Assembly (NCBI GenBank): GCA_965222155.1
Contig: CBDCTH010000012.1
Span: forward strand, 2,208,001 to 2,272,000
From: Gammaproteobacteria bacterium
GTDB taxonomy: Bacteria; Pseudomonadota; Gammaproteobacteria; Eutrophobiales; Eutrophobiaceae
Length of the DNA: 64,000 nucleotides
Direction of reading: 5' to 3'
The position numbers and the translations under genes are program-made. Shown piece by piece: positions 1 through 64,000 of the stretch. The notes below the pieces were generated by a model. That model was given only the letters and a program-made list of their open reading frames with translations, made no database searches and was not told where the DNA came from. How positions within the stretch are numbered: the first letter of the stretch is position 1; every line of letters starts with the position of its first letter.

Positions 1-527
1 CAGATAATTAAACGGCTTGAGAAAATTTGCTCTGCAAGGGGGGTGGGTTGCTTTAAATGTATACGTACACGGTATTGGCTGAGCTTCTCTGCATATTCTA
101 TGAATCCGAAACTGAACTCACGTTGCCTGAAGTGAACATCGTTAGCAGAATCCGTAAGCAGGCCAATAGTAAATACCACGTCGTCAGCATCCAGATATTC
201 ACCATTGTGAAACCGAACACCACTTCTCAGTGTCAACTCGACTACGTCTCGTGCGGCATTCCAGACCCATGAATCGGCGAGCAGACCTTCAATGCGTCCA
301 GAGTCAGAATCTCTATACAACAAGGTATCGTATACAGCCAGGGATAAGGCCGCAGATTCCATTGAATCAGTATGTAGTCGATCAATAAAGTCGGTTTCAC
401 GCGAAAAGGCGATCCGCACCGGGCGTTCCGCAGCTGAAACGGATGTGTGGAGAACAACAACTACCAGAAGTATGCAGCTAATGAACGAATTGCCTCGGCT
501 GTTGACCATGATGTGTATTCCGGACAT
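1..527 (-). CDS. ABC transporter substrate-binding protein, family 5 (DppA/OppA-like); 5' part only, runs off the window edge
   Basis: Not in the ORF track. Hand translation from ATG 527 (or 509) gives a signal peptide, then YDTLLYRD..GLLADSW..LTLRSGVRFHNGEYLDADDVVFT, the family-5 SBP signature. The frame stays open to base 1. Confidence 0.85.
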   Translation of the reverse strand, partial: MSGIHIMVNSRGNSFISCILLVVVVLHTSVSAAERPVRIAFSRETDFIDRLHTDSMESAALSLAVYDTLLYRDSDSGRIEGLLADSWVWNAARDVVELTLRSGVRFHNGEYLDADDVVFTIGLLTDSANDVHFRQREFSFGFIEYAEKLSQYRVRIHLKQPTPLAEQIFSSRLII

Positions 528-687
528 TATCAAAGAAGCTGACCTGAGCCTCTAATGCAATAAGGCTTCATTTGTTTGTCCCCCAAATTTCAACGATACG
601 ATAATCGATATCACCCAAAAAGCGACAGGTGACACGCTGAATACTCTAGCCAAGTCTAGTATTTTGTTTTAACTTATAAAGCACTAT

Positions 688-701
688 TTTGATATATGAA
701 A
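688..701. promoter_or_regulatory. Putative IclR-type operator (TTTGATA-TATGAAA)
   Basis: Near-palindrome with one mismatch, in the AT-rich divergent gap upstream of an operon encoding an IclR regulator. Confidence 0.35.
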
Positions 702-710
702 CTATAAACA

Positions 711-1820
711 GTGAGATTAAGCTCTCCTGCATCATGCTTTCGTCCGGATTATATCCAAGCTCGAGAATGCTTTCTCGATTCGGCCGCGCGTGCAGGCGCC
801 TACACACAATCTTATGAAAACCCGGTCGCAGGCAGACTCGGTGAAACCCTGGGTACGGATGTTGCGATCCTGGGGAATATAAATGCACCATCTGTGCTGT
901 TAGTTCAATCCGGCACACACGGCGTTGAGGGATATTGTGGCTCTGCAATCCAGGTTGCCTTCCTCGAATTTATAGCCTCCACATCTATCGCCCGCGACAC
1001 TGCAGTGATGCTGGTTCACGGTATCAACGCGTATGGGTTCTCCTGGTACAGTCGTGGTGATGAAAATAATGTTGATTTAAACCGGAATTTCATCGACTTT
1101 GTTGATGCCAGTGAGAAACGAAATGATATTTTTCCTGAACTTGCCCCATACCTCATACCAGGCGAGTGGACAAAAAAATGTATAGCCGAAGCCGATGCCA
1201 GGTTAGGGGAACTACGCCAGAGATACGGACATGATGTAGTGAGCCAATCGTTACGTCGGGGGCAGTATTCTTACCCTGAAAATTTATTTTATGGTGGAAC
1301 CGAGCCCAGTTGGTCAAGACTCACCGTCGAAAGAATAGCTCATGACTATTTGGAACGCGCTACCAAACTCATATTTCTTGACATTCATTCGGGTTTGGGA
1401 AACTATGGAAAAGTGGGTTTGCTTTCAGTCGAGCCAGGCACTAACGAGAAATTTAAGGCGCTTCAAAAGATATTTGGTTCCCTGGTAAAATCCACCCATG
1501 ATCCGCAATCCGATGCTGCGAATGCGAACGGCAATATCATCAGAGGCTATTCCGAACAGCTTGCTGACATCATGTTTTTAGGCGTAGGTGTGGAATTCGG
1601 CACGTACCAACAAGCGCGTGTTCAGGACGCATTAAGAGCAGACACTTGGCTGCATCATACGAAACGTTTTAAGGAATTGCCCCGGTACTTAAAGCAGGAA
1701 ATCAAACAGGAAATACTGGAAGTATTTTGTCCAATGGATCCTTCCTGGCGTGAAACGGTCGTCACGACGGGGTGTACAATTTGTCAAACCGCGCTCAAAG
1801 GCCTGGAAAGCTTGTCCTGA
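711..1820 (+). CDS. DUF2817 / M14-like zinc metallopeptidase
   Basis: Motifs SGTHGVEG, DENNVDLNRNF, DIHSGLG and EFGT. Confidence 0.85.
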   Translation: MRLSSPASCFRPDYIQARECFLDSAARAGAYTQSYENPVAGRLGETLGTDVAILGNINAPSVLLVQSGTHGVEGYCGSAIQVAFLEFIASTSIARDTAVMLVHGINAYGFSWYSRGDENNVDLNRNFIDFVDASEKRNDIFPELAPYLIPGEWTKKCIAEADARLGELRQRYGHDVVSQSLRRGQYSYPENLFYGGTEPSWSRLTVERIAHDYLERATKLIFLDIHSGLGNYGKVGLLSVEPGTNEKFKALQKIFGSLVKSTHDPQSDAANANGNIIRGYSEQLADIMFLGVGVEFGTYQQARVQDALRADTWLHHTKRFKELPRYLKQEIKQEILEVFCPMDPSWRETVVTTGCTICQTALKGLESLS

Positions 1821-1857
1821 GCCGGCCATCATTTATTTTTTCTCGGAGGGCCAGTTG

Positions 1858-2649
1858 TTGAAGGATATATCGCTATCTTCTTCAAAAAAAACATCGATTG
1901 GGAAGGCAATGATTCTGTTGAGGGAATTGGGCAAGCTTTCCTCGTCAGGTGGGGTAAAGCTCGGAGACCTTGCGCGCTCTACCGGATTTAATAAAGCAAC
2001 AACGCATCGTTTACTTGGCGAACTTCGAAAATATGGTTTAGTGGAGCAGCAGCCTATTAACGGGACATACGGACTTGGCAAAATGATTCTTGTACTCAAT
2101 GCTCAATATCATGCCGGCTTGGACCTGAGAAAACGCGCTTTACCCGTATTGAAATCCCTTGCTGAAAAAACAGGTTTAACCGCGCATCTGGCCGTTCGCG
2201 ATGGTGATGAAATCGTGTATATAGAAAAAATAGAAACAACTCATAATATTAGGGTTGCATCAGGTATTGGCTGGCGTGGTAAGCTCCACTGCACCTCGCT
2301 TGGAAAATCACTCCTTGCATACGGTGGGATGGAACTGATTAATATTACGCTTAATAACGGATTGGAACAGCGGACACCGAATACGATTATTAACCGAGCC
2401 AAGTTGGAAAACGAATTAAAGCTCATCCGGCAGCTCGGTTATGCAGTCGATGATTCTGAAAATCAGGAAGAAGTCCGTTGTATTGCAGCACCAATATTCG
2501 ATAGAAACAGTAAACCAATTGCAGCGATAAGTGTCTCTGGGACGATTTCTCAATTACCAAAGAAGAATGATGTCGCCATAGGTGAACTCATCAAACGCCA
2601 TACACTAAACTTAAGTGAAGAACTGGGATACACAGATGAACAATCCTGA
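1858..2649 (+). CDS. IclR-family transcriptional regulator
   Basis: N-terminal HTH (LARSTGFNKATTHRLL), LHCTSLGK, CIAAPI..AAISVSG. The start is probably the TTG after the GGAGGG RBS. Confidence 0.9.
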   Translation: MKDISLSSSKKTSIGKAMILLRELGKLSSSGGVKLGDLARSTGFNKATTHRLLGELRKYGLVEQQPINGTYGLGKMILVLNAQYHAGLDLRKRALPVLKSLAEKTGLTAHLAVRDGDEIVYIEKIETTHNIRVASGIGWRGKLHCTSLGKSLLAYGGMELINITLNNGLEQRTPNTIINRAKLENELKLIRQLGYAVDDSENQEEVRCIAAPIFDRNSKPIAAISVSGTISQLPKKNDVAIGELIKRHTLNLSEELGYTDEQS

Positions 2650-2834
2650 TTATCCTGTCCATCCATGTAAATACAAAGGTATCCGGTTGCCTTCACCACT
2701 CAGGAATATGATATTTCAGTTAGTATCCTGATATCCGATGTTGGGGATTAGGACTTGCAAACACGGCAGGCGCAGTAGATACCGATATAAGCACTACAAA
2801 AGTAAATCACTCGATCAGCCTGTTACTAAACATC

Positions 2835-3698
2835 TCAGGTATTCGGTCGGTCCCTCCCTGCCGACCACCATGCTGTGTTATTTACCGCGCGTATAAGCTG
2901 TTCCCGCGCTGTGCCTGTGAGATTGTTAATTATATCTGTGACCTCCCTTGCCTGCTCACCCACTGGATAGCGAAACGCGGGTTTCTCTTCCCGGGCAATA
3001 CTGATTAACAATTCGGCAACCCGCAGCGGGTCATCACCCTGGCCTGAACTTGATACTATTCCTAGTTGCAGGTGTTCTATCAATGCTGTGTAAACTGAGC
3101 TCTGCGGACAGACAAAGTTCCTTGCAAGCTTATCCGGCATTGCAGTGTTGAACAATCCCGGTTCCACTACTGATACGGAGATATTAAAACGGTCCACCTC
3201 ATAACGCAGTCCTTCGGCCATGGCTTCCAGAGCCGCCTTGCTTGCACTGTAGACGGTCTCTCCGGGCAATCCGACCAATGCCGACAGCGAAGATATCATG
3301 ATAATACGCCCATAGCCTTGAGTGCGCATAGTTGGCAGTACGGCTTTTGACAGAAGTACCGGCGCAATGAAATTGACTTTCATCACGTGATCAATATCGA
3401 CTTCCGGCAAATCTTCGAGCGCTGCGAGCCTGGCAACACCGGCGTTATTGATTAATACGTCTATCCGGCCACAAGAGTCGACTACCTGCCCCACCGCTGA
3501 ATTGATCGCCTCGGTATCAGCCACATCCAGTTGCAGGATATGCAGGGCCAACCCTTCCTGATCGGCAATATCGGCGATATCGGCGCAGTCATCCGGATTA
3601 CGCGCGGCGGCGTAGACGTGATCTCCGTTCCGGGCAAACGCCAGCGCGCTGACTTTACCGAAACCACTGCTGCATCCGGTAATTAATATGACTGCCAT
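2835..3698 (-). CDS. SDR-family oxidoreductase
   Basis: Motifs TGCSSGFG, NNAG and YSASK. Confidence 0.92.
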   Translation of the reverse strand: MAVILITGCSSGFGKVSALAFARNGDHVYAAARNPDDCADIADIADQEGLALHILQLDVADTEAINSAVGQVVDSCGRIDVLINNAGVARLAALEDLPEVDIDHVMKVNFIAPVLLSKAVLPTMRTQGYGRIIMISSLSALVGLPGETVYSASKAALEAMAEGLRYEVDRFNISVSVVEPGLFNTAMPDKLARNFVCPQSSVYTALIEHLQLGIVSSSGQGDDPLRVAELLISIAREEKPAFRYPVGEQAREVTDIINNLTGTAREQLIRAVNNTAWWSAGRDRPNT

Positions 3699-3924
3699 CT
3701 GTAAACCTCCGCTGAAGCGACTCAGAAATTGCGATAATAAGTGGTAACTTGATATCCGGTATTGTAATATCCGCCGTTATCGCCCTCCTCCGGCCCCCAA
3801 TACCTGCGGTGTCCGGCAACCTGGATCACCGAACGATGAAGACGCATTGATACATGACCGCAAACCGGTAGCCAGGCATCCTGTTAACGGGAACGATACT
3901 ATAAAAAACCTGAGGAAACACTTA

Positions 3925-5553
3925 ATGAGCAAGATGACCGGCGCCGAAGCACTCATTAAATCAGTGCGCCAGTACGGTATTGATACCCTGTTCGGCCTGC
4001 CCGGTGGGCAAACCTATCACCTGTTCAATGCTATTTACAATGAAGGCGATGCGCTCAGGATTTTCAATTCCCGGCATGAACAGGGCGCCGCTTACATGGC
4101 TTACGGCTATGCCCGTTCCACGGGCAGGACAGGCGTTTACAGCGTAGTCCCCGGACCGGGCATCCTGAATACCACGTCAGCCCTGTGTACCGCTTATGCA
4201 GGTAATGAACGGGTGCTGTGCCTGGCCGGACAAATTCCATCGAAATGGATAGGGAAAGGTGTCGGTTTCCTGCATGAAATTCCGGATCAGCTTGGTATAC
4301 TGCAACGCCTGACTAAATGGGCAGAACGTATCGAAACGCCCGCGCAAGCCCCACGTCTGGTCGACCAGGCTTTCCGGGAAATGAATTCCGGGCGTCCGCG
4401 CCCGGTTGCCCTGGAGATGTCGCCCGACATCATGGGTCTGCAGGAAGACGTGGAACTGCTTCCTCCGTCCCCTGCCCCGGAACCTGTGCAGGCCGACCCG
4501 GACCTGATAGAAGCGGCGGCCCGCCTGCTGGGCAAGGCCAGGCAACCCATGATCGTGCTCGGACACGGTTGTGTTGATGCTGCTCTGGAGTTGTTACAGG
4601 TAGCGGAAATCCTGCAGGCGCCCTGCACCACGTTGTGGAACGGCAAGGGGATCATTGACGACCGGCATTATCTCAGCCAGCCGTACAGTGCCGGCCACCG
4701 GCTCTGGGCCACGGCGGACGTGGTCCTGGCGGTGGGGACCAGGCTCGATAACCCGCAACTGGAGTGGGGGCTCGACGATGATCTGAAAATCATCCGTATT
4801 GATATCGACGCCGCACAGATTACGAACATTGCCACCCCGGAAATCGCAATTGTTGCAGATGCTAAATCAGCCCTGTCGGACCTGATTACAGCCCTGGCGC
4901 GCCACAGCATTGCCAGGAAATCACGCAAGGAAGAACTGACCGGCCTGAAACAGGCAATGTTCAGAAAATTCGAGCAGGACGTCGGCCCGCAAATGCGCAT
5001 ACTGAAAGTGATCCGGGAAGAACTGCCGGAAGACGGCTTCCTGGTGGATGAGGTAACCCAGGTAGGATACGCGTCATGGTACGGATTTCCGGTTTACCGG
5101 CCCCGGCATTTCATCAGCAGCGGCTACCAGGGGAACCTGGGATACGGCTATACGACAGCCCTGGGAGTGCAGGTAGCCCATCCCGACAAGAAGGTGGTCG
5201 TACTGGGCGGGGATGGCGGGTTCATGTACCAGGCAACGGAGATGGCGACCGCAGTAAAATACCGCCTGAACCTGGTGAACATCGTATTCAACAACCATGC
5301 CTACGGCAACGTTCAGCGGGACCAGCAGGAGAACTTCGCCGGCAACGTGATCGGTTCGGACTTATCCAACCCGGATTTCGTACGCTTCGCGGAAAGCTTC
5401 GGTGCCCCGGGTTTCCGGGTGGAAACCACCGAGCAGTTACGCAAAGCCCTGCAGGCCGCATTCAGGGAAACCGGGCCGGTATTGATTGAAATGCCCAGCA
5501 CCGGTATGCCCAGCCCCTGGCCGTATATCATATTGCCCCGCGCCCGCCCCTGA
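3925..5553 (+). CDS. Thiamine-pyrophosphate-dependent enzyme (acetolactate-synthase-like)
   Basis: FGLPG, RHEQGAAYMA and the GDGG...NN TPP motif. ATG 3925 follows a GAGG RBS. Confidence 0.9.
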   Translation: MSKMTGAEALIKSVRQYGIDTLFGLPGGQTYHLFNAIYNEGDALRIFNSRHEQGAAYMAYGYARSTGRTGVYSVVPGPGILNTTSALCTAYAGNERVLCLAGQIPSKWIGKGVGFLHEIPDQLGILQRLTKWAERIETPAQAPRLVDQAFREMNSGRPRPVALEMSPDIMGLQEDVELLPPSPAPEPVQADPDLIEAAARLLGKARQPMIVLGHGCVDAALELLQVAEILQAPCTTLWNGKGIIDDRHYLSQPYSAGHRLWATADVVLAVGTRLDNPQLEWGLDDDLKIIRIDIDAAQITNIATPEIAIVADAKSALSDLITALARHSIARKSRKEELTGLKQAMFRKFEQDVGPQMRILKVIREELPEDGFLVDEVTQVGYASWYGFPVYRPRHFISSGYQGNLGYGYTTALGVQVAHPDKKVVVLGGDGGFMYQATEMATAVKYRLNLVNIVFNNHAYGNVQRDQQENFAGNVIGSDLSNPDFVRFAESFGAPGFRVETTEQLRKALQAAFRETGPVLIEMPSTGMPSPWPYIILPRARP

Positions 5554-5764
5554 TATCAACAAGGCATGCATTCCTGCATTAGTTCCCGCAAATTGGATCA
5601 ATGCGGTCATAGTTTGCTCCGCAACGTCGTTTTTTGGCGCCCCGGCACAAAATTTAACGAATCGGGTAAAAATTCTACCCGTTATCCTAAGAAGGAGAAG
5701 GGTCACTATATTAGTATTTCCCTGAAGAGTTTATCACAGCGCTTTGCGGACAGGGGTATCTCAC

Positions 5765-6388
5765 ATGACAAATGACATTGGTTTTTCAAGCATCAAACCC
5801 TTCCTGGTCTTGTTCGTCTTATTATTGCCGGCCCTGGCAACAGGCCAATCGTTACTGGAGGAAGTGGTTGTTACCGCATCAAAACGTGATGCCGTCGATC
5901 TACAATCTACTGCGGCTACGATAACTGCTTTTACCGGGTCAAAACTTGAAGAATACGGCTTCGATGATTTTGAAGACTATGCCAATTTCACACCGGGCCT
6001 CAGTTTTCAGAAAACTGCTTCGGTAAGATCACAGTTCATAATACGAGGCGTTACACTCGGAAGGGTAACACAGGCGGAACCGCAAAACAGATCTGTAGTC
6101 GGTCTGTATCTTAACGATGTCCCTGTAGATCAGAATGGTCTGAATGTCGATCCCGATTTATTTGATCTGGAACGAGTGGAAATTCTGAAAGGGCCGCAGG
6201 GCAGCTTGTTCGGTGACAGCGCCATGGCAGGCGCAGTTCGCTATGTGACAAAACGACCGGGGAATGAGACGATAATTACAGACCATGATTTGCGTGTCGG
6301 TGAAACCAAGCGTTATTGGCTAACCACGTACTATCGGTGTAGAGTTGGATGTGGAATTCTGAATAATGAAAGTCCGCTCTTCACTTAA
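5765..6388 (+). pseudogene. Truncated TonB-dependent receptor (signal peptide and plug only)
   Basis: TonB box LEEVVVTASKR and plug motif DLERVEILKGPQGSLFG..GAVRYVTKRP. Similarity ends near 6262 and no beta-barrel follows. Confidence 0.85.
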
Positions 6389-8513
6389 AAGCAAACATCT
6401 GCGTTCAAGGCGCGCGCTGTTAAAATCGGCATTGGCCCTGGCTTCGATCAGCGCACTGGGTGCTTGCGGTCAAAGCTCATCACCGTCTGACAAAAAACTT
6501 GCTGCCAGGCTTAAGAAAAAGCTGGCTATACGCAACATTGAGCACACCTGGATAGCGCTGCCGGATGGCAGGCGATTGGCGGCAAGAATCTGGTTGCCGA
6601 TCAATGCAGAATCATCCCCGGTGCCGGCAGTTTTGGAGTATCTTCCCTATCGCAAGCGTGACATGGCGCGGCTCAGGCCGGAAACCGCTCATGTCTACAC
6701 TGCGGCATGCGGCTACGCAGGCGTCAGGGTAGATATTCGCGGATCGGGCGAGTCCGATGGCATTCTGAATGACGAGTATGAGAAACAGGAACAACTGGAT
6801 GGCCTCGAAGTATTGAAATGGCTTGCAAAGCAGCCATGGTGTAGCGGTTCGGTGGGCATGCGCGGCATTTCCTGGGGCGGATTCAATTCACTGCAGATTG
6901 CCGCGCTTCATCCACCTGAACTGAAGGCAATCATTACGCATTGCAGCACAGATGATCGGTATACCGATGATGCACACTATATTGGTGGATCCCTGGGTCG
7001 GGTGAACTGGGAGTGGGGGCAATTGTTCATGTGTGTCCTGTCCTTACCCCCTGATCCGGAGTTATTTGGTCCTGATTGGCGTAAGGAATGGCTGAAACGC
7101 CTGGAGGTCGTCGTACCGGTGACCCACAACTGGATGCGCCATCAGCGGCGGGATAGTTACTGGCAACATGGATCGGTCAATGAGGACTATAGTCAAATCA
7201 AGTGTGCGGTTTATGCTGTAGGTGGCTTTGTTGATGGCTACACGAACTCTATCCCGCGCCTGTTAAAAAACCTTGAGGTTCCCAGGAAAGGTTTGATCGG
7301 ACCCTTTGGTCATAATTTTCCTGATGAAGCGGAGGTCGGTCCGGCGATTGGTTTCTATTTTGAAGAAGTCCGTTGGTGGGATCACTGGTTAAAAGGGATT
7401 GACACAGGGATCATGGAAGAACCCATGCTACAGGTGTACATGCAGGAAAAAGCGCCCGGGCAGGTTTATCCGGACGAGGTTCCCGGCCGCTGGGTAGGGG
7501 AGTGGGCGTGGCCCTCAGACCGAATCAGGGACAGGACTTACTATTTGAACGCGACAGGTCTGGCTGAAACGCCGGCTGCCAAAAAAGCGATAACCCTGGC
7601 GCCGGATCAAACGGTCGGGCTCAGCAATCCCGCCTGGCTTCCCTTTGCCATGGAAACGGAGCTGCCGCGGGATCAATCTGAAGATGACAGGAAGTCGTTG
7701 ACCTTTGATTCCGAGACGCTTGATAAGGATATTGAAATATGTGGCCATCCTATAGTCAATCTCACACTCTCCGTAAACAAACCTGTTGCAAAGGTCTCGG
7801 TGCGCCTGAATGAAATTCAGCCTGATGGTTCATCATGGCATGTCACTGCCGGCTATCTTAATTTAACCCATAGATATGGACATGCACAGCCCCAGGCACT
7901 GGTACCGGGAGAAGTTTATGAGGTCGAAGTACCGCTGAACATGGTCGCGTATCGCCTTAAGAAGGGGCATAAAATCAGGGTTTCCATATCTGAAAGTTAC
8001 TGGCCGATGATATGGCCTTCACCGGAAGCGGTTGAAATGACACTTCGTACCGGTGTGAGCCAATTGACACTGCCGGAAAGACCACCCGGGTCGAAAGAAC
8101 TGGAGGATTTAACATTTACCGACCCGGTTCCGGTCGACCGGAGTGCTATTACACCAACTGTTCCCGGGGATTATAAACAGGAAATAAGTGGTCCCGATGA
8201 AAAAGGGCAATTCCAGGTCCGGACTCTCAGTGATTCAGGCGGCTTGCTTATTAATGAAATCGGCACCGAAATGAGGATGCGATACGACTGGATATCAACG
8301 ATAGAAAAACTGGACCCGAACAGCGCTTCCTGGAGTGGTTACTTCTCCATAGCGCTGAAAAGAGACGACTGGGATATTAAAACGATATCCAATTTTGAAT
8401 TGACTTCGGATGAGATAAATTTCCATATCACAACCGATTTAGTGGTACATGAAAAAAACAGTATTATTTTTTCGAAGGAATGGAACGATAATATAGTGAG
8501 AGACTTGGGGTAA
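6366..8513 (+). CDS. CocE/NonD-family (peptidase S15) hydrolase, predicted Tat lipoprotein
   Basis: SRRALLK twin-arginine motif and LGAC lipobox; LEYLPYRKRD, GISWGG nucleophile elbow, PepX_C-like C-terminus. Confidence 0.9.
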   Translation: MKVRSSLKSKHLRSRRALLKSALALASISALGACGQSSSPSDKKLAARLKKKLAIRNIEHTWIALPDGRRLAARIWLPINAESSPVPAVLEYLPYRKRDMARLRPETAHVYTAACGYAGVRVDIRGSGESDGILNDEYEKQEQLDGLEVLKWLAKQPWCSGSVGMRGISWGGFNSLQIAALHPPELKAIITHCSTDDRYTDDAHYIGGSLGRVNWEWGQLFMCVLSLPPDPELFGPDWRKEWLKRLEVVVPVTHNWMRHQRRDSYWQHGSVNEDYSQIKCAVYAVGGFVDGYTNSIPRLLKNLEVPRKGLIGPFGHNFPDEAEVGPAIGFYFEEVRWWDHWLKGIDTGIMEEPMLQVYMQEKAPGQVYPDEVPGRWVGEWAWPSDRIRDRTYYLNATGLAETPAAKKAITLAPDQTVGLSNPAWLPFAMETELPRDQSEDDRKSLTFDSETLDKDIEICGHPIVNLTLSVNKPVAKVSVRLNEIQPDGSSWHVTAGYLNLTHRYGHAQPQALVPGEVYEVEVPLNMVAYRLKKGHKIRVSISESYWPMIWPSPEAVEMTLRTGVSQLTLPERPPGSKELEDLTFTDPVPVDRSAITPTVPGDYKQEISGPDEKGQFQVRTLSDSGGLLINEIGTEMRMRYDWISTIEKLDPNSASWSGYFSIALKRDDWDIKTISNFELTSDEINFHITTDLVVHEKNSIIFSKEWNDNIVRDLG

Positions 8514-8596
8514 TACGTTATTCAACCTGAAAATGACACGCTGTCTCAAAAGGCCACAGAGTAAAAATCTGAATTGAAACACGTGAACTGATAAAT

Positions 8597-9064
8597 ATGA
8601 GTAAAACAAACAATATATTGATTATATTTACAGTTATTATCAGCACTATGGCGGTGCTATTATTTGCTGATGAATCAGGTTCTGCAGAGTTTCTCAATTC
8701 GGGAACAATATTCCCTGCCACTGTCCCTCTCTCAGAAGCAGTTCGTGTTGGCGACACACTTTACCTGTCAGGACAAGTTGGCATTGTCCCCGGCACAATG
8801 AATCTTGCGCCGGGTGGCCTGGAAGGAGAGACTCGACAAACAATGGAGAATATTAAAACAAGTCTGCAGGCACACGGCTATTCCATGAACGACCTCGTCA
8901 AGTGCCTGGTCATGCTTGCGGATGTATCCCAATGGGCAACGTTCAATGACATCTACAAAACTTATTTTGATGAACACTATCCAGCCAGAAGTGCGTTCGG
9001 CGCTAACGGACTCGCTATTGGCGCACAAGTAGAAATCGAATGTATTGCTGTCCGAAATCAATAA
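8597..9064 (+). CDS. RidA/YjgF-family protein with a hydrophobic N-terminal extension
   Basis: LYLSGQVG, PARSAFG and VEIECIA. Confidence 0.9.
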   Translation: MSKTNNILIIFTVIISTMAVLLFADESGSAEFLNSGTIFPATVPLSEAVRVGDTLYLSGQVGIVPGTMNLAPGGLEGETRQTMENIKTSLQAHGYSMNDLVKCLVMLADVSQWATFNDIYKTYFDEHYPARSAFGANGLAIGAQVEIECIAVRNQ

Positions 9065-9070
9065 TAAAAG

Positions 9071-9178
9071 CAGTTTCAGAAACTGGCTGATATGCTCCAT
9101 ATGCGCTGCCATTCCAGCACCAGGATCGAGAAAATACTCGGTGGGAACTTCCTGAGATTGATGCGAGAAGTATGGTAA
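9071..9178 (+). pseudogene. 3' remnant of a membrane dipeptidase (peptidase M19)
   Basis: Hand translation QFQKLADMLHMRCHSSTRIEKILGGNFLRLMREVW* contains the IEKILGGNxxRL C-terminal motif. There is no start codon. Confidence 0.7.
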
Positions 9179-9288
9179 GGCCAGAGAAATATATTGAATA
9201 AACAAAAAAATCTTAAAAGGACCTCACTGGGAGAGGGTTACACAAAAGCCGATCTGCCTACGGATCAACGCATAACGGAGCAATTTAA

Positions 9289-10569
9289 ATGAAACACTTA
9301 CTGACCATTGTTTTTCTATTACTGAGCAGTGCTGCCCTGGCAGAGAGTTATGTGATTCATGCCGGCGCATTGTTTGATAGTGTCTCCGGTAATGTTCTTA
9401 AAGAACAGAGTATTCACGTGGCTGATGGGAAAATCATCTCTGTTGCAGCCGGTTATAAGGATGTTACAGCCAGTGAACAGTTGATCGATCTGCGCGCTTC
9501 GACCGTCATACCGGGATTAATGGATATGCATGTACATCTGGATATGGAACTGAAACCGGCATCATATGCGGAAAAGTATACGCTCAACCCGGCTGATTAC
9601 GCCTTCAGGTCAACGGTATATGCCCGGCGTACATTGCAGGCTGGATTTACGACCGTGCGCAATATTGGGGACACTGACAATATCACTATCTCCCTGCGCA
9701 ACGCGATTGAACAGGGACTGGTAGAGGGCCCCCGCATATTGACCGCAGGAAAAGGCATTTCCGTGACCGGTGGTCATATGGATCCTACCAGTGGAAACAG
9801 TTATGCCCTGATGGGTGATCCCGGTCCGGCGGACGCTGTGATTAACGGACCTTTTGAGGCGCGTAAAGCGGTGCGCCAGCGTTATAAGGATGGCGCGGAT
9901 GTGATTAAGCTGGCTGCCACCGGAGGCATGCTGAGTACGACAAAAAATGGCATGGCCCCGCATTTCGCCATGGATGAGATCGAAGCGATTGTTGAGACTG
10001 CCGGGGATTACGGCATGATCGTGGCTGCGCATGCGCATGGCGCTGAGGGGATCAAGCGTGCCATACGCGCCGGTGTCAATTCCATCGAACATGGCACTGA
10101 GTTGGATGATGAAGGAATACGCCTGATGAAGCAGCACGGTACATACCTGGTGCCGACAATGATGGCGCCGGATTTTGCTGTACAGAAAGCGAAGATTGAT
10201 GGTTATTTTCCGAAAATCATACAGGCAAAAGTGAGTGTATTTGAGCAATCCGTTCCCGCCATGGTGAATAAAGCCTATGAGAGTGGTGTCAACATTGCCT
10301 TCGGCACTGACAGTGGCGTGACGCCGCATGGAGAGAATGGGAAGGAGTTTGTCTTATTGGCAGGAGCCGGCATGAAGCCGGAGCATGCCTTGCAGGCGGC
10401 AACGATCAACACAGCAAGATTGCTCAGAATTGAAAATGAAGCGGGCAGCATTGAAGCTGGAAAACAAGCAGATATTATTGCCGTAAAAGGTGATCCTCTG
10501 GCAGAAATCAGCCTGATGCGGAATGTCAGCTTTGTCATGAAGCAAGGTAATATCTATAAACAGGAATAA
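9289..10569 (+). CDS. Secreted metal-dependent amidohydrolase (Xaa-Pro dipeptidase-like)
   Basis: Signal peptide; PGLMDMHVH, AHAHG, SIEHG and FGTDSG. Confidence 0.9.
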   Translation: MKHLLTIVFLLLSSAALAESYVIHAGALFDSVSGNVLKEQSIHVADGKIISVAAGYKDVTASEQLIDLRASTVIPGLMDMHVHLDMELKPASYAEKYTLNPADYAFRSTVYARRTLQAGFTTVRNIGDTDNITISLRNAIEQGLVEGPRILTAGKGISVTGGHMDPTSGNSYALMGDPGPADAVINGPFEARKAVRQRYKDGADVIKLAATGGMLSTTKNGMAPHFAMDEIEAIVETAGDYGMIVAAHAHGAEGIKRAIRAGVNSIEHGTELDDEGIRLMKQHGTYLVPTMMAPDFAVQKAKIDGYFPKIIQAKVSVFEQSVPAMVNKAYESGVNIAFGTDSGVTPHGENGKEFVLLAGAGMKPEHALQAATINTARLLRIENEAGSIEAGKQADIIAVKGDPLAEISLMRNVSFVMKQGNIYKQE

Positions 10570-10683
10570 GTCAAAAAAATCCATACTCAAAGACCGTAAC
10601 CCCCTCCCAATAAACCGCGCCAATCTAAAGTAGAGATTTCTGGCAAATCTCACCACATTTCTTTAGCGGTATCGGAAACTTTT

Positions 10684-12111
10684 ATGGCTACTATTTTCAG
10701 TTTTTGCTTCTTTATTCTCTTGATGGTGACAGTCGGAGCAATTTCCTCACTGCGTAAGAAAGGGACACCCGATGACTATCTGATGGCTGGCCGTACCCAC
10801 GGCAAATTCATGATTGCCCTGAGCGGTGCTGCATCTGCAGCCAGCGGTTTTATCATGATTGGCGCTGTGGGAGCCGGGTACAACATGGGTTTGGTTGCGG
10901 TGCTGATGCCCATCAGCTGGTTTCTCGGTGATTTCATATTCTGGACATTTTGGCCGGCCCGGATCAACCTGCAAGCCCGGGATACTGAGACCAGCACTGT
11001 CCCTGAATTTATCAGCTACACCAGCACGGGAAAACGTGATACCGGTATCAGGAAATTACTGGCCATAGTCAGTATCGTATTCGTCGGGCTATATGCAGTC
11101 GGGCAGTTTCTGGCGGCGGGTAAAGCGGTACACGCCGTATTTGATATCTCCATGGCCCCCGCCATTATCTTAACCGCAATCGTAATTTTGGCCTATTCCG
11201 CCAAAGGAGGATTACACTCCTCGATTCCAACACAGTTCGTACAAGCGTTGCTCATGCTGTTAACTACCACAGGCATGTTTGTTTTTGCGCTGGTTCTTGG
11301 CGGAGGGCCGGATGAAATCATTAATCAGCTCAGGGTTATAGATCCTGATTTGCTCGCGTTTGATGGAGGGCGCGGTTATATCCTGCTGGTTATTTTTATT
11401 TTTGGTTTTGCCTGCGCAGCATTTACATTTGATATTGGCCAACCACAATTGCTGGTGCGCATCATGGCCGCAAAAAGCCCGGATGAAGCGTCCAGGTCAC
11501 GCTGGATATACCTGAGTTTTATGCAGATCACCTGGGTCTCCATGACGCTGTTCGGCATGATGATGAGGGTATTGCTGCCCGATATCGCCGACGCGGAGCA
11601 GGCGTTACCGCTATTTGCCAGGGAAAATACCCACCCGATTATTACCGGAGCCCTTATGGCCGGCATTTTTGCTGCGATAGCCTCTACGTTGGATGCTCAA
11701 CTACTCGTTCTTTCCAGCGCCATCGGCGTTGATGTTTTGCCAAAATTCTACCGGAGAATGACCGAGAAATACGGTGTTCGATATCAAGTCTTTGTCACCG
11801 GCGTCACGGCTATGGTAGTAGCGCTGTTCGCCATAAGCATCATCGGCAACGCCAGCGTATTTACGGTAATCGTTTTTTCAGCAACCGCCCTGGGCGTGTC
11901 GGTGGGCTGTGCCATGTTTATTTCCATTTCGGGCTGGCGTACGTCAGCCGCGGCGATGTCAGCCGGTGTTCTGTCGGGCGTGTTGACGGCATTGATATGG
12001 CGTTATTTCGGATTGAGCAACTATCTGCTGGAGGCTTTCCCGGCGTTTCTGACGGGGCTGGTTATACACCAGTTGGTTGTTAAGTTTATCCCTTTACGCC
12101 GGCGGAATTAA
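10684..12111 (+). CDS. Sodium:solute symporter (PutP-like)
   Basis: Multi-TM protein with DYLMAGR, GQPQLLVRIMA and AAIASTLDAQLL. Confidence 0.88.
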   Translation: MATIFSFCFFILLMVTVGAISSLRKKGTPDDYLMAGRTHGKFMIALSGAASAASGFIMIGAVGAGYNMGLVAVLMPISWFLGDFIFWTFWPARINLQARDTETSTVPEFISYTSTGKRDTGIRKLLAIVSIVFVGLYAVGQFLAAGKAVHAVFDISMAPAIILTAIVILAYSAKGGLHSSIPTQFVQALLMLLTTTGMFVFALVLGGGPDEIINQLRVIDPDLLAFDGGRGYILLVIFIFGFACAAFTFDIGQPQLLVRIMAAKSPDEASRSRWIYLSFMQITWVSMTLFGMMMRVLLPDIADAEQALPLFARENTHPIITGALMAGIFAAIASTLDAQLLVLSSAIGVDVLPKFYRRMTEKYGVRYQVFVTGVTAMVVALFAISIIGNASVFTVIVFSATALGVSVGCAMFISISGWRTSAAAMSAGVLSGVLTALIWRYFGLSNYLLEAFPAFLTGLVIHQLVVKFIPLRRRN

Positions 12112-12135
12112 TATCTGTCCCCGGCGCGTCGACCC

Positions 12136-13233
12136 CTACATTCTCATGTACTCCGTCAATGCCGCAATGACCGCGTTGTTTTCAGCATTATTGCCTACGG
12201 TTATGCGCAGGACGGTATCGGTGCGGTTGGCCGGTCTCGGCATGATATTTTTTGACTGCAGGTGTCGGGCCGCGCCGGCGGCATGTTTATTTTCGTAGCC
12301 GGCAAAACTGATGAGGTAGAAGTTGGCGAGACTGGGGATAACCCGTAGTCCCAAAGCTGTCAACGCAGCGCTGAGCTGTTTGAGTGAGCTTGCGTTTTTT
12401 TCACGAATGGAGCGAGTATATTCGACGTCACGGACTGCAGCTGTCGCTGCTGCGAGTGCGGCGGAGTTGGTATTGAACGGTGAGCGGATACGCTGCAAGG
12501 TATCGATGATGTGCGCCGGACAACAGGCCCAACCGATTCTCAGGCCGGCAAGTCCGTAAATTTTTGAGAACGTTCTCGTCATCACGACGTTTTCAGATTC
12601 GGCAACCAGGTCAAGACAGGCAACGGCATCATCAGTAGAGACGTATTCCGCATAGGCGCCGTCGATAATCAACAACACCTCTTCGGGCAGATTAGCATGA
12701 AGGCGCTTGACCTCACTGGCGGTTATGCAGGTGCCGGTGGGAGTATTGGGGTTGGCGATAATCACCACCCTGGTTTTATCGGAGACCCGATCCAAAATCG
12801 AATTTACGCTGATCCTGTAATTATCTTCCGGCGCCAGGACGATTTTTGCTCCCTGTGTCCTGCCGTAAACCGGACACATGACGAAATGATTTTCTGTCAA
12901 CAGCAGTTCTTCCGCTTCCCTCAGGTAGGAACGTATGAGCAATCCGAGCAGTTCCTCTGATCCATTTCCGCAAATAATCCCATCAATGTCCAGGTTATGG
13001 ACTTCCGCCAAGGCCAGTCGTAATTCGTACTGGGCGCGGTCAGGATAGCGAAACAAAGCACTTTCAACGGTGTGGTAGGCTGCAATTGCTTTCGGACTTG
13101 GTCCGTAACAGGATTCGTTATGAGATAGCCGGATCGGTTCAATTGACTTGCCCGGCGGAATTTTGCCTGGTTTATGAACAGGCATCGAGTCTATCTCTGA
13201 CCTTGGAAACGGTCGTTTGTGCTCAGTCGTCAT
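12136..13233 (-). CDS. PLP-dependent aminotransferase, HisC-like
   Basis: LSHNE, GNGSEEL, NPNTPTG, DGAYAEY and RTFSKIYGLAGLRIG. Confidence 0.88.
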   Translation of the reverse strand: MTTEHKRPFPRSEIDSMPVHKPGKIPPGKSIEPIRLSHNESCYGPSPKAIAAYHTVESALFRYPDRAQYELRLALAEVHNLDIDGIICGNGSEELLGLLIRSYLREAEELLLTENHFVMCPVYGRTQGAKIVLAPEDNYRISVNSILDRVSDKTRVVIIANPNTPTGTCITASEVKRLHANLPEEVLLIIDGAYAEYVSTDDAVACLDLVAESENVVMTRTFSKIYGLAGLRIGWACCPAHIIDTLQRIRSPFNTNSAALAAATAAVRDVEYTRSIREKNASSLKQLSAALTALGLRVIPSLANFYLISFAGYENKHAAGAARHLQSKNIMPRPANRTDTVLRITVGNNAENNAVIAALTEYMRM

Positions 13234-14309
13234 TGTGATTTATAGAGGGACGACTTCCTTTCCAGCCAGGCGCTGTATCTTGACAGGCTGAAACAAAACA
13301 GCCAGAAAAACAGGGCCACAAACACGTACCCCGTGGCACTGACACCCGGGCTTAACCAGGTCGGGTCTGATGCCGCATTCTGCACCATGCCCAGGAGATC
13401 GAACAGCCCGATGATTAACAGTACGGTGGTTTCCTTGAACAAGCCGATGAAGTTGCTCGTTATCTGCGGCAGCGCGACGGGGATGGCCTGGGGCAGGATT
13501 ATCAGGAATGTACGCTGCCAATAGCCCAGCCCCAGCGCCTCGGCAGCTTCGTATTGCCCTTTCGGAATGGACTGCAGGGCGCCGCGTATAGCCTCAGCCA
13601 TATAACAGGACATCAATATGGTCAGCGCGCCCAGTGCGCGTAACAGTTTATCTATTTTCAATTCTTCCGGCATGAACAGGGGGAACATGATGATCGCGAT
13701 GAACAGCACCACCAGCGCCGGTACGCTGCGCCATAGCTCAATCCAGGTGGTGCAGGAAACCCGCACCAGGGGGATGGAGGAGCGTCTCCCCAGAGCAAGC
13801 AGGACGGCTATCGGCAGTGAAGTTGACAAAACGAACAGGGCTGTGACCACAGTGAGAAAAAAGCCGCCCCATCTGCCGGTCTCAACGTGAGTCAAGCCGA
13901 AATTTCCCCCCAGGAACAGTCCCGTCCCTATCAGGGGATAGGCGACAATCAAAACCGGGATCAACCAGCGTTTACCGGGAAACCGGGGAACAAACAACGG
14001 CAAGCCTGACAGGATGATCAGGATCAAGCCCAGGTTGATGCGCCAGCGTTCCGCCTGCGGATACAGGCCGTACATGAACTGATCAAACCGCGCCCATATA
14101 AACGGCCAGCAGGCTGCGGTTTTGTCGGGGCAATCTGCGGGGGTCGTCCCGGACCAGTAGGCTTCGATGATCAGCCAGTTCACCAGGGGGATGCCGGTCA
14201 TGATGATCAGGCACACACAGGCCAGGGTCAGCAGAATATTCAGGGGCGATGAAAACAGGTTGGACCTGGCCCAATCCAGACAAACCCGGAATTTTGCGAC
14301 TACGGCCAT
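13230..14309 (-). CDS. Amino-acid ABC permease (AapM/BztC-like)
   Basis: GQYEAAEALGL EAA loop, multi-TM. ATG 14309 lies next to the upstream stop codon. Confidence 0.9.
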   Translation of the reverse strand: MAVVAKFRVCLDWARSNLFSSPLNILLTLACVCLIIMTGIPLVNWLIIEAYWSGTTPADCPDKTAACWPFIWARFDQFMYGLYPQAERWRINLGLILIILSGLPLFVPRFPGKRWLIPVLIVAYPLIGTGLFLGGNFGLTHVETGRWGGFFLTVVTALFVLSTSLPIAVLLALGRRSSIPLVRVSCTTWIELWRSVPALVVLFIAIIMFPLFMPEELKIDKLLRALGALTILMSCYMAEAIRGALQSIPKGQYEAAEALGLGYWQRTFLIILPQAIPVALPQITSNFIGLFKETTVLLIIGLFDLLGMVQNAASDPTWLSPGVSATGYVFVALFFWLFCFSLSRYSAWLERKSSLYKSQ

Positions 14310-14311
14310 GG

Positions 14312-15457
14312 TCAGGCAACCGTCAGGGCGATCTTCCTGTTGTACCAGTTCAGGAAGAGGGAAAGACACAGGGAGACGAATACATAAACCGCCATGGTAA
14401 TCGCCATGATAAATACCGGTTGCCCCACCAGGTTGTTGACCGTTCCCACAAATACCGACACGACCTCTGGATAGGCTATGGCCGCGGCAAGTGACGTGCT
14501 TTTGAACAGGTTCAGGTAAACAGTCGTGAGCGGCGGGATGATGACGCGCAATGCCTGGGGGAACAGAATCAGGCGGTTGGTGAGATGGCGCGGCAGACCC
14601 AGTGAAGCGGCAGCCTCACTCTGGCCCCGGGGTATGGATGTGAGGCCCGAACGGACGATTTCACCGATATAGGTCGCATTATACATCGATAAACCCACCA
14701 CCAGGGACAGGAACTCAGGCATCATGACAATCCCGCCACGGTAACCGAAGCGGGTTTCCTGCGGAACCTGCCAGTGGCCGCCGGCAACTAAAATAACGGC
14801 CCCGGCCAGGCCTGCCAGGATCAAAAGATTCCACGAAGTCAACGGATTTGACCTGCCGGTTTCAGGCAGCGCCGGGCCACGTACAAGCTCTCTTTGCCGC
14901 TCTTTTTTGCGTAACGAATAAATCATGGCCCAGGCGAAAAACAGTGCACCCATTATCCACGCCCAGCCTTGCCCGAAACTGACCGCCGGCACAAACAACC
15001 CGCGGTTATTGAGAAAGATGCAATTGAAAAGTTCAATACTCTCGTTGCTGCGCGGCAAGGTGCGCAGTACGACAAAATACCAGAAGAATATTTGTAACAG
15101 GGAGGGAATGTTGCGGAATATTTCAATATAAGCGGTTGCAAGGTGGGATACCAGCCAGTTGTCGGACAGGCGGGCTATGCCTATAACCACTCCCAGGATA
15201 CTGGCGCAGATAATCGAGACCGCGGCCAGCAACAAGGTGTTCAGCAAGGCGACAACAAACGCATGGGCAATAGTGGAATTGGCATTATATGGGATGAGCT
15301 TCTGGCTTATCTCGAACCCTGCTCTCTTCCATAGGAAATCGATACCGGAATCAACCCCAAGGCGCGCAAGATTATCCTGCGTGGTCGCCGCGATCAGGTA
15401 CACCACTGCCCCGATAATGAATAACAGCGCTACCTGATAAACAATTTCCCGGTTCAC
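14312..15457 (-). CDS. Amino-acid ABC permease (AapQ/BztB-like)
   Basis: YIEIFRNIPSLLQIFFWY and GQSEAAASLGL. Confidence 0.9.
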   Translation of the reverse strand: MNREIVYQVALLFIIGAVVYLIAATTQDNLARLGVDSGIDFLWKRAGFEISQKLIPYNANSTIAHAFVVALLNTLLLAAVSIICASILGVVIGIARLSDNWLVSHLATAYIEIFRNIPSLLQIFFWYFVVLRTLPRSNESIELFNCIFLNNRGLFVPAVSFGQGWAWIMGALFFAWAMIYSLRKKERQRELVRGPALPETGRSNPLTSWNLLILAGLAGAVILVAGGHWQVPQETRFGYRGGIVMMPEFLSLVVGLSMYNATYIGEIVRSGLTSIPRGQSEAAASLGLPRHLTNRLILFPQALRVIIPPLTTVYLNLFKSTSLAAAIAYPEVVSVFVGTVNNLVGQPVFIMAITMAVYVFVSLCLSLFLNWYNRKIALTVA

Positions 15458-15490
15458 CTTAGCGACCCTCGTCCTGCTTTATAATGTCTG

Positions 15491-16519
15491 TCACCTGAAC
15501 GGTAACGCCGAATGCAAGCCCCCATCTTTCCAGCTTGCATTCAGCCCCCTTTTCAGACCCAGCGGAGCAAAGTTCCTTTCCCATAAATCATCATAATTCC
15601 CCACAAGTTTGATAATGTGGTATGCCCAATCGTTGGAGAGCCCGAGTTTCTCGCCAAACCCGCCATGCAACCCCAGCAAGCGCTGGATTTCCGCATTCCG
15701 GGAACTTTCCCGGACGGTATCGACATTTTCCTGGCTGATACCCAACTCTTCGGCGGCAAAGCGGACGTTGAACGACCACAATGCAATATCGCGCCAGCGC
15801 GGGTCATCCTGCCGCACCAGGGCGCCGAAGGGCTCTTTCGAGATGACTTCATCCAGGATCAGGTGCTCGTCACGATCCGGCCACTGAGCGATGCGGCCTG
15901 CCGTGGACAGGCGTTCATTGGTGAACGCGTCACACCGATCGACATAGTAGGCCTGTAATCCCTTATCTATGTCCGCAAAGGTGACCGGGGTATAAGTCAT
16001 CCTGTTATCAGCAAAGTAATCGGCTATGTTCTGCTCCAGGGTGGTGCCTTGGGCAATACAGATAGTCGCGCCGTCCAGGTCTCTAACCGATTTCACCCCG
16101 GCCTTCTTGCGTACCACAAATCCCTGCCCGGCATACAGGTAGACCCCGGCGTAATCCAGGCCCAGGGATACGTCCCGGACAAAGGACCAGGTGGCGCCGC
16201 CAGGGAATATATCTATCCCGCCGGACTGCAACAGGGTGAACACGGTGTGAGGCGTTACCGGGATATATTCAATTCTGAACTCGCCGAATATGGCGGCTGA
16301 TATTGTCTTGCAATGATCGATGTCAAAGCCGATTCTCTGCCCGGCATCATTAACGCTGCTGAAACCGGGACTGCTTTCAACAATACCGCAACGTAATTTA
16401 CCGCGCTCCCTGACCTGTTCCAGCGTACCGGCAGTAACCGCAGTCAGAGCGGAATAAAACACTAATATCAGTCCTGCGGGGCAGAATAATTTATATATTG
16501 TCTTGACCGGGAAACGCAT
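15491..16519 (-). CDS. Amino-acid ABC substrate-binding protein (AapJ/BztA-like)
   Basis: TLEQVRERGKLRCG, LQSGGIDI, ISKEPFG and RGLNASW. Likely start ATG 16519, followed by a signal peptide. Confidence 0.9.
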   Translation of the reverse strand: MRFPVKTIYKLFCPAGLILVFYSALTAVTAGTLEQVRERGKLRCGIVESSPGFSSVNDAGQRIGFDIDHCKTISAAIFGEFRIEYIPVTPHTVFTLLQSGGIDIFPGGATWSFVRDVSLGLDYAGVYLYAGQGFVVRKKAGVKSVRDLDGATICIAQGTTLEQNIADYFADNRMTYTPVTFADIDKGLQAYYVDRCDAFTNERLSTAGRIAQWPDRDEHLILDEVISKEPFGALVRQDDPRWRDIALWSFNVRFAAEELGISQENVDTVRESSRNAEIQRLLGLHGGFGEKLGLSNDWAYHIIKLVGNYDDLWERNFAPLGLKRGLNASWKDGGLHSALPFR

Positions 16520-16565
16520 CAGGTTGAGAATATAAGGCAATAGTCTAAACTGTTTTTGAACTGTC

Positions 16566-17066
16566 ATGGCTAACCATTTACACATAGTAGACCAAAGACT
16601 GGAACACATCCCTCATGAAAAAGAGGGGTTAAGGTTATGGTTGAGGATCGTATCGTGTACGCAAATGGTTGAACAGGAGATTCGTACCATGTTGCGGGAA
16701 AAATTCGATATGACACTGCCTCGCTTTGAATTATTGTCGGCCCTGGACCGGGTTGCGGACGGCCTGACCATGGGTGAGCTGTCACGCTGGCTGATGGTAT
16801 CCAAAGGCAATGTTACCGGGATTGCCGAAAGGTTATCGGAAGATGGCTTTATCCGGCGCGAACCTACCCCGACAGACCGCCGTACCTTTGTGGTTACCCT
16901 CACCGAGAAGGGGAGAAAAGCATATAAGGAAATGGAGCTTGAATATGAACAGCTGATGGACAAGTTGTTTGATGACCTGACCCCCGATGACAGCGACATG
17001 TTCACAGGGATGCTGGCAAAAATCAAGGAATCCGTCGACGAGTTGGGGAGGCAGGACCCGGAGTAA
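16566..17066 (+). CDS. MarR-family regulator
   Basis: wHTH TMGELSRWLMVSKGNVTG and DRR motif. Confidence 0.9.
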   Translation: MANHLHIVDQRLEHIPHEKEGLRLWLRIVSCTQMVEQEIRTMLREKFDMTLPRFELLSALDRVADGLTMGELSRWLMVSKGNVTGIAERLSEDGFIRREPTPTDRRTFVVTLTEKGRKAYKEMELEYEQLMDKLFDDLTPDDSDMFTGMLAKIKESVDELGRQDPE

Positions 17067-17068
17067 CA

Positions 17069-17092
17069 GGAAACAGATTTAAATCTGTCCCC
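17069..17092. repeat. Palindromic REP-like unit (ACAGATTTAAATCTGT core)
   Basis: Variant of GGGGACAGATTTAAATCTGTCCCC, lying between convergent stop codons. Confidence 0.8.
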
Positions 17093-17394
17093 TATCGGTT
17101 CCGCGTTGCCTCGCGGGCGGCATAGGCCTGCGCCTGTTCCCCGGTCGCCTCTTGCTGGTGCTTAGCTTTCCATTCCCCATAAGGCATCCCATAGATAATC
17201 TCACGGGCCTGCTCATAGTCCAGTTCCTCACCCCGTTCCTGTGCGGCTGCCCGGTACCATTTTGACAGACAATTCCGGCAAAAACCGGCCAGGTTCATCA
17301 GGTCTATGTTTTGCACTTCGGTATGTTCTCTCAGGTAGCCGACCAGATGGCGAAACGCGGCAGCCTCGATTGCCTGTTTAGTGTCGTCATTCAT
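17092..17394 (-). CDS. DUF1244-family protein
   Basis: EAAAFRHL..VQNIDLMNLAGFCRNCLSKWY..IYGMPYGEWK. Confidence 0.88.
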   Translation of the reverse strand: MNDDTKQAIEAAAFRHLVGYLREHTEVQNIDLMNLAGFCRNCLSKWYRAAAQERGEELDYEQAREIIYGMPYGEWKAKHQQEATGEQAQAYAAREATRNR

Positions 17395-17505
17395 ATCTGT
17401 CTCCGGTTATTTTAGCCCGGATTTCTCACCAGGCCGCTCGTTGCTATTAGATACATATTTGCTTTAATTGAGTTATGCTAATTAGTTCAGCATTTTGTCA
17501 TAACA

Positions 17506-17800
17506 GATTGCGCTTGATGCGCCCTTGCTGGTCTTTTTTGCGCCAGTGGGCACGTGTTCATTGCGCCCATCCCCCTGCTCAACTCCATACAGGGGCAGGC
17601 TCTGGGCGCAACCCTGCGGGCGGCTGTCGCCGTGCAAATCGTCAGTCCTGACGATTTGTCCCTCAACCAGACAAATCTGCCTGGAGCAGATTTGGACATC
17701 CGAAGGATGCCCGCAGGGTGCGCGCCATGGAGGGCGCACATCAACTACGGCTATGCTTTCGGTCGCAAGCACCCGCTGGCGCAAAAAATCCGGCGCAATC
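17506..17800. repeat. Structured MITE-like element with nested inverted repeats
   Basis: Outer IRs GATTGCGC/GCGCAATC and TTTTTTGCGCCAGTGGG/CCCGCTGGCGCAAAAAA, two inverted internal units and several hairpins. Confidence 0.8.
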
Positions 17801-19226
17801 ATCGCATCACCTGGTGAGAAATCCGGTCTAAGTTGTGTTTTTTTATCCGATAACGTAGCGCCATCCGGGTGATGCCCAGTTCCCGCGCCGCTTTTGATAC
17901 ATTGCCGCCACACTTTTCCAGGGCGTTCTTAATCAGCATCAGTTCTGCGTTATCCAGTGTCAAATCAGCTTCGATCGGGGTTTCAGCCGGCCCATGAGCA
18001 GTCAGCGACAGGCTGTCGGGAGATAATTCTCCTTCGCCACACAATAATACCGCCCTTTCTATCATGTGCTTCAACTCGCGCACATTACCCGGCCAGTGGT
18101 ATGACCTGAGCGCCTGGATTGCCTGCCCGGACAGGGTAACGGAACTTATTCCGTAGCGTTTGGCGCTCTGGCGTATGAAATGCCCGGCCAGCAAAATTAT
18201 ATCATCACCCCGTTCACGCAACGGGGCAATCGATATTGACAGCACATTCAGCCGGTAATATAAATCCGAACGGAATTCACCCTGTTCGACCAATTGGGCT
18301 ACATCCCGGTTGGTGGCTGCAATGATCCAGGCTGCAACAGGACGCTCCTTTGTTGTGCCCACTTTCCTCAAGGTCCTGCGCTCCAGCACAGCCAGTAATT
18401 TTGCCTGTAAATCCATAGGCAACTCACCGATTTCATCCATGAACAGCACGCCGTCTTCCGCCGCCTCGATCAAGCCCGTCCTGGCAACGTGGGCGCTGGT
18501 GAACGCGCCTTTTTCATGGCCGAACAATTCGGCCTCGATCAAATCTTTGGGCAGGCTGGCGCAATCTACGTGTACGAAGGGCCGTTCCCGGCGGGCACTG
18601 TGCGCATGCAGCAGCCGGGCTACCACGTCTTTGCCGGTGCCGGTTTCCCCTAGTATCAGTATGGTGGGGGGGACACTGACGCCAGTCAGTTGTTTCAGAC
18701 GATTAATCTGTTGCCGGATAGCGCCGATAGCAGGACTGTTGCCGAGAAACTCCACGCCTTCGTGGGCATGTTGTTCGCGCTTGCTGGAATAGGTCAGCTT
18801 TTGTGACAAGGCATCCTTTTCCAGAACTTTTTCAACATTGATCATTAACTCATCAAGGTCGATAGGCTTTTTCAGATAGTCCGACGCGCCTGATTTCATT
18901 GCCGAAACCGCATCTTCAATCTCACCGTAGGCGGACATTACCAGCACGGGGAATGTATTAGCGTTGTCATTTTGCAAGGCGCCCAGAAAATCCAGGCCCG
19001 AACCATCGGGTAAGCGCATGTCCAGCAACAACAGATCAGGCGTTTTATCACTGATTTTTGTCGCGCCTTGTGCAAGAGTCCCGGCAATCTCGGCGTTATA
19101 CCCCCCGCGTCTCAACCTTTTGCGAACGGCGCCGGCAAACACCGCCTCATCTTCGATGATCAGTATGTGCTTCTCCAGGAGAGGCACCTCAGTTTCTGTA
19201 ACCAGTGGACTGCTATGCATGATCAT
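17799..19226 (-). CDS. Sigma54-dependent response regulator (NtrC family)
   Basis: Receiver domain (LLLDMRLPD), GETGTGK, GAFTSA, WPGNVREL and a Fis-type HTH. The start is uncertain. Confidence 0.92.
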   Translation of the reverse strand: MIMHSSPLVTETEVPLLEKHILIIEDEAVFAGAVRKRLRRGGYNAEIAGTLAQGATKISDKTPDLLLLDMRLPDGSGLDFLGALQNDNANTFPVLVMSAYGEIEDAVSAMKSGASDYLKKPIDLDELMINVEKVLEKDALSQKLTYSSKREQHAHEGVEFLGNSPAIGAIRQQINRLKQLTGVSVPPTILILGETGTGKDVVARLLHAHSARRERPFVHVDCASLPKDLIEAELFGHEKGAFTSAHVARTGLIEAAEDGVLFMDEIGELPMDLQAKLLAVLERRTLRKVGTTKERPVAAWIIAATNRDVAQLVEQGEFRSDLYYRLNVLSISIAPLRERGDDIILLAGHFIRQSAKRYGISSVTLSGQAIQALRSYHWPGNVRELKHMIERAVLLCGEGELSPDSLSLTAHGPAETPIEADLTLDNAELMLIKNALEKCGGNVSKAARELGITRMALRYRIKKHNLDRISHQVMR

Positions 19227-19270
19227 GTCAGTAATTATACGCCGGCGACAATTAATGAGGAGGCTGTAAC

Positions 19271-19355
19271 GATATTTGGGGTCAGAGTAAAAATGCGGTC
19301 ACCGATAGACGCTACTGGTTTATTCTTGAGCATTTTTACTCTGACCCCAAATATC
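19271..19355. repeat. Short MITE with a perfect 26-bp inverted repeat
   Basis: GATATTTGGGGTCAGAGTAAAAATGC ... GCATTTTTACTCTGACCCCAAATATC. Confidence 0.85.
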
Positions 19356-20815
19356 TAATCAGAACGATTTTTCGGGGCAGTAATATTAACCTGGGTCCCC
19401 GAGTTGTCGATCACTTCAAAAGACAGGCTCCAACCATGACTCTGGCAAATTTTATACGCAATGGGTATTCCCAGTCCGGTGCCGAAGCGCTTGGTGGACG
19501 GGCCAGGTTCCAGGTTGCCCGGTTCAGGTCGGAACGGTAAACCAGGACCGTAATCGCGAATGCCGATAGTAACTGTTTCCTCCTGTTCGTGCGCGGTTAT
19601 CAACAGTTCGGCCCCATCCAGCGAGGCCTCGATTGCATTGGCCATCAGTCCGTAAACAGCCTGTTCCATCAGGTCAGGATCAACCTTGAGGCTGATTGAC
19701 AGCCCCTGGTATTCGCGCCTGACAATCAGTCCCTTTTCGGAGATTTTTCCCTGCAATAACTCCAGGGCGGCATCCAGCAGTGCAACGACGCCGACGTCTC
19801 TGAACACAGGCTGGAGCGGATGTAAATAAGACACCAGCGCATTTACCCAGCGCCCCAGACGATCAATGGTATCAACGATGGCTTGCTTGCCCTCCCTTAG
19901 CTCGGCCTCATTATCAACGTCGTCCAATACCTGTGCGGCAGCCCTGATACTGGCCAGAGGATTGCGGATGTTATGCGCAACGACGGGAATCAGGCTGCCC
20001 AGCGCCGCTTGTCTCTCATGCTCAACCAGGGCATCACGACTGGTTTTCAATTCGCCGGCCATGCGGTTGATCGATCCGGCCAGTTCCGCGACCTCATTCA
20101 CCCCTTGCTCCGGGATCTGGTGGGTAAGGTCGCCACGACTGATCTCCATGGCTCCGGCCGTGATCGTAGCCATAGGCCGGACGAAGCTGTTGCGGATAAC
20201 ACGGCTGGTGAAAATTACCATAACGACGGCCAGCAGGAACAGAACGGGTATAAGTATGGGTGCATAACGGGTCCATAGCTCAATGGTTTGCTCCAGTTCC
20301 CGGTGTTGTTTTGTGTACAGCGCTTTCAAGTCCAGGTACTTCTCCTCGAACTCATTAAACATCGCTTCGGCATTACGGAAATCCAGGATTTCCGGCCTCG
20401 TACCCCTATCCGTTTTTCTGGGATCGTTAAAAATTTTATACATGTCTATCTGTATTTTACGGTACGCTTGCTGTAATGCCTGGATTACCTCATCCTCATT
20501 CCGGGTTAACGATGCGCGTCGCAATTGATTGAAATGGCGGCCAATTCGTCTTGAATATTCATAATACACTTCAAGTGCATTGTCATCACCCGACCAGTGC
20601 GCTCTTGAGACCTCCTGTAATTGCCTGTATAACTCCCCGCGCAGTTGCTCGCTTAAATAAATGGAATTATTAATCCGAACAGATGCCGTAGACGTTTTCT
20701 GCCAGAAATAAGCAGACATGCCGCTGAGCAGACCGGTTACCGCAACCAGGAACAGGAATGCGACTTCATGCACCAGCAATAGGTGACTGAGAGAACGTTT
20801 ATGCGCGCGGCCCAT
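19355..20815 (-). CDS. HAMP-domain sensor histidine kinase
   Basis: Two TMs, HAMP, H-box VAHNIRNPL, NAIEA, DYGPG and GTGLG. Confidence 0.92.
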   Translation of the reverse strand: MGRAHKRSLSHLLLVHEVAFLFLVAVTGLLSGMSAYFWQKTSTASVRINNSIYLSEQLRGELYRQLQEVSRAHWSGDDNALEVYYEYSRRIGRHFNQLRRASLTRNEDEVIQALQQAYRKIQIDMYKIFNDPRKTDRGTRPEILDFRNAEAMFNEFEEKYLDLKALYTKQHRELEQTIELWTRYAPILIPVLFLLAVVMVIFTSRVIRNSFVRPMATITAGAMEISRGDLTHQIPEQGVNEVAELAGSINRMAGELKTSRDALVEHERQAALGSLIPVVAHNIRNPLASIRAAAQVLDDVDNEAELREGKQAIVDTIDRLGRWVNALVSYLHPLQPVFRDVGVVALLDAALELLQGKISEKGLIVRREYQGLSISLKVDPDLMEQAVYGLMANAIEASLDGAELLITAHEQEETVTIGIRDYGPGLPFRPEPGNLEPGPSTKRFGTGLGIPIAYKICQSHGWSLSFEVIDNSGTQVNITAPKNRSD

Positions 20816-21015
20816 GCTAGCCCGTATTTCTCACAAGATCGCTTGTCATGATCGGAAAGACTTTCATTGTCAATAAGTTATGGTTAGTAATTCACTATCA
20901 TCTCATTATATACTACGCTGGATGCGGGCTAACAGTATACCCGACATGGTTGATATGAACCAGTTGATTTCTTCCATTGAAACCTTAAGAATATCCCAAA
21001 TAACGAAATATCGTT

Positions 21016-21561
21016 ATGAAATACTTTTTTCCAATCATTCTGTTCGTTCTTTGCCAGGCCGCAGCCGCGGCGCCGTACACTATAGAGATCAGCAAGTCCG
21101 ACCGCATCCTGGAGGTCAAGCAAAACAAAAAAACCGTCAAGAAATACGATATTGCCCACGGCAGAGGCGGGAAAGGGGTCAAGATCCGCTCAGGAGATAA
21201 TAAAACTCCGACCGGAACATACCGTGCGATTGACTTCAAAACCAACAGTAAATTTCATTTTTTCATCCAATTAAATTATCCTAACCCGCTTGACGCCTGG
21301 CGCGGCTACCGGAATGACGTCATTTCCGGCGCCGAATTCAAACAAATCATCCAGGCCTATAAGAGGAAAAGTCTGCCGCCTCAGACTACCGGCCTGGGAG
21401 GCTATATCGGCATCCACGGTATCGGTCTGATGACTGCCGAAAAGAGCCGGATACACGAAGCACATAACTGGACGGAAGGCTGCATTGCTGTTAGAAACGA
21501 AGAGATAAACGAACTGAAAAAATATATCACCCTGGGGACGAAGGTAGTAATACGGGAATAG
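21016..21561 (+). CDS. L,D-transpeptidase (YkuD) family protein
   Basis: Signal peptide, GDNKTPTG, and IGIHG..WTEGCIA carrying the catalytic His and Cys. Confidence 0.9.
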   Translation: MKYFFPIILFVLCQAAAAAPYTIEISKSDRILEVKQNKKTVKKYDIAHGRGGKGVKIRSGDNKTPTGTYRAIDFKTNSKFHFFIQLNYPNPLDAWRGYRNDVISGAEFKQIIQAYKRKSLPPQTTGLGGYIGIHGIGLMTAEKSRIHEAHNWTEGCIAVRNEEINELKKYITLGTKVVIRE

Positions 21562-21601
21562 CCGGGCGATAATACCATGATTGAGTATATCTGGAGAAAC
21601 A

Positions 21602-22345
21602 ATGAAAAAAGGTGAACATCATTTATTGTTAGTGTGGTTAATGCTAATCAGCCTGATCGGTTTCGCTCTGTTTATTGCCCTGCACGAGAAGGTGCTACTG
21701 CTGCTTTACCTGGGCGACATCAGCAAATTATCCTGGGTCATTACCCTGCTGTTTGTCATCATCACGATTTACTGCGCGCGTCGGGTCTATTTTATTTCCA
21801 GGGAAATTAATATCTCAGAGAAGGTGAATGCCCTGGCCAGGCGGCATGAACTTTTAATCAGGGACGGTGAGATTTATCTGGATGCGGCAGAAAAGCTCCC
21901 CGACTGCCTGTTGACGCGCTACCTGTTGGACCTGTTCTACCAGGCAAAGTCGACTTCTGCAAGAGATGTGGAACCTGAAAACAATTCGATCAATACAAAC
22001 AACCAGGAACTGATCGAGGTTTTTGAGGCAAAACTCAAGAACCCCCATAACCTGGGCTGGTTCTTTACGGATATCATGATCAAGCTGGGCCTGCTGGGTA
22101 CGATTATCGGTTTTGTACTCATGCTCGGTTCCGTGGTGAACGTGACGGACTTTGATGTGAATACCATGCAGAACATACTGAAACAAATGAGTTCGGGTAT
22201 GGGCACCGCCCTGTATACGACGTTTGCAGGGCTGGTATGCAGTATATTGACAGCTGCCCAGTTCTATTTGCTGGACCAGGCTGCCGATGAACTGGTTGAT
22301 ACCACAAAGCACCTGACCCAGATTCATATACTGCCCAGGTTATGA
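21602..22345 (+). CDS. MotA/TolQ/ExbB proton-channel family protein
   Basis: LGLLGTIIGF..GMGTALYTTFAGL helical hairpin, plus two N-terminal TMs. Confidence 0.85.
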   Translation: MKKGEHHLLLVWLMLISLIGFALFIALHEKVLLLLYLGDISKLSWVITLLFVIITIYCARRVYFISREINISEKVNALARRHELLIRDGEIYLDAAEKLPDCLLTRYLLDLFYQAKSTSARDVEPENNSINTNNQELIEVFEAKLKNPHNLGWFFTDIMIKLGLLGTIIGFVLMLGSVVNVTDFDVNTMQNILKQMSSGMGTALYTTFAGLVCSILTAAQFYLLDQAADELVDTTKHLTQIHILPRL

Positions 22346-22358
22346 TCCATTTAACATT

Positions 22359-22487
22359 GCCACAGAGGACACAGAGGAAGACAATATGAATGACTGTAAA
22401 GTAACAATAAGCGTGCATTCCATCCAAAGCTGCCGGGGACAGATTTAAAATCTGTCCCCTTTCTGTGAACTCTGTGTTCTCTGTGGC
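22359..22487. repeat. Composite repeat: 18-bp IR (GCCACAGAGGACACAGAG) enclosing a GGGGACAGATTTAAAATCTGTCCCC palindrome
   Basis: Arms 22359-22376 and 22470-22487 match at 17 of 18 positions; the palindrome is at 22435-22459. Confidence 0.8.
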
Positions 22488-22499
22488 TGAAATCCTTCC

Positions 22500-23093
22500 G
22501 TGAAAAATAACAACCGTTATCAATCGGATCCGTTTACGGATCTGCTGTTCAATGCCTTGCTGGGGTTTACCTTCCTGTTCCTCGTTGCAATCATGTTTAT
22601 GAACCCTGAGGCGAAATCGGGAATCATCGACCCCAAGGCAGAATACATCCTTACCATAACCTGGGAAGACAACAGTCCCGATGACATTGACGTCTGGGTG
22701 GAAGACCCCGACGGCAGGGTGATCTGGTTTCGCAACCCGGAAGCCGGCCTGCTCCACCTGGACCGCGATGACAGGGGATTGATCAACGATACGATTGTGG
22801 TTAACGGTGAAGAACTGCAAAATCCCCTCAACCAGGAAGTAGTGACGATTCGGGGTGTCGTAAAAGGTGAGTACATCGTCAACCTGCATTATTATGCCAC
22901 TGAAACCGAGGAACCCGTCGATGTACAGGTGCGTCTGGCGAAAGTCAATCCTACCCTGGAGATTGTCTATTACGATACGATCTCCCTGGATAAAATAGGG
23001 GATGAAAAAACGGCTTTCCGGTTCCGGATCAACATCGACGGGAAAATATCAAATATAAACTTTTTACCCAAGCAACTGGTCTCTATCGGATAG
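22500..23093 (+). CDS. ExbD/MotB-like single-TM protein with a periplasmic beta-rich domain
   Basis: PFTDLLF TM carrying an Asp; DDIDVWVEDPDG..LDRDDRG..GEYIVNLHYY (YfaP-like). Confidence 0.7.
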   Translation: MKNNNRYQSDPFTDLLFNALLGFTFLFLVAIMFMNPEAKSGIIDPKAEYILTITWEDNSPDDIDVWVEDPDGRVIWFRNPEAGLLHLDRDDRGLINDTIVVNGEELQNPLNQEVVTIRGVVKGEYIVNLHYYATETEEPVDVQVRLAKVNPTLEIVYYDTISLDKIGDEKTAFRFRINIDGKISNINFLPKQLVSIG

Positions 23094-23145
23094 AAAACAG
23101 GTGCTCCCGTTAAATCGAGTTCAATACAATGATTTTTACAAGACA

Positions 23146-23251
23146 GGGGGGGACAGATTTAAATCTGTCCCCCAAGTTCCCGCTGGGAGGGAGGGCGTCT
23201 CGCCCTCCACGAAGGCAGGATGCCCTCGATCCCGGCAGTTGGCGGGAACTG
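23146..23251 (+). repeat. Composite palindromic repeat, family A
   Basis: GGGGACAGATTTAAATCTGTCCCC, a GGAGGGCGTCTCGCCCTCC hairpin, then GGCAGGATGCCCTCGATCCCGG..GCGGGAAC. Confidence 0.85.
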
Positions 23252-23295
23252 CTTGATAGAGAAAAAAGTCACACAAAGCACAGAGGAGAATCATC

Positions 23296-23814
23296 GTGTA
23301 TATACTGGGAATAACCGGGCTGGTCGCCGCCTACATCCTGGTTGCGTTGCTGCTGTTGAGTATCAACCTGTATTCCGACTGGTCCTGGAAAGTCAAGGCC
23401 GGTTGCATAGTCGTAACTACGCTCCTGTACGTTGTCACTTATCTGTCCTTTCCCCCGTTGCTTGGCTGGCCGACCGGAACACAACCTCCTGAACGCTTTC
23501 GCCTGATCGGCGCGGACATAGTACAACCGGATAAATCGACGGGCGCTGAGGGAATGATTTACCTGTGGCTTAAAGACATGGATGATCTATCGGGCCGGAC
23601 CCAGCCCAGGGCTTATAAACTGACTTATTCCGCGCACCTCCATGAAATAGTGATCGCGGCAAAATCAAAACTGAATAAAGGCATGCAGCAACTGGGCGAG
23701 TTCAAACTGCCTGCTGATGCCAATATCCGGGAAGTGGACACTCGCCGGGGCGGCCAGAAAAGCGTTGAAATTGAATTCTATGACCTTCCTGACCCGCTCA
23801 TCCCGGATAAATAA
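23296..23814 (+). CDS. Hypothetical two-TM membrane protein, third gene of the ExbB-like trio
   Basis: GAGGAG RBS, GTG start, two TMs, then GWP and a soluble domain. Confidence 0.7.
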   Translation: MYILGITGLVAAYILVALLLLSINLYSDWSWKVKAGCIVVTTLLYVVTYLSFPPLLGWPTGTQPPERFRLIGADIVQPDKSTGAEGMIYLWLKDMDDLSGRTQPRAYKLTYSAHLHEIVIAAKSKLNKGMQQLGEFKLPADANIREVDTRRGGQKSVEIEFYDLPDPLIPDK

Positions 23815-23821
23815 ATCCAGG

Positions 23822-24685
23822 CTAACCACCAATCCCGTGCATTGTACCAGGTACGACGTAGCGAAGCATATATATGAGCCCAACCCCCATGAGAAAGGAC
23901 ACCATGAGCTTGACACGGTCATGGCTATGGAAATGAACTTCCGGCAACAGGTCGCTCAGTGATATACACAGGAACGCCCCGGCCGCAAAAGCCAATGCAC
24001 AACCGAGCACCAGCCCTTCCGATTGACCGAGCAGTCCCACGCCCCAGAAAGTCAGGAACGCCACTATCGGGCAGATCAGGGCAAATACTATATTAGCCAA
24101 CGTGCGTAGACGGCGGCTGAACCCTGCGGCCTGCATGGTACCGGTGACGGAAAGCGCATCAAGGGGCTTGTGCGTCAGTATCGCCAGAAACACCCCAAAT
24201 CCTACCAGGCCGGCCTGGTCTCCCTGGGGCAAACCGGCCCGGATACTGGCGCCCAGGGCAACTCCTTCGGTCAAGGTATGTAATCCCAGACCCAATGCGA
24301 TACCGAACCAACTCAACGGATGCGCCGTGTCTTCGCCGTGGTGATCATGTGCGTGAATAGTTGCGCCCGTATCACTGAAGTCATGCTGGTGAAAATGGAA
24401 GAAGCGCAGCAACAACACCATCATTACTATGCCCGACATCAACCACGACCCGACTGTATCAACGGCGTGCTCGCCGGGAATCTCAGCCAAACTAGCGGGC
24501 AGGAGATGAAACAGGGCGACGCTGAGCATGAGTCCCGCAACAAATGTCATCGCTACCTGGGTGCGTGTATGAGTCATCCGGAAGACGGACGGCAACCAAC
24601 CTCCCAGCAATGAAGCGGCCATAATGGTGACGGAATATCCCGCCAGCAGTAACAGAAAGTCAGAATGATCCATGATGGCTAACAA
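23822..24685 (-). CDS. ZIP-family metal transporter
   Basis: HTLTEGVALG, HKPLD, SDLLPEVH and a His-rich loop. Confidence 0.9.
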   Translation of the reverse strand: MLAIMDHSDFLLLLAGYSVTIMAASLLGGWLPSVFRMTHTRTQVAMTFVAGLMLSVALFHLLPASLAEIPGEHAVDTVGSWLMSGIVMMVLLLRFFHFHQHDFSDTGATIHAHDHHGEDTAHPLSWFGIALGLGLHTLTEGVALGASIRAGLPQGDQAGLVGFGVFLAILTHKPLDALSVTGTMQAAGFSRRLRTLANIVFALICPIVAFLTFWGVGLLGQSEGLVLGCALAFAAGAFLCISLSDLLPEVHFHSHDRVKLMVSFLMGVGLIYMLRYVVPGTMHGIGG

Positions 24686-24872
24686 TTCTCCCCGTAATCG
24701 CCTGCCCTTTCATTGTAACCATCCGGGCGAGCATAGACTCTTAAACCGCGAAAAACCAACGCCGCAACAACCTTGATTTCAAATAAAGACATGCTGGTGG
24801 ATACTTGGCCCATCCGCGAACATAGCCAGAATAACACTCGTTTTTCACACCAAACACCTCAAAATAAACCAT

Positions 24873-27122
24873 TTAAAATGAAAGGGTTAAGCCGAATATA
24901 CCCGAACGCCCCGGCAATGGAGCCTGTTCTTTTGCAAAAGATGTATGGCGGCGACTTTCATCATCCAGCAGGTTGCTGGCGCGGGCAAACAGGGTTACGT
25001 CATTGTCGGCAAGACTGATACGGTAACTGGCATAAAGGTTCAGTGAATCATAACCGGCCGTTTCAGTTTCCAACGGCGCTGTGTCATTCTGTTTATTCAC
25101 ACGGGTATAGCTCATGGACGCATACCAGGGATCCCGTGAATAAGTCAGTCCCGCGCCGAAACGCCAGGGAGTGATGCGCGGCAGGTTGCTATTATCACTG
25201 CGTTCACCTTCCACGTAGTCTATCCACAGGCGTGCATCCAGAACGCCGCTGCTGCCAGCCAGAACATGTACAACGCCCTCCAGTTCAAACCCCATGAAGT
25301 CCGCATCGTCCTGGCTTTGCACTACGAGCAGTGGTTCACCATCTTCCTCCGGGTCCAGGATGTGGGCCGGATCACCATCAAAGTCTTCTTCCACCCGATC
25401 AGCAACAGCGTCGCCGTTCAGGTCCTGTTCCTTCAGGAATATGAAATCATCAATACGGTTATAGAACAAGTTGGCCGTAAGGGTGAGTTTTCCCATCGTC
25501 TTGCGCCAGAAAAAATCAAAATTGGTGGACTTTTCCTTGCCCAGGCCGTAATCGCCAAGCTCAAACGTCCTTGTTGCAAGATGCGGACCTTCCGCATACA
25601 ACTCCTCCAGGGAGGGCGCGCGTTGCGCATGGGTAATCACCATACCCACTTCATAACCTGCAGTATAGCCCCAGTTCACACCAGCGGAAATGCTGAACAG
25701 CTCATGACTCGTCCCTACACCGGTATCTGCACTGGTTTCCTGGTATTCGTACCTGGCGCCGAATTCCGTATGCCACTTGCCCAGGTCGCCTTTTTCCAGC
25801 AGGAATGCAGCAACGGTCTCCATCTTTGACGGCAGGACAAAGCTCTCTTCACCCAGCGCGGCAAAGTCCTTGTTACGATACTGGAGACCAAAAGCCCCTT
25901 GCCACCTGCCGACCGGGTGATGCACAATCTCGACGCGGCCTTCCACTTCATCGTTGTCAAATGCGCTGCCTACCTCACCGCTTGCCTCCAGTTCATCATG
26001 GTTATAGTCGTTATAAGTCCAGCGTGTCCTGATCCGGTGTATACCGGTAAAAGGTTCGTCAATGTCCGCCTCGAAGTCATAACGCGTTGAGCCCAGGTCT
26101 ATACGTGCAGCGCCTTCTCCCCCATGATGCTCTTCCTCTCCTCCTTCCTCATGATGGCCTTCTTCCTCGCCTTCATCCTCGTGATGATCGTCCTCATCTT
26201 CCTCCCCTTCTTCACCATGATGATGGCTCCCCGGTATGCCATAGTTGCTGTCAAGCCGACTCACGGCAAGGCCGATGAACCCACGCTCACCGATCCAGGA
26301 TACCCCTGCAGATACATTCTCCGTTTCAATACTGCTGTTTTCCAGGACGCCTTTCTCCATATCCTCATCAGTGTCCTGGTCCAACTCGGCATAGCCGGGG
26401 ATATCGTAATCATCGGTATCACGCTTCATACCATCGACATGAACGGCAAAATTGCCCGTTCCGAAATTGATGCTGGCGGCGCCGTTGACTCCATCGGAAA
26501 CGGTTTCGTATTGTATCGACATATCGCCTTCCGGAGTTTCCGGAACGTATTTGAGAATCCGATCATTCACGACGTTCACCACGCCGCCGCTGGCGCCACT
26601 GCCGTAAAGCAAGGTTGCAGGACCACGAAATATCTCAACCTGGCGCGCAAACGCCGGTTCAGTTGGAACCGCATGGTCGGCGCTCATATTGGCCACGTCC
26701 AGGGTGCTGATACCGTTTTCCAATACGCTTACCCGACTTCCGGCCAGGCCGCGGATGACAGGACGCCCCGCGGCCGCGCCGAAATCACTGGAACTCACAC
26801 CCAGTTCATTGGCGACCGTTTCACCGATGTTACGGATACTACGGGATTTTAATTCTTCTTTTGTCAGGACCTGGACGGGTCGCATCAGGTGACCCTCAAC
26901 GTCACCCAAGGGATCGGCAGTGACGATGATCTCATCTATATATTCATAACCGTCAAGCGTATGTTCGTGCTCAGATGATGTGAGCGCGCTACCAGCAGGT
27001 GTATGCCTGTGACCGTCTTGTGTTTGCCCGTGACCAGCCGCTTCGTCGGCAACCAGAAACGGCGCATGAATGCCCGTGGCGATGATAAGCTGGGCTATAG
27101 AAATTAAATTGAACCTATGCAT
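24873..27122 (-). CDS. TonB-dependent receptor, ZnuD-like
   Basis: EIIVTADP, RPVIRG, VEIFRGPATLLYGSGA, a His/Glu-rich loop and a C-terminal Phe. Confidence 0.9.
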   Translation of the reverse strand: MHRFNLISIAQLIIATGIHAPFLVADEAAGHGQTQDGHRHTPAGSALTSSEHEHTLDGYEYIDEIIVTADPLGDVEGHLMRPVQVLTKEELKSRSIRNIGETVANELGVSSSDFGAAAGRPVIRGLAGSRVSVLENGISTLDVANMSADHAVPTEPAFARQVEIFRGPATLLYGSGASGGVVNVVNDRILKYVPETPEGDMSIQYETVSDGVNGAASINFGTGNFAVHVDGMKRDTDDYDIPGYAELDQDTDEDMEKGVLENSSIETENVSAGVSWIGERGFIGLAVSRLDSNYGIPGSHHHGEEGEEDEDDHHEDEGEEEGHHEEGGEEEHHGGEGAARIDLGSTRYDFEADIDEPFTGIHRIRTRWTYNDYNHDELEASGEVGSAFDNDEVEGRVEIVHHPVGRWQGAFGLQYRNKDFAALGEESFVLPSKMETVAAFLLEKGDLGKWHTEFGARYEYQETSADTGVGTSHELFSISAGVNWGYTAGYEVGMVITHAQRAPSLEELYAEGPHLATRTFELGDYGLGKEKSTNFDFFWRKTMGKLTLTANLFYNRIDDFIFLKEQDLNGDAVADRVEEDFDGDPAHILDPEEDGEPLLVVQSQDDADFMGFELEGVVHVLAGSSGVLDARLWIDYVEGERSDNSNLPRITPWRFGAGLTYSRDPWYASMSYTRVNKQNDTAPLETETAGYDSLNLYASYRISLADNDVTLFARASNLLDDESRRHTSFAKEQAPLPGRSGIFGLTLSF

Positions 27123-27216
27123 CTGATATCTCCCTATAACAATTCATAACAATTCAAGAATAACGCCAGACGTTATTCAGATAAATGAACCTGGAACGTT
27201 ATACGGGAGATAATGG

Positions 27217-27340
27217 AGGGGACAGTTCCCGCTAACTCCCAGGATCGAGGCCATCCTGCCCTCATGGAGGGCGAGACGCCCTCCTTCCCAGGTAAACAGA
27301 CCCCTTGGGAACTCGGGGGACAGATTTAAATCTGTCCCCC
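27217..27340 (-). repeat. Composite palindromic repeat, family A (inverted relative to 23146-23251)
   Basis: The reverse complement aligns with the 23146 copy apart from a short insertion and a few substitutions. Confidence 0.85.
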
Positions 27341-27344
27341 TGTC

Positions 27345-27425
27345 CCGAATCCGGCGCCACGTAGGCATGGCCCCAGCGGTTGAGGATAATCCCCCATTGA
27401 GAAAGTCACGCCGGGTTATTTTCAT
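27345..27425 (-). pseudogene. 5' remnant of a Tat-exported oxidoreductase gene
   Basis: MKITRRDFLNGGLS twin-arginine leader runs straight into the repeat. Confidence 0.6.
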
Positions 27426-27488
27426 CGTGGATTGCGCATCTTCTTTCAGGCCGGATATTGCGCCAGCCGGGTCGCCATCGGTGGCCGG

Positions 27489-27956
27489 CTACTTAATCAG
27501 GGCAACGGCATGGACGGCAATGCCTTCCCGGTTGCCGATAAAGCCCATTTTCTCATTGGTGGTCGCCTTGATGTTAATGGCGTCCCCCGTTACGGCCAGG
27601 TCGGTGGCGAGGTTGTTTTTCATGGCATCGATATAAGGAGCCATTTTGGGTGCTTCCGCGATGATGGTGATGTCGGCATTGACCAGCGCAAAGGATTTTT
27701 GCGCCAGCAATGCGTACACTCGTCGCAATAAAATCCTGCTGTCGATGTTTTTGAAACCCTTGCTGGTGTCCGGAAAATGCGCGCCGATGTCGCCCAGCGC
27801 GGCGGCGCCCAGTAAGGCATCGCATAACGCGTGGATGACGACATCCCCGTCGGAATGCGCAAGCAGACCCTGGTCATGGGGAACGTTGACGCCGCCAAGC
27901 ACCAGCGGACGTCCGCCGACAAACCGGTGGGTATCATAACCGTGACCTATTCTCAT
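27489..27956 (-). CDS. ispF: 2-C-methyl-D-erythritol 2,4-cyclodiphosphate synthase
   Basis: [16 protein letters not shown] and [11 protein letters not shown]. Confidence 0.97.
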
Positions 27957-27994
27957 TGTTTTCTCGCTTGTTCTGTCATGCAACTTCCGGTTTT

Positions 27995-28693
27995 TCAGTG
28001 TTTCCTTAAATAATATTCCGCCAGGGCCAGGTCCTCCGTCAAGGATACTTTGATATTGTGGGGACCTCCCTGCACTATTCCCGGCCGGTAACCCCTGTGC
28101 TCCAGAGCCTGGGCTTCGTCCGTGACAAGCAGGTTGTCAGCGACGGCCTGGGCAATCGCTTCCTGCAACAGGCCCAGCCGGAACATTTGCGGCGTCAGGG
28201 CGCGCCACAACCGTTCGCGCTCCAGCGTCGCCTGGATTTCATGATCCTGTCCTGCCTGTTTCACCGTATCCCGGACCGGCACAGCCAGAATACCACCGAC
28301 GGGATGATCCCTGAGTCCGGTGATGAGCTGATCTATGTCGGCTGCCGTTACACAGGGTCTGGCTGCATCGTGCACCAGCACCCAGTCATCGTTACCGGCA
28401 ATTTCCGCGATACGCTTGAGCCCGTTCAATACGGAATGACAGCGTTCCCTGCCGCCGGGCGCCCTGACGATTCCGGCGTGACCGGACAGCGCCAGGGTCG
28501 GCCAGTATTCATCGTCATCCGCCACGACCACGGCAATGCCCTTGATCTGCGGATGCTCGCAAAAAGGCAGCAGGCTGTGTTCAAGGACGGTCCGGTTCAA
28601 AAGCTTAAGGTATTGTTTGGGCTTGTCCGAGCCCATACGCCGACCGATACCGGCCGCCGGGATAACAGCCCAGAAATTCGCTTGTCCCGTCAC
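27995..28693 (-). CDS. ispD: MEP cytidylyltransferase
   Basis: [15 protein letters not shown] and VLVHDAARP; conserved synteny. Confidence 0.97.
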
Positions 28694-29025
28694 AGCGAAG
28701 CAACCGGTGGTTCAGGCAAAGGTTCGGGCAGCAAGTCCTGGTGGGCCGTCTCCGTGCTTTCGATAATCTGGTAGAACATCTCATCGGATTTAATCATGCC
28801 CATATCACTCCTGGCGCGTTCTTCAACTGCCTCCAGGCCATGTTTGAGGTCGATGACTTCGGCAGCCAGGGCATCATTTCTTTCCCGGAGCCGTTCATTT
28901 TCACCGATCAATTCCTGCTTTGTATTGCCGAGTCCGTTGACATCGGGCATCCCGCCGGGACTGAACCAGAGGCGGTATTGCAACAGCGCCAGTAATGCCA
29001 GCAGGATGATGATCAAGGGCTTCAT
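28690..29025 (-). CDS. ftsB: Cell division protein FtsB
   Basis: LQYRLW and EERARSDMGMIK; lies between eno and ispD. Confidence 0.93.
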   Translation of the reverse strand: MKPLIIILLALLALLQYRLWFSPGGMPDVNGLGNTKQELIGENERLRERNDALAAEVIDLKHGLEAVEERARSDMGMIKSDEMFYQIIESTETAHQDLLPEPLPEPPVASL

Positions 29026-29084
29026 CTCAGCCGCAGAGTAAAAACTGCTCCGGGCGATCTGCCGGCATGGGCCGGAATGGCGAT

Positions 29085-31204
<2,120 letters not shown>

Positions 31205-31206
31205 TT

Positions 31207-32898
<1,692 letters not shown>

Positions 32899-33022
32899 TC
32901 ACATGCAGGCACCTGGATATAAGTGATGCATGGACAACAGTGTTGTAACTCGTACATAGGCTGGAGCGGTATACTAACACACAACCGCATCCGGTGAAAT
33001 GCCTGCCAATGAGGCCGCCGCA

Positions 33023-33205
33023 TTAATGCGGCGGAATTCCGATAAGGACAGGGCCGAAAGCGTCTGTGGCCCTTTGAAATTTGTCCTCTCCGCTAAAATG
33101 CCTGTTCAAAACCACCGGTGTTACACTGGCCCAGACACGTGACGGCTTGGTCCATGTGTACGGGATAAGATTTTTCGGCGGACGTTCACGCGTTTCCAGT
33201 TCCAA
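33023..33205 (-). pseudogene. csb2: Internal fragment of type I-G (I-U) Csb2 (Cas5-Cas6 fusion)
   Basis: ELETRERPPKNLIPYTWTKPSRVWASVTPVVLNRHF matches the Csb2 W..PS..WASVTP.VL.RH motif, as recalled from memory. Confidence 0.7.
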
Positions 33206-33224
33206 TATGTATTTTTCTTGTTCG

Positions 33225-33333
33225 CGCCGCCACCTACCTTATCATGCTGTGCGCCCTGTTCTTCCTGGGCGGCGGCAGGTACGTCAGCCCGGATTACTGG
33301 ATCAGGCGCCGATACAATCCCGGCGGGCCGTAG
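33225..33333 (+). pseudogene. 3' remnant of a DoxX-family membrane protein
   Basis: Hand translation AATYLIMLCALFFLGGGRYVSPDYWIRRR..* fits the DoxX GGG.YS.D tail. Confidence 0.6.
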
Positions 33334-33402
33334 GAACACCTCAACCACAAAACGGTCATTTATCTCCTGCGCCCTTCCGGCAGCGTCGGGAGGGTGGGAT
33401 TT

Positions 33403-33441
33403 ATTTGAGTATTTTAAAGTTGTAGTTTAAAATACTCAAAT
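33403..33441. promoter_or_regulatory. Perfect 16-bp inverted repeat overlapping the ATPase start codon
   Basis: ATTTGAGTATTTTAAA-N7-TTTAAAATACTCAAAT. Confidence 0.7.
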
Positions 33442-34597
33442 GTCTTATATCCCTCGAACAGCAGCGACACAGCTCCGTAAAGCTGCAAGAAACTTTCCTG
33501 CCGTCTTGTTGACGGGGCCTCGACAATGCGGGAAAACCACCTTGCTGAAGCATGTTTTTCCGAAGGCAAACTATATCCTGCTCGAAGACCCGGATGTAAT
33601 AGCCCGGGTTAACAGCGACCCTCGGGGATTTCTTGATGAATTGAAGACTCCGGTAATCCTGGATGAGATACAGAATACGCCGACATTATTGGGATACGTC
33701 CGGACGCGTATCGATACTGCTCCCGGCCGCAAGGGGCAATGGCTGCTAACCGGATCACAGGAGGCGCCGCTGATGCAGGGCGTATCCGAATCCATGGCCG
33801 GACGGGTAGCGGTATTGCAACTGTTTCCCCTGTCCATACTGGAAACCGACAAAGTCAGCGTATTGTATGGCGGTTACCCTGACATCGTCAAAAGGCCCTC
33901 CGTGGCGGACCTTTGGTTTCGATCGTACATACAGACTTACCTGGAGCGTGACGTGCGCGCCATCACGGCGATCAAAGACCTGAGCACGTTCAGGCGTTTC
34001 ATGGCGCTGTTGGCCTCCCGCCACGGCAGCATATTGAACAAGACAGATCTGGCTGCCCCGTTAGGCGTTTCAGTGCCCACAATTTCCTCATGGTTGAATA
34101 TACTCGAAATGACAGGACAGATAATCGTTGTCCCGCCATTTTACGAAAATTTCGGTAAGCGCCTGGTTAAATCACCCAAACTGTATTTCACCGATTCCGG
34201 CCTGGTTTGCCATTTGCTGGGTATCGACACTCTTACAACACTGCGCAAATCACCGTTTTACGGCATTTTGTTTGAAGGATTCGTCGCCGCGGAAGTTATC
34301 AAACACCAGGTCAACAGCGGCAAACGGAAAGAACTGTATTACTTTCGTGACCAGCAGGGACTGGAGGTTGATTTTGTCATACCACAAGGAGCGGGCGTCC
34401 TGTTACTCGTGGAAGCAAAGGTGACCAAAACACCGACTCCATCCATGGCTCAACCCCTGAGCCGCCTGTCCAGGGTGATTAACAGGTATCAAACCCGATC
34501 CATGTTAGTGCATAGCGGTTCAGAAATGACTGTGGGAAGTGTTGTAGCGCCTGGCGTATCGGCCGTTAGCCTGGCTTGTTTGTTGGGAGTTGTTTAG
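33440..34597 (+). CDS. AAA_14 + DUF4143 ATP-binding protein
   Basis: GPRQCGKT, LDEIQ, TGS, GGYP, KSPKLYFTDSGL and EVDFV..EAK. Confidence 0.9.
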   Translation: MSYIPRTAATQLRKAARNFPAVLLTGPRQCGKTTLLKHVFPKANYILLEDPDVIARVNSDPRGFLDELKTPVILDEIQNTPTLLGYVRTRIDTAPGRKGQWLLTGSQEAPLMQGVSESMAGRVAVLQLFPLSILETDKVSVLYGGYPDIVKRPSVADLWFRSYIQTYLERDVRAITAIKDLSTFRRFMALLASRHGSILNKTDLAAPLGVSVPTISSWLNILEMTGQIIVVPPFYENFGKRLVKSPKLYFTDSGLVCHLLGIDTLTTLRKSPFYGILFEGFVAAEVIKHQVNSGKRKELYYFRDQQGLEVDFVIPQGAGVLLLVEAKVTKTPTPSMAQPLSRLSRVINRYQTRSMLVHSGSEMTVGSVVAPGVSAVSLACLLGVV

Positions 34598-34847
34598 AGT
34601 TATTGTCTCCATCTCCCAGAAAATACCTGAAATGGATGGAAAGCTGGTGGATAACTGAGTCTGAGAGACATGGAAATCCTGCCTGCGACGCCTCGCTGAA
34701 GTTGATACCAGTGTGGCAAAGTATATTGATCGAGGTGAATTTCGGGAACGCGTTATGGTAGGGACGATAACCGTTAGTGTGCCAGAGGCTGATACTTGAT
34801 AAAGCTGTAGAGGAATAGTGGAAACAACAGAAATATAACAAAACAAA

Positions 34848-37289
34848 ATGGCTGCTGAATATATTGCACACGTTCGATCTTCAGATGGGAAGATTCAGAC
34901 ATTGGAAAACCACCTGTTTGAGGTTTCAGACATAGCTTCAAAACTTACAGAAAAAGTGGGCTGCCGAGAAGCAGGTGCCCTATTGGGCCTCATGCACGAC
35001 TTTGGGAAATATAGTTCTGAATTTCAAAATTATATCAAGTCAGCAACAGGCGAGATAAATCCTGATGAAGACGATTACATCGATGCAAAAGGAATGAAAG
35101 GCAAGATAGATCATTCCAGTGCCGGTGCACAGTGGATATGGCATGAGTTAAAAGATGAACGTTTAGGAGGAGCATCACTTTGCGCACAGATTCTGGCGCT
35201 ATGTGTTGCATCACATCATAGCGGCCTCATTGATTGCTTAAAGCCGGAAGGTGGTAATAGTTTTATTACTCGAATGAACAAGAAAGATGAAAAAACGCAT
35301 CTGAGAGAGTGCAAAGCCAAGGCACCAACAGGAATTCTAAAGAGAGCCAAATTACTAACAAGCGAAACTCTGTTAAGAGATATGTGTCAGCACCTACGAC
35401 AATTTACGTGCAATAATCAACACGGGCAAAAAATCTCGGAAAAAATAAAATATTTTTATATTGGATTCTGGACGCGCTTTCTGTTCTCCTGCCTGATCGA
35501 TGCCGATCGAATCAACAGTGCCGATTTTGAAACTCCGAAAAACAAACAATATCGTGATAATTCCAAAGTTAACTGGCAAGTAGCTATAAATCGAACAGAG
35601 ATTTTTTTAACTGATTTGCCTGTTAGAAACCCAATTGACATAATTCGGCGCGATATTTCAGAAAAATGTAAGAAAAGAGCAATTGAGCAACAGGGCATTT
35701 ACACCATAACCGTGCCAACAGGCGGTGGCAAAACGTTTACCAGTCTGCGTTTCGCTTTGCATCATGCCAAAACACACCAACTGGACCGTATCATCTATGT
35801 TATTCCCTATACATCGATCATTGATCAGAATGCGATTGAGATAAGAAGAATCTTAGAATGTGAAGATGATCCCAAACCATGGATACTTGAACATCATTCC
35901 AATCTGGAACCGGAACAACAAACCTGGCACAGCAAGCTGGTAGCGGAAAATTGGGATGCCCCCATCATACTAACGACTATGGTACAGTTTTTGGAAACAC
36001 TGTTTGGAGCAGGCACGCGCGGCGTGCGTCGAATGCACCAATTGACAAATAGCATCATCATCTTCGATGAAATCCAGACGTTACCAATAAAATGCACTCA
36101 TCTGTTTTGCAATGCTCTAAATTTTTTAACAGCTTACCTTAAAACGACGGCAGTGTTGTGTACTGCAACGCAGCCACTGCTTAATAAACTAAAATCTCCT
36201 GAAAAAGGAGAATTATTTTTACCAAAAGATGCAGAGCTAGTTGGTGATGCTGAAAGTGTTGAAGCACTGTTTGAGGAATTAAAGCGAGTAACTGTTTGTA
36301 ATAAAATACGGGCTGGAGGCTGGACTGAAAATGAGGTGGCAGAGTTGGCAGTATCAGAATTCCAAAAAGTGGGGAGTTGCCTGATTGTTGTCAATACTAA
36401 AGCATGGGCACAAACACTGTATGGAATCTGTTCGTCTACAGTAGATAAAGATAGCCTGTTTCACCTCAGCACTAATCAATGCCCTGCCCACCGGAGAACA
36501 ATACTAAAACAAGTTCGTGACAAGCTGGATGACAATGAGCCAGTTCTTTGTATCAGTACACAACTGGTTGAAGCAGGTGTGGATATAGATTTTGGTAGTG
36601 TCATCCGTACCTTGGCTGGACTTGATTCGATTGCACAAGCGGCTGGGCGCTGTAATCGTAATGGTAGAAAGGAGAAAGGTGTAGTCTATGTAGTTAATCC
36701 GAAAAAGGAATCTATCGATTTATTAAAAGATATTAAAGAGGGGCGCAATAAAGCACAGCGTGTATTAGATGAGGTCGATAGCGATGACCTACTCAGTCCA
36801 AAGGCGATGAATCAATATTTTAATTATTATTTTTTCGAGCGCGCCGATGAGATGAGTTATCCGGTTACCGAAAAATATGCGACTCGCACCGACACCTTGC
36901 TTAACTTGTTAAGCGATAACAAAATAAATGTCACTAAACATAATAATTCATTACTCCGACAGTCCTTTATGACGGCAGGCAAGGCATTCAAAGCTATTGA
37001 AGCGCCTACTGAAACATTGATTGTGCCTTATGAGAAGGGAAAAGAAACCATCACCAACCTTTGTGCAGTAGCTAAAGAATTTGATCCTGGGAAATACTAC
37101 GATCTAATAAGAGAGGCTCAAAAGTACAGTGTCAACTTATTTCCCAATGTGCGACAAAAGCTGGCTAAAGCAGGCGCAATATACGAAATTCAAAGTGAAG
37201 GTATCTACTATTTAGATGAACGTTTCTATAGTGATGAGTTTGGTATTTCTACCGAGATGGTAAAGCAGTTAGAGCCTATGATATGTTAA
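34848..37289 (+). CDS. cas3: Cas3 HD nuclease-helicase
   Basis: HL..HDFGK, DAD, PTGGGKT, DEIQ, STQLVEAGVD and QAAGRCNR. Confidence 0.96.
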   Translation: MAAEYIAHVRSSDGKIQTLENHLFEVSDIASKLTEKVGCREAGALLGLMHDFGKYSSEFQNYIKSATGEINPDEDDYIDAKGMKGKIDHSSAGAQWIWHELKDERLGGASLCAQILALCVASHHSGLIDCLKPEGGNSFITRMNKKDEKTHLRECKAKAPTGILKRAKLLTSETLLRDMCQHLRQFTCNNQHGQKISEKIKYFYIGFWTRFLFSCLIDADRINSADFETPKNKQYRDNSKVNWQVAINRTEIFLTDLPVRNPIDIIRRDISEKCKKRAIEQQGIYTITVPTGGGKTFTSLRFALHHAKTHQLDRIIYVIPYTSIIDQNAIEIRRILECEDDPKPWILEHHSNLEPEQQTWHSKLVAENWDAPIILTTMVQFLETLFGAGTRGVRRMHQLTNSIIIFDEIQTLPIKCTHLFCNALNFLTAYLKTTAVLCTATQPLLNKLKSPEKGELFLPKDAELVGDAESVEALFEELKRVTVCNKIRAGGWTENEVAELAVSEFQKVGSCLIVVNTKAWAQTLYGICSSTVDKDSLFHLSTNQCPAHRRTILKQVRDKLDDNEPVLCISTQLVEAGVDIDFGSVIRTLAGLDSIAQAAGRCNRNGRKEKGVVYVVNPKKESIDLLKDIKEGRNKAQRVLDEVDSDDLLSPKAMNQYFNYYFFERADEMSYPVTEKYATRTDTLLNLLSDNKINVTKHNNSLLRQSFMTAGKAFKAIEAPTETLIVPYEKGKETITNLCAVAKEFDPGKYYDLIREAQKYSVNLFPNVRQKLAKAGAIYEIQSEGIYYLDERFYSDEFGISTEMVKQLEPMIC

Positions 37290-37295
37290 ACAGCC

Positions 37296-38006
37296 ATGAA
37301 TGCAAAAAATACAATTGAATTCAAACTGACGGGTAAATACGCACTTTTTACCGATCCTATTACAAAAATTGGTGGAGAGAAATTTTCATATCATGTGCCA
37401 ACTTATGAAGCAATCAAAGGGGTGCTGAAGTCGATTTACTGGAAACCAACATTTATATGGTACGTGGACGAAGTGCGAGTTATGAAGCCCCTAAGAACTC
37501 AGGCAAAAGGTATGAAACCAATGAAATACCACAGAGCTGGTAATGAACTATCAATTTATACCTATCTGCATGACGTGGAATATCAGGTGAAAGCGCATTT
37601 TGAGTGGAATGAGTATCGTCCGGAGTTGGAACAAGACCGCAATGACGGCAAACACTTCAATATTGCTAAACGTATGCTTGAAAAAGGCGGGAGACAGGAT
37701 ATTTTTTTGGGAGTCAGAGATTGTCAGGGATATGTTGAACCTTGCATATTTGAAGAAGAGAAAGGCTCTTACGATGATATCGAGGAACTCGGATTTGGTA
37801 TGATGTTTCATAGTTTTGGTTATCCAGATGAAACAGGCAAGAATGAGTTGGTAAAGCGCCTATGGAACGCCGTAATGAAGAAGGGTGTAATTGAATATCC
37901 GCGTCCCGAGGAATGTAAGACAGTTTTTGTCCGTCAAATGACTGCCAAACAGTTTGGTTTAGGGAAAAATGTGATAGCTGTGGGGGAAGAGGAAACACGG
38001 TTATGA
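37296..38006 (+). CDS. cas5: Type I-C Cas5 (Cas5d)
   Basis: ALFTDP..SYHVPTYEAIKG..IYWKP and FLGVRDC. Confidence 0.95.
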   Translation: MNAKNTIEFKLTGKYALFTDPITKIGGEKFSYHVPTYEAIKGVLKSIYWKPTFIWYVDEVRVMKPLRTQAKGMKPMKYHRAGNELSIYTYLHDVEYQVKAHFEWNEYRPELEQDRNDGKHFNIAKRMLEKGGRQDIFLGVRDCQGYVEPCIFEEEKGSYDDIEELGFGMMFHSFGYPDETGKNELVKRLWNAVMKKGVIEYPRPEECKTVFVRQMTAKQFGLGKNVIAVGEEETRL

Positions 38007-39970
38007 GTTGGCTTGCGAAACTCCACGAAACGTATGAAAACGGCGCGGCCTTGGACCTACCTATTAGTGATCAAATAATGCCCATCAGCCATACTCCGCA
38101 AAATGCCCATATCAATATTGTTATTGATATTGATGGAAAGTTCCAAAGAGCCGCAGTTTTGCAAAACACTCAAATAATATTACCTGCTACTGAAAGTTCC
38201 GCCGGGCGTAGCAGTGGCGAAACACCACATCCATTAGCAGATAAACTCCAATACGTTGCTAAAGACTATGCTGACTATGGAGGCAAGAAAAATTCGTATT
38301 TTGATAGTTATATAAAACAGCTTAAAAAATGGTGTGAATCAGATTTTTCACATCGACATGTTACTGCTGTATATCATTATGTTAAGAAAGGTACCGTGAT
38401 AAAGGATTTGATTGATTTTTCAATATGCCATATTTCTTCGGACGATATTTTACTGACCAAATGGGAAGATGAAAGTATTGAACCACCTGCGCTATTCAGA
38501 TCATTGCCCAAAGAAAAGGGAGAACTGGACCAGGGTAATGCGATGGTATGCTGGACAGTTGAAGTCAGCAGTGATCCGGACTCGAATACTTGGCAAAACA
38601 AATCCTTACAGGAAAAATGGATCAAATATAATGCTTCGATAGGAGGTATTGAAGGGCTTTGCTATGTGAGTGGAACTCAGAAAGTACTAATAACAAATCA
38701 CCCGGCTAAGCTCAGACATACAGGTGACAAGGCAAAGCTGATTTCTGCTAACGATATGGGCGGTTTTACCTTTCGAGGTCGGTTTACGGATTCCAAAAAA
38801 ACAGTGGAACAAACTGGCTATCAGTCTGTTGGTGTAGGATCAGATGTAAGCCAAAAAGCTCACAATGCTTTGCGTTGGCTCTTATCCCGTCAAGGATTTC
38901 GAAACGGAGATCAAGCTATCGTATCTTGGGCTGTTTCCGGTAAGGAAATTCCGCAACCTGTCCAAGATACCTGGTCAATGTTGGGCAAAGAACTGTCAGA
39001 AAATGCTGAATCTGGCACTATCCAACAACACGACGAAATTGACCATACTATAGATGTCGGTGAGTCTTTCGCTCACTCTCTGAACAAATATATGGCGGGG
39101 TATCGAGCGAAGCTGGCACCTGATGAAAGTATTGTCATTATGGCACTGGACGCCGCAACGCCGGGACGAATGGGTATTACCTATTATCGTGAAACCTTTG
39201 CATCTGAATTCATTGATGTGGTAAAACGGTGGCATGAAAATTTGGCTTGGTTCCAAAGATATATCCCTAATGGCAAAAAGAAGCCTAAAATCAAGATTGT
39301 CTGGCCACTCAGTGCACCGTCTCCCGAAATAATATGGGAGGCTGTTTATGGTAAAACGCTAACTGATAGTTTAAAGAAAAACCTTATCGAACGAATTCTT
39401 CCCTGCATTGTCGAGGGTAGACCGATACCTTTCGACATTGTTAATTCCTGTATTCAGCGGGCAAGCAACCCTAATGGTTTGGAGCATTGGGAATGGGAAC
39501 AATGCTTGGGTGTCGCTTGCTCATTATTCAAGGGTTACTATCGTCGTCATCCAGACCCAAACAAACGGAGAGATTATTTTATGGCTTTAGACGAAAAAAA
39601 TACCTCACGCGATTATTTATATGGTCGTCTATTAGCAGTTGCAGAGCGCATCGAATACATAGCGTTACAAGTGGCTAATGAGAAGCGATCCACTACTGCT
39701 GAACGGATGATGCAGCACTTTGCTGACAGGCCTTGCAGCAGTTGGCGGAATATTGAATTGGCCCTGCAGCCTTATATACAACGATTGAAAAATTCACGAG
39801 AAGGATTTTTAGTTAATCGTCAAAAAGAACTTGATGCCATTATGAGTTCTTTTGAGAGCAATGAATTTACTTCCGAGAACCCCCTGAGTGGAGAGTTTTT
39901 ATTGGGTTTTCATTGCCAGAGACTTTCTTTGTGGCAAAAAACTGAACCAACAACTGACCAAGATGAATGA
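38003..39970 (+). CDS. cas8c: Type I-C Cas8c (Csd1)
   Basis: MSWLAKL, HPLADKLQY, DAATPGR, YLYGRLLAVAE and FLLGFHCQ. Confidence 0.95.
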   Translation: MSWLAKLHETYENGAALDLPISDQIMPISHTPQNAHINIVIDIDGKFQRAAVLQNTQIILPATESSAGRSSGETPHPLADKLQYVAKDYADYGGKKNSYFDSYIKQLKKWCESDFSHRHVTAVYHYVKKGTVIKDLIDFSICHISSDDILLTKWEDESIEPPALFRSLPKEKGELDQGNAMVCWTVEVSSDPDSNTWQNKSLQEKWIKYNASIGGIEGLCYVSGTQKVLITNHPAKLRHTGDKAKLISANDMGGFTFRGRFTDSKKTVEQTGYQSVGVGSDVSQKAHNALRWLLSRQGFRNGDQAIVSWAVSGKEIPQPVQDTWSMLGKELSENAESGTIQQHDEIDHTIDVGESFAHSLNKYMAGYRAKLAPDESIVIMALDAATPGRMGITYYRETFASEFIDVVKRWHENLAWFQRYIPNGKKKPKIKIVWPLSAPSPEIIWEAVYGKTLTDSLKKNLIERILPCIVEGRPIPFDIVNSCIQRASNPNGLEHWEWEQCLGVACSLFKGYYRRHPDPNKRRDYFMALDEKNTSRDYLYGRLLAVAERIEYIALQVANEKRSTTAERMMQHFADRPCSSWRNIELALQPYIQRLKNSREGFLVNRQKELDAIMSSFESNEFTSENPLSGEFLLGFHCQRLSLWQKTEPTTDQDE

Positions 39971-39984
39971 CTAAGGAGAAATAT

Positions 39985-40842
39985 ATGAGCTTGGAAAACA
40001 AAATCGACTTTGCAATTATTTTTAGTGTACGAAACGCAAATCCAAATGGAGACCCCTTGAATGGAAATCGCCCACGCGTAGATTATGATGGTTTTGGTGA
40101 AATTACTGACGTATGCCTGAAAAGAAAAATTCGCGATCGTCTGCAATCTGAAGGACATTCTATTTTCGTGCAGTCTGATGAGAAGAAAACCGATGGTATG
40201 ACCAGTCTAAAAAATCGAGCCGAACATCAAGAACATGGTTTAGGTAAAGACGCGTTTAATAGCAAAGAGACTCCTATAGAAGAGACTGCTAAATCGGCTT
40301 GTAAAAAATGGTTTGATGTGCGGACATTTGGACAGTTATTTGCGTTTAAAAGCGATAGAAAAGATGGCGTGTCAATCCCAATTCGTGGGCCGGTTAGTAT
40401 TCAGTCAGCTTTTAGTTTGTCTCCAGTTAGTATCACCAGTACACAAATTACTAAGAGCGTTAGCGGAGAAGGCGATGGTGAGAAGAAAAGCTCTGACACA
40501 ATGGGTATGAAACATCGTGTCGATAGAGCAGTTTATGTCACTTACGGCGCCATGACTCCGCAGTTGGCTGATCGTACAGGATTTAATAATGAAGATGCAG
40601 AAACAATAAAGGCAGTGCTCCCAAAACTGTTCGAAGGAGACGCATCTTCCGCAAGACCCGAGGGCAGTATGTCTATAGATAAAGTAATCTGGTGGCAACA
40701 TAGCTCAAAATCAGGTCAGTATTCCTCATTCAAAGTACACGGGTCACTTAGGGATATTATCCAATCTAATGGGAGCTTTGATAAGGATAAATTAGAGAGA
40801 TCACTGGAAGGATTGGAGACTGAAATCATTGACGGTTTTTAA
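39985..40842 (+). CDS. cas7: Type I-C Cas7 (Csd2)
   Basis: ANPNGDP, TDVCLKRKIRD, DVRTFG, TMGMKH and SSARP. Confidence 0.95.
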   Translation: MSLENKIDFAIIFSVRNANPNGDPLNGNRPRVDYDGFGEITDVCLKRKIRDRLQSEGHSIFVQSDEKKTDGMTSLKNRAEHQEHGLGKDAFNSKETPIEETAKSACKKWFDVRTFGQLFAFKSDRKDGVSIPIRGPVSIQSAFSLSPVSITSTQITKSVSGEGDGEKKSSDTMGMKHRVDRAVYVTYGAMTPQLADRTGFNNEDAETIKAVLPKLFEGDASSARPEGSMSIDKVIWWQHSSKSGQYSSFKVHGSLRDIIQSNGSFDKDKLERSLEGLETEIIDGF

Positions 40843-40917
40843 ACCTTTGATGATGCAACTATTCGTAACGTCGGGTATACACGAGGTAGCCACTTTTTAT
40901 ATTCATCAAAGATAAAT

Positions 40918-41181
40918 ATGAGCATCGCCAGTTTTCGACTACAACCGAACATAGAATATCTTTTGAAAAAACTATCCAAAAAATTGGACAGCAGTAAAAA
41001 TTACCTGATCAATCAGACAGTAAAGGAATATGTCGAACGCCAAGCGATGGAGGATATACACTGGGCCGATACTCTGCTGTCTCTGAAGTCTGTACAGACA
41101 GGCAAGACAGTACCGGACGATCAGGTAATCTCATGGCTGAAAAGTTGGGGAACAGATAAAGAATTACCAAAACCTGAATAG
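40918..41181 (+). CDS. Ribbon-helix-helix (CopG-like) antitoxin
   Basis: N-terminal SFRL strand plus helices, and a WLKSWGTDKELPKP tail typical of RelE/ParE partners. Confidence 0.8.
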   Translation: MSIASFRLQPNIEYLLKKLSKKLDSSKNYLINQTVKEYVERQAMEDIHWADTLLSLKSVQTGKTVPDDQVISWLKSWGTDKELPKPE

Positions 41182-41474
41182 TGGATATTGAGTTTACGCC
41201 GGAGGCCTTAGACGACTTGGAACGACTCCGACAATTTTTAGTGGGTGCTGGCGCGCCCTAAGCTGAAGAGATGGCATCCGACATCATACGGAGTTTACAG
41301 AATTTACGATTATTTCCCCGCGTGAGGCTACCTGTGCGACGAGCGCCTGATCCTGATGTCGTACGTGACTGGTATATTGGCCGGTATTGTGTACGCTATC
41401 TTATTGGCAGCGATGCCATTTATATTCTGAGAATATGGCACGGCAAGGAAGATGAACGAAACCGTTTACCCTGA
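41181..41474 (+). pseudogene. RelE/ParE-family toxin with an in-frame stop
   Basis: GTG overlaps the antitoxin TAG. The frame reads DIEFTPEALDDLERLRQFL, hits TAA at 41259-41261, then continues ..YCVRYL..IYILRIWHGKE. Confidence 0.82.
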
Positions 41475-41488
41475 TACTTACCGTGTGA

Positions 41489-42121
41489 ATGATAAAATAC
41501 ATGGACAATCCAATCCCCATCTCCGCCTTACAGCATTACGCATTTTGTCCACGCCAATGCGCGTATATTCATATTGAACAACTTTGGCGGGATAATTTTC
41601 TGACTGCCAAAGGCAACCAACTCCATGAGCGTGTACACAGCAACAAAACAGAACAGCGCGGCCGTTTGAGAACGGAACGAGGAGTGCAGGTTTATTCAGC
41701 ACAATACGGTCTTACAGGAAAACTGGATTTACTTGAAATCAAGTCAGATTCCAGGCAACTAACCCCTATTGAATATAAACGCGGCAAACCTAAAACGGAT
41801 GATTGCGACCGCATTCAATTGTGTGCCCAAGTATTATGTTTGGAAGAGATGCGGGACGTCGTTATTCATCGCTCTGCGTTATGGTACTGGCAGGTACGCA
41901 AACGCGAATGGGTCAACATTGATAAACCGTTACGTGACCTGACCATCGACATTATTCATGCTACGCGTAAACTGTTGCAGGATGGGTCAATCCCGCCAGC
42001 GGTTTATTCGCCCTCATGCAAAGCATGTTCTTTCTTTGATGATATCTGCCACCCGCGTAAAACTGATCAATCCAAACGTTATGTAAGAGACATATTTGAG
42101 GATGAAGAAGTTACTCAATAA
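41489..42121 (+). CDS. cas4: Cas4
   Basis: ISALQHYAFCPRQ, IEYKRG, QLCAQ and C-terminal CKAC..C. Confidence 0.95.
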   Translation: MIKYMDNPIPISALQHYAFCPRQCAYIHIEQLWRDNFLTAKGNQLHERVHSNKTEQRGRLRTERGVQVYSAQYGLTGKLDLLEIKSDSRQLTPIEYKRGKPKTDDCDRIQLCAQVLCLEEMRDVVIHRSALWYWQVRKREWVNIDKPLRDLTIDIIHATRKLLQDGSIPPAVYSPSCKACSFFDDICHPRKTDQSKRYVRDIFEDEEVTQ

Positions 42122-43121
42122 TTTATACATAACTACCAATGGCAGTTATGTACACAAAGAACGGGAAACTCTCGCTATCAAGCAGGGAGGCAAAAAAGTT
42201 TTTCAACTACCTTTTCATACCATTCAAAATTTATTTTGCTTCGGCCATATCATGGTGTCACCGGATTTGTTAGCCGCCTGTGGCGAGAAAGGAATCAACG
42301 TTTCGTTTTTCTCTGAGTACGGAAAATTTCAATCACGAATACAGGGTCCGCAATCGGGAAATGTATTATTACGTAGGGCACAGTATCGTAAAGCAGATGA
42401 CTCGCCTCAGGTCCTGGCGCAACTCTTTGTTGCAGCCAAGCTTTCCAACTGTCGCACTATGGTTATGCGACATCAACGCAATCATGGTAAAAATGAGGAG
42501 CTTGAACGATTAGCAAAGCACTTGGGCAATAACCTCAAACGGCTGCAACAATGCCATGATATCGACCGAATGCGTGGAATTGAGGGAGATTCCGCCGCGT
42601 CTTATTTCGGATGTTTCAACCACTTGATTGTTGACGACCTGAAAGCGTCCTTTCCTTTTTCGGGAAGGACAAAAAGACCGCCTCTCGACCGTGTAAATGC
42701 CTTGCTCTCATTTGCCTATACCCTGTTAACCCATGAGATTGCTTCGGCCTTACAAGGTGTGGGGATCGATCCTTATGTGGGCTTTTTGCATACAGACCGG
42801 CCTGGCAGGTTGAGCCTGGCTCTGGATATGCTCGAAGAATTCCGTGCCTGGTGGTGCGATCGTTTTGTTTTGACACTGATTAACCGGAAACAGATTTCTC
42901 CGAATGACTTTATTGAAGAAGGCAGCGGTGCCATTCGTTTGAAGGATGATGCTCGAAAGAAATTCCTCGCCGCTTGGCAAGATAGAAAACAGGATGAACT
43001 GCAACATCCTTATACGGAGGAAAAGATTTATACCGGGCTGCTACCTCACGTTCAGGCTATGTTGCTTTCACGTTATTTACGCAAAGATATGGAAATCTAT
43101 ACCCCATTCATCTCGCGTTGA
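42102..43121 (+). CDS. cas1: Type I-C Cas1
   Basis: GNVLLRRAQY, RGIEG, GFLHTDRPGRLSLALDMLEEFR. Confidence 0.97.
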   Translation: MKKLLNNLYITTNGSYVHKERETLAIKQGGKKVFQLPFHTIQNLFCFGHIMVSPDLLAACGEKGINVSFFSEYGKFQSRIQGPQSGNVLLRRAQYRKADDSPQVLAQLFVAAKLSNCRTMVMRHQRNHGKNEELERLAKHLGNNLKRLQQCHDIDRMRGIEGDSAASYFGCFNHLIVDDLKASFPFSGRTKRPPLDRVNALLSFAYTLLTHEIASALQGVGIDPYVGFLHTDRPGRLSLALDMLEEFRAWWCDRFVLTLINRKQISPNDFIEEGSGAIRLKDDARKKFLAAWQDRKQDELQHPYTEEKIYTGLLPHVQAMLLSRYLRKDMEIYTPFISR

Positions 43122-43129
43122 GGTAGGTA

Positions 43130-43423
43130 ATGCTTGTATTAATCACCTATGACGTGAACCTGACTACTGAACAAGGTGCAAAAAGGCTGAGACAAATCAG
43201 CAAAACCTGTCTGGACTTTGGATTACGGGTGCAATATTCCGTTTTTGAATGTGAAATCACACCAGCACAGTGGGTAGAGTTAAAGGAAGCATTACTGAAC
43301 ATATATGACCCCGATAATGACAGCTTGCGCTTTTATCACTTGGGTTCCAAGTGGAAACGCAAGGTGGAACATTATGGTGCAAAAGGAACGCCGGATCTAC
43401 TAAGGGATACCTTGATCGTGTAA
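43130..43423 (+). CDS. cas2: Cas2
   Basis: LVLITYDV, RVQYSVFEC and DSLRFY. Confidence 0.97.
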   Translation: MLVLITYDVNLTTEQGAKRLRQISKTCLDFGLRVQYSVFECEITPAQWVELKEALLNIYDPDNDSLRFYHLGSKWKRKVEHYGAKGTPDLLRDTLIV

Positions 43424-43601
43424 CGCCGCTAACCACAGGTTCTCATTATAATCAGGCAGGGTTAGCGTTGGCTTAAGTTTTTGATTTTTCAAGTTTTAGT
43501 TTACTATGAATCGGTAAATTCGGCTCTTTAACAATCTGGATAAGTAGTTCAGCGCATATTCCAAGCTTAATTGTTTTTATTCAATAAGTTAGAATATGGG
43601 A
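43424..43601 (+). promoter_or_regulatory. CRISPR leader
   Basis: AT-rich stretch between cas2 and repeat 1, with a CGCTAACC..GGTTAGCG inverted motif. Confidence 0.8.
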
Positions 43602-45455
43602 GTCGCGCCCCTTCGGGGGCGCGTGGATTGAAACAAATTCATCCATCGACATCTGACTCGATGATTCCCGTCGCGCCCCTTCGGGGGCGCGTGGATTGAA
43701 ACTGACTTATAGCGGCTTTTGACCTTTTCCAGGTCGGTCGCGCCCCTTCGGGGGCGCGTGGATTGAAACTCTACTGTCTTCTCAAACTGCTCCTTGAACA
43801 ACCGTCGCGCCCCTTCGGGGGCGCGTGGATTGAAACAGCCATTTTCTGCTGCTTTTCTTTTTGCTTCTTCGTCGCGCCCCTTCGGGGGCGCGTGGATTGA
43901 AACTTCTTCTATCACGAATTTGCCGTAGTAAGTCATTGTCGCGCCCCTTCGGGGGCGCGTGGATTGAAACTCAATGTGTTGTGGGTTGTATTCCGGTGAT
44001 TGCAGTCGCGCCCCTTCGGGGGCGCGTGGATTGAAACAGTACATTAGCCCAAATATCAAAGGGGACACAATCGTCGCGCCCCTTCGGGGGCGCGTGGATT
44101 GAAACCAGGGACTAGACCAACAGATGAAAGAAGGACTGAGTCGCGCCCCTTCGGGGGCGCGTGGATTGAAACTTCAGTTTCACGTCTTCCGGCATTATCA
44201 TCAGTATTTGTCGCGCCCCTTCGGGGGCGCGTGGATTGAAACAGCACATTAACGGTGCGCGATGACGCGGTCAAAAAGTCGCGCCCCTTCGGGGGCGCGT
44301 GGATTGAAACAGCACACCCCAAACCCAAAGATTTGGCGTGGCCTGTCGCGCCCCTTCGGGGGCGCGTGGATTGAAACCCATCGATTTGCTGTGTCTTGAT
44401 AGTAAGGTTTTGTCGCGCCCCTTCGGGGGCGCGTGGATTGAAACCGTATATTGCTCCTATTTTCCTTAGTCCTTCTTTGTCGCGCCCCTTCGGGGGCGCG
44501 TGGATTGAAACCCCAGGATCCCTGAAGTACCGATTCCAGATACGCAGTCGCGCCCCTTCGGGGGCGCGTGGATTGAAACTTCGCTGATAATAAATGATGA
44601 GTAGTGTGTCATTGTCGCGCCCCTTCGGGGGCGCGTGGATTGAAACCTACGTCTTGTAGTTGTTCTTTCAGTTTTGATAGGTCGCGCCCCTTCGGGGGCG
44701 CGTGGATTGAAACAGCACATTGACGGTAAGAAACGACGCGGTGAAAAGTCGCGCCCCTTCGGGGGCGCGTGGATTGAAACGTTTATGTCGGGCTTTTTGT
44801 TGTCAGGGGTTGACGTCGCGCCCCTTCGGGGGCGCGTGGATTGAAACGCTCACCATCGGGCGGCTGGGCCGTGGCGCTCAAGTCGCGCCCCTTCGGGGGC
44901 GCGTGGATTGAAACCATCGTGGCGTGGTGGACAAACAACCTACTGAGGGTCGCGCCCCTTCGGGGGCGCGTGGATTGAAACGCTCACCATCGGGCGGCTG
45001 GGCCGGGGCGCTCAAGGTCGCGCCCCTTCGGGGGCGCGTGGATTGAAACATGCCCATGACACCAACCAAAGAAGTAATCGATGGTCGCGCCCCTTCGGGG
45101 GCGCGTGGATTGAAACCTAGACCTATTCAAGTAACAAACATAAGCAAACTAGTCGCGCCCCTTCGGGGGCGCGTGGATTGAAACAAACACGCTTGAAAGG
45201 ACGAGCATTTGCCAGAATTGTCGCGCCCCTTCGGGGGCGCGTGGATTGAAACATTGCAGGATTTATGGATGTTTAAAATACCTGAACGTCGCGCCCCTTC
45301 GGGGGCGCGTGGATTGAAACGTTTTCTTGCAAGTAAACTCCACTACTTCTATGTTGTCGCGCCCCTTCGGGGGCGCGTGGATTGAAACATCGTAGCCTTG
45401 TTTTATAAATTCGATCCAGGTCGTCGCGCCCCTTCGGGGGCGCGTGGATTGAAAC
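43602..45455 (+). CRISPR. Type I-C array: 28 identical 33-bp repeats and 27 spacers of 34-37 bp
   Basis: Repeat GTCGCGCCCCTTCGGGGGCGCGTGGATTGAAAC, counted by hand. Confidence 0.99.
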
Positions 45456-45588
45456 TGTTGATTTTGGAAATATCATTAGTTATACTGCGTATTTCACTGA
45501 ATCCTGCCACCCGTTTCACGTGAAGGCTGCCACCCGGAACGCAGCAAAGCTGCCACCCCCAGGCGCGTGATGACGTGGGTGTTGGTCA

Positions 45589-46347
45589 TTATGACTCTGT
45601 TGGGGTCATCGTCGTCAATGTTTTTTTCTGTTTTCGCATGGATTCACCCTTGAGTTGTATTTTGTAAGCATTGTGCACCAGGCGGTCAAGGATGGCATCG
45701 GCGAGGGTGGGGTCGCCGATGCTGTGATGCCATTTTTCGGCCGGTAATTGACTGGTAGCGAGGGTGGAGCGTGCGCCGTGGCGGTCTTCCAGGATTTCCA
45801 GCAGGTCACGGCGCTGCTCTGCGTTCAATTTGACCAGGCCCCAGTCATCGAGGATGAGGGCCTGGGTTTTTGCCAGGGTGGTGAGGAGCTTGGGATAGCG
45901 TCCATCGCCCTTGGCGATGGACAGGTCCTGGAGGAGTCTGGGCAGGCGCAGGTAGAGGGCGGTGTAGCCGTGCCGGCAGGCGTTGTGTGCCAGGGCACAG
46001 GCGAGCCAGGTTTTGCCGACGCCGGTGGGGCCGGTGATGAGGATATTGAGGTGTTCGCGGACCCACTGGCAGGTGGCCAGTGATTGCATCAGGGATTTAT
46101 CCAGTCCGCGCGGGGGGCGATAGTCGATATCCTCCAGGGTGGCATTGTGTTTGAGGCGGGCGCGTCGCAGCCGGTTGGACAGGCGTCGGTTGTCCCGTTC
46201 GGTTATCTCCCGGTCGACGAGCAGGCCGAGGCGTTCCTCGAAGCTGAGGGTATCGATATCGGGCACGGACATCTGCTCGGTGAGGGCGGCAGCCATACCG
46301 GTGCATTTCAAGGTCTGGAGTTTGTCCAGGGTGGGATGTATCAACAT
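45589..46347 (-). CDS. istB: IS21 helper ATPase
   Basis: GPTGVGKT, LILDDWG and DPTLADAILDRLVHNA. Confidence 0.95.
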   Translation of the reverse strand: MLIHPTLDKLQTLKCTGMAAALTEQMSVPDIDTLSFEERLGLLVDREITERDNRRLSNRLRRARLKHNATLEDIDYRPPRGLDKSLMQSLATCQWVREHLNILITGPTGVGKTWLACALAHNACRHGYTALYLRLPRLLQDLSIAKGDGRYPKLLTTLAKTQALILDDWGLVKLNAEQRRDLLEILEDRHGARSTLATSQLPAEKWHHSIGDPTLADAILDRLVHNAYKIQLKGESMRKQKKTLTTMTPTES

Positions 46348-46366
46348 AGCAGTCTCCTGTCGTGGG

Positions 46367-47908
46367 TCAGTGGTAGTAGGATGGGCCACGGATATTGTCG
46401 TGGTCATCAGGTAAGGCCGCCTCGGTCTGCTCGGCGAGGGGTTGCCGGTCCAGGCCGTGGCGGAGGATGGATTCGATACTTTTGTAACTGTGGCTGCCCA
46501 GGGTGAGGGCGCGTTGGCAGGCGGCCTCCAGCCGGTCGTCGCCGTAGGTTTTAGCCAGGCGCAGGATCCCTAAGCAACTGCGGTAGGCCTGCTGGGGGTG
46601 CTTGCGGGCAGACAGGACACGGAGGATAAGGGTTTCTGTGGCCGGCCCGACCGGCGCGGCCCAGCGGCCCAGGCGTTGCGGGGACCACTCGCCGGCCTGG
46701 CGGTGCGCCTCGGGCATGTGGGCCGGGACGGTGGTATGACGTGCCTTATGATACGAGCGTCGATGGCTGGCGATGCGCTGGCCGCGATGAAAGCATTCAA
46801 TGGTGTTGGCGGTGATGCGCACGTCCAGTTGTTTTTTGATGAGCGCGTGGGGCACGGAGTAGTAATGGCCATGGACCTCGATGTGATAGTCGATATGGAC
46901 CCGCGCCTGCTTCCACTCGGCGTATTCGTACGCTTCGACGGGCAGGGGCCGCAGGGCCGGTTTATCCAGTTGCTCAAACAGCGCGCGCCGGGTGCCCGGC
47001 AGTTTCTTGAAGGGCCGGTTGTTGAGCGTCTCCAGCAACGCCCGGATGGCGCGGTTCAACTCGGCCAGGGAGAAGCACTGACGCTGGCGCAGGGCGGCGA
47101 GGATCCAGCGCTCTACCACCTGTACCGCGACCTCGGCTTTCGCTTTGTCACGGGGACGACGCACCCGTGCCGGGACAATGGCGACCCCGTAATGGGTGGC
47201 CAGGTCCTGGCAGGTGGGGTTGATGTCCGGCTCATAGCGATGCGCCTTGCTGACCCCGGCGCGTAAATTATCCGGCACCACCACTTCAGGCACACCGCCC
47301 AGGTAGGTAAAACAGCGCACGTGGGCGCCGATCCAATCTTCCAGGCCCTGGCTCCAGGTGGCCTCGGCATAGGTGTAGTTCGACGCGCCCAGCGCTGCCA
47401 CAAACACCTCTGCCTCACGGACTTCCCCGGTTGCCGGGTTGATGACCTGAGCACGCATACCGGCATAATCCACGAACAGCTTCTCACCGGCCCGGTGCTC
47501 CTGGCGCATGACCAGATCCAGCTTGCCACGCCACGTCCGATAATGCTGGCAGAACCAGGTGTACTGATAGCCTTGCGGGTGAGTCTGGCGATACTCATGC
47601 CATAACAACTGCAAGGTGACGCCCGGGCGTTTCAACTCCCGATGAATGTGTGACCAATCGGGCACGCCGCGGGCCGCGGCGGGTACAGCTGGGGCGGGCG
47701 GAAACAGCAGACGCTCCAGCGCCCCGTCATCCAGCGCCGCAGGCAGCGGCCAACCCAGCCCGGCCGCCTCGGCCCGGCGCAGGTACTCATCCACCGCCGG
47801 ACGGGAAATGCCACAACTCCTGGCTGTCTGGCGTTTGCTCAGGCCCTGGCTCCAGCACAGGCGTAATACGTCTTTTATCTTTCTCATGGACAACCTCTTT
47901 GCAGGCAT
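46367..47908 (-). CDS. istA: IS21 transposase
   Basis: FVDYAG, VPDNL, PRDKAKAE and HDNIRGPSYYH. Confidence 0.96.
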   Translation of the reverse strand: MPAKRLSMRKIKDVLRLCWSQGLSKRQTARSCGISRPAVDEYLRRAEAAGLGWPLPAALDDGALERLLFPPAPAVPAAARGVPDWSHIHRELKRPGVTLQLLWHEYRQTHPQGYQYTWFCQHYRTWRGKLDLVMRQEHRAGEKLFVDYAGMRAQVINPATGEVREAEVFVAALGASNYTYAEATWSQGLEDWIGAHVRCFTYLGGVPEVVVPDNLRAGVSKAHRYEPDINPTCQDLATHYGVAIVPARVRRPRDKAKAEVAVQVVERWILAALRQRQCFSLAELNRAIRALLETLNNRPFKKLPGTRRALFEQLDKPALRPLPVEAYEYAEWKQARVHIDYHIEVHGHYYSVPHALIKKQLDVRITANTIECFHRGQRIASHRRSYHKARHTTVPAHMPEAHRQAGEWSPQRLGRWAAPVGPATETLILRVLSARKHPQQAYRSCLGILRLAKTYGDDRLEAACQRALTLGSHSYKSIESILRHGLDRQPLAEQTEAALPDDHDNIRGPSYYH

Positions 47909-48044
47909 CTGTGTCTCCTCCTTTCAGTAGAAATAAGGACACAGGATACCCTTGGTTATCCACGTCAAACGCGCCGGTTATCTACCTCCTTGGGGGTGGC
48001 AGCTTTGCCGTGTAATGGGTGGCAGCTTTGCTGTGAAATACGCA

Positions 48045-48088
48045 CCACGAGGGCAGGATGTCCTCGGTCCCGGGAGTTAGCGGGAACT
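48045..48088 (+). repeat. 5'-truncated family A repeat abutting IS21
   Basis: CCACGAGGGCAGGATGTCCTCGGTCCCGGGAGTTAGCGGGAACTG matches the 3' half of 23146-23251. Confidence 0.8.
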
Positions 48089-48174
48089 GCTGATAAAACG
48101 CCACTATTTTCCCGGTGGATCGTTGAGGTAACTCAAACACCATTTATACAGACATACCTGTTTCCGTCGGGTCG

Positions 48175-49467
48175 TTATATCAACCAATAGGGCCAATAGA
48201 GAATCCTGTTCCTTTTATCCCAGTAAGGTAGTCCACCATAAGCGACAATGCCGAAGGCAACGCCATGGCTCAGGATAAAATCGACAAGTAATGAGGTATC
48301 AACCTGGCTGCGGTCGATGCCGGCTTTGGCCTCCAGCGGGATCATCCGCTTGCCCGTGCTTATCACGAAATCAATTTCTCCGGCCCCGTATTTAACCTTT
48401 TTATTGGCGTCTATGGTGAATGGCTTGTAGTAGTTGATTTGGGTTTTCAAGGCTTTTAACTGCAAAATCTGCCTGAGTCTGTTGTGCAGATATCCCTCCA
48501 CACGAAAGCCTCTTTCCGTATCACTTTCCAGCAGCCCCTCACCGGTTAAATAAGTGACAATGCCCGGGTCGATATAGGAAAAATTGTTGAGGTAGGAGCG
48601 ACGCTCTTCACCGATTAGAAGCGGTTTCTTTTTAAGCAGGTAACCCTGGTTGATAAGGGCGTCAATGACCTTGTTGATTTGGTCTCGTCTTCTTAAGCCG
48701 GTTCTTTGGAAAACTCCCTGGTAGGCAAATTCCTTGGAGTCCAGCCTGGCCAATTCCAGTTTAATCGTATCCGTAGTGGTTTCATTATTGACAGACATAA
48801 GTTCAAAACCACGCTCAACGATTTTACGTATTTCCACCAGTCCGGCGTCATTATCCTGCGCAAGGTAGACCAGGGGGAAACCACCATAGCACAGGTAGTC
48901 GGCTATGATCCGCTTGATGCCTTCATTAAGATCCAGGGGTATTTCCACGTCTCGCCCGTTTTGCCAATTGAACAACACATCTCGGAATTGCCGAACCCAT
49001 TCCGGTTCCACCATGTTTTCATGACAGAGGATTTCTCCGAGAGAGAAAGGCGCCAGGTTCCAGAGATCGGCCCGGCGTTGCAACCTCTTTTTGGCCTCCG
49101 TTTGCAGAAAAGCAGGGTTGGAACCGGAAATGATGAAGGACGCGCCGGTATGATCGAAGGCATATTTTACTGCATCGAAAATGAGTTCTGATTTTTGCAC
49201 TTCATCGATGAAAATGAGGGCGGGCCAAGTGGTCTGCGCGCTGACCTGCTCGTGCAGGTAGCGGGTATTCCAGGCTACGGCTTGGCGGAATTGCACGTCG
49301 TCCCCAGTATAGGAAAAGATCCGAAAGTCGTTTTCCAGCTTTTTCAGGACATGTTTAATGAGCGTCGTCTTGCCGGAACCGACTGTTCCGGCCAATATAA
49401 GCCCGGAGGGAGAATCCGGATTGAAAAAACGCAACAAATTCCCTTGTAATTCACGAGTTATGTACAT
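48175..49467 (-). CDS. Divergent AAA_14 + DUF4143 ATP-binding protein
   Basis: GTVGSGKT, IDEVQK, SGS, YGGFP, DPGI and EIDFVI..PLEAK. Confidence 0.85.
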   Translation of the reverse strand: MYITRELQGNLLRFFNPDSPSGLILAGTVGSGKTTLIKHVLKKLENDFRIFSYTGDDVQFRQAVAWNTRYLHEQVSAQTTWPALIFIDEVQKSELIFDAVKYAFDHTGASFIISGSNPAFLQTEAKKRLQRRADLWNLAPFSLGEILCHENMVEPEWVRQFRDVLFNWQNGRDVEIPLDLNEGIKRIIADYLCYGGFPLVYLAQDNDAGLVEIRKIVERGFELMSVNNETTTDTIKLELARLDSKEFAYQGVFQRTGLRRRDQINKVIDALINQGYLLKKKPLLIGEERRSYLNNFSYIDPGIVTYLTGEGLLESDTERGFRVEGYLHNRLRQILQLKALKTQINYYKPFTIDANKKVKYGAGEIDFVISTGKRMIPLEAKAGIDRSQVDTSLLVDFILSHGVAFGIVAYGGLPYWDKRNRILYWPYWLI

Positions 49468-49472
49468 GATAA

Positions 49473-49534
49473 GAGATTTTACTGAATTTTTTGAAAAATC
49501 TCCAGAGATTTTACCCCATGTTTCGTAGAATCTC
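49473..49534. promoter_or_regulatory. Two tandem 30-bp imperfect palindromes upstream of the ATPase
   Basis: GAGATTTTAC..AAAATCTC (49473-49502) and GAGATTTTAC..GTAGAATCTC (49505-49534). Confidence 0.6.
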
Positions 49535-49579
49535 CGAGGGTTCGTCCTGGTGATTTATGGTGTGATTATTCGTGGGTAA

Positions 49580-49608
49580 GTGTTCCCCACCCGTGTGGGG
49601 ATGAACCG
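49580..49608 (+). CRISPR. Solitary type I-E CRISPR repeat
   Basis: GTGTTCCCCACCCGTGTGGGGATGAACCG, 29 bp, with canonical I-E ends and hairpin. No second copy was seen. Confidence 0.8.
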
Positions 49609-49656
49609 TTGTTTTTGTCTTTCTGATGTTCTATACTTTTTCTACGGAGCTATACC

Positions 49657-50154
49657 ATGACATATCTACTTCAATTCCTCGATTCCCTTGCCTCCAACGG
49701 CGCCAATATTTTAATTATCGGCTTGTTGATATGGCATACCGTCGATATGCATTGGATTAAGAAATCCTTGCAGGATATGGACAAAAGCATCAAAAGTCTC
49801 GACTCAAAACTCAGCACCCGTATCGACAATTCTGACTCAAACCTCAGCGCCCGTATCGACAATTCTGATTCAAAACTCGACACCCGTATCGACAGTCTTG
49901 ACTCAAAACTCGACACCCGTATCGACAGTCTTGACTCAAAACTCAACACCCGTATCGACAGTCTTGACTCAAAACTCAACACCCGTATCGACAGTCTTGA
50001 CTCAAAACTCGACACCCATATCGACAGTCTTGACTCAAAACTCAACACAATGAGTGACAAAGTTTCAACCCTTGAAGGATCGGTAAACACGCTGATTCAG
50101 CTACAACAATACAAACAACCTCCCAAGTCACAACGAACCGGCACTGACGGTTAA
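49657..50154 (+). CDS. Membrane-anchored coiled-coil protein with eight 11-aa repeats
   Basis: GGAG RBS, hydrophobic N-terminus, and IDSLDSKLDTR-type units (33-bp tandem repeat, 49789-50052). Confidence 0.8.
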   Translation: MTYLLQFLDSLASNGANILIIGLLIWHTVDMHWIKKSLQDMDKSIKSLDSKLSTRIDNSDSNLSARIDNSDSKLDTRIDSLDSKLDTRIDSLDSKLNTRIDSLDSKLNTRIDSLDSKLDTHIDSLDSKLNTMSDKVSTLEGSVNTLIQLQQYKQPPKSQRTGTDG

Positions 50155-50276
50155 CCCGATCTTCCCTTTTTTTCGACTGGATGTCCTTGTTTCGCAACAT
50201 GATTGACAAAAAGATCAAGTTTTCAAGCAGCGCTTTTTGCGCATTGTATCTGCTCCTCAATGATTTTCTCCACCCA

Positions 50277-50310
50277 GTATTTTCCAATATGAAATGAGCC
50301 TGAAGGAGGG
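50277..50310 (-). mobile_element. Isolated IS terminus
   Basis: GTATTTTCCAATATGAAATGAGCCTGAAG closely resembles 62216-62245, which follows a transposase remnant. Confidence 0.55.
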
Positions 50311-50390
50311 ACGTGATGGCTTGTCTCTTATTTACTGAGCCCGGACAAGCGCAGATTGTCAGTCTGTACCGGGCGCGCTATACTCAGTAC

Positions 50391-51530
50391 ATGAACGCTT
50401 CCTCGGACCCATTCCTGTTTCAGCCGGGCGCTGGTAAGCTTCCGCCCTATCTGGCCGGGCGCGAGCGCGAACAAACCGTACTCCGGCAGTTTCTGGGTTC
50501 AGTGCAGGCGGGCAACGGCCCACCCGGCGACGTGGCGCTGATCGGGCCCCGAGGTAACGGCAAGACCGCGCTCATGCGTTGGTTCGAGAACGAATGCATC
50601 CAATTCGACGCGACGGACGTGGTGTGGCTGACTCCCAGCTCTATCCCGGATGTGGCTGGGCTGGCAACGCGATTGGCGCCTCCCAGGCGATTTCAGCACC
50701 TGCTGCCGGATTTAGTGACGGTCGGAATCGGCGGCACGCGTGCGACATGGGACCTGAGCAATGCCCCCGGTTCCCTGGCCGAGCTGTTGACTGCACGTTG
50801 CAAGGCCAGCCCCTTGGTGTTGTTGCTGGACGAGGCCCACAGCTTGGACACAGATATCGGTCAGGCGCTATTGAATGCCAGTCAGGACGCGCGGGCCAAG
50901 GCCCCGTTTCTGCTGGTGCTGGCCGGCACCCCCAACCTGCCGGCGCAGTTCAACGCCATGGGCGCAACGTTCTGGAATCGCGCGAAGAAACTGGGTATCG
51001 GCCGGCTGGACGAGACGGCCACGGCTGAGGCCCTGGTACGACCGCTGGCCGACGAAGGGGTACGCCTGAGTAAAGCGGCCCTGTCCCAGGTGGTGGCCGA
51101 GAGTCAATGCTACCCGTACTTTATCCAGCTCTGGGGGCATGCCCTGTGGACGGAGGCACGAAACCGAGGTGCGGCTTACATCGACCTGCCGCTGGTGGAG
51201 ACGGCCCGTCCGGCCTTTACTGAGGAGCAGAACAACTACTACCAGAACCGCTACGAGGAGTTGCATCGACAAGGGCTGCTTGTCGTGGCGGCCCGGGTCG
51301 CCGCGGCCTGGCGCGGTCAGGCCACGCTGCCGGACCACGTGCTGGAGGCCGTCATCGCCCGGGACGGCGGAGGAAACGACATGGCGCTGGATCTGTTGGA
51401 CCAGTTGAGGGATCTGGGCTATGTATGGAAACCTTCAGGCAGCGCCACCCTCTGGGAACCCGGCATCCCTAGCCTGCTGGACTATGTGCAGACAAATGCA
51501 CCCCCAAACGAATCCGTTTCTGCTCCATGA
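50391..51530 (+). CDS. AAA-family ATP-binding protein (AAA_16/22-like), GC-rich
   Basis: FQPGAGKLPPYLAGRERE, GPRGNGKT, LLLDEAH and YPYFIQLWG. Confidence 0.85.
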   Translation: MNASSDPFLFQPGAGKLPPYLAGREREQTVLRQFLGSVQAGNGPPGDVALIGPRGNGKTALMRWFENECIQFDATDVVWLTPSSIPDVAGLATRLAPPRRFQHLLPDLVTVGIGGTRATWDLSNAPGSLAELLTARCKASPLVLLLDEAHSLDTDIGQALLNASQDARAKAPFLLVLAGTPNLPAQFNAMGATFWNRAKKLGIGRLDETATAEALVRPLADEGVRLSKAALSQVVAESQCYPYFIQLWGHALWTEARNRGAAYIDLPLVETARPAFTEEQNNYYQNRYEELHRQGLLVVAARVAAAWRGQATLPDHVLEAVIARDGGGNDMALDLLDQLRDLGYVWKPSGSATLWEPGIPSLLDYVQTNAPPNESVSAP

Positions 51531-51571
51531 TAATGGCTTCATCCTTGATCGGGCAGGCAATGTAACAGGGG

Positions 51572-51687
51572 AATCAATGGGGTCAGACTCGATTGATTTT
51601 TCTGCCTGCGAAAGTTTACCCCTGTATGCTGTTGAGCAGGGGCAAGAATCTAATGAGCTAAATTAATCGAGTCTGACCCCATTGATT
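51572..51687. repeat. MITE with a 28-bp inverted repeat (GGGGTCAGA family)
   Basis: AATCAATGGGGTCAGACTCGATT ... AATCGAGTCTGACCCCATTGATT. Confidence 0.85.
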
Positions 51688-52259
51688 TTTACCTCCTCAT
51701 ACCGAAAACAATCGGTCGTATGATCATTGACCATACCAGTGGCCTGCATGTGCGCGTAGACGATAGTAGGCCCGACGAAGTTGAAACCGCGGCGTTTGAG
51801 GTCCCTGGAGATTATATTGGACAGGGGGGTTTCCGCCGGTATCTCGGAGCCCTGTTGCCAGGCGTTTTGAATGGGTCTGCCGTCGACGAAGTCCCAGATG
51901 TAATCATTGAAGGTGCCGAATTCCTCCCTGACCTTGATAAACGCCCGGGCGTTTCTGATTGCGGAACGGATCTTGAGTTTGTTCCTGATGATGGCTGGGT
52001 TTTCCAGCAGGGCGTTTACCTTGCCCTCGTCATATCCCGCCACCCTGGTGAAATCGAAATTATCAAACGCCAGCCGGTAGGCCGGGCGTTTTTTTAACAC
52101 CGTAATCCAGCTCAGTCCGGCCTGAGCGCCTTCCAGCACCAGGAATTCAAACAGCTTCCTGTCGTCATGCAGCGGAACGCCCCACTCCTCGTCGTGATAG
52201 CTCCGGTAGCTGACGTCATCCCCAAGGGACCACCTGCAACGGACAGGCTCGGACTTCAT
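51663..52259 (-). CDS. tag: DNA-3-methyladenine glycosylase I
   Basis: RCRW, YHDEEWG, LEGAQAGLSW, IIRNKLKI and VNDH..C. Confidence 0.95.
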   Translation of the reverse strand: MKSEPVRCRWSLGDDVSYRSYHDEEWGVPLHDDRKLFEFLVLEGAQAGLSWITVLKKRPAYRLAFDNFDFTRVAGYDEGKVNALLENPAIIRNKLKIRSAIRNARAFIKVREEFGTFNDYIWDFVDGRPIQNAWQQGSEIPAETPLSNIISRDLKRRGFNFVGPTIVYAHMQATGMVNDHTTDCFRYEEVKINGVRLD

Positions 52260-52467
52260 GGCTTTTCCTTGATGATTACGCTGACCGATCCATAAGTCGA
52301 TACACAGTAAGGAACACAATACATCAACAGCATCTTGAAATAGTCAATCATTGACAGGTTGCCGGCACGTATCCGATCAAAATCAGGATTGTCCCCACCA
52401 GCGCACAGACCTTCAATGAATTGATGACAATATCCTCGCGCAGGGCGACCGCTATCCAGCGTTGCAT
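52256..52467 (-). pseudogene. Frameshifted NrtS-like small membrane protein
   Basis: Frame 1 reads ..SLKVCALVGTILILI and frame 2 reads ..KMLLMYCVPYCVSTYGSV. Start and stop overlap both neighbouring genes. Confidence 0.7.
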
Positions 52468-53660
52468 CACAATGGTCCCGACCCTTTTATGCGCAAGTAT
52501 TTCCTGCTCAGCTGTTTCACGGAAGGACAACCGATCAGCATTAAATTCCGTTTGATTTCGGCGCTCAGCAACTGCAAGGCTTGGTCGACGCCCGCCTCTC
52601 CCCCGGCTCCCAGGCCGAATAAATAAGCCCGTCCGATCATCACCGCCTTGGCACCCAGACTGAGGGCCTTGATCACGTCGGTGCCGCGCCGGATACCGCC
52701 ATCCAGGATGATTTCCACCCGGTCGCCCAACGCATCGGCAATCTCGGGTAAGACGCTGATAGGAGAAGCCGCATGGTCGAGTTGCCGGCCACCGTGATTA
52801 GACAGGATCAGTGCACTGACGCCCGTCTCGACAGCCCGCCGGGCATCGTCAAGGCTCAGAATCCCTTTAATTGCAAAGGGGCCGCCCCACTCCTGGATCA
52901 TCCAGGCCATATCGTTCCAGGTCAGCGACGGATCAAACTGCGCGGTGGTATAGTCAATGACGGAGAACAGGTTCCCCACGGCAGAGGCATGCTCGCGCAC
53001 ATTTTCCAGCATCATGCGCGGGCTGGTCAAAAAGTCACAGAGCCAGTCGGGCCGCAGCATGGTGTCAAGTATATTGGATAGCCTGATCTGAGGCGGCACG
53101 GTAAACCCGTTCTTCAGGTCCCGTTCCCGTTGGCCTGCCATGGGCAGGTCCACCGTCAGGCATAAGGCCGTGTAACCGCTTGCCTTGGCCCGCCGGATAA
53201 AATCTTTCAATATTTCCCGATCGCGCCAGACGTAGAGTTGCAACATCTTCGGTCCTTTGCTGACCGAGGCGACGTCTTCAATGGAGGTGGTCGCCACTGA
53301 AGACAGGGAATACATTGTCCGGGCCTTGTGCGCGGCCCGGGCCACCGCCCTCTCTCCGGTATGATGGAACAGCCTGGACATGCCCGTTGGCGCCAATATA
53401 AAAGGAACACCGATGTTGGCGCCTAATACGCTGGTGGACATATCCACGTTCTTGACGTCCACCAGGAAGCGTGGAAGCAGCTCGTAACGGCCGAAGTCCG
53501 CCTGATTGTAGTAACGGGTGACTTCGTCTTCCGCAGCGCCATCCATATAATCGAAGACCGCTTTCGGCAAGCGGCGCTTTGCCGCACGGCGCAGGTCGGC
53601 TATTGAATGGCAGCCGGACAGGATTTTGTTGTTAAGGTAGTCGAACATGGGTGATGACAA
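52467..53660 (-). CDS. FMN-dependent alpha-hydroxy acid dehydrogenase (LldD-like)
   Basis: FDYMDGAAEDE, SNHGGRQLD and DGGIRRGTD. The start may be ATG 53648. Confidence 0.93.
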   Translation of the reverse strand: MSSPMFDYLNNKILSGCHSIADLRRAAKRRLPKAVFDYMDGAAEDEVTRYYNQADFGRYELLPRFLVDVKNVDMSTSVLGANIGVPFILAPTGMSRLFHHTGERAVARAAHKARTMYSLSSVATTSIEDVASVSKGPKMLQLYVWRDREILKDFIRRAKASGYTALCLTVDLPMAGQRERDLKNGFTVPPQIRLSNILDTMLRPDWLCDFLTSPRMMLENVREHASAVGNLFSVIDYTTAQFDPSLTWNDMAWMIQEWGGPFAIKGILSLDDARRAVETGVSALILSNHGGRQLDHAASPISVLPEIADALGDRVEIILDGGIRRGTDVIKALSLGAKAVMIGRAYLFGLGAGGEAGVDQALQLLSAEIKRNLMLIGCPSVKQLSRKYLRIKGSGPL

Positions 53661-53703
53661 AGCCCTGCAGCGCCCCTGGCTGCGCCGGTTATGCCCGCAT
53701 CAG

Positions 53704-54786
53704 TTACACAATTACCGGTATCGGCATTCCCTGGCGCAACAGTACTTTTCTAAGTTGCAGGATGACCGGGAATATCTCCTGGTTCCAGTCGCTTCCCTGC
53801 TGATCGAATGCCGCCTGTTCCAGCTCTACTATCCACCTGTCTTCCGCAAATATCCCTTCGGTAAACCAGATCACAAACGGCCACAAAAATTCCATCAGCC
53901 CCGATGTGGAAGGCTTGCGAATATTCATAAGACCGAAAGTATGGTTGCTGCGCTGCTGCTTATCCAGAGGCACGTAAGTGATCCACAAATCCAGGGCCGG
54001 GTGCTCGCTGCCGGCTGTCCAGAATTTCAGTCGTTGATGGGGATACTGGGTCCTGACAGTCATCAGGTCACGGGGGCGCTCCGCCGTCGGCGCATCCCGC
54101 TTACCCAGTATAACTTTCTCACCTATGGGCTGTTTGCCCGCGCGGGAGAAGGTATAATCCACTTCCACCCAGTCATCGCCCTGGCGCAAATCCAGGAATC
54201 CGGTACGTATCCTGGACATGAGACGGCGGTGCAGGAACTGGTGATTCATATCCATCAGGTTTTCATGCAGGAAGGAATAATGGCAGCCCACTTGCCGGTC
54301 CAGGTAACGGGTCTTGTATTTCGGGTCATGCCAACTGGGCACGTCGGGAAACCCGGCATCCGTTGCCTTGTCGGCAGCGCCCGGAAAAACAAATATGAGG
54401 CCGTATTCTTCGCGGCACGGATAAGCGCGCACCCCCTTGGGCATAAGTTCACTTTTACCGACATAGGGTATATTCACGCACTCACCGGTGTCATCATAGG
54501 TCCAGCCATGGTAACAGCATTGCACCTGTTCCCCGCACACGCTGCCTCGCGACAGCGGCACCTGGCGGTGGGCGCAGCGGTCTTCCAGCGCAAACACCCT
54601 GCCGGAATCTGTCCTTATGATGGCAATGGGATCACCGGCAAACGCCCTGGCGATAGTCTTACCGGGTTTGACGTCCTTGCTGCGCGCCAAAGGATACCAG
54701 TAATCGGGATGGGCGCCGGTCCTGCGCAAGTCACCTGCGCCGGCTTCCGCTGCCGTGGACGCTACCTTGATATTAGTTACGGACAT
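53704..54786 (-). CDS. Rieske oxygenase alpha subunit
   Basis: CAH..CCYHGW Rieske motif, and ENLMDMNH..H mononuclear iron motif. Confidence 0.9.
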   Translation of the reverse strand: MSVTNIKVASTAAEAGAGDLRRTGAHPDYWYPLARSKDVKPGKTIARAFAGDPIAIIRTDSGRVFALEDRCAHRQVPLSRGSVCGEQVQCCYHGWTYDDTGECVNIPYVGKSELMPKGVRAYPCREEYGLIFVFPGAADKATDAGFPDVPSWHDPKYKTRYLDRQVGCHYSFLHENLMDMNHQFLHRRLMSRIRTGFLDLRQGDDWVEVDYTFSRAGKQPIGEKVILGKRDAPTAERPRDLMTVRTQYPHQRLKFWTAGSEHPALDLWITYVPLDKQQRSNHTFGLMNIRKPSTSGLMEFLWPFVIWFTEGIFAEDRWIVELEQAAFDQQGSDWNQEIFPVILQLRKVLLRQGMPIPVIV

Positions 54787-54813
54787 GTATGGTTTCGAAG
54801 ATATTCAGCGTGT

Positions 54814-55719
54814 TTATTGTTTAAGATCGCTATAAAGAATCCGCAGAAACTGCTCCGGATTGATGAACCCGCTGCCCAGGGCTGCGTCATAATCCGCATT
54901 GGGCTTCAGTTCAATAATCTCATCCAGTGACTTTCCTTCGGCAATGAGTTTGTTCATCCTGTCCCGTACCGTCTCCAGCATTTCCAGGTAGCCCTGCATT
55001 CCCTGTTTATCGCTGAGCGGGCCATGTCCCGGGATGATCCGGGTGTTGTCATCAGCTAACGCAAGCAACGTCTTGATGCTGCTGATGAGGCCATCGACAG
55101 ATCCTGCGCTTGAGACGTCAATAAACGGGTAGAATCCGTTAAAAAAGATATCTCCGGTGTGGATTACGTCGGCATTCCTGAAATGAATTACACTGTCACC
55201 GTCGGTATGGGAATTCCGGTAATGTACGACGCTTATCTCTTCGCCATTCAGGCGAAAAGTGACATTATCGTTAAACGTAATCACCGGCAGCGCGGCTTTG
55301 GGGGACGCCGGCACGACCGTATTGGAGGCAACGATTTCCGTATCCCCGGACATGCGCTGGTAGACGTTATCGTGCGCCACGATCAACACCCCCTGGTTGC
55401 CCAGGTTCTCGTTACCGCCGGTGTGGTCATAATGCCAGTGGGTATTGACCAGGAACCTGATCGGCTGGTCTGATAAAACTGCAACGGCAGCCGTGATCCT
55501 CTCAGTCAGGGGAGCAAACTGATCATCGATCATGAATACGCCGTCCGCGCCTGCAGAAACGCCGATATTGCCTCCTTCACCCACCAGCATGTAGATACCC
55601 GATGCAACCTGATGGGTTTTTATTTCCACCCCGGCAAACCTGTCTTCCTGAGCCTGCGCACCTGATAAAACCAGGATGCTGAGGAAAACCAGGAAATAGC
55701 GATGAAATCTGTAATTCAT
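54814..55719 (-). CDS. Secreted MBL-fold metallo-hydrolase
   Basis: Signal peptide; THWHYDHTGGN, HTDGD and IIPGHG. Confidence 0.9.
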   Translation of the reverse strand: MNYRFHRYFLVFLSILVLSGAQAQEDRFAGVEIKTHQVASGIYMLVGEGGNIGVSAGADGVFMIDDQFAPLTERITAAVAVLSDQPIRFLVNTHWHYDHTGGNENLGNQGVLIVAHDNVYQRMSGDTEIVASNTVVPASPKAALPVITFNDNVTFRLNGEEISVVHYRNSHTDGDSVIHFRNADVIHTGDIFFNGFYPFIDVSSAGSVDGLISSIKTLLALADDNTRIIPGHGPLSDKQGMQGYLEMLETVRDRMNKLIAEGKSLDEIIELKPNADYDAALGSGFINPEQFLRILYSDLKQ

Positions 55720-55837
55720 TTTTGGCCTCAGGATCTAAAACGTGCAGTATAACGCATCCTTGATAATATCGAAAACAATAAACCGCCCAATGTGTTATAG
55801 TTGTCTCCCATCTTGATCTGATATATCGTTTAGGCCG

Positions 55838-57379
55838 ATGAGTGAAGATATACTCATTAATGTCACTCCCCATGAGATCCGCGTTGCGGTGGTCGAAAAC
55901 GGGGTGCTGCAGGACGTTCATATTGAAAGGACCCGCAAACGCGGCCTGGTGGGAAACATAATAAAAGGGCGCGTGTACCGGGTGTTGCCAGGCATGCAGT
56001 CGGCCTTTGTCGACATCGGCCTGGAACGCACTGGTTTTTTACATGTCTCAGACCTGGTTGAGACCGTCGAGGACCTGGAAGTGGAGTCCGTTGCCGGCGC
56101 ACTTGCAGTAAATTCCATTGACACCTTATTGACCGAAGGTCAGGAATTGCTGGTGCAGGTCGTGAAAGACCCGATCGGCGCCAAAGGCGCCCGCCTCACC
56201 ACCCGTATTTCCATCCCGTCCCGCTACCTGGTGTTTATTCCGAACCATGCTATTGCCGGCGTCTCGCAGCGGATAGAGGATGAAGTGGAGCGGGAGCGTT
56301 TACGCGGGGCAATCACCCATTACCAGTCCGACGTCCAATCCGTGGCGCTGGGCGCGGGCGGCGGCACTGCCGTGTTACATACCATGAAGCCGGAAGTCGC
56401 CAAGGGCGGTTTCATAATAAGAACGGCTGCGGAGGGCGCTGACGAGGAAAAACTGCACAGGGATATGGACTTTCTGCTCAAGCTGTGGGGTTCGATATCC
56501 ATCCGCGCAAAAAATACGTTCGCACCCGCTTTGATCCATGAGGACTTGCCCCTGGTGATACGCACCATGCGCGATTTAATTCATGGCGAGGTAGAAAAAA
56601 TACGCATTGATTCCAAGGAAACTTATAAGCGGGTGATGGAGTTCAGCAAACATTTCATCCCTGATTTCCTGGGCAGGATCGAATACTACTCCGGTGAACG
56701 ACCCATACTGGATCTGTATTCCATAGAGGATGAAATGCAAAAATCCCTGGACCGCAAGGTGCAGTTGAAATCCGGCGGCCACCTTGTCATCGACCAGACC
56801 GAGGCGATGACGACCATAGACGTCAATACCGGCGCCTTCGTGGGCCACCGGAACCTGGAAGAAACCATTTACAAGACCAACCAGGAAGCTGCCCACGCCA
56901 TAGCCAAACAACTGCGCCTGCGCAACCTGGGCGGTATCATCATCATAGATTTTATCGACATGCAGGAGCAGGAGCACGCCCGCCAGGTACTCCGTACACT
57001 GGAAAAACGCGTCGAGAAAGATCATTCCAAAGTCACCATCAGTGAATTCACGTCGCTTGGCCTGGTGCAGCTCACGCGCAAGCGCACCCGGGAAAGTCTT
57101 GAACAAATCCTGTGCGAACCTTGTCCAACCTGTAACGGCAGGGGCACCATGAAGACGCCGGAAACCGTCTGCTACGAAATATTCCGGGAAATCCTGCGCG
57201 AAGTCCGGCAGTTTGACGGCAATAAGCTGCTGGTAATAGCAGCGCAGACCATCGTCGATATGCTGATAGACGAAGAGTCTGCCAGCGTGGCGGAATTGGA
57301 GGAATTTATCGGCAGGCCGATTACCTTTCAGGTTGAACCACTGTATATCAGAGAACAGTATGACATTGTGTTGCTTTAG
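55838..57379 (+). CDS. rng: Ribonuclease G
   Basis: VLPGMQSAFVDIG, IDVNTG and LRNLGGIIIIDFIDM; lies upstream of yhdP. Confidence 0.96.
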   Translation: MSEDILINVTPHEIRVAVVENGVLQDVHIERTRKRGLVGNIIKGRVYRVLPGMQSAFVDIGLERTGFLHVSDLVETVEDLEVESVAGALAVNSIDTLLTEGQELLVQVVKDPIGAKGARLTTRISIPSRYLVFIPNHAIAGVSQRIEDEVERERLRGAITHYQSDVQSVALGAGGGTAVLHTMKPEVAKGGFIIRTAAEGADEEKLHRDMDFLLKLWGSISIRAKNTFAPALIHEDLPLVIRTMRDLIHGEVEKIRIDSKETYKRVMEFSKHFIPDFLGRIEYYSGERPILDLYSIEDEMQKSLDRKVQLKSGGHLVIDQTEAMTTIDVNTGAFVGHRNLEETIYKTNQEAAHAIAKQLRLRNLGGIIIIDFIDMQEQEHARQVLRTLEKRVEKDHSKVTISEFTSLGLVQLTRKRTRESLEQILCEPCPTCNGRGTMKTPETVCYEIFREILREVRQFDGNKLLVIAAQTIVDMLIDEESASVAELEEFIGRPITFQVEPLYIREQYDIVLL

Positions 57380-57390
57380 CCGGCCGGCCC

Positions 57391-60300
57391 ATGTCCCGTA
57401 GAATCAACGAGAGACTATATCACGCTACCCTCTATCTCGTCGGCGCGGTTGTCCTGTTAACGGCAATAGCGATTACCGGAGTACGCCTGGCCCTGCCGGA
57501 TATCGGCCGCTATAAAGATATCATCGAAACCTGGACCGGTCAGTACCTGGAACAAACCGTCAAGGTCGATTCGATCAGCGCCGAGTGGCAAGGGTGGATT
57601 CCCAGCCTGTCGCTCACGGGGGTTGAGTTGCGCAGCCAGGACGGCGCGAAAAAAATCAGCAGTTTTGATGCTGTAAAACTGGAAATATCTCCCCTTGTTT
57701 CGTTCTGGAAACGCCGGCCGATACCCAGACGCATCGTGATTTCAGGCTTACGCGTGTCGGTCTCGCGCCTGTCCGACGGGGCGCTGCTCGTCGAGGAAAT
57801 CAATATCGGCCACACGGACAGCGATCAGGAAAATGAGTTCGTCAAATGGTTGTTCGGACAAGACCGGATAGAGGTCCAGGACACCAGCGTCACCTGGATT
57901 GATCATAAACACCGGCAAGCCCCCATCCATTTCACTGATGTCAGCCTGGCTATCCGCACCAACGGCGTCAGGTCCCAGCTGACGGGAGAGCTGGATCTCC
58001 CGGACAAATACGGCGAGAAGATGAGTTTTGCCCTTGATGCAACCGGCGAACTCTGGACTTCCGGCTGGTCCGGGGAAATGTACGCAACGGCCACTCAGGT
58101 TAACCCGGACAGCTGGTACCGGGAATTTCGCCCTCAACAGATATCACCCGCCGGAGGCAGCGCAGACCTGGAGCTCTGGAGCAGCTGGGAAGATGCAAAA
58201 CCTGTCGGCTTACAGGGACGCCTGGCATACCGTGATTTCGTTGTATTATCCGCCGGCGAGGCCCTTAACGTTGCAGAAATGGCGGGGCGGTTCAAGGGCG
58301 GGAAACTGCCGGATGCGGATTGGCATTTTGCCCTGAAACTGGACCGCTTGGTAACTGAAAACGGCAGTTGGCCGGTTTCAAACCTGGAATTTGTCATCCC
58401 GGCGCAAACAGGACAACGCCATGCACTGAGCTTCGATTACCTGAATCTTGCCGACCTCATGCCGCTTGCGGCAGGCCTGGAAGCCATTCCCGACCCAATC
58501 AGGCGCTTGCTGGATACGACATCAATACGGGGTAAATTGATGGACGGCCTGATTGTCCATGACAAGCGTACCGACCCTGCAGAAGCGCTTGCTTACGATT
58601 TCGTTTTCAGTAACCTGGATGCCGGTCTGGGCCCGCAGCAGCCGGCAGTCAGCAAATTGTCAGGCAGGTTACGCGGATCGGATAACCGGGCAAGCGTTAC
58701 CATGAGCGGGAGCGCCGGCCAGTTAAGCATACCGGCCCTGTACAGCAACCAACTCCGCTTCAAGCGCATCGACGGGGCGCTTTCCTGGTCGCGAACGGTA
58801 GCTGGCTGGGCACTGCATACTGACCGCTTTTTCATGGAAAACAGTGACTTGTCCCTGACAATCAAAGGCGACCTCGAACAGGGCGAGGCGCGTCCGTTAC
58901 CGTATTTAAACCTTATTACGGAACTGCGCAGCAAGCGACTGGAAAACATGCACAGCTACATGCCGTACACGCCTAAATTCCGAATCAGGGAGTGGATGGA
59001 GAGATCCCTTCACGCGGGGTATGTCGATTCGGCCATCGCCGTCATACGCGGCTATCCGGATGAGTTCCCGTTCAGGAATAACAACGGGCAGATGCGCGCT
59101 GTGGTAAACCTGTCCCACAGCATTGTCGAATACTCCGACAAATGGCCAATCGTGGATAATGTCGAGGCCGGGATCCTGTTTGATAACGAAGAAATGACAG
59201 CAAATGTCCGCCGCGGCAACGTATTCGGTGCTGAAGTCACCAGTGCGACCGGCATTATCCATGACCTGACCAAACGGCCCAAGGTGGTAGTCCTTGAGGG
59301 AAATGTCAGGGGCGCGGAAAAAGAACTGGAATTATTTATTTCGCAAAGCCCGCTGGCGCAGGACAGGATAATCGAATATGCCAACCAGTCTCTTGTGGCA
59401 GGCACGTTTGACATGGACTTGAACATGCGCATCCCGATAAAGGCGCTACAACTGCAATCCGTCATCGAAGGAACACTCAAACTCGAGGATGCAAAGCTGG
59501 TCTCCGATGCCGGCAACGTGGAGCTTGAACAGGTCAACGGCGCGCTCAGCTTTACCCGGGATTCTGTTTCCGGACACGGCCTGGACGCGCGCTTCGCGGG
59601 ACACCCGGTAACACTGAGCATGTCAGGGTCCAAAAACAGTCCCGATAAGCCACCTGCTTTCACCATAGCAGGGCATTCAGCCGATGAGTCCATGATCGAC
59701 CAAATCATTGAACGTTTTCCCGGCGCTACGCATTTCGCGGCCAGGCTGAGAGAACGCGTTTCCGGGTCGGCAGACTGGCAAGCCCGGTTCAGCTTTGGAC
59801 AGACTCCCGAGGGATTGACTCAGCATATTGATATTTCATCAGATTTATATGGGCTGGCGATAGACTTGCCGAAACCGCTGTGGAAGCCGACCTACTCCAG
59901 GAGAATGCTGAACGTCAGTAAAACGTTGTCGGGACCGACGCCGACTGAATTGACCTATGATCCCGGTGTCTACGCCAGGCTCCACCCCGCACCGGACAAC
60001 AGGCTCAAAGGGCTGGACATCTTTCTCGGAGACGGGTCGCACACCGGGCCGAGCGGCGCCGGAGTAAACCTGTTCGGCTACACGGAAATACTGCTGCTGG
60101 ATGAATGGCGCGAAGCCATCGCGTTCTTCGCTCCCGAACAGGTGGATGAAACCAGTTTCTTCAGCTCTGCAAATATCAATGTGGACCTTGAGACAGACCT
60201 CTTGAGAGTATTTAACCAATCGTTCAGGGATACCGGTCTGAGGGCGAACAAGAGTACACAGAGTTGGCGTGTGAATTTGCGCGGAGAGGACATATCAGGC

Positions 60301-61290
60301 GAAATTATCTTTCCCAAATACCCTGCCCATGAAAACAGGCTAAAACTTGACCTGGAGAAACTGGTTGTAAGCAAGGCTCATGATGACAGCGTCACCGATA
60401 ATGTGGACCCGAAACTCCTGCCCCCTCTCGAGGCAGAGGTGGCCGAACTTGTATACGGGGACTATCAACTCGGCAGGATGCGGCTTGTCGCATCACCCGT
60501 TCATAACGGACTGTCCTTTGATGAGATTAAATTCACTAAACCAGGACTGAATATAGAAGGCTCAGGGGTTTGGGAGAAATCCGGCGGTATCGACAAATCG
60601 AGCTTCGACATCACATTGCAGGCTAAGACATTCGCCGCTATGCTGGAGACGTTCGGCTACGATATCACCGCCATAAAAAAAGGGAAGACAGACATCGCCA
60701 TCAATGCCGGCTGGTATGGTCCGCCTTATGATTTTTCGCTGGATAAACTGGGCGGCACGTTTGCTATCCATATGAAGAAAGGCCGAGTCCTCGATGTAGA
60801 CCCGGCCGCGGGGAGGTTATTCGGTTTATTGAGTATCCAGACCCTCCCCAGGCGCTTGTCACTGGACTTCAGTGATTTATTCGGCAAAGGTCTGGCATTT
60901 GATAAAATCACCGGGAATTTCAATATCACCAGCGGACATGCCTATACCAACAACCTGCATCTGGTTGGACCCGGCGCCGATGTTGCGGTGAGCGGCAGAA
61001 CCGGACTGGCTGATCGGGATTATGACCAGATTGTCACCGTAACCCCCCAGTTCGCTGATAACCTGCCGGTTGCCAGCGCCCTGTTAGGCCCGGTCGGCAT
61101 CGGAGTCGGCGCAGTGCTCTACCTGGCCGGCAACATGTTCGAGTCGATCAACGACAATATCAACAAAATGCTCATCCATCAATACACAATCAAAGGCAAT
61201 TGGTACAATCCGAAAATAGAGAAGATTGGAAACCTCCCGGCCGCTAAGCAGGCGGGCATTCCCACCGTTCCGCAACCTGTCTCTCCTTAA
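57391..61290 (+). CDS. yhdP: YhdP (AsmA-like lipid transfer protein)
   Basis: 1299 aa, N-terminal TM, GRLFGLLS..LPRRLSLDFSDLF; rng synteny. Confidence 0.9.
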   Translation: MSRRINERLYHATLYLVGAVVLLTAIAITGVRLALPDIGRYKDIIETWTGQYLEQTVKVDSISAEWQGWIPSLSLTGVELRSQDGAKKISSFDAVKLEISPLVSFWKRRPIPRRIVISGLRVSVSRLSDGALLVEEINIGHTDSDQENEFVKWLFGQDRIEVQDTSVTWIDHKHRQAPIHFTDVSLAIRTNGVRSQLTGELDLPDKYGEKMSFALDATGELWTSGWSGEMYATATQVNPDSWYREFRPQQISPAGGSADLELWSSWEDAKPVGLQGRLAYRDFVVLSAGEALNVAEMAGRFKGGKLPDADWHFALKLDRLVTENGSWPVSNLEFVIPAQTGQRHALSFDYLNLADLMPLAAGLEAIPDPIRRLLDTTSIRGKLMDGLIVHDKRTDPAEALAYDFVFSNLDAGLGPQQPAVSKLSGRLRGSDNRASVTMSGSAGQLSIPALYSNQLRFKRIDGALSWSRTVAGWALHTDRFFMENSDLSLTIKGDLEQGEARPLPYLNLITELRSKRLENMHSYMPYTPKFRIREWMERSLHAGYVDSAIAVIRGYPDEFPFRNNNGQMRAVVNLSHSIVEYSDKWPIVDNVEAGILFDNEEMTANVRRGNVFGAEVTSATGIIHDLTKRPKVVVLEGNVRGAEKELELFISQSPLAQDRIIEYANQSLVAGTFDMDLNMRIPIKALQLQSVIEGTLKLEDAKLVSDAGNVELEQVNGALSFTRDSVSGHGLDARFAGHPVTLSMSGSKNSPDKPPAFTIAGHSADESMIDQIIERFPGATHFAARLRERVSGSADWQARFSFGQTPEGLTQHIDISSDLYGLAIDLPKPLWKPTYSRRMLNVSKTLSGPTPTELTYDPGVYARLHPAPDNRLKGLDIFLGDGSHTGPSGAGVNLFGYTEILLLDEWREAIAFFAPEQVDETSFFSSANINVDLETDLLRVFNQSFRDTGLRANKSTQSWRVNLRGEDISGEIIFPKYPAHENRLKLDLEKLVVSKAHDDSVTDNVDPKLLPPLEAEVAELVYGDYQLGRMRLVASPVHNGLSFDEIKFTKPGLNIEGSGVWEKSGGIDKSSFDITLQAKTFAAMLETFGYDITAIKKGKTDIAINAGWYGPPYDFSLDKLGGTFAIHMKKGRVLDVDPAAGRLFGLLSIQTLPRRLSLDFSDLFGKGLAFDKITGNFNITSGHAYTNNLHLVGPGADVAVSGRTGLADRDYDQIVTVTPQFADNLPVASALLGPVGIGVGAVLYLAGNMFESINDNINKMLIHQYTIKGNWYNPKIEKIGNLPAAKQAGIPTVPQPVSP

Positions 61291-61329
61291 AGGACAGCAT
61301 TTGAATACTGACACAGGTAGCCGGAGTTG

Positions 61330-61962
61330 TCAGTAAAATACCCGGGGCTTAAAGTCTGCTTGATTGATGATGCTGGCACTGCTGCCGGTGGCCCGTATCA
61401 CATACAGACCCTGCCGCTCCGCATAGACTGCCACAGTAGCATCCGCCTTCAGGAACGCCACCGCACCCAATACCTTCATCCCTTTGAACCCTGTCACCCA
61501 ACCCGTGAAGTTATCCAGCTTCTTCAAAAAATGCGTCACGTCTTTGGCCTGTAGCGTGGTCTTCACTTCCACCACCACCACCACTTCCTCACCATTAGCA
61601 GCCAGGATGTCATACTCATAATGTTCACCATTCCGCCGACCACTCACCCGGGGATACGTCGATTGCACCGCTATCCCCTGTTGGCGTAACAAGGATACCA
61701 GGTCGCCTTCCACCAGACTCTCCATCAACTTGCCCCACTGGCTGTTAAATAATGAATCCAACTTCTTCAGCCGCCGGTCGGTCTCCTTCATCTGTCGGTC
61801 GGTTTCCCTGAACAGTTTTTTGATCTCCTCCGTTTGTCGGTCGGCTTCTTTCTTTCCCTCTTCCATTCGTTGGTCGAACTCTTTTTGCTTCACCGATACA
61901 TCGCGCAAAATGTTCCAGATTTCCTCGGGGGTGGCAGATTCTCGATGTGGTCGGTTTTCCAT
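61330..61962 (-). CDS. Coiled-coil + PD-(D/E)xK-like protein (DUF3782-like)
   Basis: ETDRQMKETDRR repeats, WGKLME and EYDIL..VEVKT. Confidence 0.8.
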   Translation of the reverse strand: MENRPHRESATPEEIWNILRDVSVKQKEFDQRMEEGKKEADRQTEEIKKLFRETDRQMKETDRRLKKLDSLFNSQWGKLMESLVEGDLVSLLRQQGIAVQSTYPRVSGRRNGEHYEYDILAANGEEVVVVVEVKTTLQAKDVTHFLKKLDNFTGWVTGFKGMKVLGAVAFLKADATVAVYAERQGLYVIRATGSSASIINQADFKPRVFY

Positions 61963-62215
61963 GTTTATCTTCTCCCTTTCTCTCCTAAGTTCGCCAGAGA
62001 ATAACAAGAATACCGGAACATATCAAATTTAAAATCAGTTCAAAATCAGGCGGAGGACGTCAGGGGAGACCAAGCCAAATCAACATAACCGGGGATAGAA
62101 CTGGAGGGCCGCGTATTCCCTGAGGGTCGGGTCACGGTGAAAAAAACGAACCCGACTCGGCAATACAACCAACTGATAAAGTTAGCGGGAACGGCCGGGG
62201 TTTGATATTGATATA

Positions 62216-62428
62216 GTGTTTTCCAATTCTAAAATGAGCCTGAAGAGAGAAATTCTGACTCGACATCAAGCCTGTTTCTGCTCCTGTTCATAAATGGTAG
62301 TAACGAGTTTACGGCGCGCCTGTTGCAAGGCATCGGCGGCCGCGTTGTCGCTGGTCCGGTAAGCAGTCTTATCCAGTATCGCAAAGCTTACGCCCGGTTT
62401 CAAACACTCTAGCTGCTTGCAAAGATTT
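62216..62428 (-). mobile_element. 3' remnant of a DDE/integrase-type transposase with its IS end
   Basis: Hand translation KSL..CLKPGVSFAILDKTAYRTSDNAAADALQQARRKL..* (stop 62266-62268), followed by CTTCAGGCTCATTTTAGAATTGGAAAACAC. Confidence 0.65.
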
Positions 62429-62565
62429 CGTCAATATCCAGAGATTCCACTGTTGACTTGAATAATGCGCCTCATTATACTGAATTAACACTAAAAGTTT
62501 GCGAAAAACTTTTTTCGGCCTGTTCAAAAATCCCGGTTTTATAAGGGTTTGAGATACTATCTGGC

Positions 62566-62636
62566 GTTAGCGGGAATTGCTGTCCTCCCTCTGACAGTTC
62601 CCCCTAACTCCCGGGATCGAGGGCATCCTGCCCTCA
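62566..62636. repeat. Partial family A repeats
   Basis: GTTAGCGGGAA.. and CAGTTCCCCTAACTCCCGGGATCGAGGGCATCCTGCCCTC. Confidence 0.75.
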
Positions 62637-62889
62637 CTCTCCAGAAAATCCACAAACTCATCGACATTCTCATCCAAGATGGAGCCCGCAAAGGTTTCGT
62701 CAACACCTGGTGAATCCACCTTGAACGTCAACGTCGCGCCGTTTTCCTGATATTCGACCGTCATAGTAAGCGGTTGTTTTGCCGAGGGCTCTACCCCGAC
62801 AAAAAAACAGGACATTTTTCCTTTTAATTCAGTTAGTAACGATAGAATATGGAATGGTCGTGATTAGAAAATACTGACCATCGACTTGA

Positions 62890-63030
62890 TTAAAAACGTG
62901 CTGTAACATCCCAAGTCTTGCTGCCATTCTTTGTCGCACAAACATACTTGGCACCGCTATCAATGAAACTCTGTACAATTTTACCCACATCATCAGATGG
63001 TACCTCTTTCAAGCTCTCTTCTCTACTCAT
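62890..63030 (-). CDS. Small hypothetical protein (46 aa)
   Basis: GAGGAG RBS; MSREESLKEVPSDDVGKIVQSFIDSGAKYVCATKNGSKTWDVTARF*; lies directly after the upstream gene. Confidence 0.6.
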   Translation of the reverse strand: MSREESLKEVPSDDVGKIVQSFIDSGAKYVCATKNGSKTWDVTARF

Positions 63031-63056
63031 GATGATGTCTCCTCATTCGTTACCTG

Positions 63057-64000
63057 TTAGGTTGATTTACACTGTTCATGTTCAATAGCTTGCTTCCTCA
63101 GTTCGGTATACTCCGCCCCATAAAGCAATATCGTAATGGAAAATTTATGACCTTTCCCCTCCAGCCACTTTTTCAGACAACCACGCATTGTCGGATTTTT
63201 CTCAAGCTCCTTTTCTAATTCTTCGGTCCAAGTATCCGGTCTGTAGTGTGACTCTAACTGTATAATTCCCTCATACGCGTCCCTAGAAAGAATGTCTATA
63301 CATAACTTGAGTGCTCGCTCATAACTAGAATTCTTAGGATCATTAGCACGCATAGTAAGTAGTACCATGCAAGAATTTCGTATATAATTTTTATTTAAGA
63401 CCGCTTTAACCATATCCTTTACCGCTCTGGCAATTTCTTTTGCCGCATCAGCCCTTAACTCTACATGATGGATAGAACTACTGAATCGTCCGGAACTGGT
63501 TGCATTTGCTTTCGGTTTATCTTCCTTATCCTGCTCCTCAGATTCTGCCTTTCCGGTTATAAGAATTTGTCTTGGCACAACTGCACCAGTCAGTTGCTCG
63601 ATTGCTAAAATTACCGCCATAAGGTCTAGGCTTCGTCCCAGAAGGGCCACGGCCTGGATTTCGTTGATAGCTCCGTTTGAGTATGCTTCGCATATGCGAT
63701 AAAGCGCATCGCGCATCAACGTGATGGATTGTGTACGTAAACCGATACTCCCTGTGGAACTTTGTAATGCTTGTGCAATAGAAATCTCCCTTTCACTCGG
63801 ACCGGTTGCACTTAAACCCAGAGACGATGCATACGCTGCAAGCGCATCGGGACTGGGTTCAGCGCAATACTTTTGAAGGCCATTAAAGACTACAAGCCTT
63901 TGTTGTGCATCCAAATGAATTGCTTTGCCAACGCCTTTATCCTGATAGCTCGGTATATCTGTATGTCGACCAATTGTGTGTAAATTTGCACAACCAGTAA
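63057..64000 (-). CDS. Hypothetical lipoprotein; start lies beyond the window
   Basis: Frame is open to the edge with a TGCANL lipobox-like motif; CAEPSPDAL and RTQSITLMRDALYRICEAY. Confidence 0.75.
   Translation of the reverse strand, partial: TGCANLHTIGRHTDIPSYQDKGVGKAIHLDAQQRLVVFNGLQKYCAEPSPDALAAYASSLGLSATGPSEREISIAQALQSSTGSIGLRTQSITLMRDALYRICEAYSNGAINEIQAVALLGRSLDLMAVILAIEQLTGAVVPRQILITGKAESEEQDKEDKPKANATSSGRFSSSIHHVELRADAAKEIARAVKDMVKAVLNKNYIRNSCMVLLTMRANDPKNSSYERALKLCIDILSRDAYEGIIQLESHYRPDTWTEELEKELEKNPTMRGCLKKWLEGKGHKFSITILLYGAEYTELRKQAIEHEQCKST

Follow-up and report, generated by a model that had tools for sequence, protein, structure and literature searches.

The window (the whole stretch of DNA analysed, 64,000 nt) holds a complete type I-C CRISPR-Cas system between the core genes pyrG and tag (34848-45455). 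A short type I-G scar lies on its pyrG side and a solitary type I-E repeat on its tag side. The features of the interval are:

31207-32835, minus strand: pyrG (CTP synthase), the left core flank; Pfam CTP_synth_N, E = 4.4e-126; 98% amino acid identity to the closest relative, G019
32836-33006, no strand: conserved region upstream of pyrG; homology with G020, G001 and G018 ends at 33005-33007
33007-33038, minus strand: solitary I-G repeat, first 32 of 37 nt, hairpin intact; the last 5 nt are ancestral pyrG-upstream sequence
33039-33062, minus strand: 24 nt next to the I-G repeat; best match in the I-G locus DNA 15/24, equalled at three other places
33063-33209, minus strand: csb2 piece B, Csb2 residues ~654-702; 144/147 to C12:3356658-3356804
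33208-33226, minus strand: csb2 piece A, residues ~481-486; 19/19 to C12:3356140-3356158
33226-33333, plus strand: doxX 3' remnant, last ~35 codons and stop; 80% over 35 aa to residues 177-211 of the G018 DoxX
33403-33440, no strand: palindrome and promoter-like site upstream of ATPase1, also found upstream of the G018 ATPase
33440-34597, plus strand: ATPase1, AAA_14 and DUF4143 (E = 1.9e-46); PADLOC PDC-S01, E = 5.8e-103
34848-43423, plus strand: type I-C cas operon (cas3, cas5c, cas8c, cas7c, relB-like, interrupted parE, cas4, cas1, cas2)
43602-45485, plus strand: I-C array of 28 identical repeats (33 nt) and 27 spacers; a further spacer is reduced to a 30-nt stump by the IS21 element
45486-48044, minus strand: IS21-family element (istA, istB); Pfam IstB (E = 6.8e-78), rve and Mu-transposase C
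48175-49467, minus strand: ATPase2, PDC-S01 family, AAA_14 (E = 4.6e-20) and a weak DUF4143 (E = 1.6e-7)
49472-49535, no strand: two 32-nt palindromic units (family D10) upstream of ATPase2, kept with the gene in G007, G014 and G008
49580-49608, plus strand: solitary I-E repeat, complete, an exact 29-mer on the tag side of the I-C system
49657-51530, plus strand: coiled-coil protein (165 aa, 33-nt tandem units) and AAA_16 ATPase (405 aa)
51663-52319, minus strand: tag (3-methyladenine glycosylase), the right core flank; Pfam Adenine_glyco, E = 6.8e-81; located in relatives too

All I-C cas genes, including cas8c (Csd1), were recognised by Pfam (E-values from 1.8e-16 to 3.7e-127). The effector genes carry Cas3 domains, Cas_Cas5d (E = 3.8e-42), Cas_Csd1 (E = 3.7e-127) and Cas_Cas7 (E = 1.2e-72), and they are followed by Cas4 (E = 3.6e-27), Cas1 (E = 5.1e-104), Cas2 (E = 1.2e-25) and an adjacent array with 28 exact 33-nt repeats at 43602-45455 and spacers of 34-37 nt. 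The G+C content of the operon is 40-46%, versus about 56% in the flanks. A preliminary description of this DNA had called the system intact; the system was found where it had placed it and is, on sequence grounds, apparently intact and working-looking. The IS21 element at the end of the array has no target-site duplication, and at least nine full copies with at least 98.7% identity occur elsewhere in the genome.

The same description had each outer CRISPR trace separated from the I-C core by a DUF4143 ATPase. Both ATPases are there; the doxX remnant (33226-33333) and the IS21 element (45486-48044), which it left unmentioned, lie between as well. The PADLOC class of both ATPases is that of a defence candidate, not of a mobility gene. 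ATPase1 shares 85-87% identity with its counterparts in G016, G014 and G004 and ATPase2 87-91% with those in G007, G008 and G014, and in G004 and G008 the site holds ATPases but no cas genes. The coiled-coil/AAA_16 pair gave no tblastn match at the pyrG-tag loci of the relatives. Neither an integrase nor att-like direct repeats bounding the pyrG-tag interval were seen.

The I-G remnant beside pyrG

The I-G scar spans 218 bp (33007-33226) on the pyrG side of the I-C system and combines 32 nt from the beginning of an I-G repeat with 24 further nt and two pieces of csb2. It stands in for ~611 bp of ancestral DNA, most of doxX included: G020 has 611 nt where the window has 218, and the ancestral homology halts at 33007 and resumes at 33226. 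From 33226 onward the doxX remnant shares 92-93% nucleotide identity with G020 and G001. doxX is the ancestral neighbour of pyrG, and DoxX Pfam matches were obtained in G018, G005 and G003.

The solitary I-G repeat is identical (32/32) to three repeats of the genome's own I-G array (C12:3363890, 3363962, 3364035), which follows cas4g/cas1g and cas2 (C12:3361655-3364071); its last 5 nt are absent. Rfam CRISPR-DR16 gave 31.2 bits on 33007-33038, against a gathering score of 35 (E = 8.9e-4). No exact match to the 32-mer was found in the metagenome contigs scanned, nor in any other record of the genome collection. That an I-G repeat adjoins the csb2 fragment had been missed in the preliminary description. 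The 24 nt at 33039-33062 encode in frame GPVLIG, as in Csb2, and the codons of relatives come no closer; they may represent either a spacer tail or csb2 codons 763-768 (GPVLIG) of a diverged allele.

A Csb2-like fragment had been reported at this place. The minus-strand frame 33026-33238 matches TIGR02165 (Csb2) over 48 residues with E = 4.9e-6 and 26 bits, below the cut-off of 45 bits, which applies to the whole protein (the genome's own full Csb2 scores 295 bits). Pfam PF09609 gave only E = 0.065. The nucleotide identity to the genome's own csb2 (144/147) nevertheless confirms the fragment, and tblastn with the full-length resident Csb2 found 50/61 identical residues (E = 1e-28), so that Csb2 coding sequence is present, as a fragment only. 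Piece B has 76-82% identity to csb2 of relatives, and in run X12 it recurs with 0 differences, within a resident-type csb2 on a contig of 1507 nt. The joint of pieces A and B is an in-frame 501-nt deletion between imperfect direct repeats (17/20) within csb2, and a wider 36/39 alignment at piece A displays the direct-repeat homology. All scar pieces lie on one strand and in I-G locus order (csb2, repeat, pyrG). The scar csb2 has no 5' part and no start codon except a TTG, and in place of a working I-G system, with open csb1, csb2 and cas3g, at least two repeats and a spacer, the pyrG site holds 218 bp with one truncated repeat.

The genome's own I-G locus, in which csb1 and csb2 are intact, lies 1.1 Mb from the scar. 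Compared with the I-G loci of G018, G010, G016 and G007, it showed homology of the cas genes only, with no shared flanks in the compared stretches. A composite transposon around it was considered and rejected, the two 315-aa ORFs being unrelated (PvdO-like and IS5 transposase).

Since the assembly comprises 12 contigs with an estimated contamination of 7.28%, the scar might be suspected of being a chimera of the pyrG region and the I-G locus, and short-read unitigs of run X10 do break at the repeated pieces. A public contig of 2998 nt (run X9), however, spans 32300-34626 and bridges all scar junctions with 4 differences; it possibly derives from the same study as the assembly and is hence not independent. 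Some of this stretch is also present in runs X12 and X13, but in none of the pieces listed is a scar junction flanked by 31 nt on each side, so these runs do not count as bridging. Moreover, the junctions are novel (the 501-nt internal csb2 deletion and the truncated repeat) and the sequence is 3 bases off the resident copy, so a simple mis-join would not yield the scar. We consider an assembly artefact barely credible.

Content of the interval across the genus

The comparison set comprised 22 relatives of the same genus (23 genus genomes including the source), of which G019 is the closest. Alignment of the pyrG-tag interval, as the preliminary description had proposed, revealed highly variable content, the cas genes being those of type I-C, of type II or none. 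In three relatives (G015, G022 and G002) the gap measures ~130-200 nt with nothing inside, and in two (G001 and G020) doxX alone is found. Type I-C occurs at the site in three (G018, G016 and G007), one (G014) has a complete type II system with Cas9, Cas1, Cas2 and ~10 repeats, and several have other cargo. Conserved flanks thus enclose variable, defence-rich content, in which PDC-S01 ATPases recur. Concerning the I-C system of G018, its effector genes are only 23-33% identical to those of the window, while Cas4, Cas1 and Cas2 reach 84-91%; going by these identities, it is a different effector module on the same adaptation module.

Type I-G was found beside pyrG in none of the 22 relatives. 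Csb2 is encoded in 8/23 genus genomes, away from pyrG-tag wherever contigs permit placing. A candidate I-G array abutting pyrG in G007 was dismissed: both contigs end there, and the only match, 10 nt of the repeat start on the other strand, is too weak.

The genome has a single copy of the I-E repeat when up to 3 mismatches are allowed, and no second copy was found in the window at up to 6. A loose I-E pattern is weak evidence by itself, with at least one match in 30/100 shuffles. The exact 29-mer at 49580-49608, however, recurs in the L076 arrays, downstream of cas3e, cas6e, cas7e, cas5e and cas1e, which upholds the earlier assignment to type I-E. Within the genus, arrays with I-E cas genes differ from it by 1 mismatch (G022) and 3 mismatches (G002). 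No Rfam direct-repeat family matched the repeat (the sole match was a chance lncRNA, E = 5), and the metagenome contigs scanned held no exact copy. In the genome itself neither a second repeat, a 61-nt period nor I-E cas genes were detected: PF09344 and PF08798 gave no match, and tblastn with eight I-E proteins of G002 returned two weak Cas3 helicase cross-matches. The two profile searches also missed an E. coli control genome and are of low sensitivity, which tblastn partly compensates.

At the pyrG-tag site no genome carries I-E cas genes; the only Cas7e matches, in G002 and G022, lie elsewhere. Orphan I-E mini-arrays do occur there: G018 has seven repeats with a 61-nt period between its I-C array and tag, and G007 has copies within 1 base of the window's repeat at the same island, beside an ATPase2 91% identical to that of the window. 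Cas7e had no match in G018 or G007. Relative to ATPase2, the I-E repeats of the window and of G007 are placed on different sides, and their flanks showed no homology; in comparisons with the arrays of G022, G002, G075, G064 and G026 the repeat itself alone matched. Shared descent of the window and G007 repeats is likely.

One or both lone repeats might be working units, as crRNA-like regulators of nearby promoters or as Racr-like RNA decoys. The perfect I-E repeat is followed after 49 nt by the start of the coiled-coil/AAA_16 pair, the I-G hairpin is intact and the genome has intact csb1 and csb2 at another locus, and precedents have been outlined in I-C operons, where solitary repeat units yield crRNA-like regulators (preprint 10.1101/2024.12.27.630466), and in phages (RNA anti-CRISPRs, Racrs; PMC10651486). 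The window's repeats likewise stand alone beside defence genes. They differ, however, in that no cognate I-E Cascade or other I-E cas gene was found in the genome, the I-G repeat is without its last 5 nt, part of the handle region, and the context is chromosomal, not phage. Would-be spacer seeds of 13 nt (up to 1 mismatch) match only here and there in the genome and, within the window, only themselves, and no promoter-like site was found reading into either repeat. A cognate effector, an intact handle and a nearby partial match with a PAM were thus not found together for either repeat. We regard such a function as highly improbable, and the lone repeats look like scars rather than working units.

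A bolder version is very doubtful as well. In it, the lone I-G and I-E repeats would be selected on the I-C island as RNA decoys or regulators that tie up the repeat-binding proteins of the own I-G and of incoming I-E systems, or, in a related form, self-targeting by the I-C Cas3 would have erased an adjoining I-G locus and left the stitched scar. If the decoy or regulator reading were true, the island would carry weapons for CRISPR-versus-CRISPR conflict. Among the 27 I-C spacers, no match to either the I-G locus or the scar was found.

The preliminary description had explained the traces by serial replacement of whole systems (I-G, then I-E or I-C) at a single insertion point, possibly as a cassette with the DUF4143 ATPases at its borders. 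Traces of three subtypes do lie in one interval, the site in relatives holds I-C, type II or nothing, and in G018 the effector module differs while the adaptation module is kept. The variability of the site is real, and of the subtypes it expected at the site in relatives, I-E is represented by the orphan mini-arrays of G018 and G007; I-G and I-E cas genes are absent there. The cassette fares worse. Relative to the ATPases, the traces are found at three places: between pyrG and ATPase1 (the I-G scar and the type II system of G014), between the two ATPases (I-C), and on either side of ATPase2 (I-E, beyond it in the window but before it in G007). In both G018 and G007, I-C arrays are present together with I-E arrays. 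The ATPases are 85-91% identical across species, like the core flanks, and occur without cas genes in two relatives, which indicates residence in the island and not cargo borders; with their PADLOC class and no bounding integrase or att-like repeats seen, both read as long-term island residents rather than cassette ends. The ATPase-bounded cassette is not upheld, and serial replacement through it appears quite unlikely.

A probable history of the interval

Gain, decay and module exchange in a defence hotspot probably fit the data better than ATPase-bounded serial replacement. The pyrG-tag gap would be an old, fast-changing defence island of the genus, at which CRISPR-Cas loci and other defence genes are gained, coexist, swap modules and decay by deletion. 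A whole I-G locus, of the same lineage as the genome's present one, may once have stood here, and the I-G scar would be the deletion leftover of its cas-plus-array stretch, which took the place of the pyrG-doxX spacer and the first ~176 doxX codons. The I-E repeat (49580-49608) would be the last repeat of the orphan arrays still present in G018 and G007, and an IS21 event cut the far end of the I-C array. In the order of events that we infer, several systems coexisted and then decayed, without one-for-one replacement, and neither lone repeat would have a present function.

The A-B joint supports decay in place, since its position in a 17/20 direct repeat and the removal of exactly 501 nt are typical of deletion inside a contiguous copy. 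With no I-G system beside pyrG in the relatives, the former whole system is deduced from the 218 bp only. Against decay in place, the scar requires 5-6 separate deletion junctions while piece B differs from the resident copy at just 3/147 positions and from the X12 contig at none, which calls for either numerous deletions within a short time or gene conversion; in addition, the 24 nt beside the I-G repeat match nothing clearly.

An unlikely rival holds that the scar never was an I-G locus, and that a deletion of the doxX 5' part was mended by template switching, with filler copied from the resident I-G locus in a few short steps. In its favour, the short patches (19, 147 and 32 nt) fill the deletion exactly and match the present csb2 allele completely or almost so, and the absence of I-G from the site in relatives agrees with it. 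On the other hand, the 501-nt gap between A and B is in frame between 17/20 direct repeats, as slippage in one gene copy would leave it, the resident locus offers no source for the 24-nt piece, and no other example of such filler was seen. The collinear order of the pieces suits both in-place decay and template switching.

The hotspot reading, with gain and decay in place, agrees with known kinds of loci. Core defence hotspots or islands between conserved genes have been outlined, e.g., in Pseudomonas aeruginosa (PMC10250203). Similarly, pyrG and tag flank a species-variable interval rich in CRISPR-Cas, PDC-S01 ATPases, toxin-antitoxin pairs and IS, although here the cargo is mostly CRISPR-Cas of several types and scars of lost systems are readable at base level. 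A second known kind comprises orphan arrays, remnant repeats and complex loci in which adaptation modules are shared (Bernheim et al., NAR 2020, PMC7145637). At pyrG-tag, too, arrays or single repeats outlast cas genes and more than one subtype occurs per locus, whereas the I-G remnant is unlike such loci in having stitched cas-gene pieces near-identical to a working-looking copy in the same chromosome.

The pyrG-tag locus belongs to a known kind, of which it is a good example, and it indicates no new mechanism. As a base-level record of CRISPR-Cas turnover at one chromosomal hotspot, it backs the view of CRISPR loci as modular, short-lived tenants of defence islands and offers a natural case for the study of CRISPR locus deletion. 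In one genus, a single gap accommodates two unrelated effector modules of type I-C, joined to a common adaptation module; a type II system; orphan I-E arrays; lone-repeat scars; and, in the window, the stitched I-G remnant. In E. coli, strains lacking I-F cas genes retain a short remnant of I-F repeats. At the pyrG-tag site, too, single leftover repeats are usual, as in G019, where a lone I-C repeat with 1 mismatch stands with no cas genes.

Layout of the pyrG–tag interval

The preliminary description of this locus, which recognised an I-G relic, an intact I-C system and an I-E relic at one site, is borne out and proved richer than stated, as the interval holds a complete I-C system, pieces of csb2 together with an I-G repeat, and what its sequence identifies as a true I-E repeat.

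Features of the interval (positions in the window, which is C12:2208001-2272000)
31207-32835, minus: pyrG, with eno and kdsA (both minus) at the left end of the layout
Between pyrG and ATPase1: non-coding stretch of 605 bp
33440-34597: ATPase1 (AAA_14 and DUF4143)
34848-43423: full type I-C operon (cas3, cas5c, cas8c, cas7c, RelB-like gene, ParE gene, cas4, cas1, cas2)
43602-45455: I-C array of 28 identical 33-nt repeats
45486-48044: IS21 element, 2559 bp
48175-49467, minus: ATPase2 (DUF4143)
49472-49535: two palindromic units of 32 nt each
49580-49608: single I-E repeat
49657-51530: coiled-coil gene and AAA_16 ATPase gene
51663-52319, minus: tag

The cas operon has a G+C content of 40-46% against approximately 56% in the flanks, and both DUF4143 ATPases match the PADLOC defence candidate PDC-S01 (E-values 5.8e-103 and 3e-19). 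Between cas7c and cas4, the RelB-like antitoxin and ParE toxin genes (40918-41474) lie inside the operon; a stop codon interrupts ParE in frame after some 27 codons and leaves it a 67-aa ORF, while the pair at the same operon position in the relative G018 includes a full-length ParE of 97 aa. I-C spacers 6, 8 and 13 (43971-44478) match the array beside a type III-associated locus (C12:583134-583392) at 21-23 of 23-25 nt, and spacers in both arrays may be directed against related targets. The coiled-coil gene (165 aa) contains seven tandem 33-nt units, i.e., 11-residue repeats (49747-50076), and yielded only weak coiled-coil matches to the LeoA and ZorA models. Between the AAA_16 gene and tag (51514-51690), short sequences are present that occur at many sites, both in this genome and in related ones, with 91-98% identity across 45-120 nt; they probably form a family of small intergenic repeat elements.

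The I-G scar and the resident I-G locus

The least ordinary part of the site is a stitched I-G scar (33007-33226), the pieces of which match a live-looking I-G copy elsewhere on this chromosome. On the minus strand, the frame 33026-33238 matches the Csb2 model TIGR02165 (E-value 4.9e-6; 26 bits, below the 45-bit cut-off), and the remaining frames of the scar stretch gave no profile match. A full I-G locus is located 1.1 Mb from the window, encoding csb1, csb2 (779 aa), cas3g in two frames, a Cas3-extension gene, cas4g/cas1g and cas2, with three 37-nt repeats. Compared with its csb2, 33063-33209 is identical at 144 of 147 positions and 33208-33226 at 19 of 19, the latter to a segment 500 nt upstream; exactly 501 nt are missing where the two pieces meet, at an imperfect direct repeat (17/20) inside csb2. 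Positions 33007-33038 equal the resident repeat (32/32), lacking its last 5 nt. All pieces lie on a single strand in the locus order csb2, repeat, pyrG.

No clear source emerged for the 24 nt separating csb2 from the repeat: their top match in the I-G locus reaches 15/24, a score equalled at three other places. Read in frame, they give GPVLIG, the same as Csb2 residues 763-768, with four base differences from csb2 in those codons, every one at a third position; none of the relatives' csb2 codons was closer. The segment may represent the tail of a spacer, or else a csb2 layer that is older or diverged.

The csb2 genes of relatives reach no more than 76-82% identity with the scar, which therefore belongs to the lineage of the genome's own I-G system. 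A contig of 1507 nt from public run X12 carries a resident-type csb2 whose 147-nt piece is identical to the scar, and the piece matches a circulating allele. From run X9, a 2998-nt contig spans 32300-34626 with four differences and argues against a mis-join, although it is not independent proof, as X9 possibly derives from the assembly's own study; none of the other listed public-run pieces extends 31 letters to both sides of a scar junction.

Concerning what was replaced, the pyrG upstream region is kept in relatives up to 33005-33007, and homology starts again at 33226, within the last 35 codons of doxX (DoxX family), a gene adjoining pyrG in G001, G020, G018, G005 and G004. The corresponding interval measures 611 nt in G020 and 218 in the window; therefore, the I-G pieces fill a deletion of the spacer plus about 176 doxX codons. 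The doxX remnant stands between the scar and ATPase1 with the I-C system. The scar could be what remained of a decayed second I-G copy, or the product of templated repair.

Regarding the resident locus itself, cas3g (C12:3357030-3360126) consists of two overlapping ORFs (HMM positions 29-420 and 423-854), while the region is one single frame in G018; the split reflects a frameshift or else a sequencing error. The csb2 gene (C12:3354709-3357048; 7710-10049 of stretch L005) encodes the clade's 779-aa Csb2, in which an insert of approximately 240-300 residues splits the match to TIGR02165 into two halves; this insert is common to G018, G007 and G010, where the stretch containing it is 72-75% identical. 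The locus showed no Csx17/Cas8g gene.

The interval in relatives and module exchange

The comparison covered 22 genomes of the genus besides the one under study.

Content of the pyrG–tag interval in relatives
G015, G022, G002: empty (spacing 133-202 nt)
G001, G020: intact doxX alone
G013: 19-codon remnant from the 5' end of doxX, plus some 1 kb of other DNA
G017: 1.7 kb, content not typed
G019, closest relative (pyrG 98% aa): TPP-enzyme and glutamate-synthase-like genes and a single I-C repeat with 1 mismatch; cas genes absent
G004, G008: other cargo, with ATPase1 or ATPase2
G014: between pyrG and ATPase1, Cas9 with the type II Cas1, Cas2 and about 10 repeats; ATPase2 lies close to tag
G016: ATPase1, then I-C
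G018: pyrG, doxX, distant DUF4143 ATPase, IS, I-C operon, I-C array, three I-E mini-arrays, unknown ORFs, HipA, tag
G007 (tag contig): I-C cas1-cas2, 65 I-C repeats, I-E repeats at three places, ATPase2, palindromes, tag
G003, G005, G009, G010, G012: pyrG and tag far apart
G006, G011, G021: too fragmented to judge

Where cas content could be typed, the interval thus had I-C, type II or no cas genes, and no I-G; Csb2 occurs in eight of the 23 genomes, never adjoining pyrG where contigs permit placement. Serial replacement of whole systems had been proposed for the site: repeated CRISPR turnover stands, but one-for-one replacement does not, and I-G is never found here in relatives. The site belongs to two known kinds of locus, defence hotspots (as reported in PMC10250203) and orphan or remnant arrays (as reported in PMC7145637).

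Cas3, Cas5, Cas8c and Cas7 of the window are 76-88% identical to those of G016 and only 23-33% to those of G018; the effector module has evidently been exchanged at least once. For Cas4, Cas1 and Cas2, identity to G018, G016 and G007 is 84-91%; for RelB and ParE it is 77-81% in G018, and for the ATPases 85-91%. As these identities resemble those of pyrG and tag across the same genomes (75-98%), the adaptation genes and ATPases behave as island residents, and the ATPase-bounded cassette proposed earlier is not borne out.

In G007, the pyrG contig (C39) ends in sequence unrelated to the conserved pyrG upstream block (L013:1-85), with a 10-nt match, on the opposite strand, to the start of that genome's own I-G repeat; its I-G contig ends within the array.

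The lone I-E repeat

The 29-mer at 49580-49608 occurs once in the genome, allowing up to three mismatches. Its exact form builds arrays in other records, in L076 directly after cas3e, cas6e, cas7e, cas5e and cas1e. Two genomes of the genus carry I-E genes far from pyrG: G002 a complete system whose 40 repeats show 3 mismatches to the 29-mer, and G022 cse1-cse2-cas7e-cas5e-cas6e with three repeats (1-3 mismatches). Two family searches for I-E cas genes in the window's genome gave no match, these searches also missing the E. coli control, and tblastn of eight G002 I-E proteins returned two weak Cas3 cross-hits and nothing more; the genome's other Cas1 loci are I-G, type III-associated and type II.

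Solitary repeat units are reported to yield crRNA-like regulators in I-C operons (preprint 10.1101/2024.12.27.630466) and to serve as phage RNA anti-CRISPRs (PMC10651486). Here, no effector genes were found in the genome for the I-E unit, and part of the handle is missing from the I-G unit; searches with 13-nt seeds of both would-be spacers found no nearby target, and no promoter-like site reading into either unit was found. A present function of either lone repeat is unlikely.

Cas7e was found in just two of the 23 genomes (G002 and G022), which makes the I-E arrays in G018 and G007 orphans. The I-E mini-arrays of G018 total seven repeats with a 61-nt period, while its I-C array of about 30 repeats is split by an IS; two of the three G007 places lie within one base of the window's repeat, each followed by a degenerate second repeat. 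In the window, IS21 cuts the last I-C spacer after 30 nt (45456-48044) without target-site duplication. The genome contains at least nine further full copies (at least 98.7% identity), which suggests an active family. Deletion or recombination beside IS21 may have removed I-E mini-arrays such as those retained in G007 between the I-C array and ATPase2.

The orphan mini-arrays, of 2-3 repeats, are interspersed with stretches of 1.1-1.9 kb (L038:4300-8900 in G018; L053:7700-10200 in G007), whose ORFs gave no Pfam or PADLOC match except one weak HTH and one DUF2442. Upstream, two of the G007 copies have the same 26-nt flank.

Follow-up and report, generated by a model that had tools for sequence, protein, structure and literature searches.

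CreA of the CreTA system is a crRNA-like regulator, which shares the subtype of the resident Cascade and pairs partially with a PAM-flanked site in the promoter of the gene it regulates. As presented by Shu et al. (2024, 10.1101/2024.12.27.630466), the crlRNAs of CRISPR-supervised immune systems likewise belong to the subtype of the Cascade present and show partial pairing with such a promoter site. The RNA anti-CRISPRs (Racrs) of phages and plasmids are found on mobile elements, and in the account of Camara-Wilpert et al. (2023, PMC10651486) 83% of them have the subtype of the cas operon in their host; the Racr candidates in that account were picked for a promoter within 250 bp of the repeat. 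According to Shmakov et al. (2023, PMC10120712), standalone repeat-like copies near CRISPR-cas loci arise and vanish sporadically, and the regulatory mini-arrays described there contain a second degraded repeat and a spacer matching a nearby promoter. Orphan arrays, as characterized by Bernheim et al. (2019, PMC7145637), are short and thought to be degrading. As far as these two last reports describe them, solitary or degraded repeats and orphan arrays are already well known (PMC10120712, PMC7145637).

A stretch of 64,000 nucleotides from a genome of the Gammaproteobacteria (the window; its genome assembly is named G000) was analysed here, which contains one solitary type I-E repeat near a complete type I-C system. 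The repeat resembles the Racr/SRU units in that it is solitary and full-length, with an intact hairpin and without associated cas genes of its type. Compared with the Racrs as defined in PMC10651486, it differs in being chromosomal, in having no predicted upstream promoter, and in its mismatch with the subtype of the host; none of the three Racr features (mobile element, upstream promoter, and matching host cas operon) was found for the window's repeat. The likeness to the cases presented in PMC10120712 is that a single repeat is located outside an array, in an intergenic region and in a CRISPR-cas neighbourhood. Unlike those cases, however, the cas operon of the window is I-C, the matching I-E genes are absent, and there is neither a degraded partner nor a promoter-matching spacer.

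The repeat is also placed beside a non-cas gene in a defence locus with an I-C system, similar to the crlRNA units as they are outlined in 10.1101/2024.12.27.630466; whereas it is a unit of type I-E inside an I-C locus, for which no target was found. In the genome-wide flank search, no flank complementary to a nearby promoter next to a PAM was revealed, which is the feature of a crRNA-like regulator. As in the orphan arrays covered by PMC7145637, the repeat of the window can be assigned to a subtype for which the genome has no cas cluster; compared with the arrays of that report, it represents an end point, with one repeat and zero spacers. Moreover, the orphan I-E repeats are located directly behind the I-C array in four genomes (G000, G007, G016 and G018), which differs from the arrays described in PMC7145637.

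Sequence and copy number of the repeat

The solitary repeat (GTGTTCCCCACCCGTGTGGGGATGAACCG, 29 bp, intact) is located at 49580-49608 on the + strand. It is composed of a 21-nt hairpin part (GTGTTCCCCACCCGTGTGGGG) and an 8-nt handle (ATGAACCG), and a 6-bp stem with a 4-nt loop is present in its predicted fold. The unit is a type I-E repeat, with the length of 29 nt, the G+C-rich palindromic core and the conserved 3' handle. Only one copy of GTGTTCCCCACCCGTGTGGGGATGAACCG was found in the window at up to 3 mismatches, compared with 0.00 expected from 100 shuffles. The sequence is also single copy in the whole G000 assembly (4,553,329 bases in 12 contigs), which is 100% complete by marker genes and 7.28% contaminated.

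No partner repeat, including degenerate ones, was found between 47 and 53 kb. The next best 29-mers in this region differ from it at 11-12 positions, a value at the background level of the whole window, and no 29-mer of this kind is in register about 61 bp from the repeat. The unique copy and the background-level 29-mers indicate that the repeat is real, intact and truly solitary. A CRISPR array has at least two repeats with regular spacers, and the locus at 49580 contains one copy. The exact repeat variant, with 1 mismatch allowed, was absent from 400 other genomes of the class, and the Rfam search (evalue mode) of 49300-50400 gave no match.

These results agree with the initial annotation of the window, which had described an intact 29-bp I-E repeat without a partner about 61 bp away on either side and had proposed a search for the repeat throughout the genome. 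The repeat is present as described, 1-3 mismatches from the I-E repeats of congeners; the next best 29-mers are off register, and the 4.55-Mb genome has a single copy.

Search for type I-E cas genes

The window was also annotated as having no I-E cas genes, which is consistent with the Pfam analysis: the resident system is a full I-C operon, and no I-E gene was found in the window. The search of the whole genome for I-E cas genes, which had been suggested as well, was run with four family models and five proteins. The models PF08798, TIGR01907, TIGR01869 and PF09481 gave 0 matches for Cas6e, Cas7e and Cse1 in G000, and tblastn of the five Cascade proteins of the congener G022 against G000 gave no match at E <= 0.01. 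The I-E variant expected to go with this repeat is covered by the tblastn analysis with congeneric Cascade proteins. In the control genomes, matches to the I-E family models were found in Thermus only and not in E. coli, although the Cas1 control did match E. coli, which shows that this control carries cas genes. Distant I-E variants may therefore be missed by the family searches. Four Cas1 loci are present in G000, two of which were typed, the I-C system of the window and a type II-C Cas9 locus. A very divergent I-E system, or I-E genes on an unassembled plasmid, might still be present in G000.

Organization of the defence island

The type I-C cas operon (cas3, cas5c, cas8c, cas7c, cas4, cas1 and cas2; assigned with Pfam) is located at 34848-43423 on the + strand, and is preceded by a DUF4143 ATPase gene. 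The I-C array at 43602-45455 (+ strand) has 28 repeats and is oriented like the I-E repeat. The I-C repeat of the window is unrelated to the I-E repeat, and no standalone I-C-like repeats were found outside the I-C array in the window. An IS21-family element (istA and istB; 45490-48040, - strand; Pfam IstB_IS21, rve and Mu-transpos_C_2), with terminal repeats at 45492-45536 and 47994-48039, sits between the I-C array and a block containing the second DUF4143/AAA_14 ATPase gene. This block (48175-49537, - strand) includes the gene itself (48175-49467) and two 32-bp palindromic units upstream of it (49472-49535). Since the ATPase gene is on the - strand, the I-E repeat on the + strand points away from it, as the initial annotation had stated. 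The 42-bp gap between the conserved block and the repeat (49538-49579) has no relative found.

On the other side of the repeat, a promoter-like TTGTTT-N17-TATACT was read from the sequence at 49609-49637 on the + strand (TTGTTT at 49609-49614 and TATACT at 49632-49637). It is followed by GGAG and the ATG of an open reading frame for a coiled-coil protein of 165 aa with 11-residue repeats (49657-50154, + strand; from the ORF list), and the start codon is 48 bp beyond the I-E repeat. The promoter-like site, the ribosome binding site and the downstream ORF with 11-aa repeats had all been annotated before, and all are present. The first hexamer is weak, with 3/6 positions agreeing with TTGACA, and the site was not listed by the consensus promoter scan of 49300-50400 (at least 4/6 per hexamer).

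A tandem repeat of 33 bp x 7.7 at 49795-50048 codes for the 11-residue repeats of the ORF, and one hydrophobic N-terminal segment was recognized by eye. Every match of the 165-aa protein to Pfam was under its curated cut-off; the matches to PHROG were weak and to entries of unknown function, and the protein atlas gave unnamed clusters only. Relatives of the ORF are present in 18 of the 40 relatives searched, mostly as multiple copies, and in two Dehalococcoidia MAGs (47-60% identity). In the contig collections, one weak locus was revealed in the metagenome contigs and three loci in the genome contigs, and none was found in the viral_contigs or phages collections. The coiled-coil gene, which encodes a putative small membrane protein, probably uses its own weak promoter.

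The region behind the ORF starts with one copy of a repeated element of the genus (50184-50275; sequence matches of 83-87%), which was matched at the contig ends of G016, in G007, and at one further site of G000. Next to it is an IS scar (50276-50312, + strand), the solo terminal repeat of a multi-copy IS with 15 other sites in G000; all of the 15 matches share the sharp left edge, and at least 3 run on into an identical longer element. An AAA_16-type ATPase of 405 aa is encoded at 50313-51530 on the + strand (Pfam AAA_16, E = 6.7e-11). This ATPase belongs to a family that is multi-copy in the genus; it was matched 5 times in G000 and up to 26 times in a single congener. Behind the ATPase gene comes the tag glycosylase gene, which is on the - strand. 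The G+C content is 44% in the ORF, 63% in the AAA_16 ATPase gene and 53% in the genome, and the jump between the ORF and the ATPase gene suggests that the segment is a patchwork. The region of 49538-51699, which also carries the IS end scar and the other repeated element, is a mosaic.

The 1.36-kb DUF4143 block was matched in six congeners at 80-91% identity, and the homology stops at 49534-49537. Four of these congeners have no other DNA of the window near the block; its sharp edges and unrelated surroundings there suggest that the block has probably moved. The repeat was also considered as a part of the DUF4143 block, which was dropped, since the block homology ends 42 bp before the repeat in 6/6 relatives. 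The distance from the DUF4143 gene to tag is 181 bp in G007, and 1248 bp of other DNA lies between the two genes in G014; the window region of 49538-51699 is absent from both genomes. With the two genes so close together in G007 and G014, this region is a lineage-specific patchwork.

Type I-E repeats in congeneric genomes

I-E repeats were found with a looser pattern in 6 of the 23 genomes of the genus, and Cas6e in 2 of the 23. The I-E array of G002 contains at least 40 repeats beside Cas6e, each of which has 3 mismatches, all in the loop region, from the window's repeat. In G022, three repeats with 1-3 mismatches are located right after the Cse1-Cse2-Cas7e-Cas5e-Cas6e genes, and the third repeat has 1 mismatch. 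Because the repeats of G002 and G022 adjoin I-E genes, the subtype of the window's repeat is fixed as I-E.

The four genomes which have I-E repeats but no Cas6e are G000, G007, G016 and G018, and in all of them the I-E repeats come directly behind the I-C array and are oriented like it. Of the 8 I-E repeats of G016, six are in array spacing and two are scattered; the 8 repeats of G018 form four groups. Three sequence variants are present among the 6 units of G007, and two of these units are 1 mismatch from the window's variant. The I-E repeats of G007, G016 and G018 are broken up by kb-sized inserts, and the islands of G018 and G007 end at the same tag flank as the window. These orphan I-E arrays of the relatives are unusual.

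Without the IS21 element and the DUF4143 block, the I-E repeat of the window would be about 210 bp behind the last I-C repeat; the first I-E repeat of G016 and G018 is about 300-370 bp behind the last I-C repeat. The geometry in the three genomes is suggestive, though no sequence similarity was found between the gaps. The flanks of the window's repeat were also compared with the DNA around the I-E repeats of G007, G016, G018, G002 and G022, and no similarity was found.

Origin of the solitary repeat

A unique repeat of I-E type in a genome in which no I-E cas genes were found, the mosaic flanks, and the orphan I-E repeats at the same locus of relatives suggest that the repeat is probably what is left of an orphan I-E array, an inert last unit within a defence island that changes quickly. 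The relatives of such a remnant are expected to carry more than one repeat of this type at the locus, as is the case in G016, G018 and G007. The initial annotation had offered the last relic of an array as one of its readings, and this part agrees with the orphan I-E repeats behind the I-C array in the four congeneric genomes without Cas6e.

The ancestral I-E array in this lineage would have been located just behind the I-C array, without cas genes of its own. The island from the I-C array to tag has probably been reshaped quickly by IS insertions, gene-sized insertions, and deletions between repeats. One I-E repeat would then have been left in G000, 42 bp from the DUF4143 block and 48 bp before the unrelated coiled-coil gene, beside which it would be placed by accident. 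If a transcript runs through the repeat, the hairpin could form; no cutting or loading would be expected, because the genome has no Cas6e or I-E Cascade. We infer that this site formerly contained an array and that the repeat has no present role.

Some observations count against such a relic. The repeat is perfectly intact, which suggests that it became an orphan recently or that it is maintained. Compared with the window, the I-E units of G007 are on the other side of the DUF4143 gene; the window's repeat is thus not strictly equivalent to them in position, which calls for one more rearrangement or for the DUF4143 block having been inserted independently. Moreover, neither flank of the repeat is common to any relative, and therefore no direct state before the loss was seen.

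Inserts between the repeats of relatives

The kb-sized inserts in the relatives are a more interesting by-product of the analysis than the lone repeat. G018 has inserts of 1100, 1868 and 467 bp exactly between intact I-E repeats. The first two (1100 and 1868 bp) are truncated, diverge from each other, and represent one and the same part of a siphophage tail module. This part covers the end of the major tail gene, a small oppositely oriented gene, the gene for the tail assembly chaperone, and the beginning of the tape measure gene. These tail inserts are collinear with a prophage of G005, to which they are homologous right up to the base that precedes the repeat, and the tape measure frame continues into the I-E repeat. 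A third copy of this tail-module part, which is inverted, is located in G007 between the I-C array and the first I-E repeat. G007 also has a 1.3-kb segment with a gene pair of the HTH/DUF4160 type, bounded on both sides by 56-bp direct repeats, in which 27 nt are joined to the I-E repeat, and the same module (85-91% identity) is located in G016 between I-E repeats of another variant. In addition, a small ORF of G016 starts about 35 bp after a solitary I-E repeat, and a relative of the AAA_16 ATPase (45% identity) lies behind the I-E repeats of this genome.

Recombination between phages and spacers has been described previously. A crossover between spacer and protospacer was tried as an explanation for the G018 inserts and was not supported, as the right ends of two inserts have no AAG-type PAM before the 32-mer.

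The inserts suggest another origin for the window's repeat, which might be the junction scar of a captured cassette; the repeat would have come with the coiled-coil gene, or would mark the insertion of this gene, with foreign DNA having entered an I-E array exactly between repeats or having recombined with it through a repeat. Such a scar is unlikely, although several observations in the relatives point to it. The inserts of G018 are exactly between repeats, with two of them being truncated siphophage tail pieces; the gene pair of G007 is enclosed by the 56-bp direct repeats and the same module is found between the repeats of G016; and the distance from the solitary repeat to the ORF is about 35 bp in G016 and 48 bp in the window. 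However, the ORF of the window is complete, with no truncation, no relatives of it were found in the phage or viral contig collections, and the window contains no tail-module part; the two G018 insert ends also lack the preceding AAG-type motif that is predicted by a spacer-based crossover. As a single repeat is left in the window, a repeat-bounded insert cannot be shown. The repeat would still be a relic if it came from a captured cassette, of gene capture instead of simple array collapse.

In a more general form, the cas-less I-E arrays behind I-C arrays would be landing pads for kb-sized foreign DNA, which would enter exactly between repeats or by recombination at one of them, and the repeat of the window with its coiled-coil gene would be one captured cassette; we consider this generalization quite doubtful. 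The cargo of such landing pads would be truncated phage tail pieces, the putative HTH/DUF4160 pair (possibly a toxin-antitoxin), and small membrane protein genes. If this were true, the CRISPR repeats would be recombination sites for gene capture, independent of interference.

Possible functions of the repeat

Compared with an inert remnant of an orphan I-E array, a functional repeat-derived RNA is very improbable. It would be a Racr-like decoy for the I-E Cas proteins of a system that is incoming or co-resident, or a regulator of the CreA/crlRNA type for the downstream gene. The hairpin and the handle are intact, and the site is within a defence island and adjoins ATPase genes. Solitary units with such roles are known from the examples given in PMC10651486, PMC10120712 and 10.1101/2024.12.27.630466, and a matching I-E array (85% threshold) was detected in the same samples. 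However, Cas6e, Cas7e and Cse1 were not found in G000, and the sole Cascade encoded nearby is of type I-C, to which the repeat is unrelated. The consensus scan of 49300-50400 revealed no promoter-like site on the + strand within the 280 bp upstream of the repeat, and the first site on this strand is at 50356.

The site is also on no recognisable phage or plasmid. The flanks of the repeat are chromosomal and syntenic with the relatives, with IS scars and no phage or plasmid genes; the 783-bp region of 49538-50320 had no match in the plasmid or phage collections, and the exact repeat is absent from the viral contig collection. No second repeat-like unit was found, and the 32-mer flanks have no target above chance: when they were compared as spacers with the rest of the genome, the best matches were 12-14 nt (E >= 0.27), which is the chance level. 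The repeat is not conserved beside the relatives of the ORF either. I-E-like repeats (up to 9 mismatches) were found in 0 of 24 loci in the flanks of the relatives of the neighbouring genes, including 15 loci of the ORF and 9 of the ATPase.

The initial annotation had favoured a Cas6e-processed RNA, a Racr or a CreA-type regulator next to the array relic, and this part was not supported, as no I-E Cas6e, upstream promoter, second unit or flank target was found. The check it had proposed, whether homologues of the ORF also have an upstream repeat, gave 0/15 ORF-relative loci (up to 9 mismatches), and the comparison of the 32-nt flanks with host promoters, which it had proposed, returned genome-wide matches of 12-14 nt at the chance level only.

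A plain hairpin independent of Cas proteins, which would insulate the divergent DUF4143 promoter region from the coiled-coil gene or terminate transcription between them, is hardly credible: the region of 49560-49660 folds somewhat better than shuffled sequences (-26.4 kcal/mol, z = -2.06, with 7/200 shuffles equally stable) and a T-rich stretch begins 9 nt past the stem, but the hairpin was not listed by the terminator scan, the T run is not directly after the stem, no upstream gene is transcribed towards the repeat, and the hairpin is absent in the relatives sharing the same DUF4143 promoter region.

Assembly of the locus

The assembly at the repeat was compared with Logan contigs. The left junction (49527-49608) and the right junction (49580-49899) were both recovered in run X1 with no mismatch, at depths of 73.7 and 95.9, respectively; the depth of the surrounding genome is about 100. 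Among the contigs listed for the runs X1 and X3, none bridges both flanks, and the break is exactly at the repeat, because the assembly graph branches there. As the contigs stop at the repeat, the physical join is based on the assembly and on synteny.

X1 and X3 (from another study) also hold contigs with two repeats separated by 31/32 nt, which match the window's repeat at a threshold of 85%. The depth of these contigs is about 23-24, about a quarter, and one repeat in X3 is preceded by a different, A+T-rich flank. The repeat-spacer-repeat contigs and the different flank indicate that another strain or replicon with a live matching I-E array is present in those samples. Such matching contigs at about a quarter of the depth in the same samples count against the reading of the repeat as a relic.

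An assembly artefact, in which unrelated flanks were joined or an array was collapsed via the 29-bp repeat shared with another array, is most improbable. The contigs of X1 and X3 break at the repeat with no bridging contig listed, the same runs hold the repeat-32 nt-repeat contigs, and G000 is rated 7.28% contaminated; whereas both junction contigs are mismatch-free at the depth of the genome (73.7 and 95.9, compared with about 100) and the spacer contigs are at about 23-24. Moreover, the assembled contig is 3.5 Mb long, and the flanking genes DUF4143 and tag are also neighbours in G007 and G014, which makes a chimeric join unlikely.

Implications for CRISPR arrays and defence islands

As the probable remnant of an orphan I-E array, the lone repeat would be a clear case of how the decay of a CRISPR array ends, in a genome which either lost, or never had, the matching I-E cas genes. 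It also illustrates that a solitary repeat beside a promoter is, by itself, not evidence for an RNA regulator. If the insert pattern of G018 and G007, in which gene-sized pieces directly abut the repeats, is mechanistic, it would bear on the exchange of DNA between arrays and phages, and on the gain of cargo by defence islands.

Other CRISPR-cas loci of the genome

The genome that carries the window contains several further CRISPR-cas components. Within the I-C operon, cas7c is separated from cas4 by a gap of 646 bp (window 40843-41488), in which no I-C-like repeat was found. A type II-C locus was also identified (G000:C12:3054169-3054849 and neighbours; positions 9963-13731 of locus L085), which encodes a Cas9 of 961 aa and a Cas1; no tandem array was detected in the 20 kb fetched around it. 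Two additional Cas1 loci are located at C12:580296 and C12:3362390 of the same genome.

Repeated and possibly mobile elements around the solitary I-E repeat

Upstream of the solitary I-E repeat (window 49580-49608) lies a DUF4143/AAA_14 ATPase gene, which together with two upstream 32-bp palindromic units (49472-49535) occupies window 48175-49537. This 1.36-kb block has identical sharp homology edges in six other genomes of the genus, its surroundings are unrelated in four of these six, and one of the congeners (G014) contains an additional partial copy of the 3' end. The block is possibly mobile or cassette-like in nature, with palindromes that resemble operators or recombination sites.

The region between the I-E repeat and the tag gene also contains repeated sequences. 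A solo insertion-sequence terminal repeat of 30-37 bp (50276-50312) overlaps the start of the AAA_16 ATPase ORF. This terminal repeat also matches 15 further sites of the genome, and at least three of these matches extend into a longer element of identical sequence. In front of it lies a 92-bp fragment of a different element (50184-50275), which is found at contig ends in the congener G016. Two 23-bp arms (51572-51594 and 51665-51687) form a perfect inverted repeat that overlaps the end of the tag gene. Across 51484-51751, contigs from the public sequencing run X1 reach 12-24 times the depth of the flanks; the inverted-repeat element (51572-51687) is therefore probably a multi-copy miniature element. 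Two kinds of gene in this region are multi-copy as well. The family of the AAA_16 ATPase (50313-51530) has five matches in this genome, the count rises to as many as 26 in the congener G010, and in G016 one family copy follows the I-E repeats. The small coiled-coil ORFs also occur in multiple copies across the genus.

Inserts next to I-E repeats in congeners

The I-E repeat island of the congener G018 (locus L074, G018:C2:2292000-2308000, positions 5721-9515, minus strand) contains eight intact repeats in four groups. Three inserts abut the repeats exactly, with lengths of 1100 bp (8326-9425), 1868 bp (6307-8174) and 467 bp (5750-6216). Two of the three correspond to part of a siphophage tail module, truncated and mutually divergent in sequence, and comprise the end of the major tail gene, the chaperone and the start of the tape measure gene; a prophage in G005 (locus L079, 4608-6569) is collinear with both. 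The inserts look like 'giant spacers' within a cas-less array.

The G007 island (locus L017, G007:C44:8000-26000, positions 5963-10175) contains six I-E units, which fall into three sequence variants, and an inverted copy of the G018-type tail-module piece (~6125-7664) lies between its last I-C and first I-E repeat. The island also carries an HTH/DUF4160-type gene pair on a 1.3-kb segment, which is bounded by 56-bp direct repeats (~8720-8775 and ~10059-10114), each consisting of 27 nt plus the I-E repeat. This pattern looks like integration via recombination at the I-E repeat.

I-E systems in the genus and in the sequencing runs

The I-E locus of G022 (locus L018, G022:C1:4140000-4159999, positions 10135-15351) encodes Cse1, Cse2, Cas7e, Cas5e and Cas6e, followed ~430 bp further on by only three repeats. 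Neither cas1, cas2 nor cas3 was seen among ORFs of at least 120 aa in the neighbouring 5 kb, and the locus may be a Cascade-only system.

Repeat-spacer-repeat contigs matching the window I-E repeat (threshold 85%) were found in X1 and in a second public run, X3, at about one quarter of the depth of the window genome. Two of their spacers are common to both runs, and in X3 the sequence before one I-E repeat differs from that in the window and is A+T-rich. A live I-E array is therefore present in a co-resident strain or replicon.
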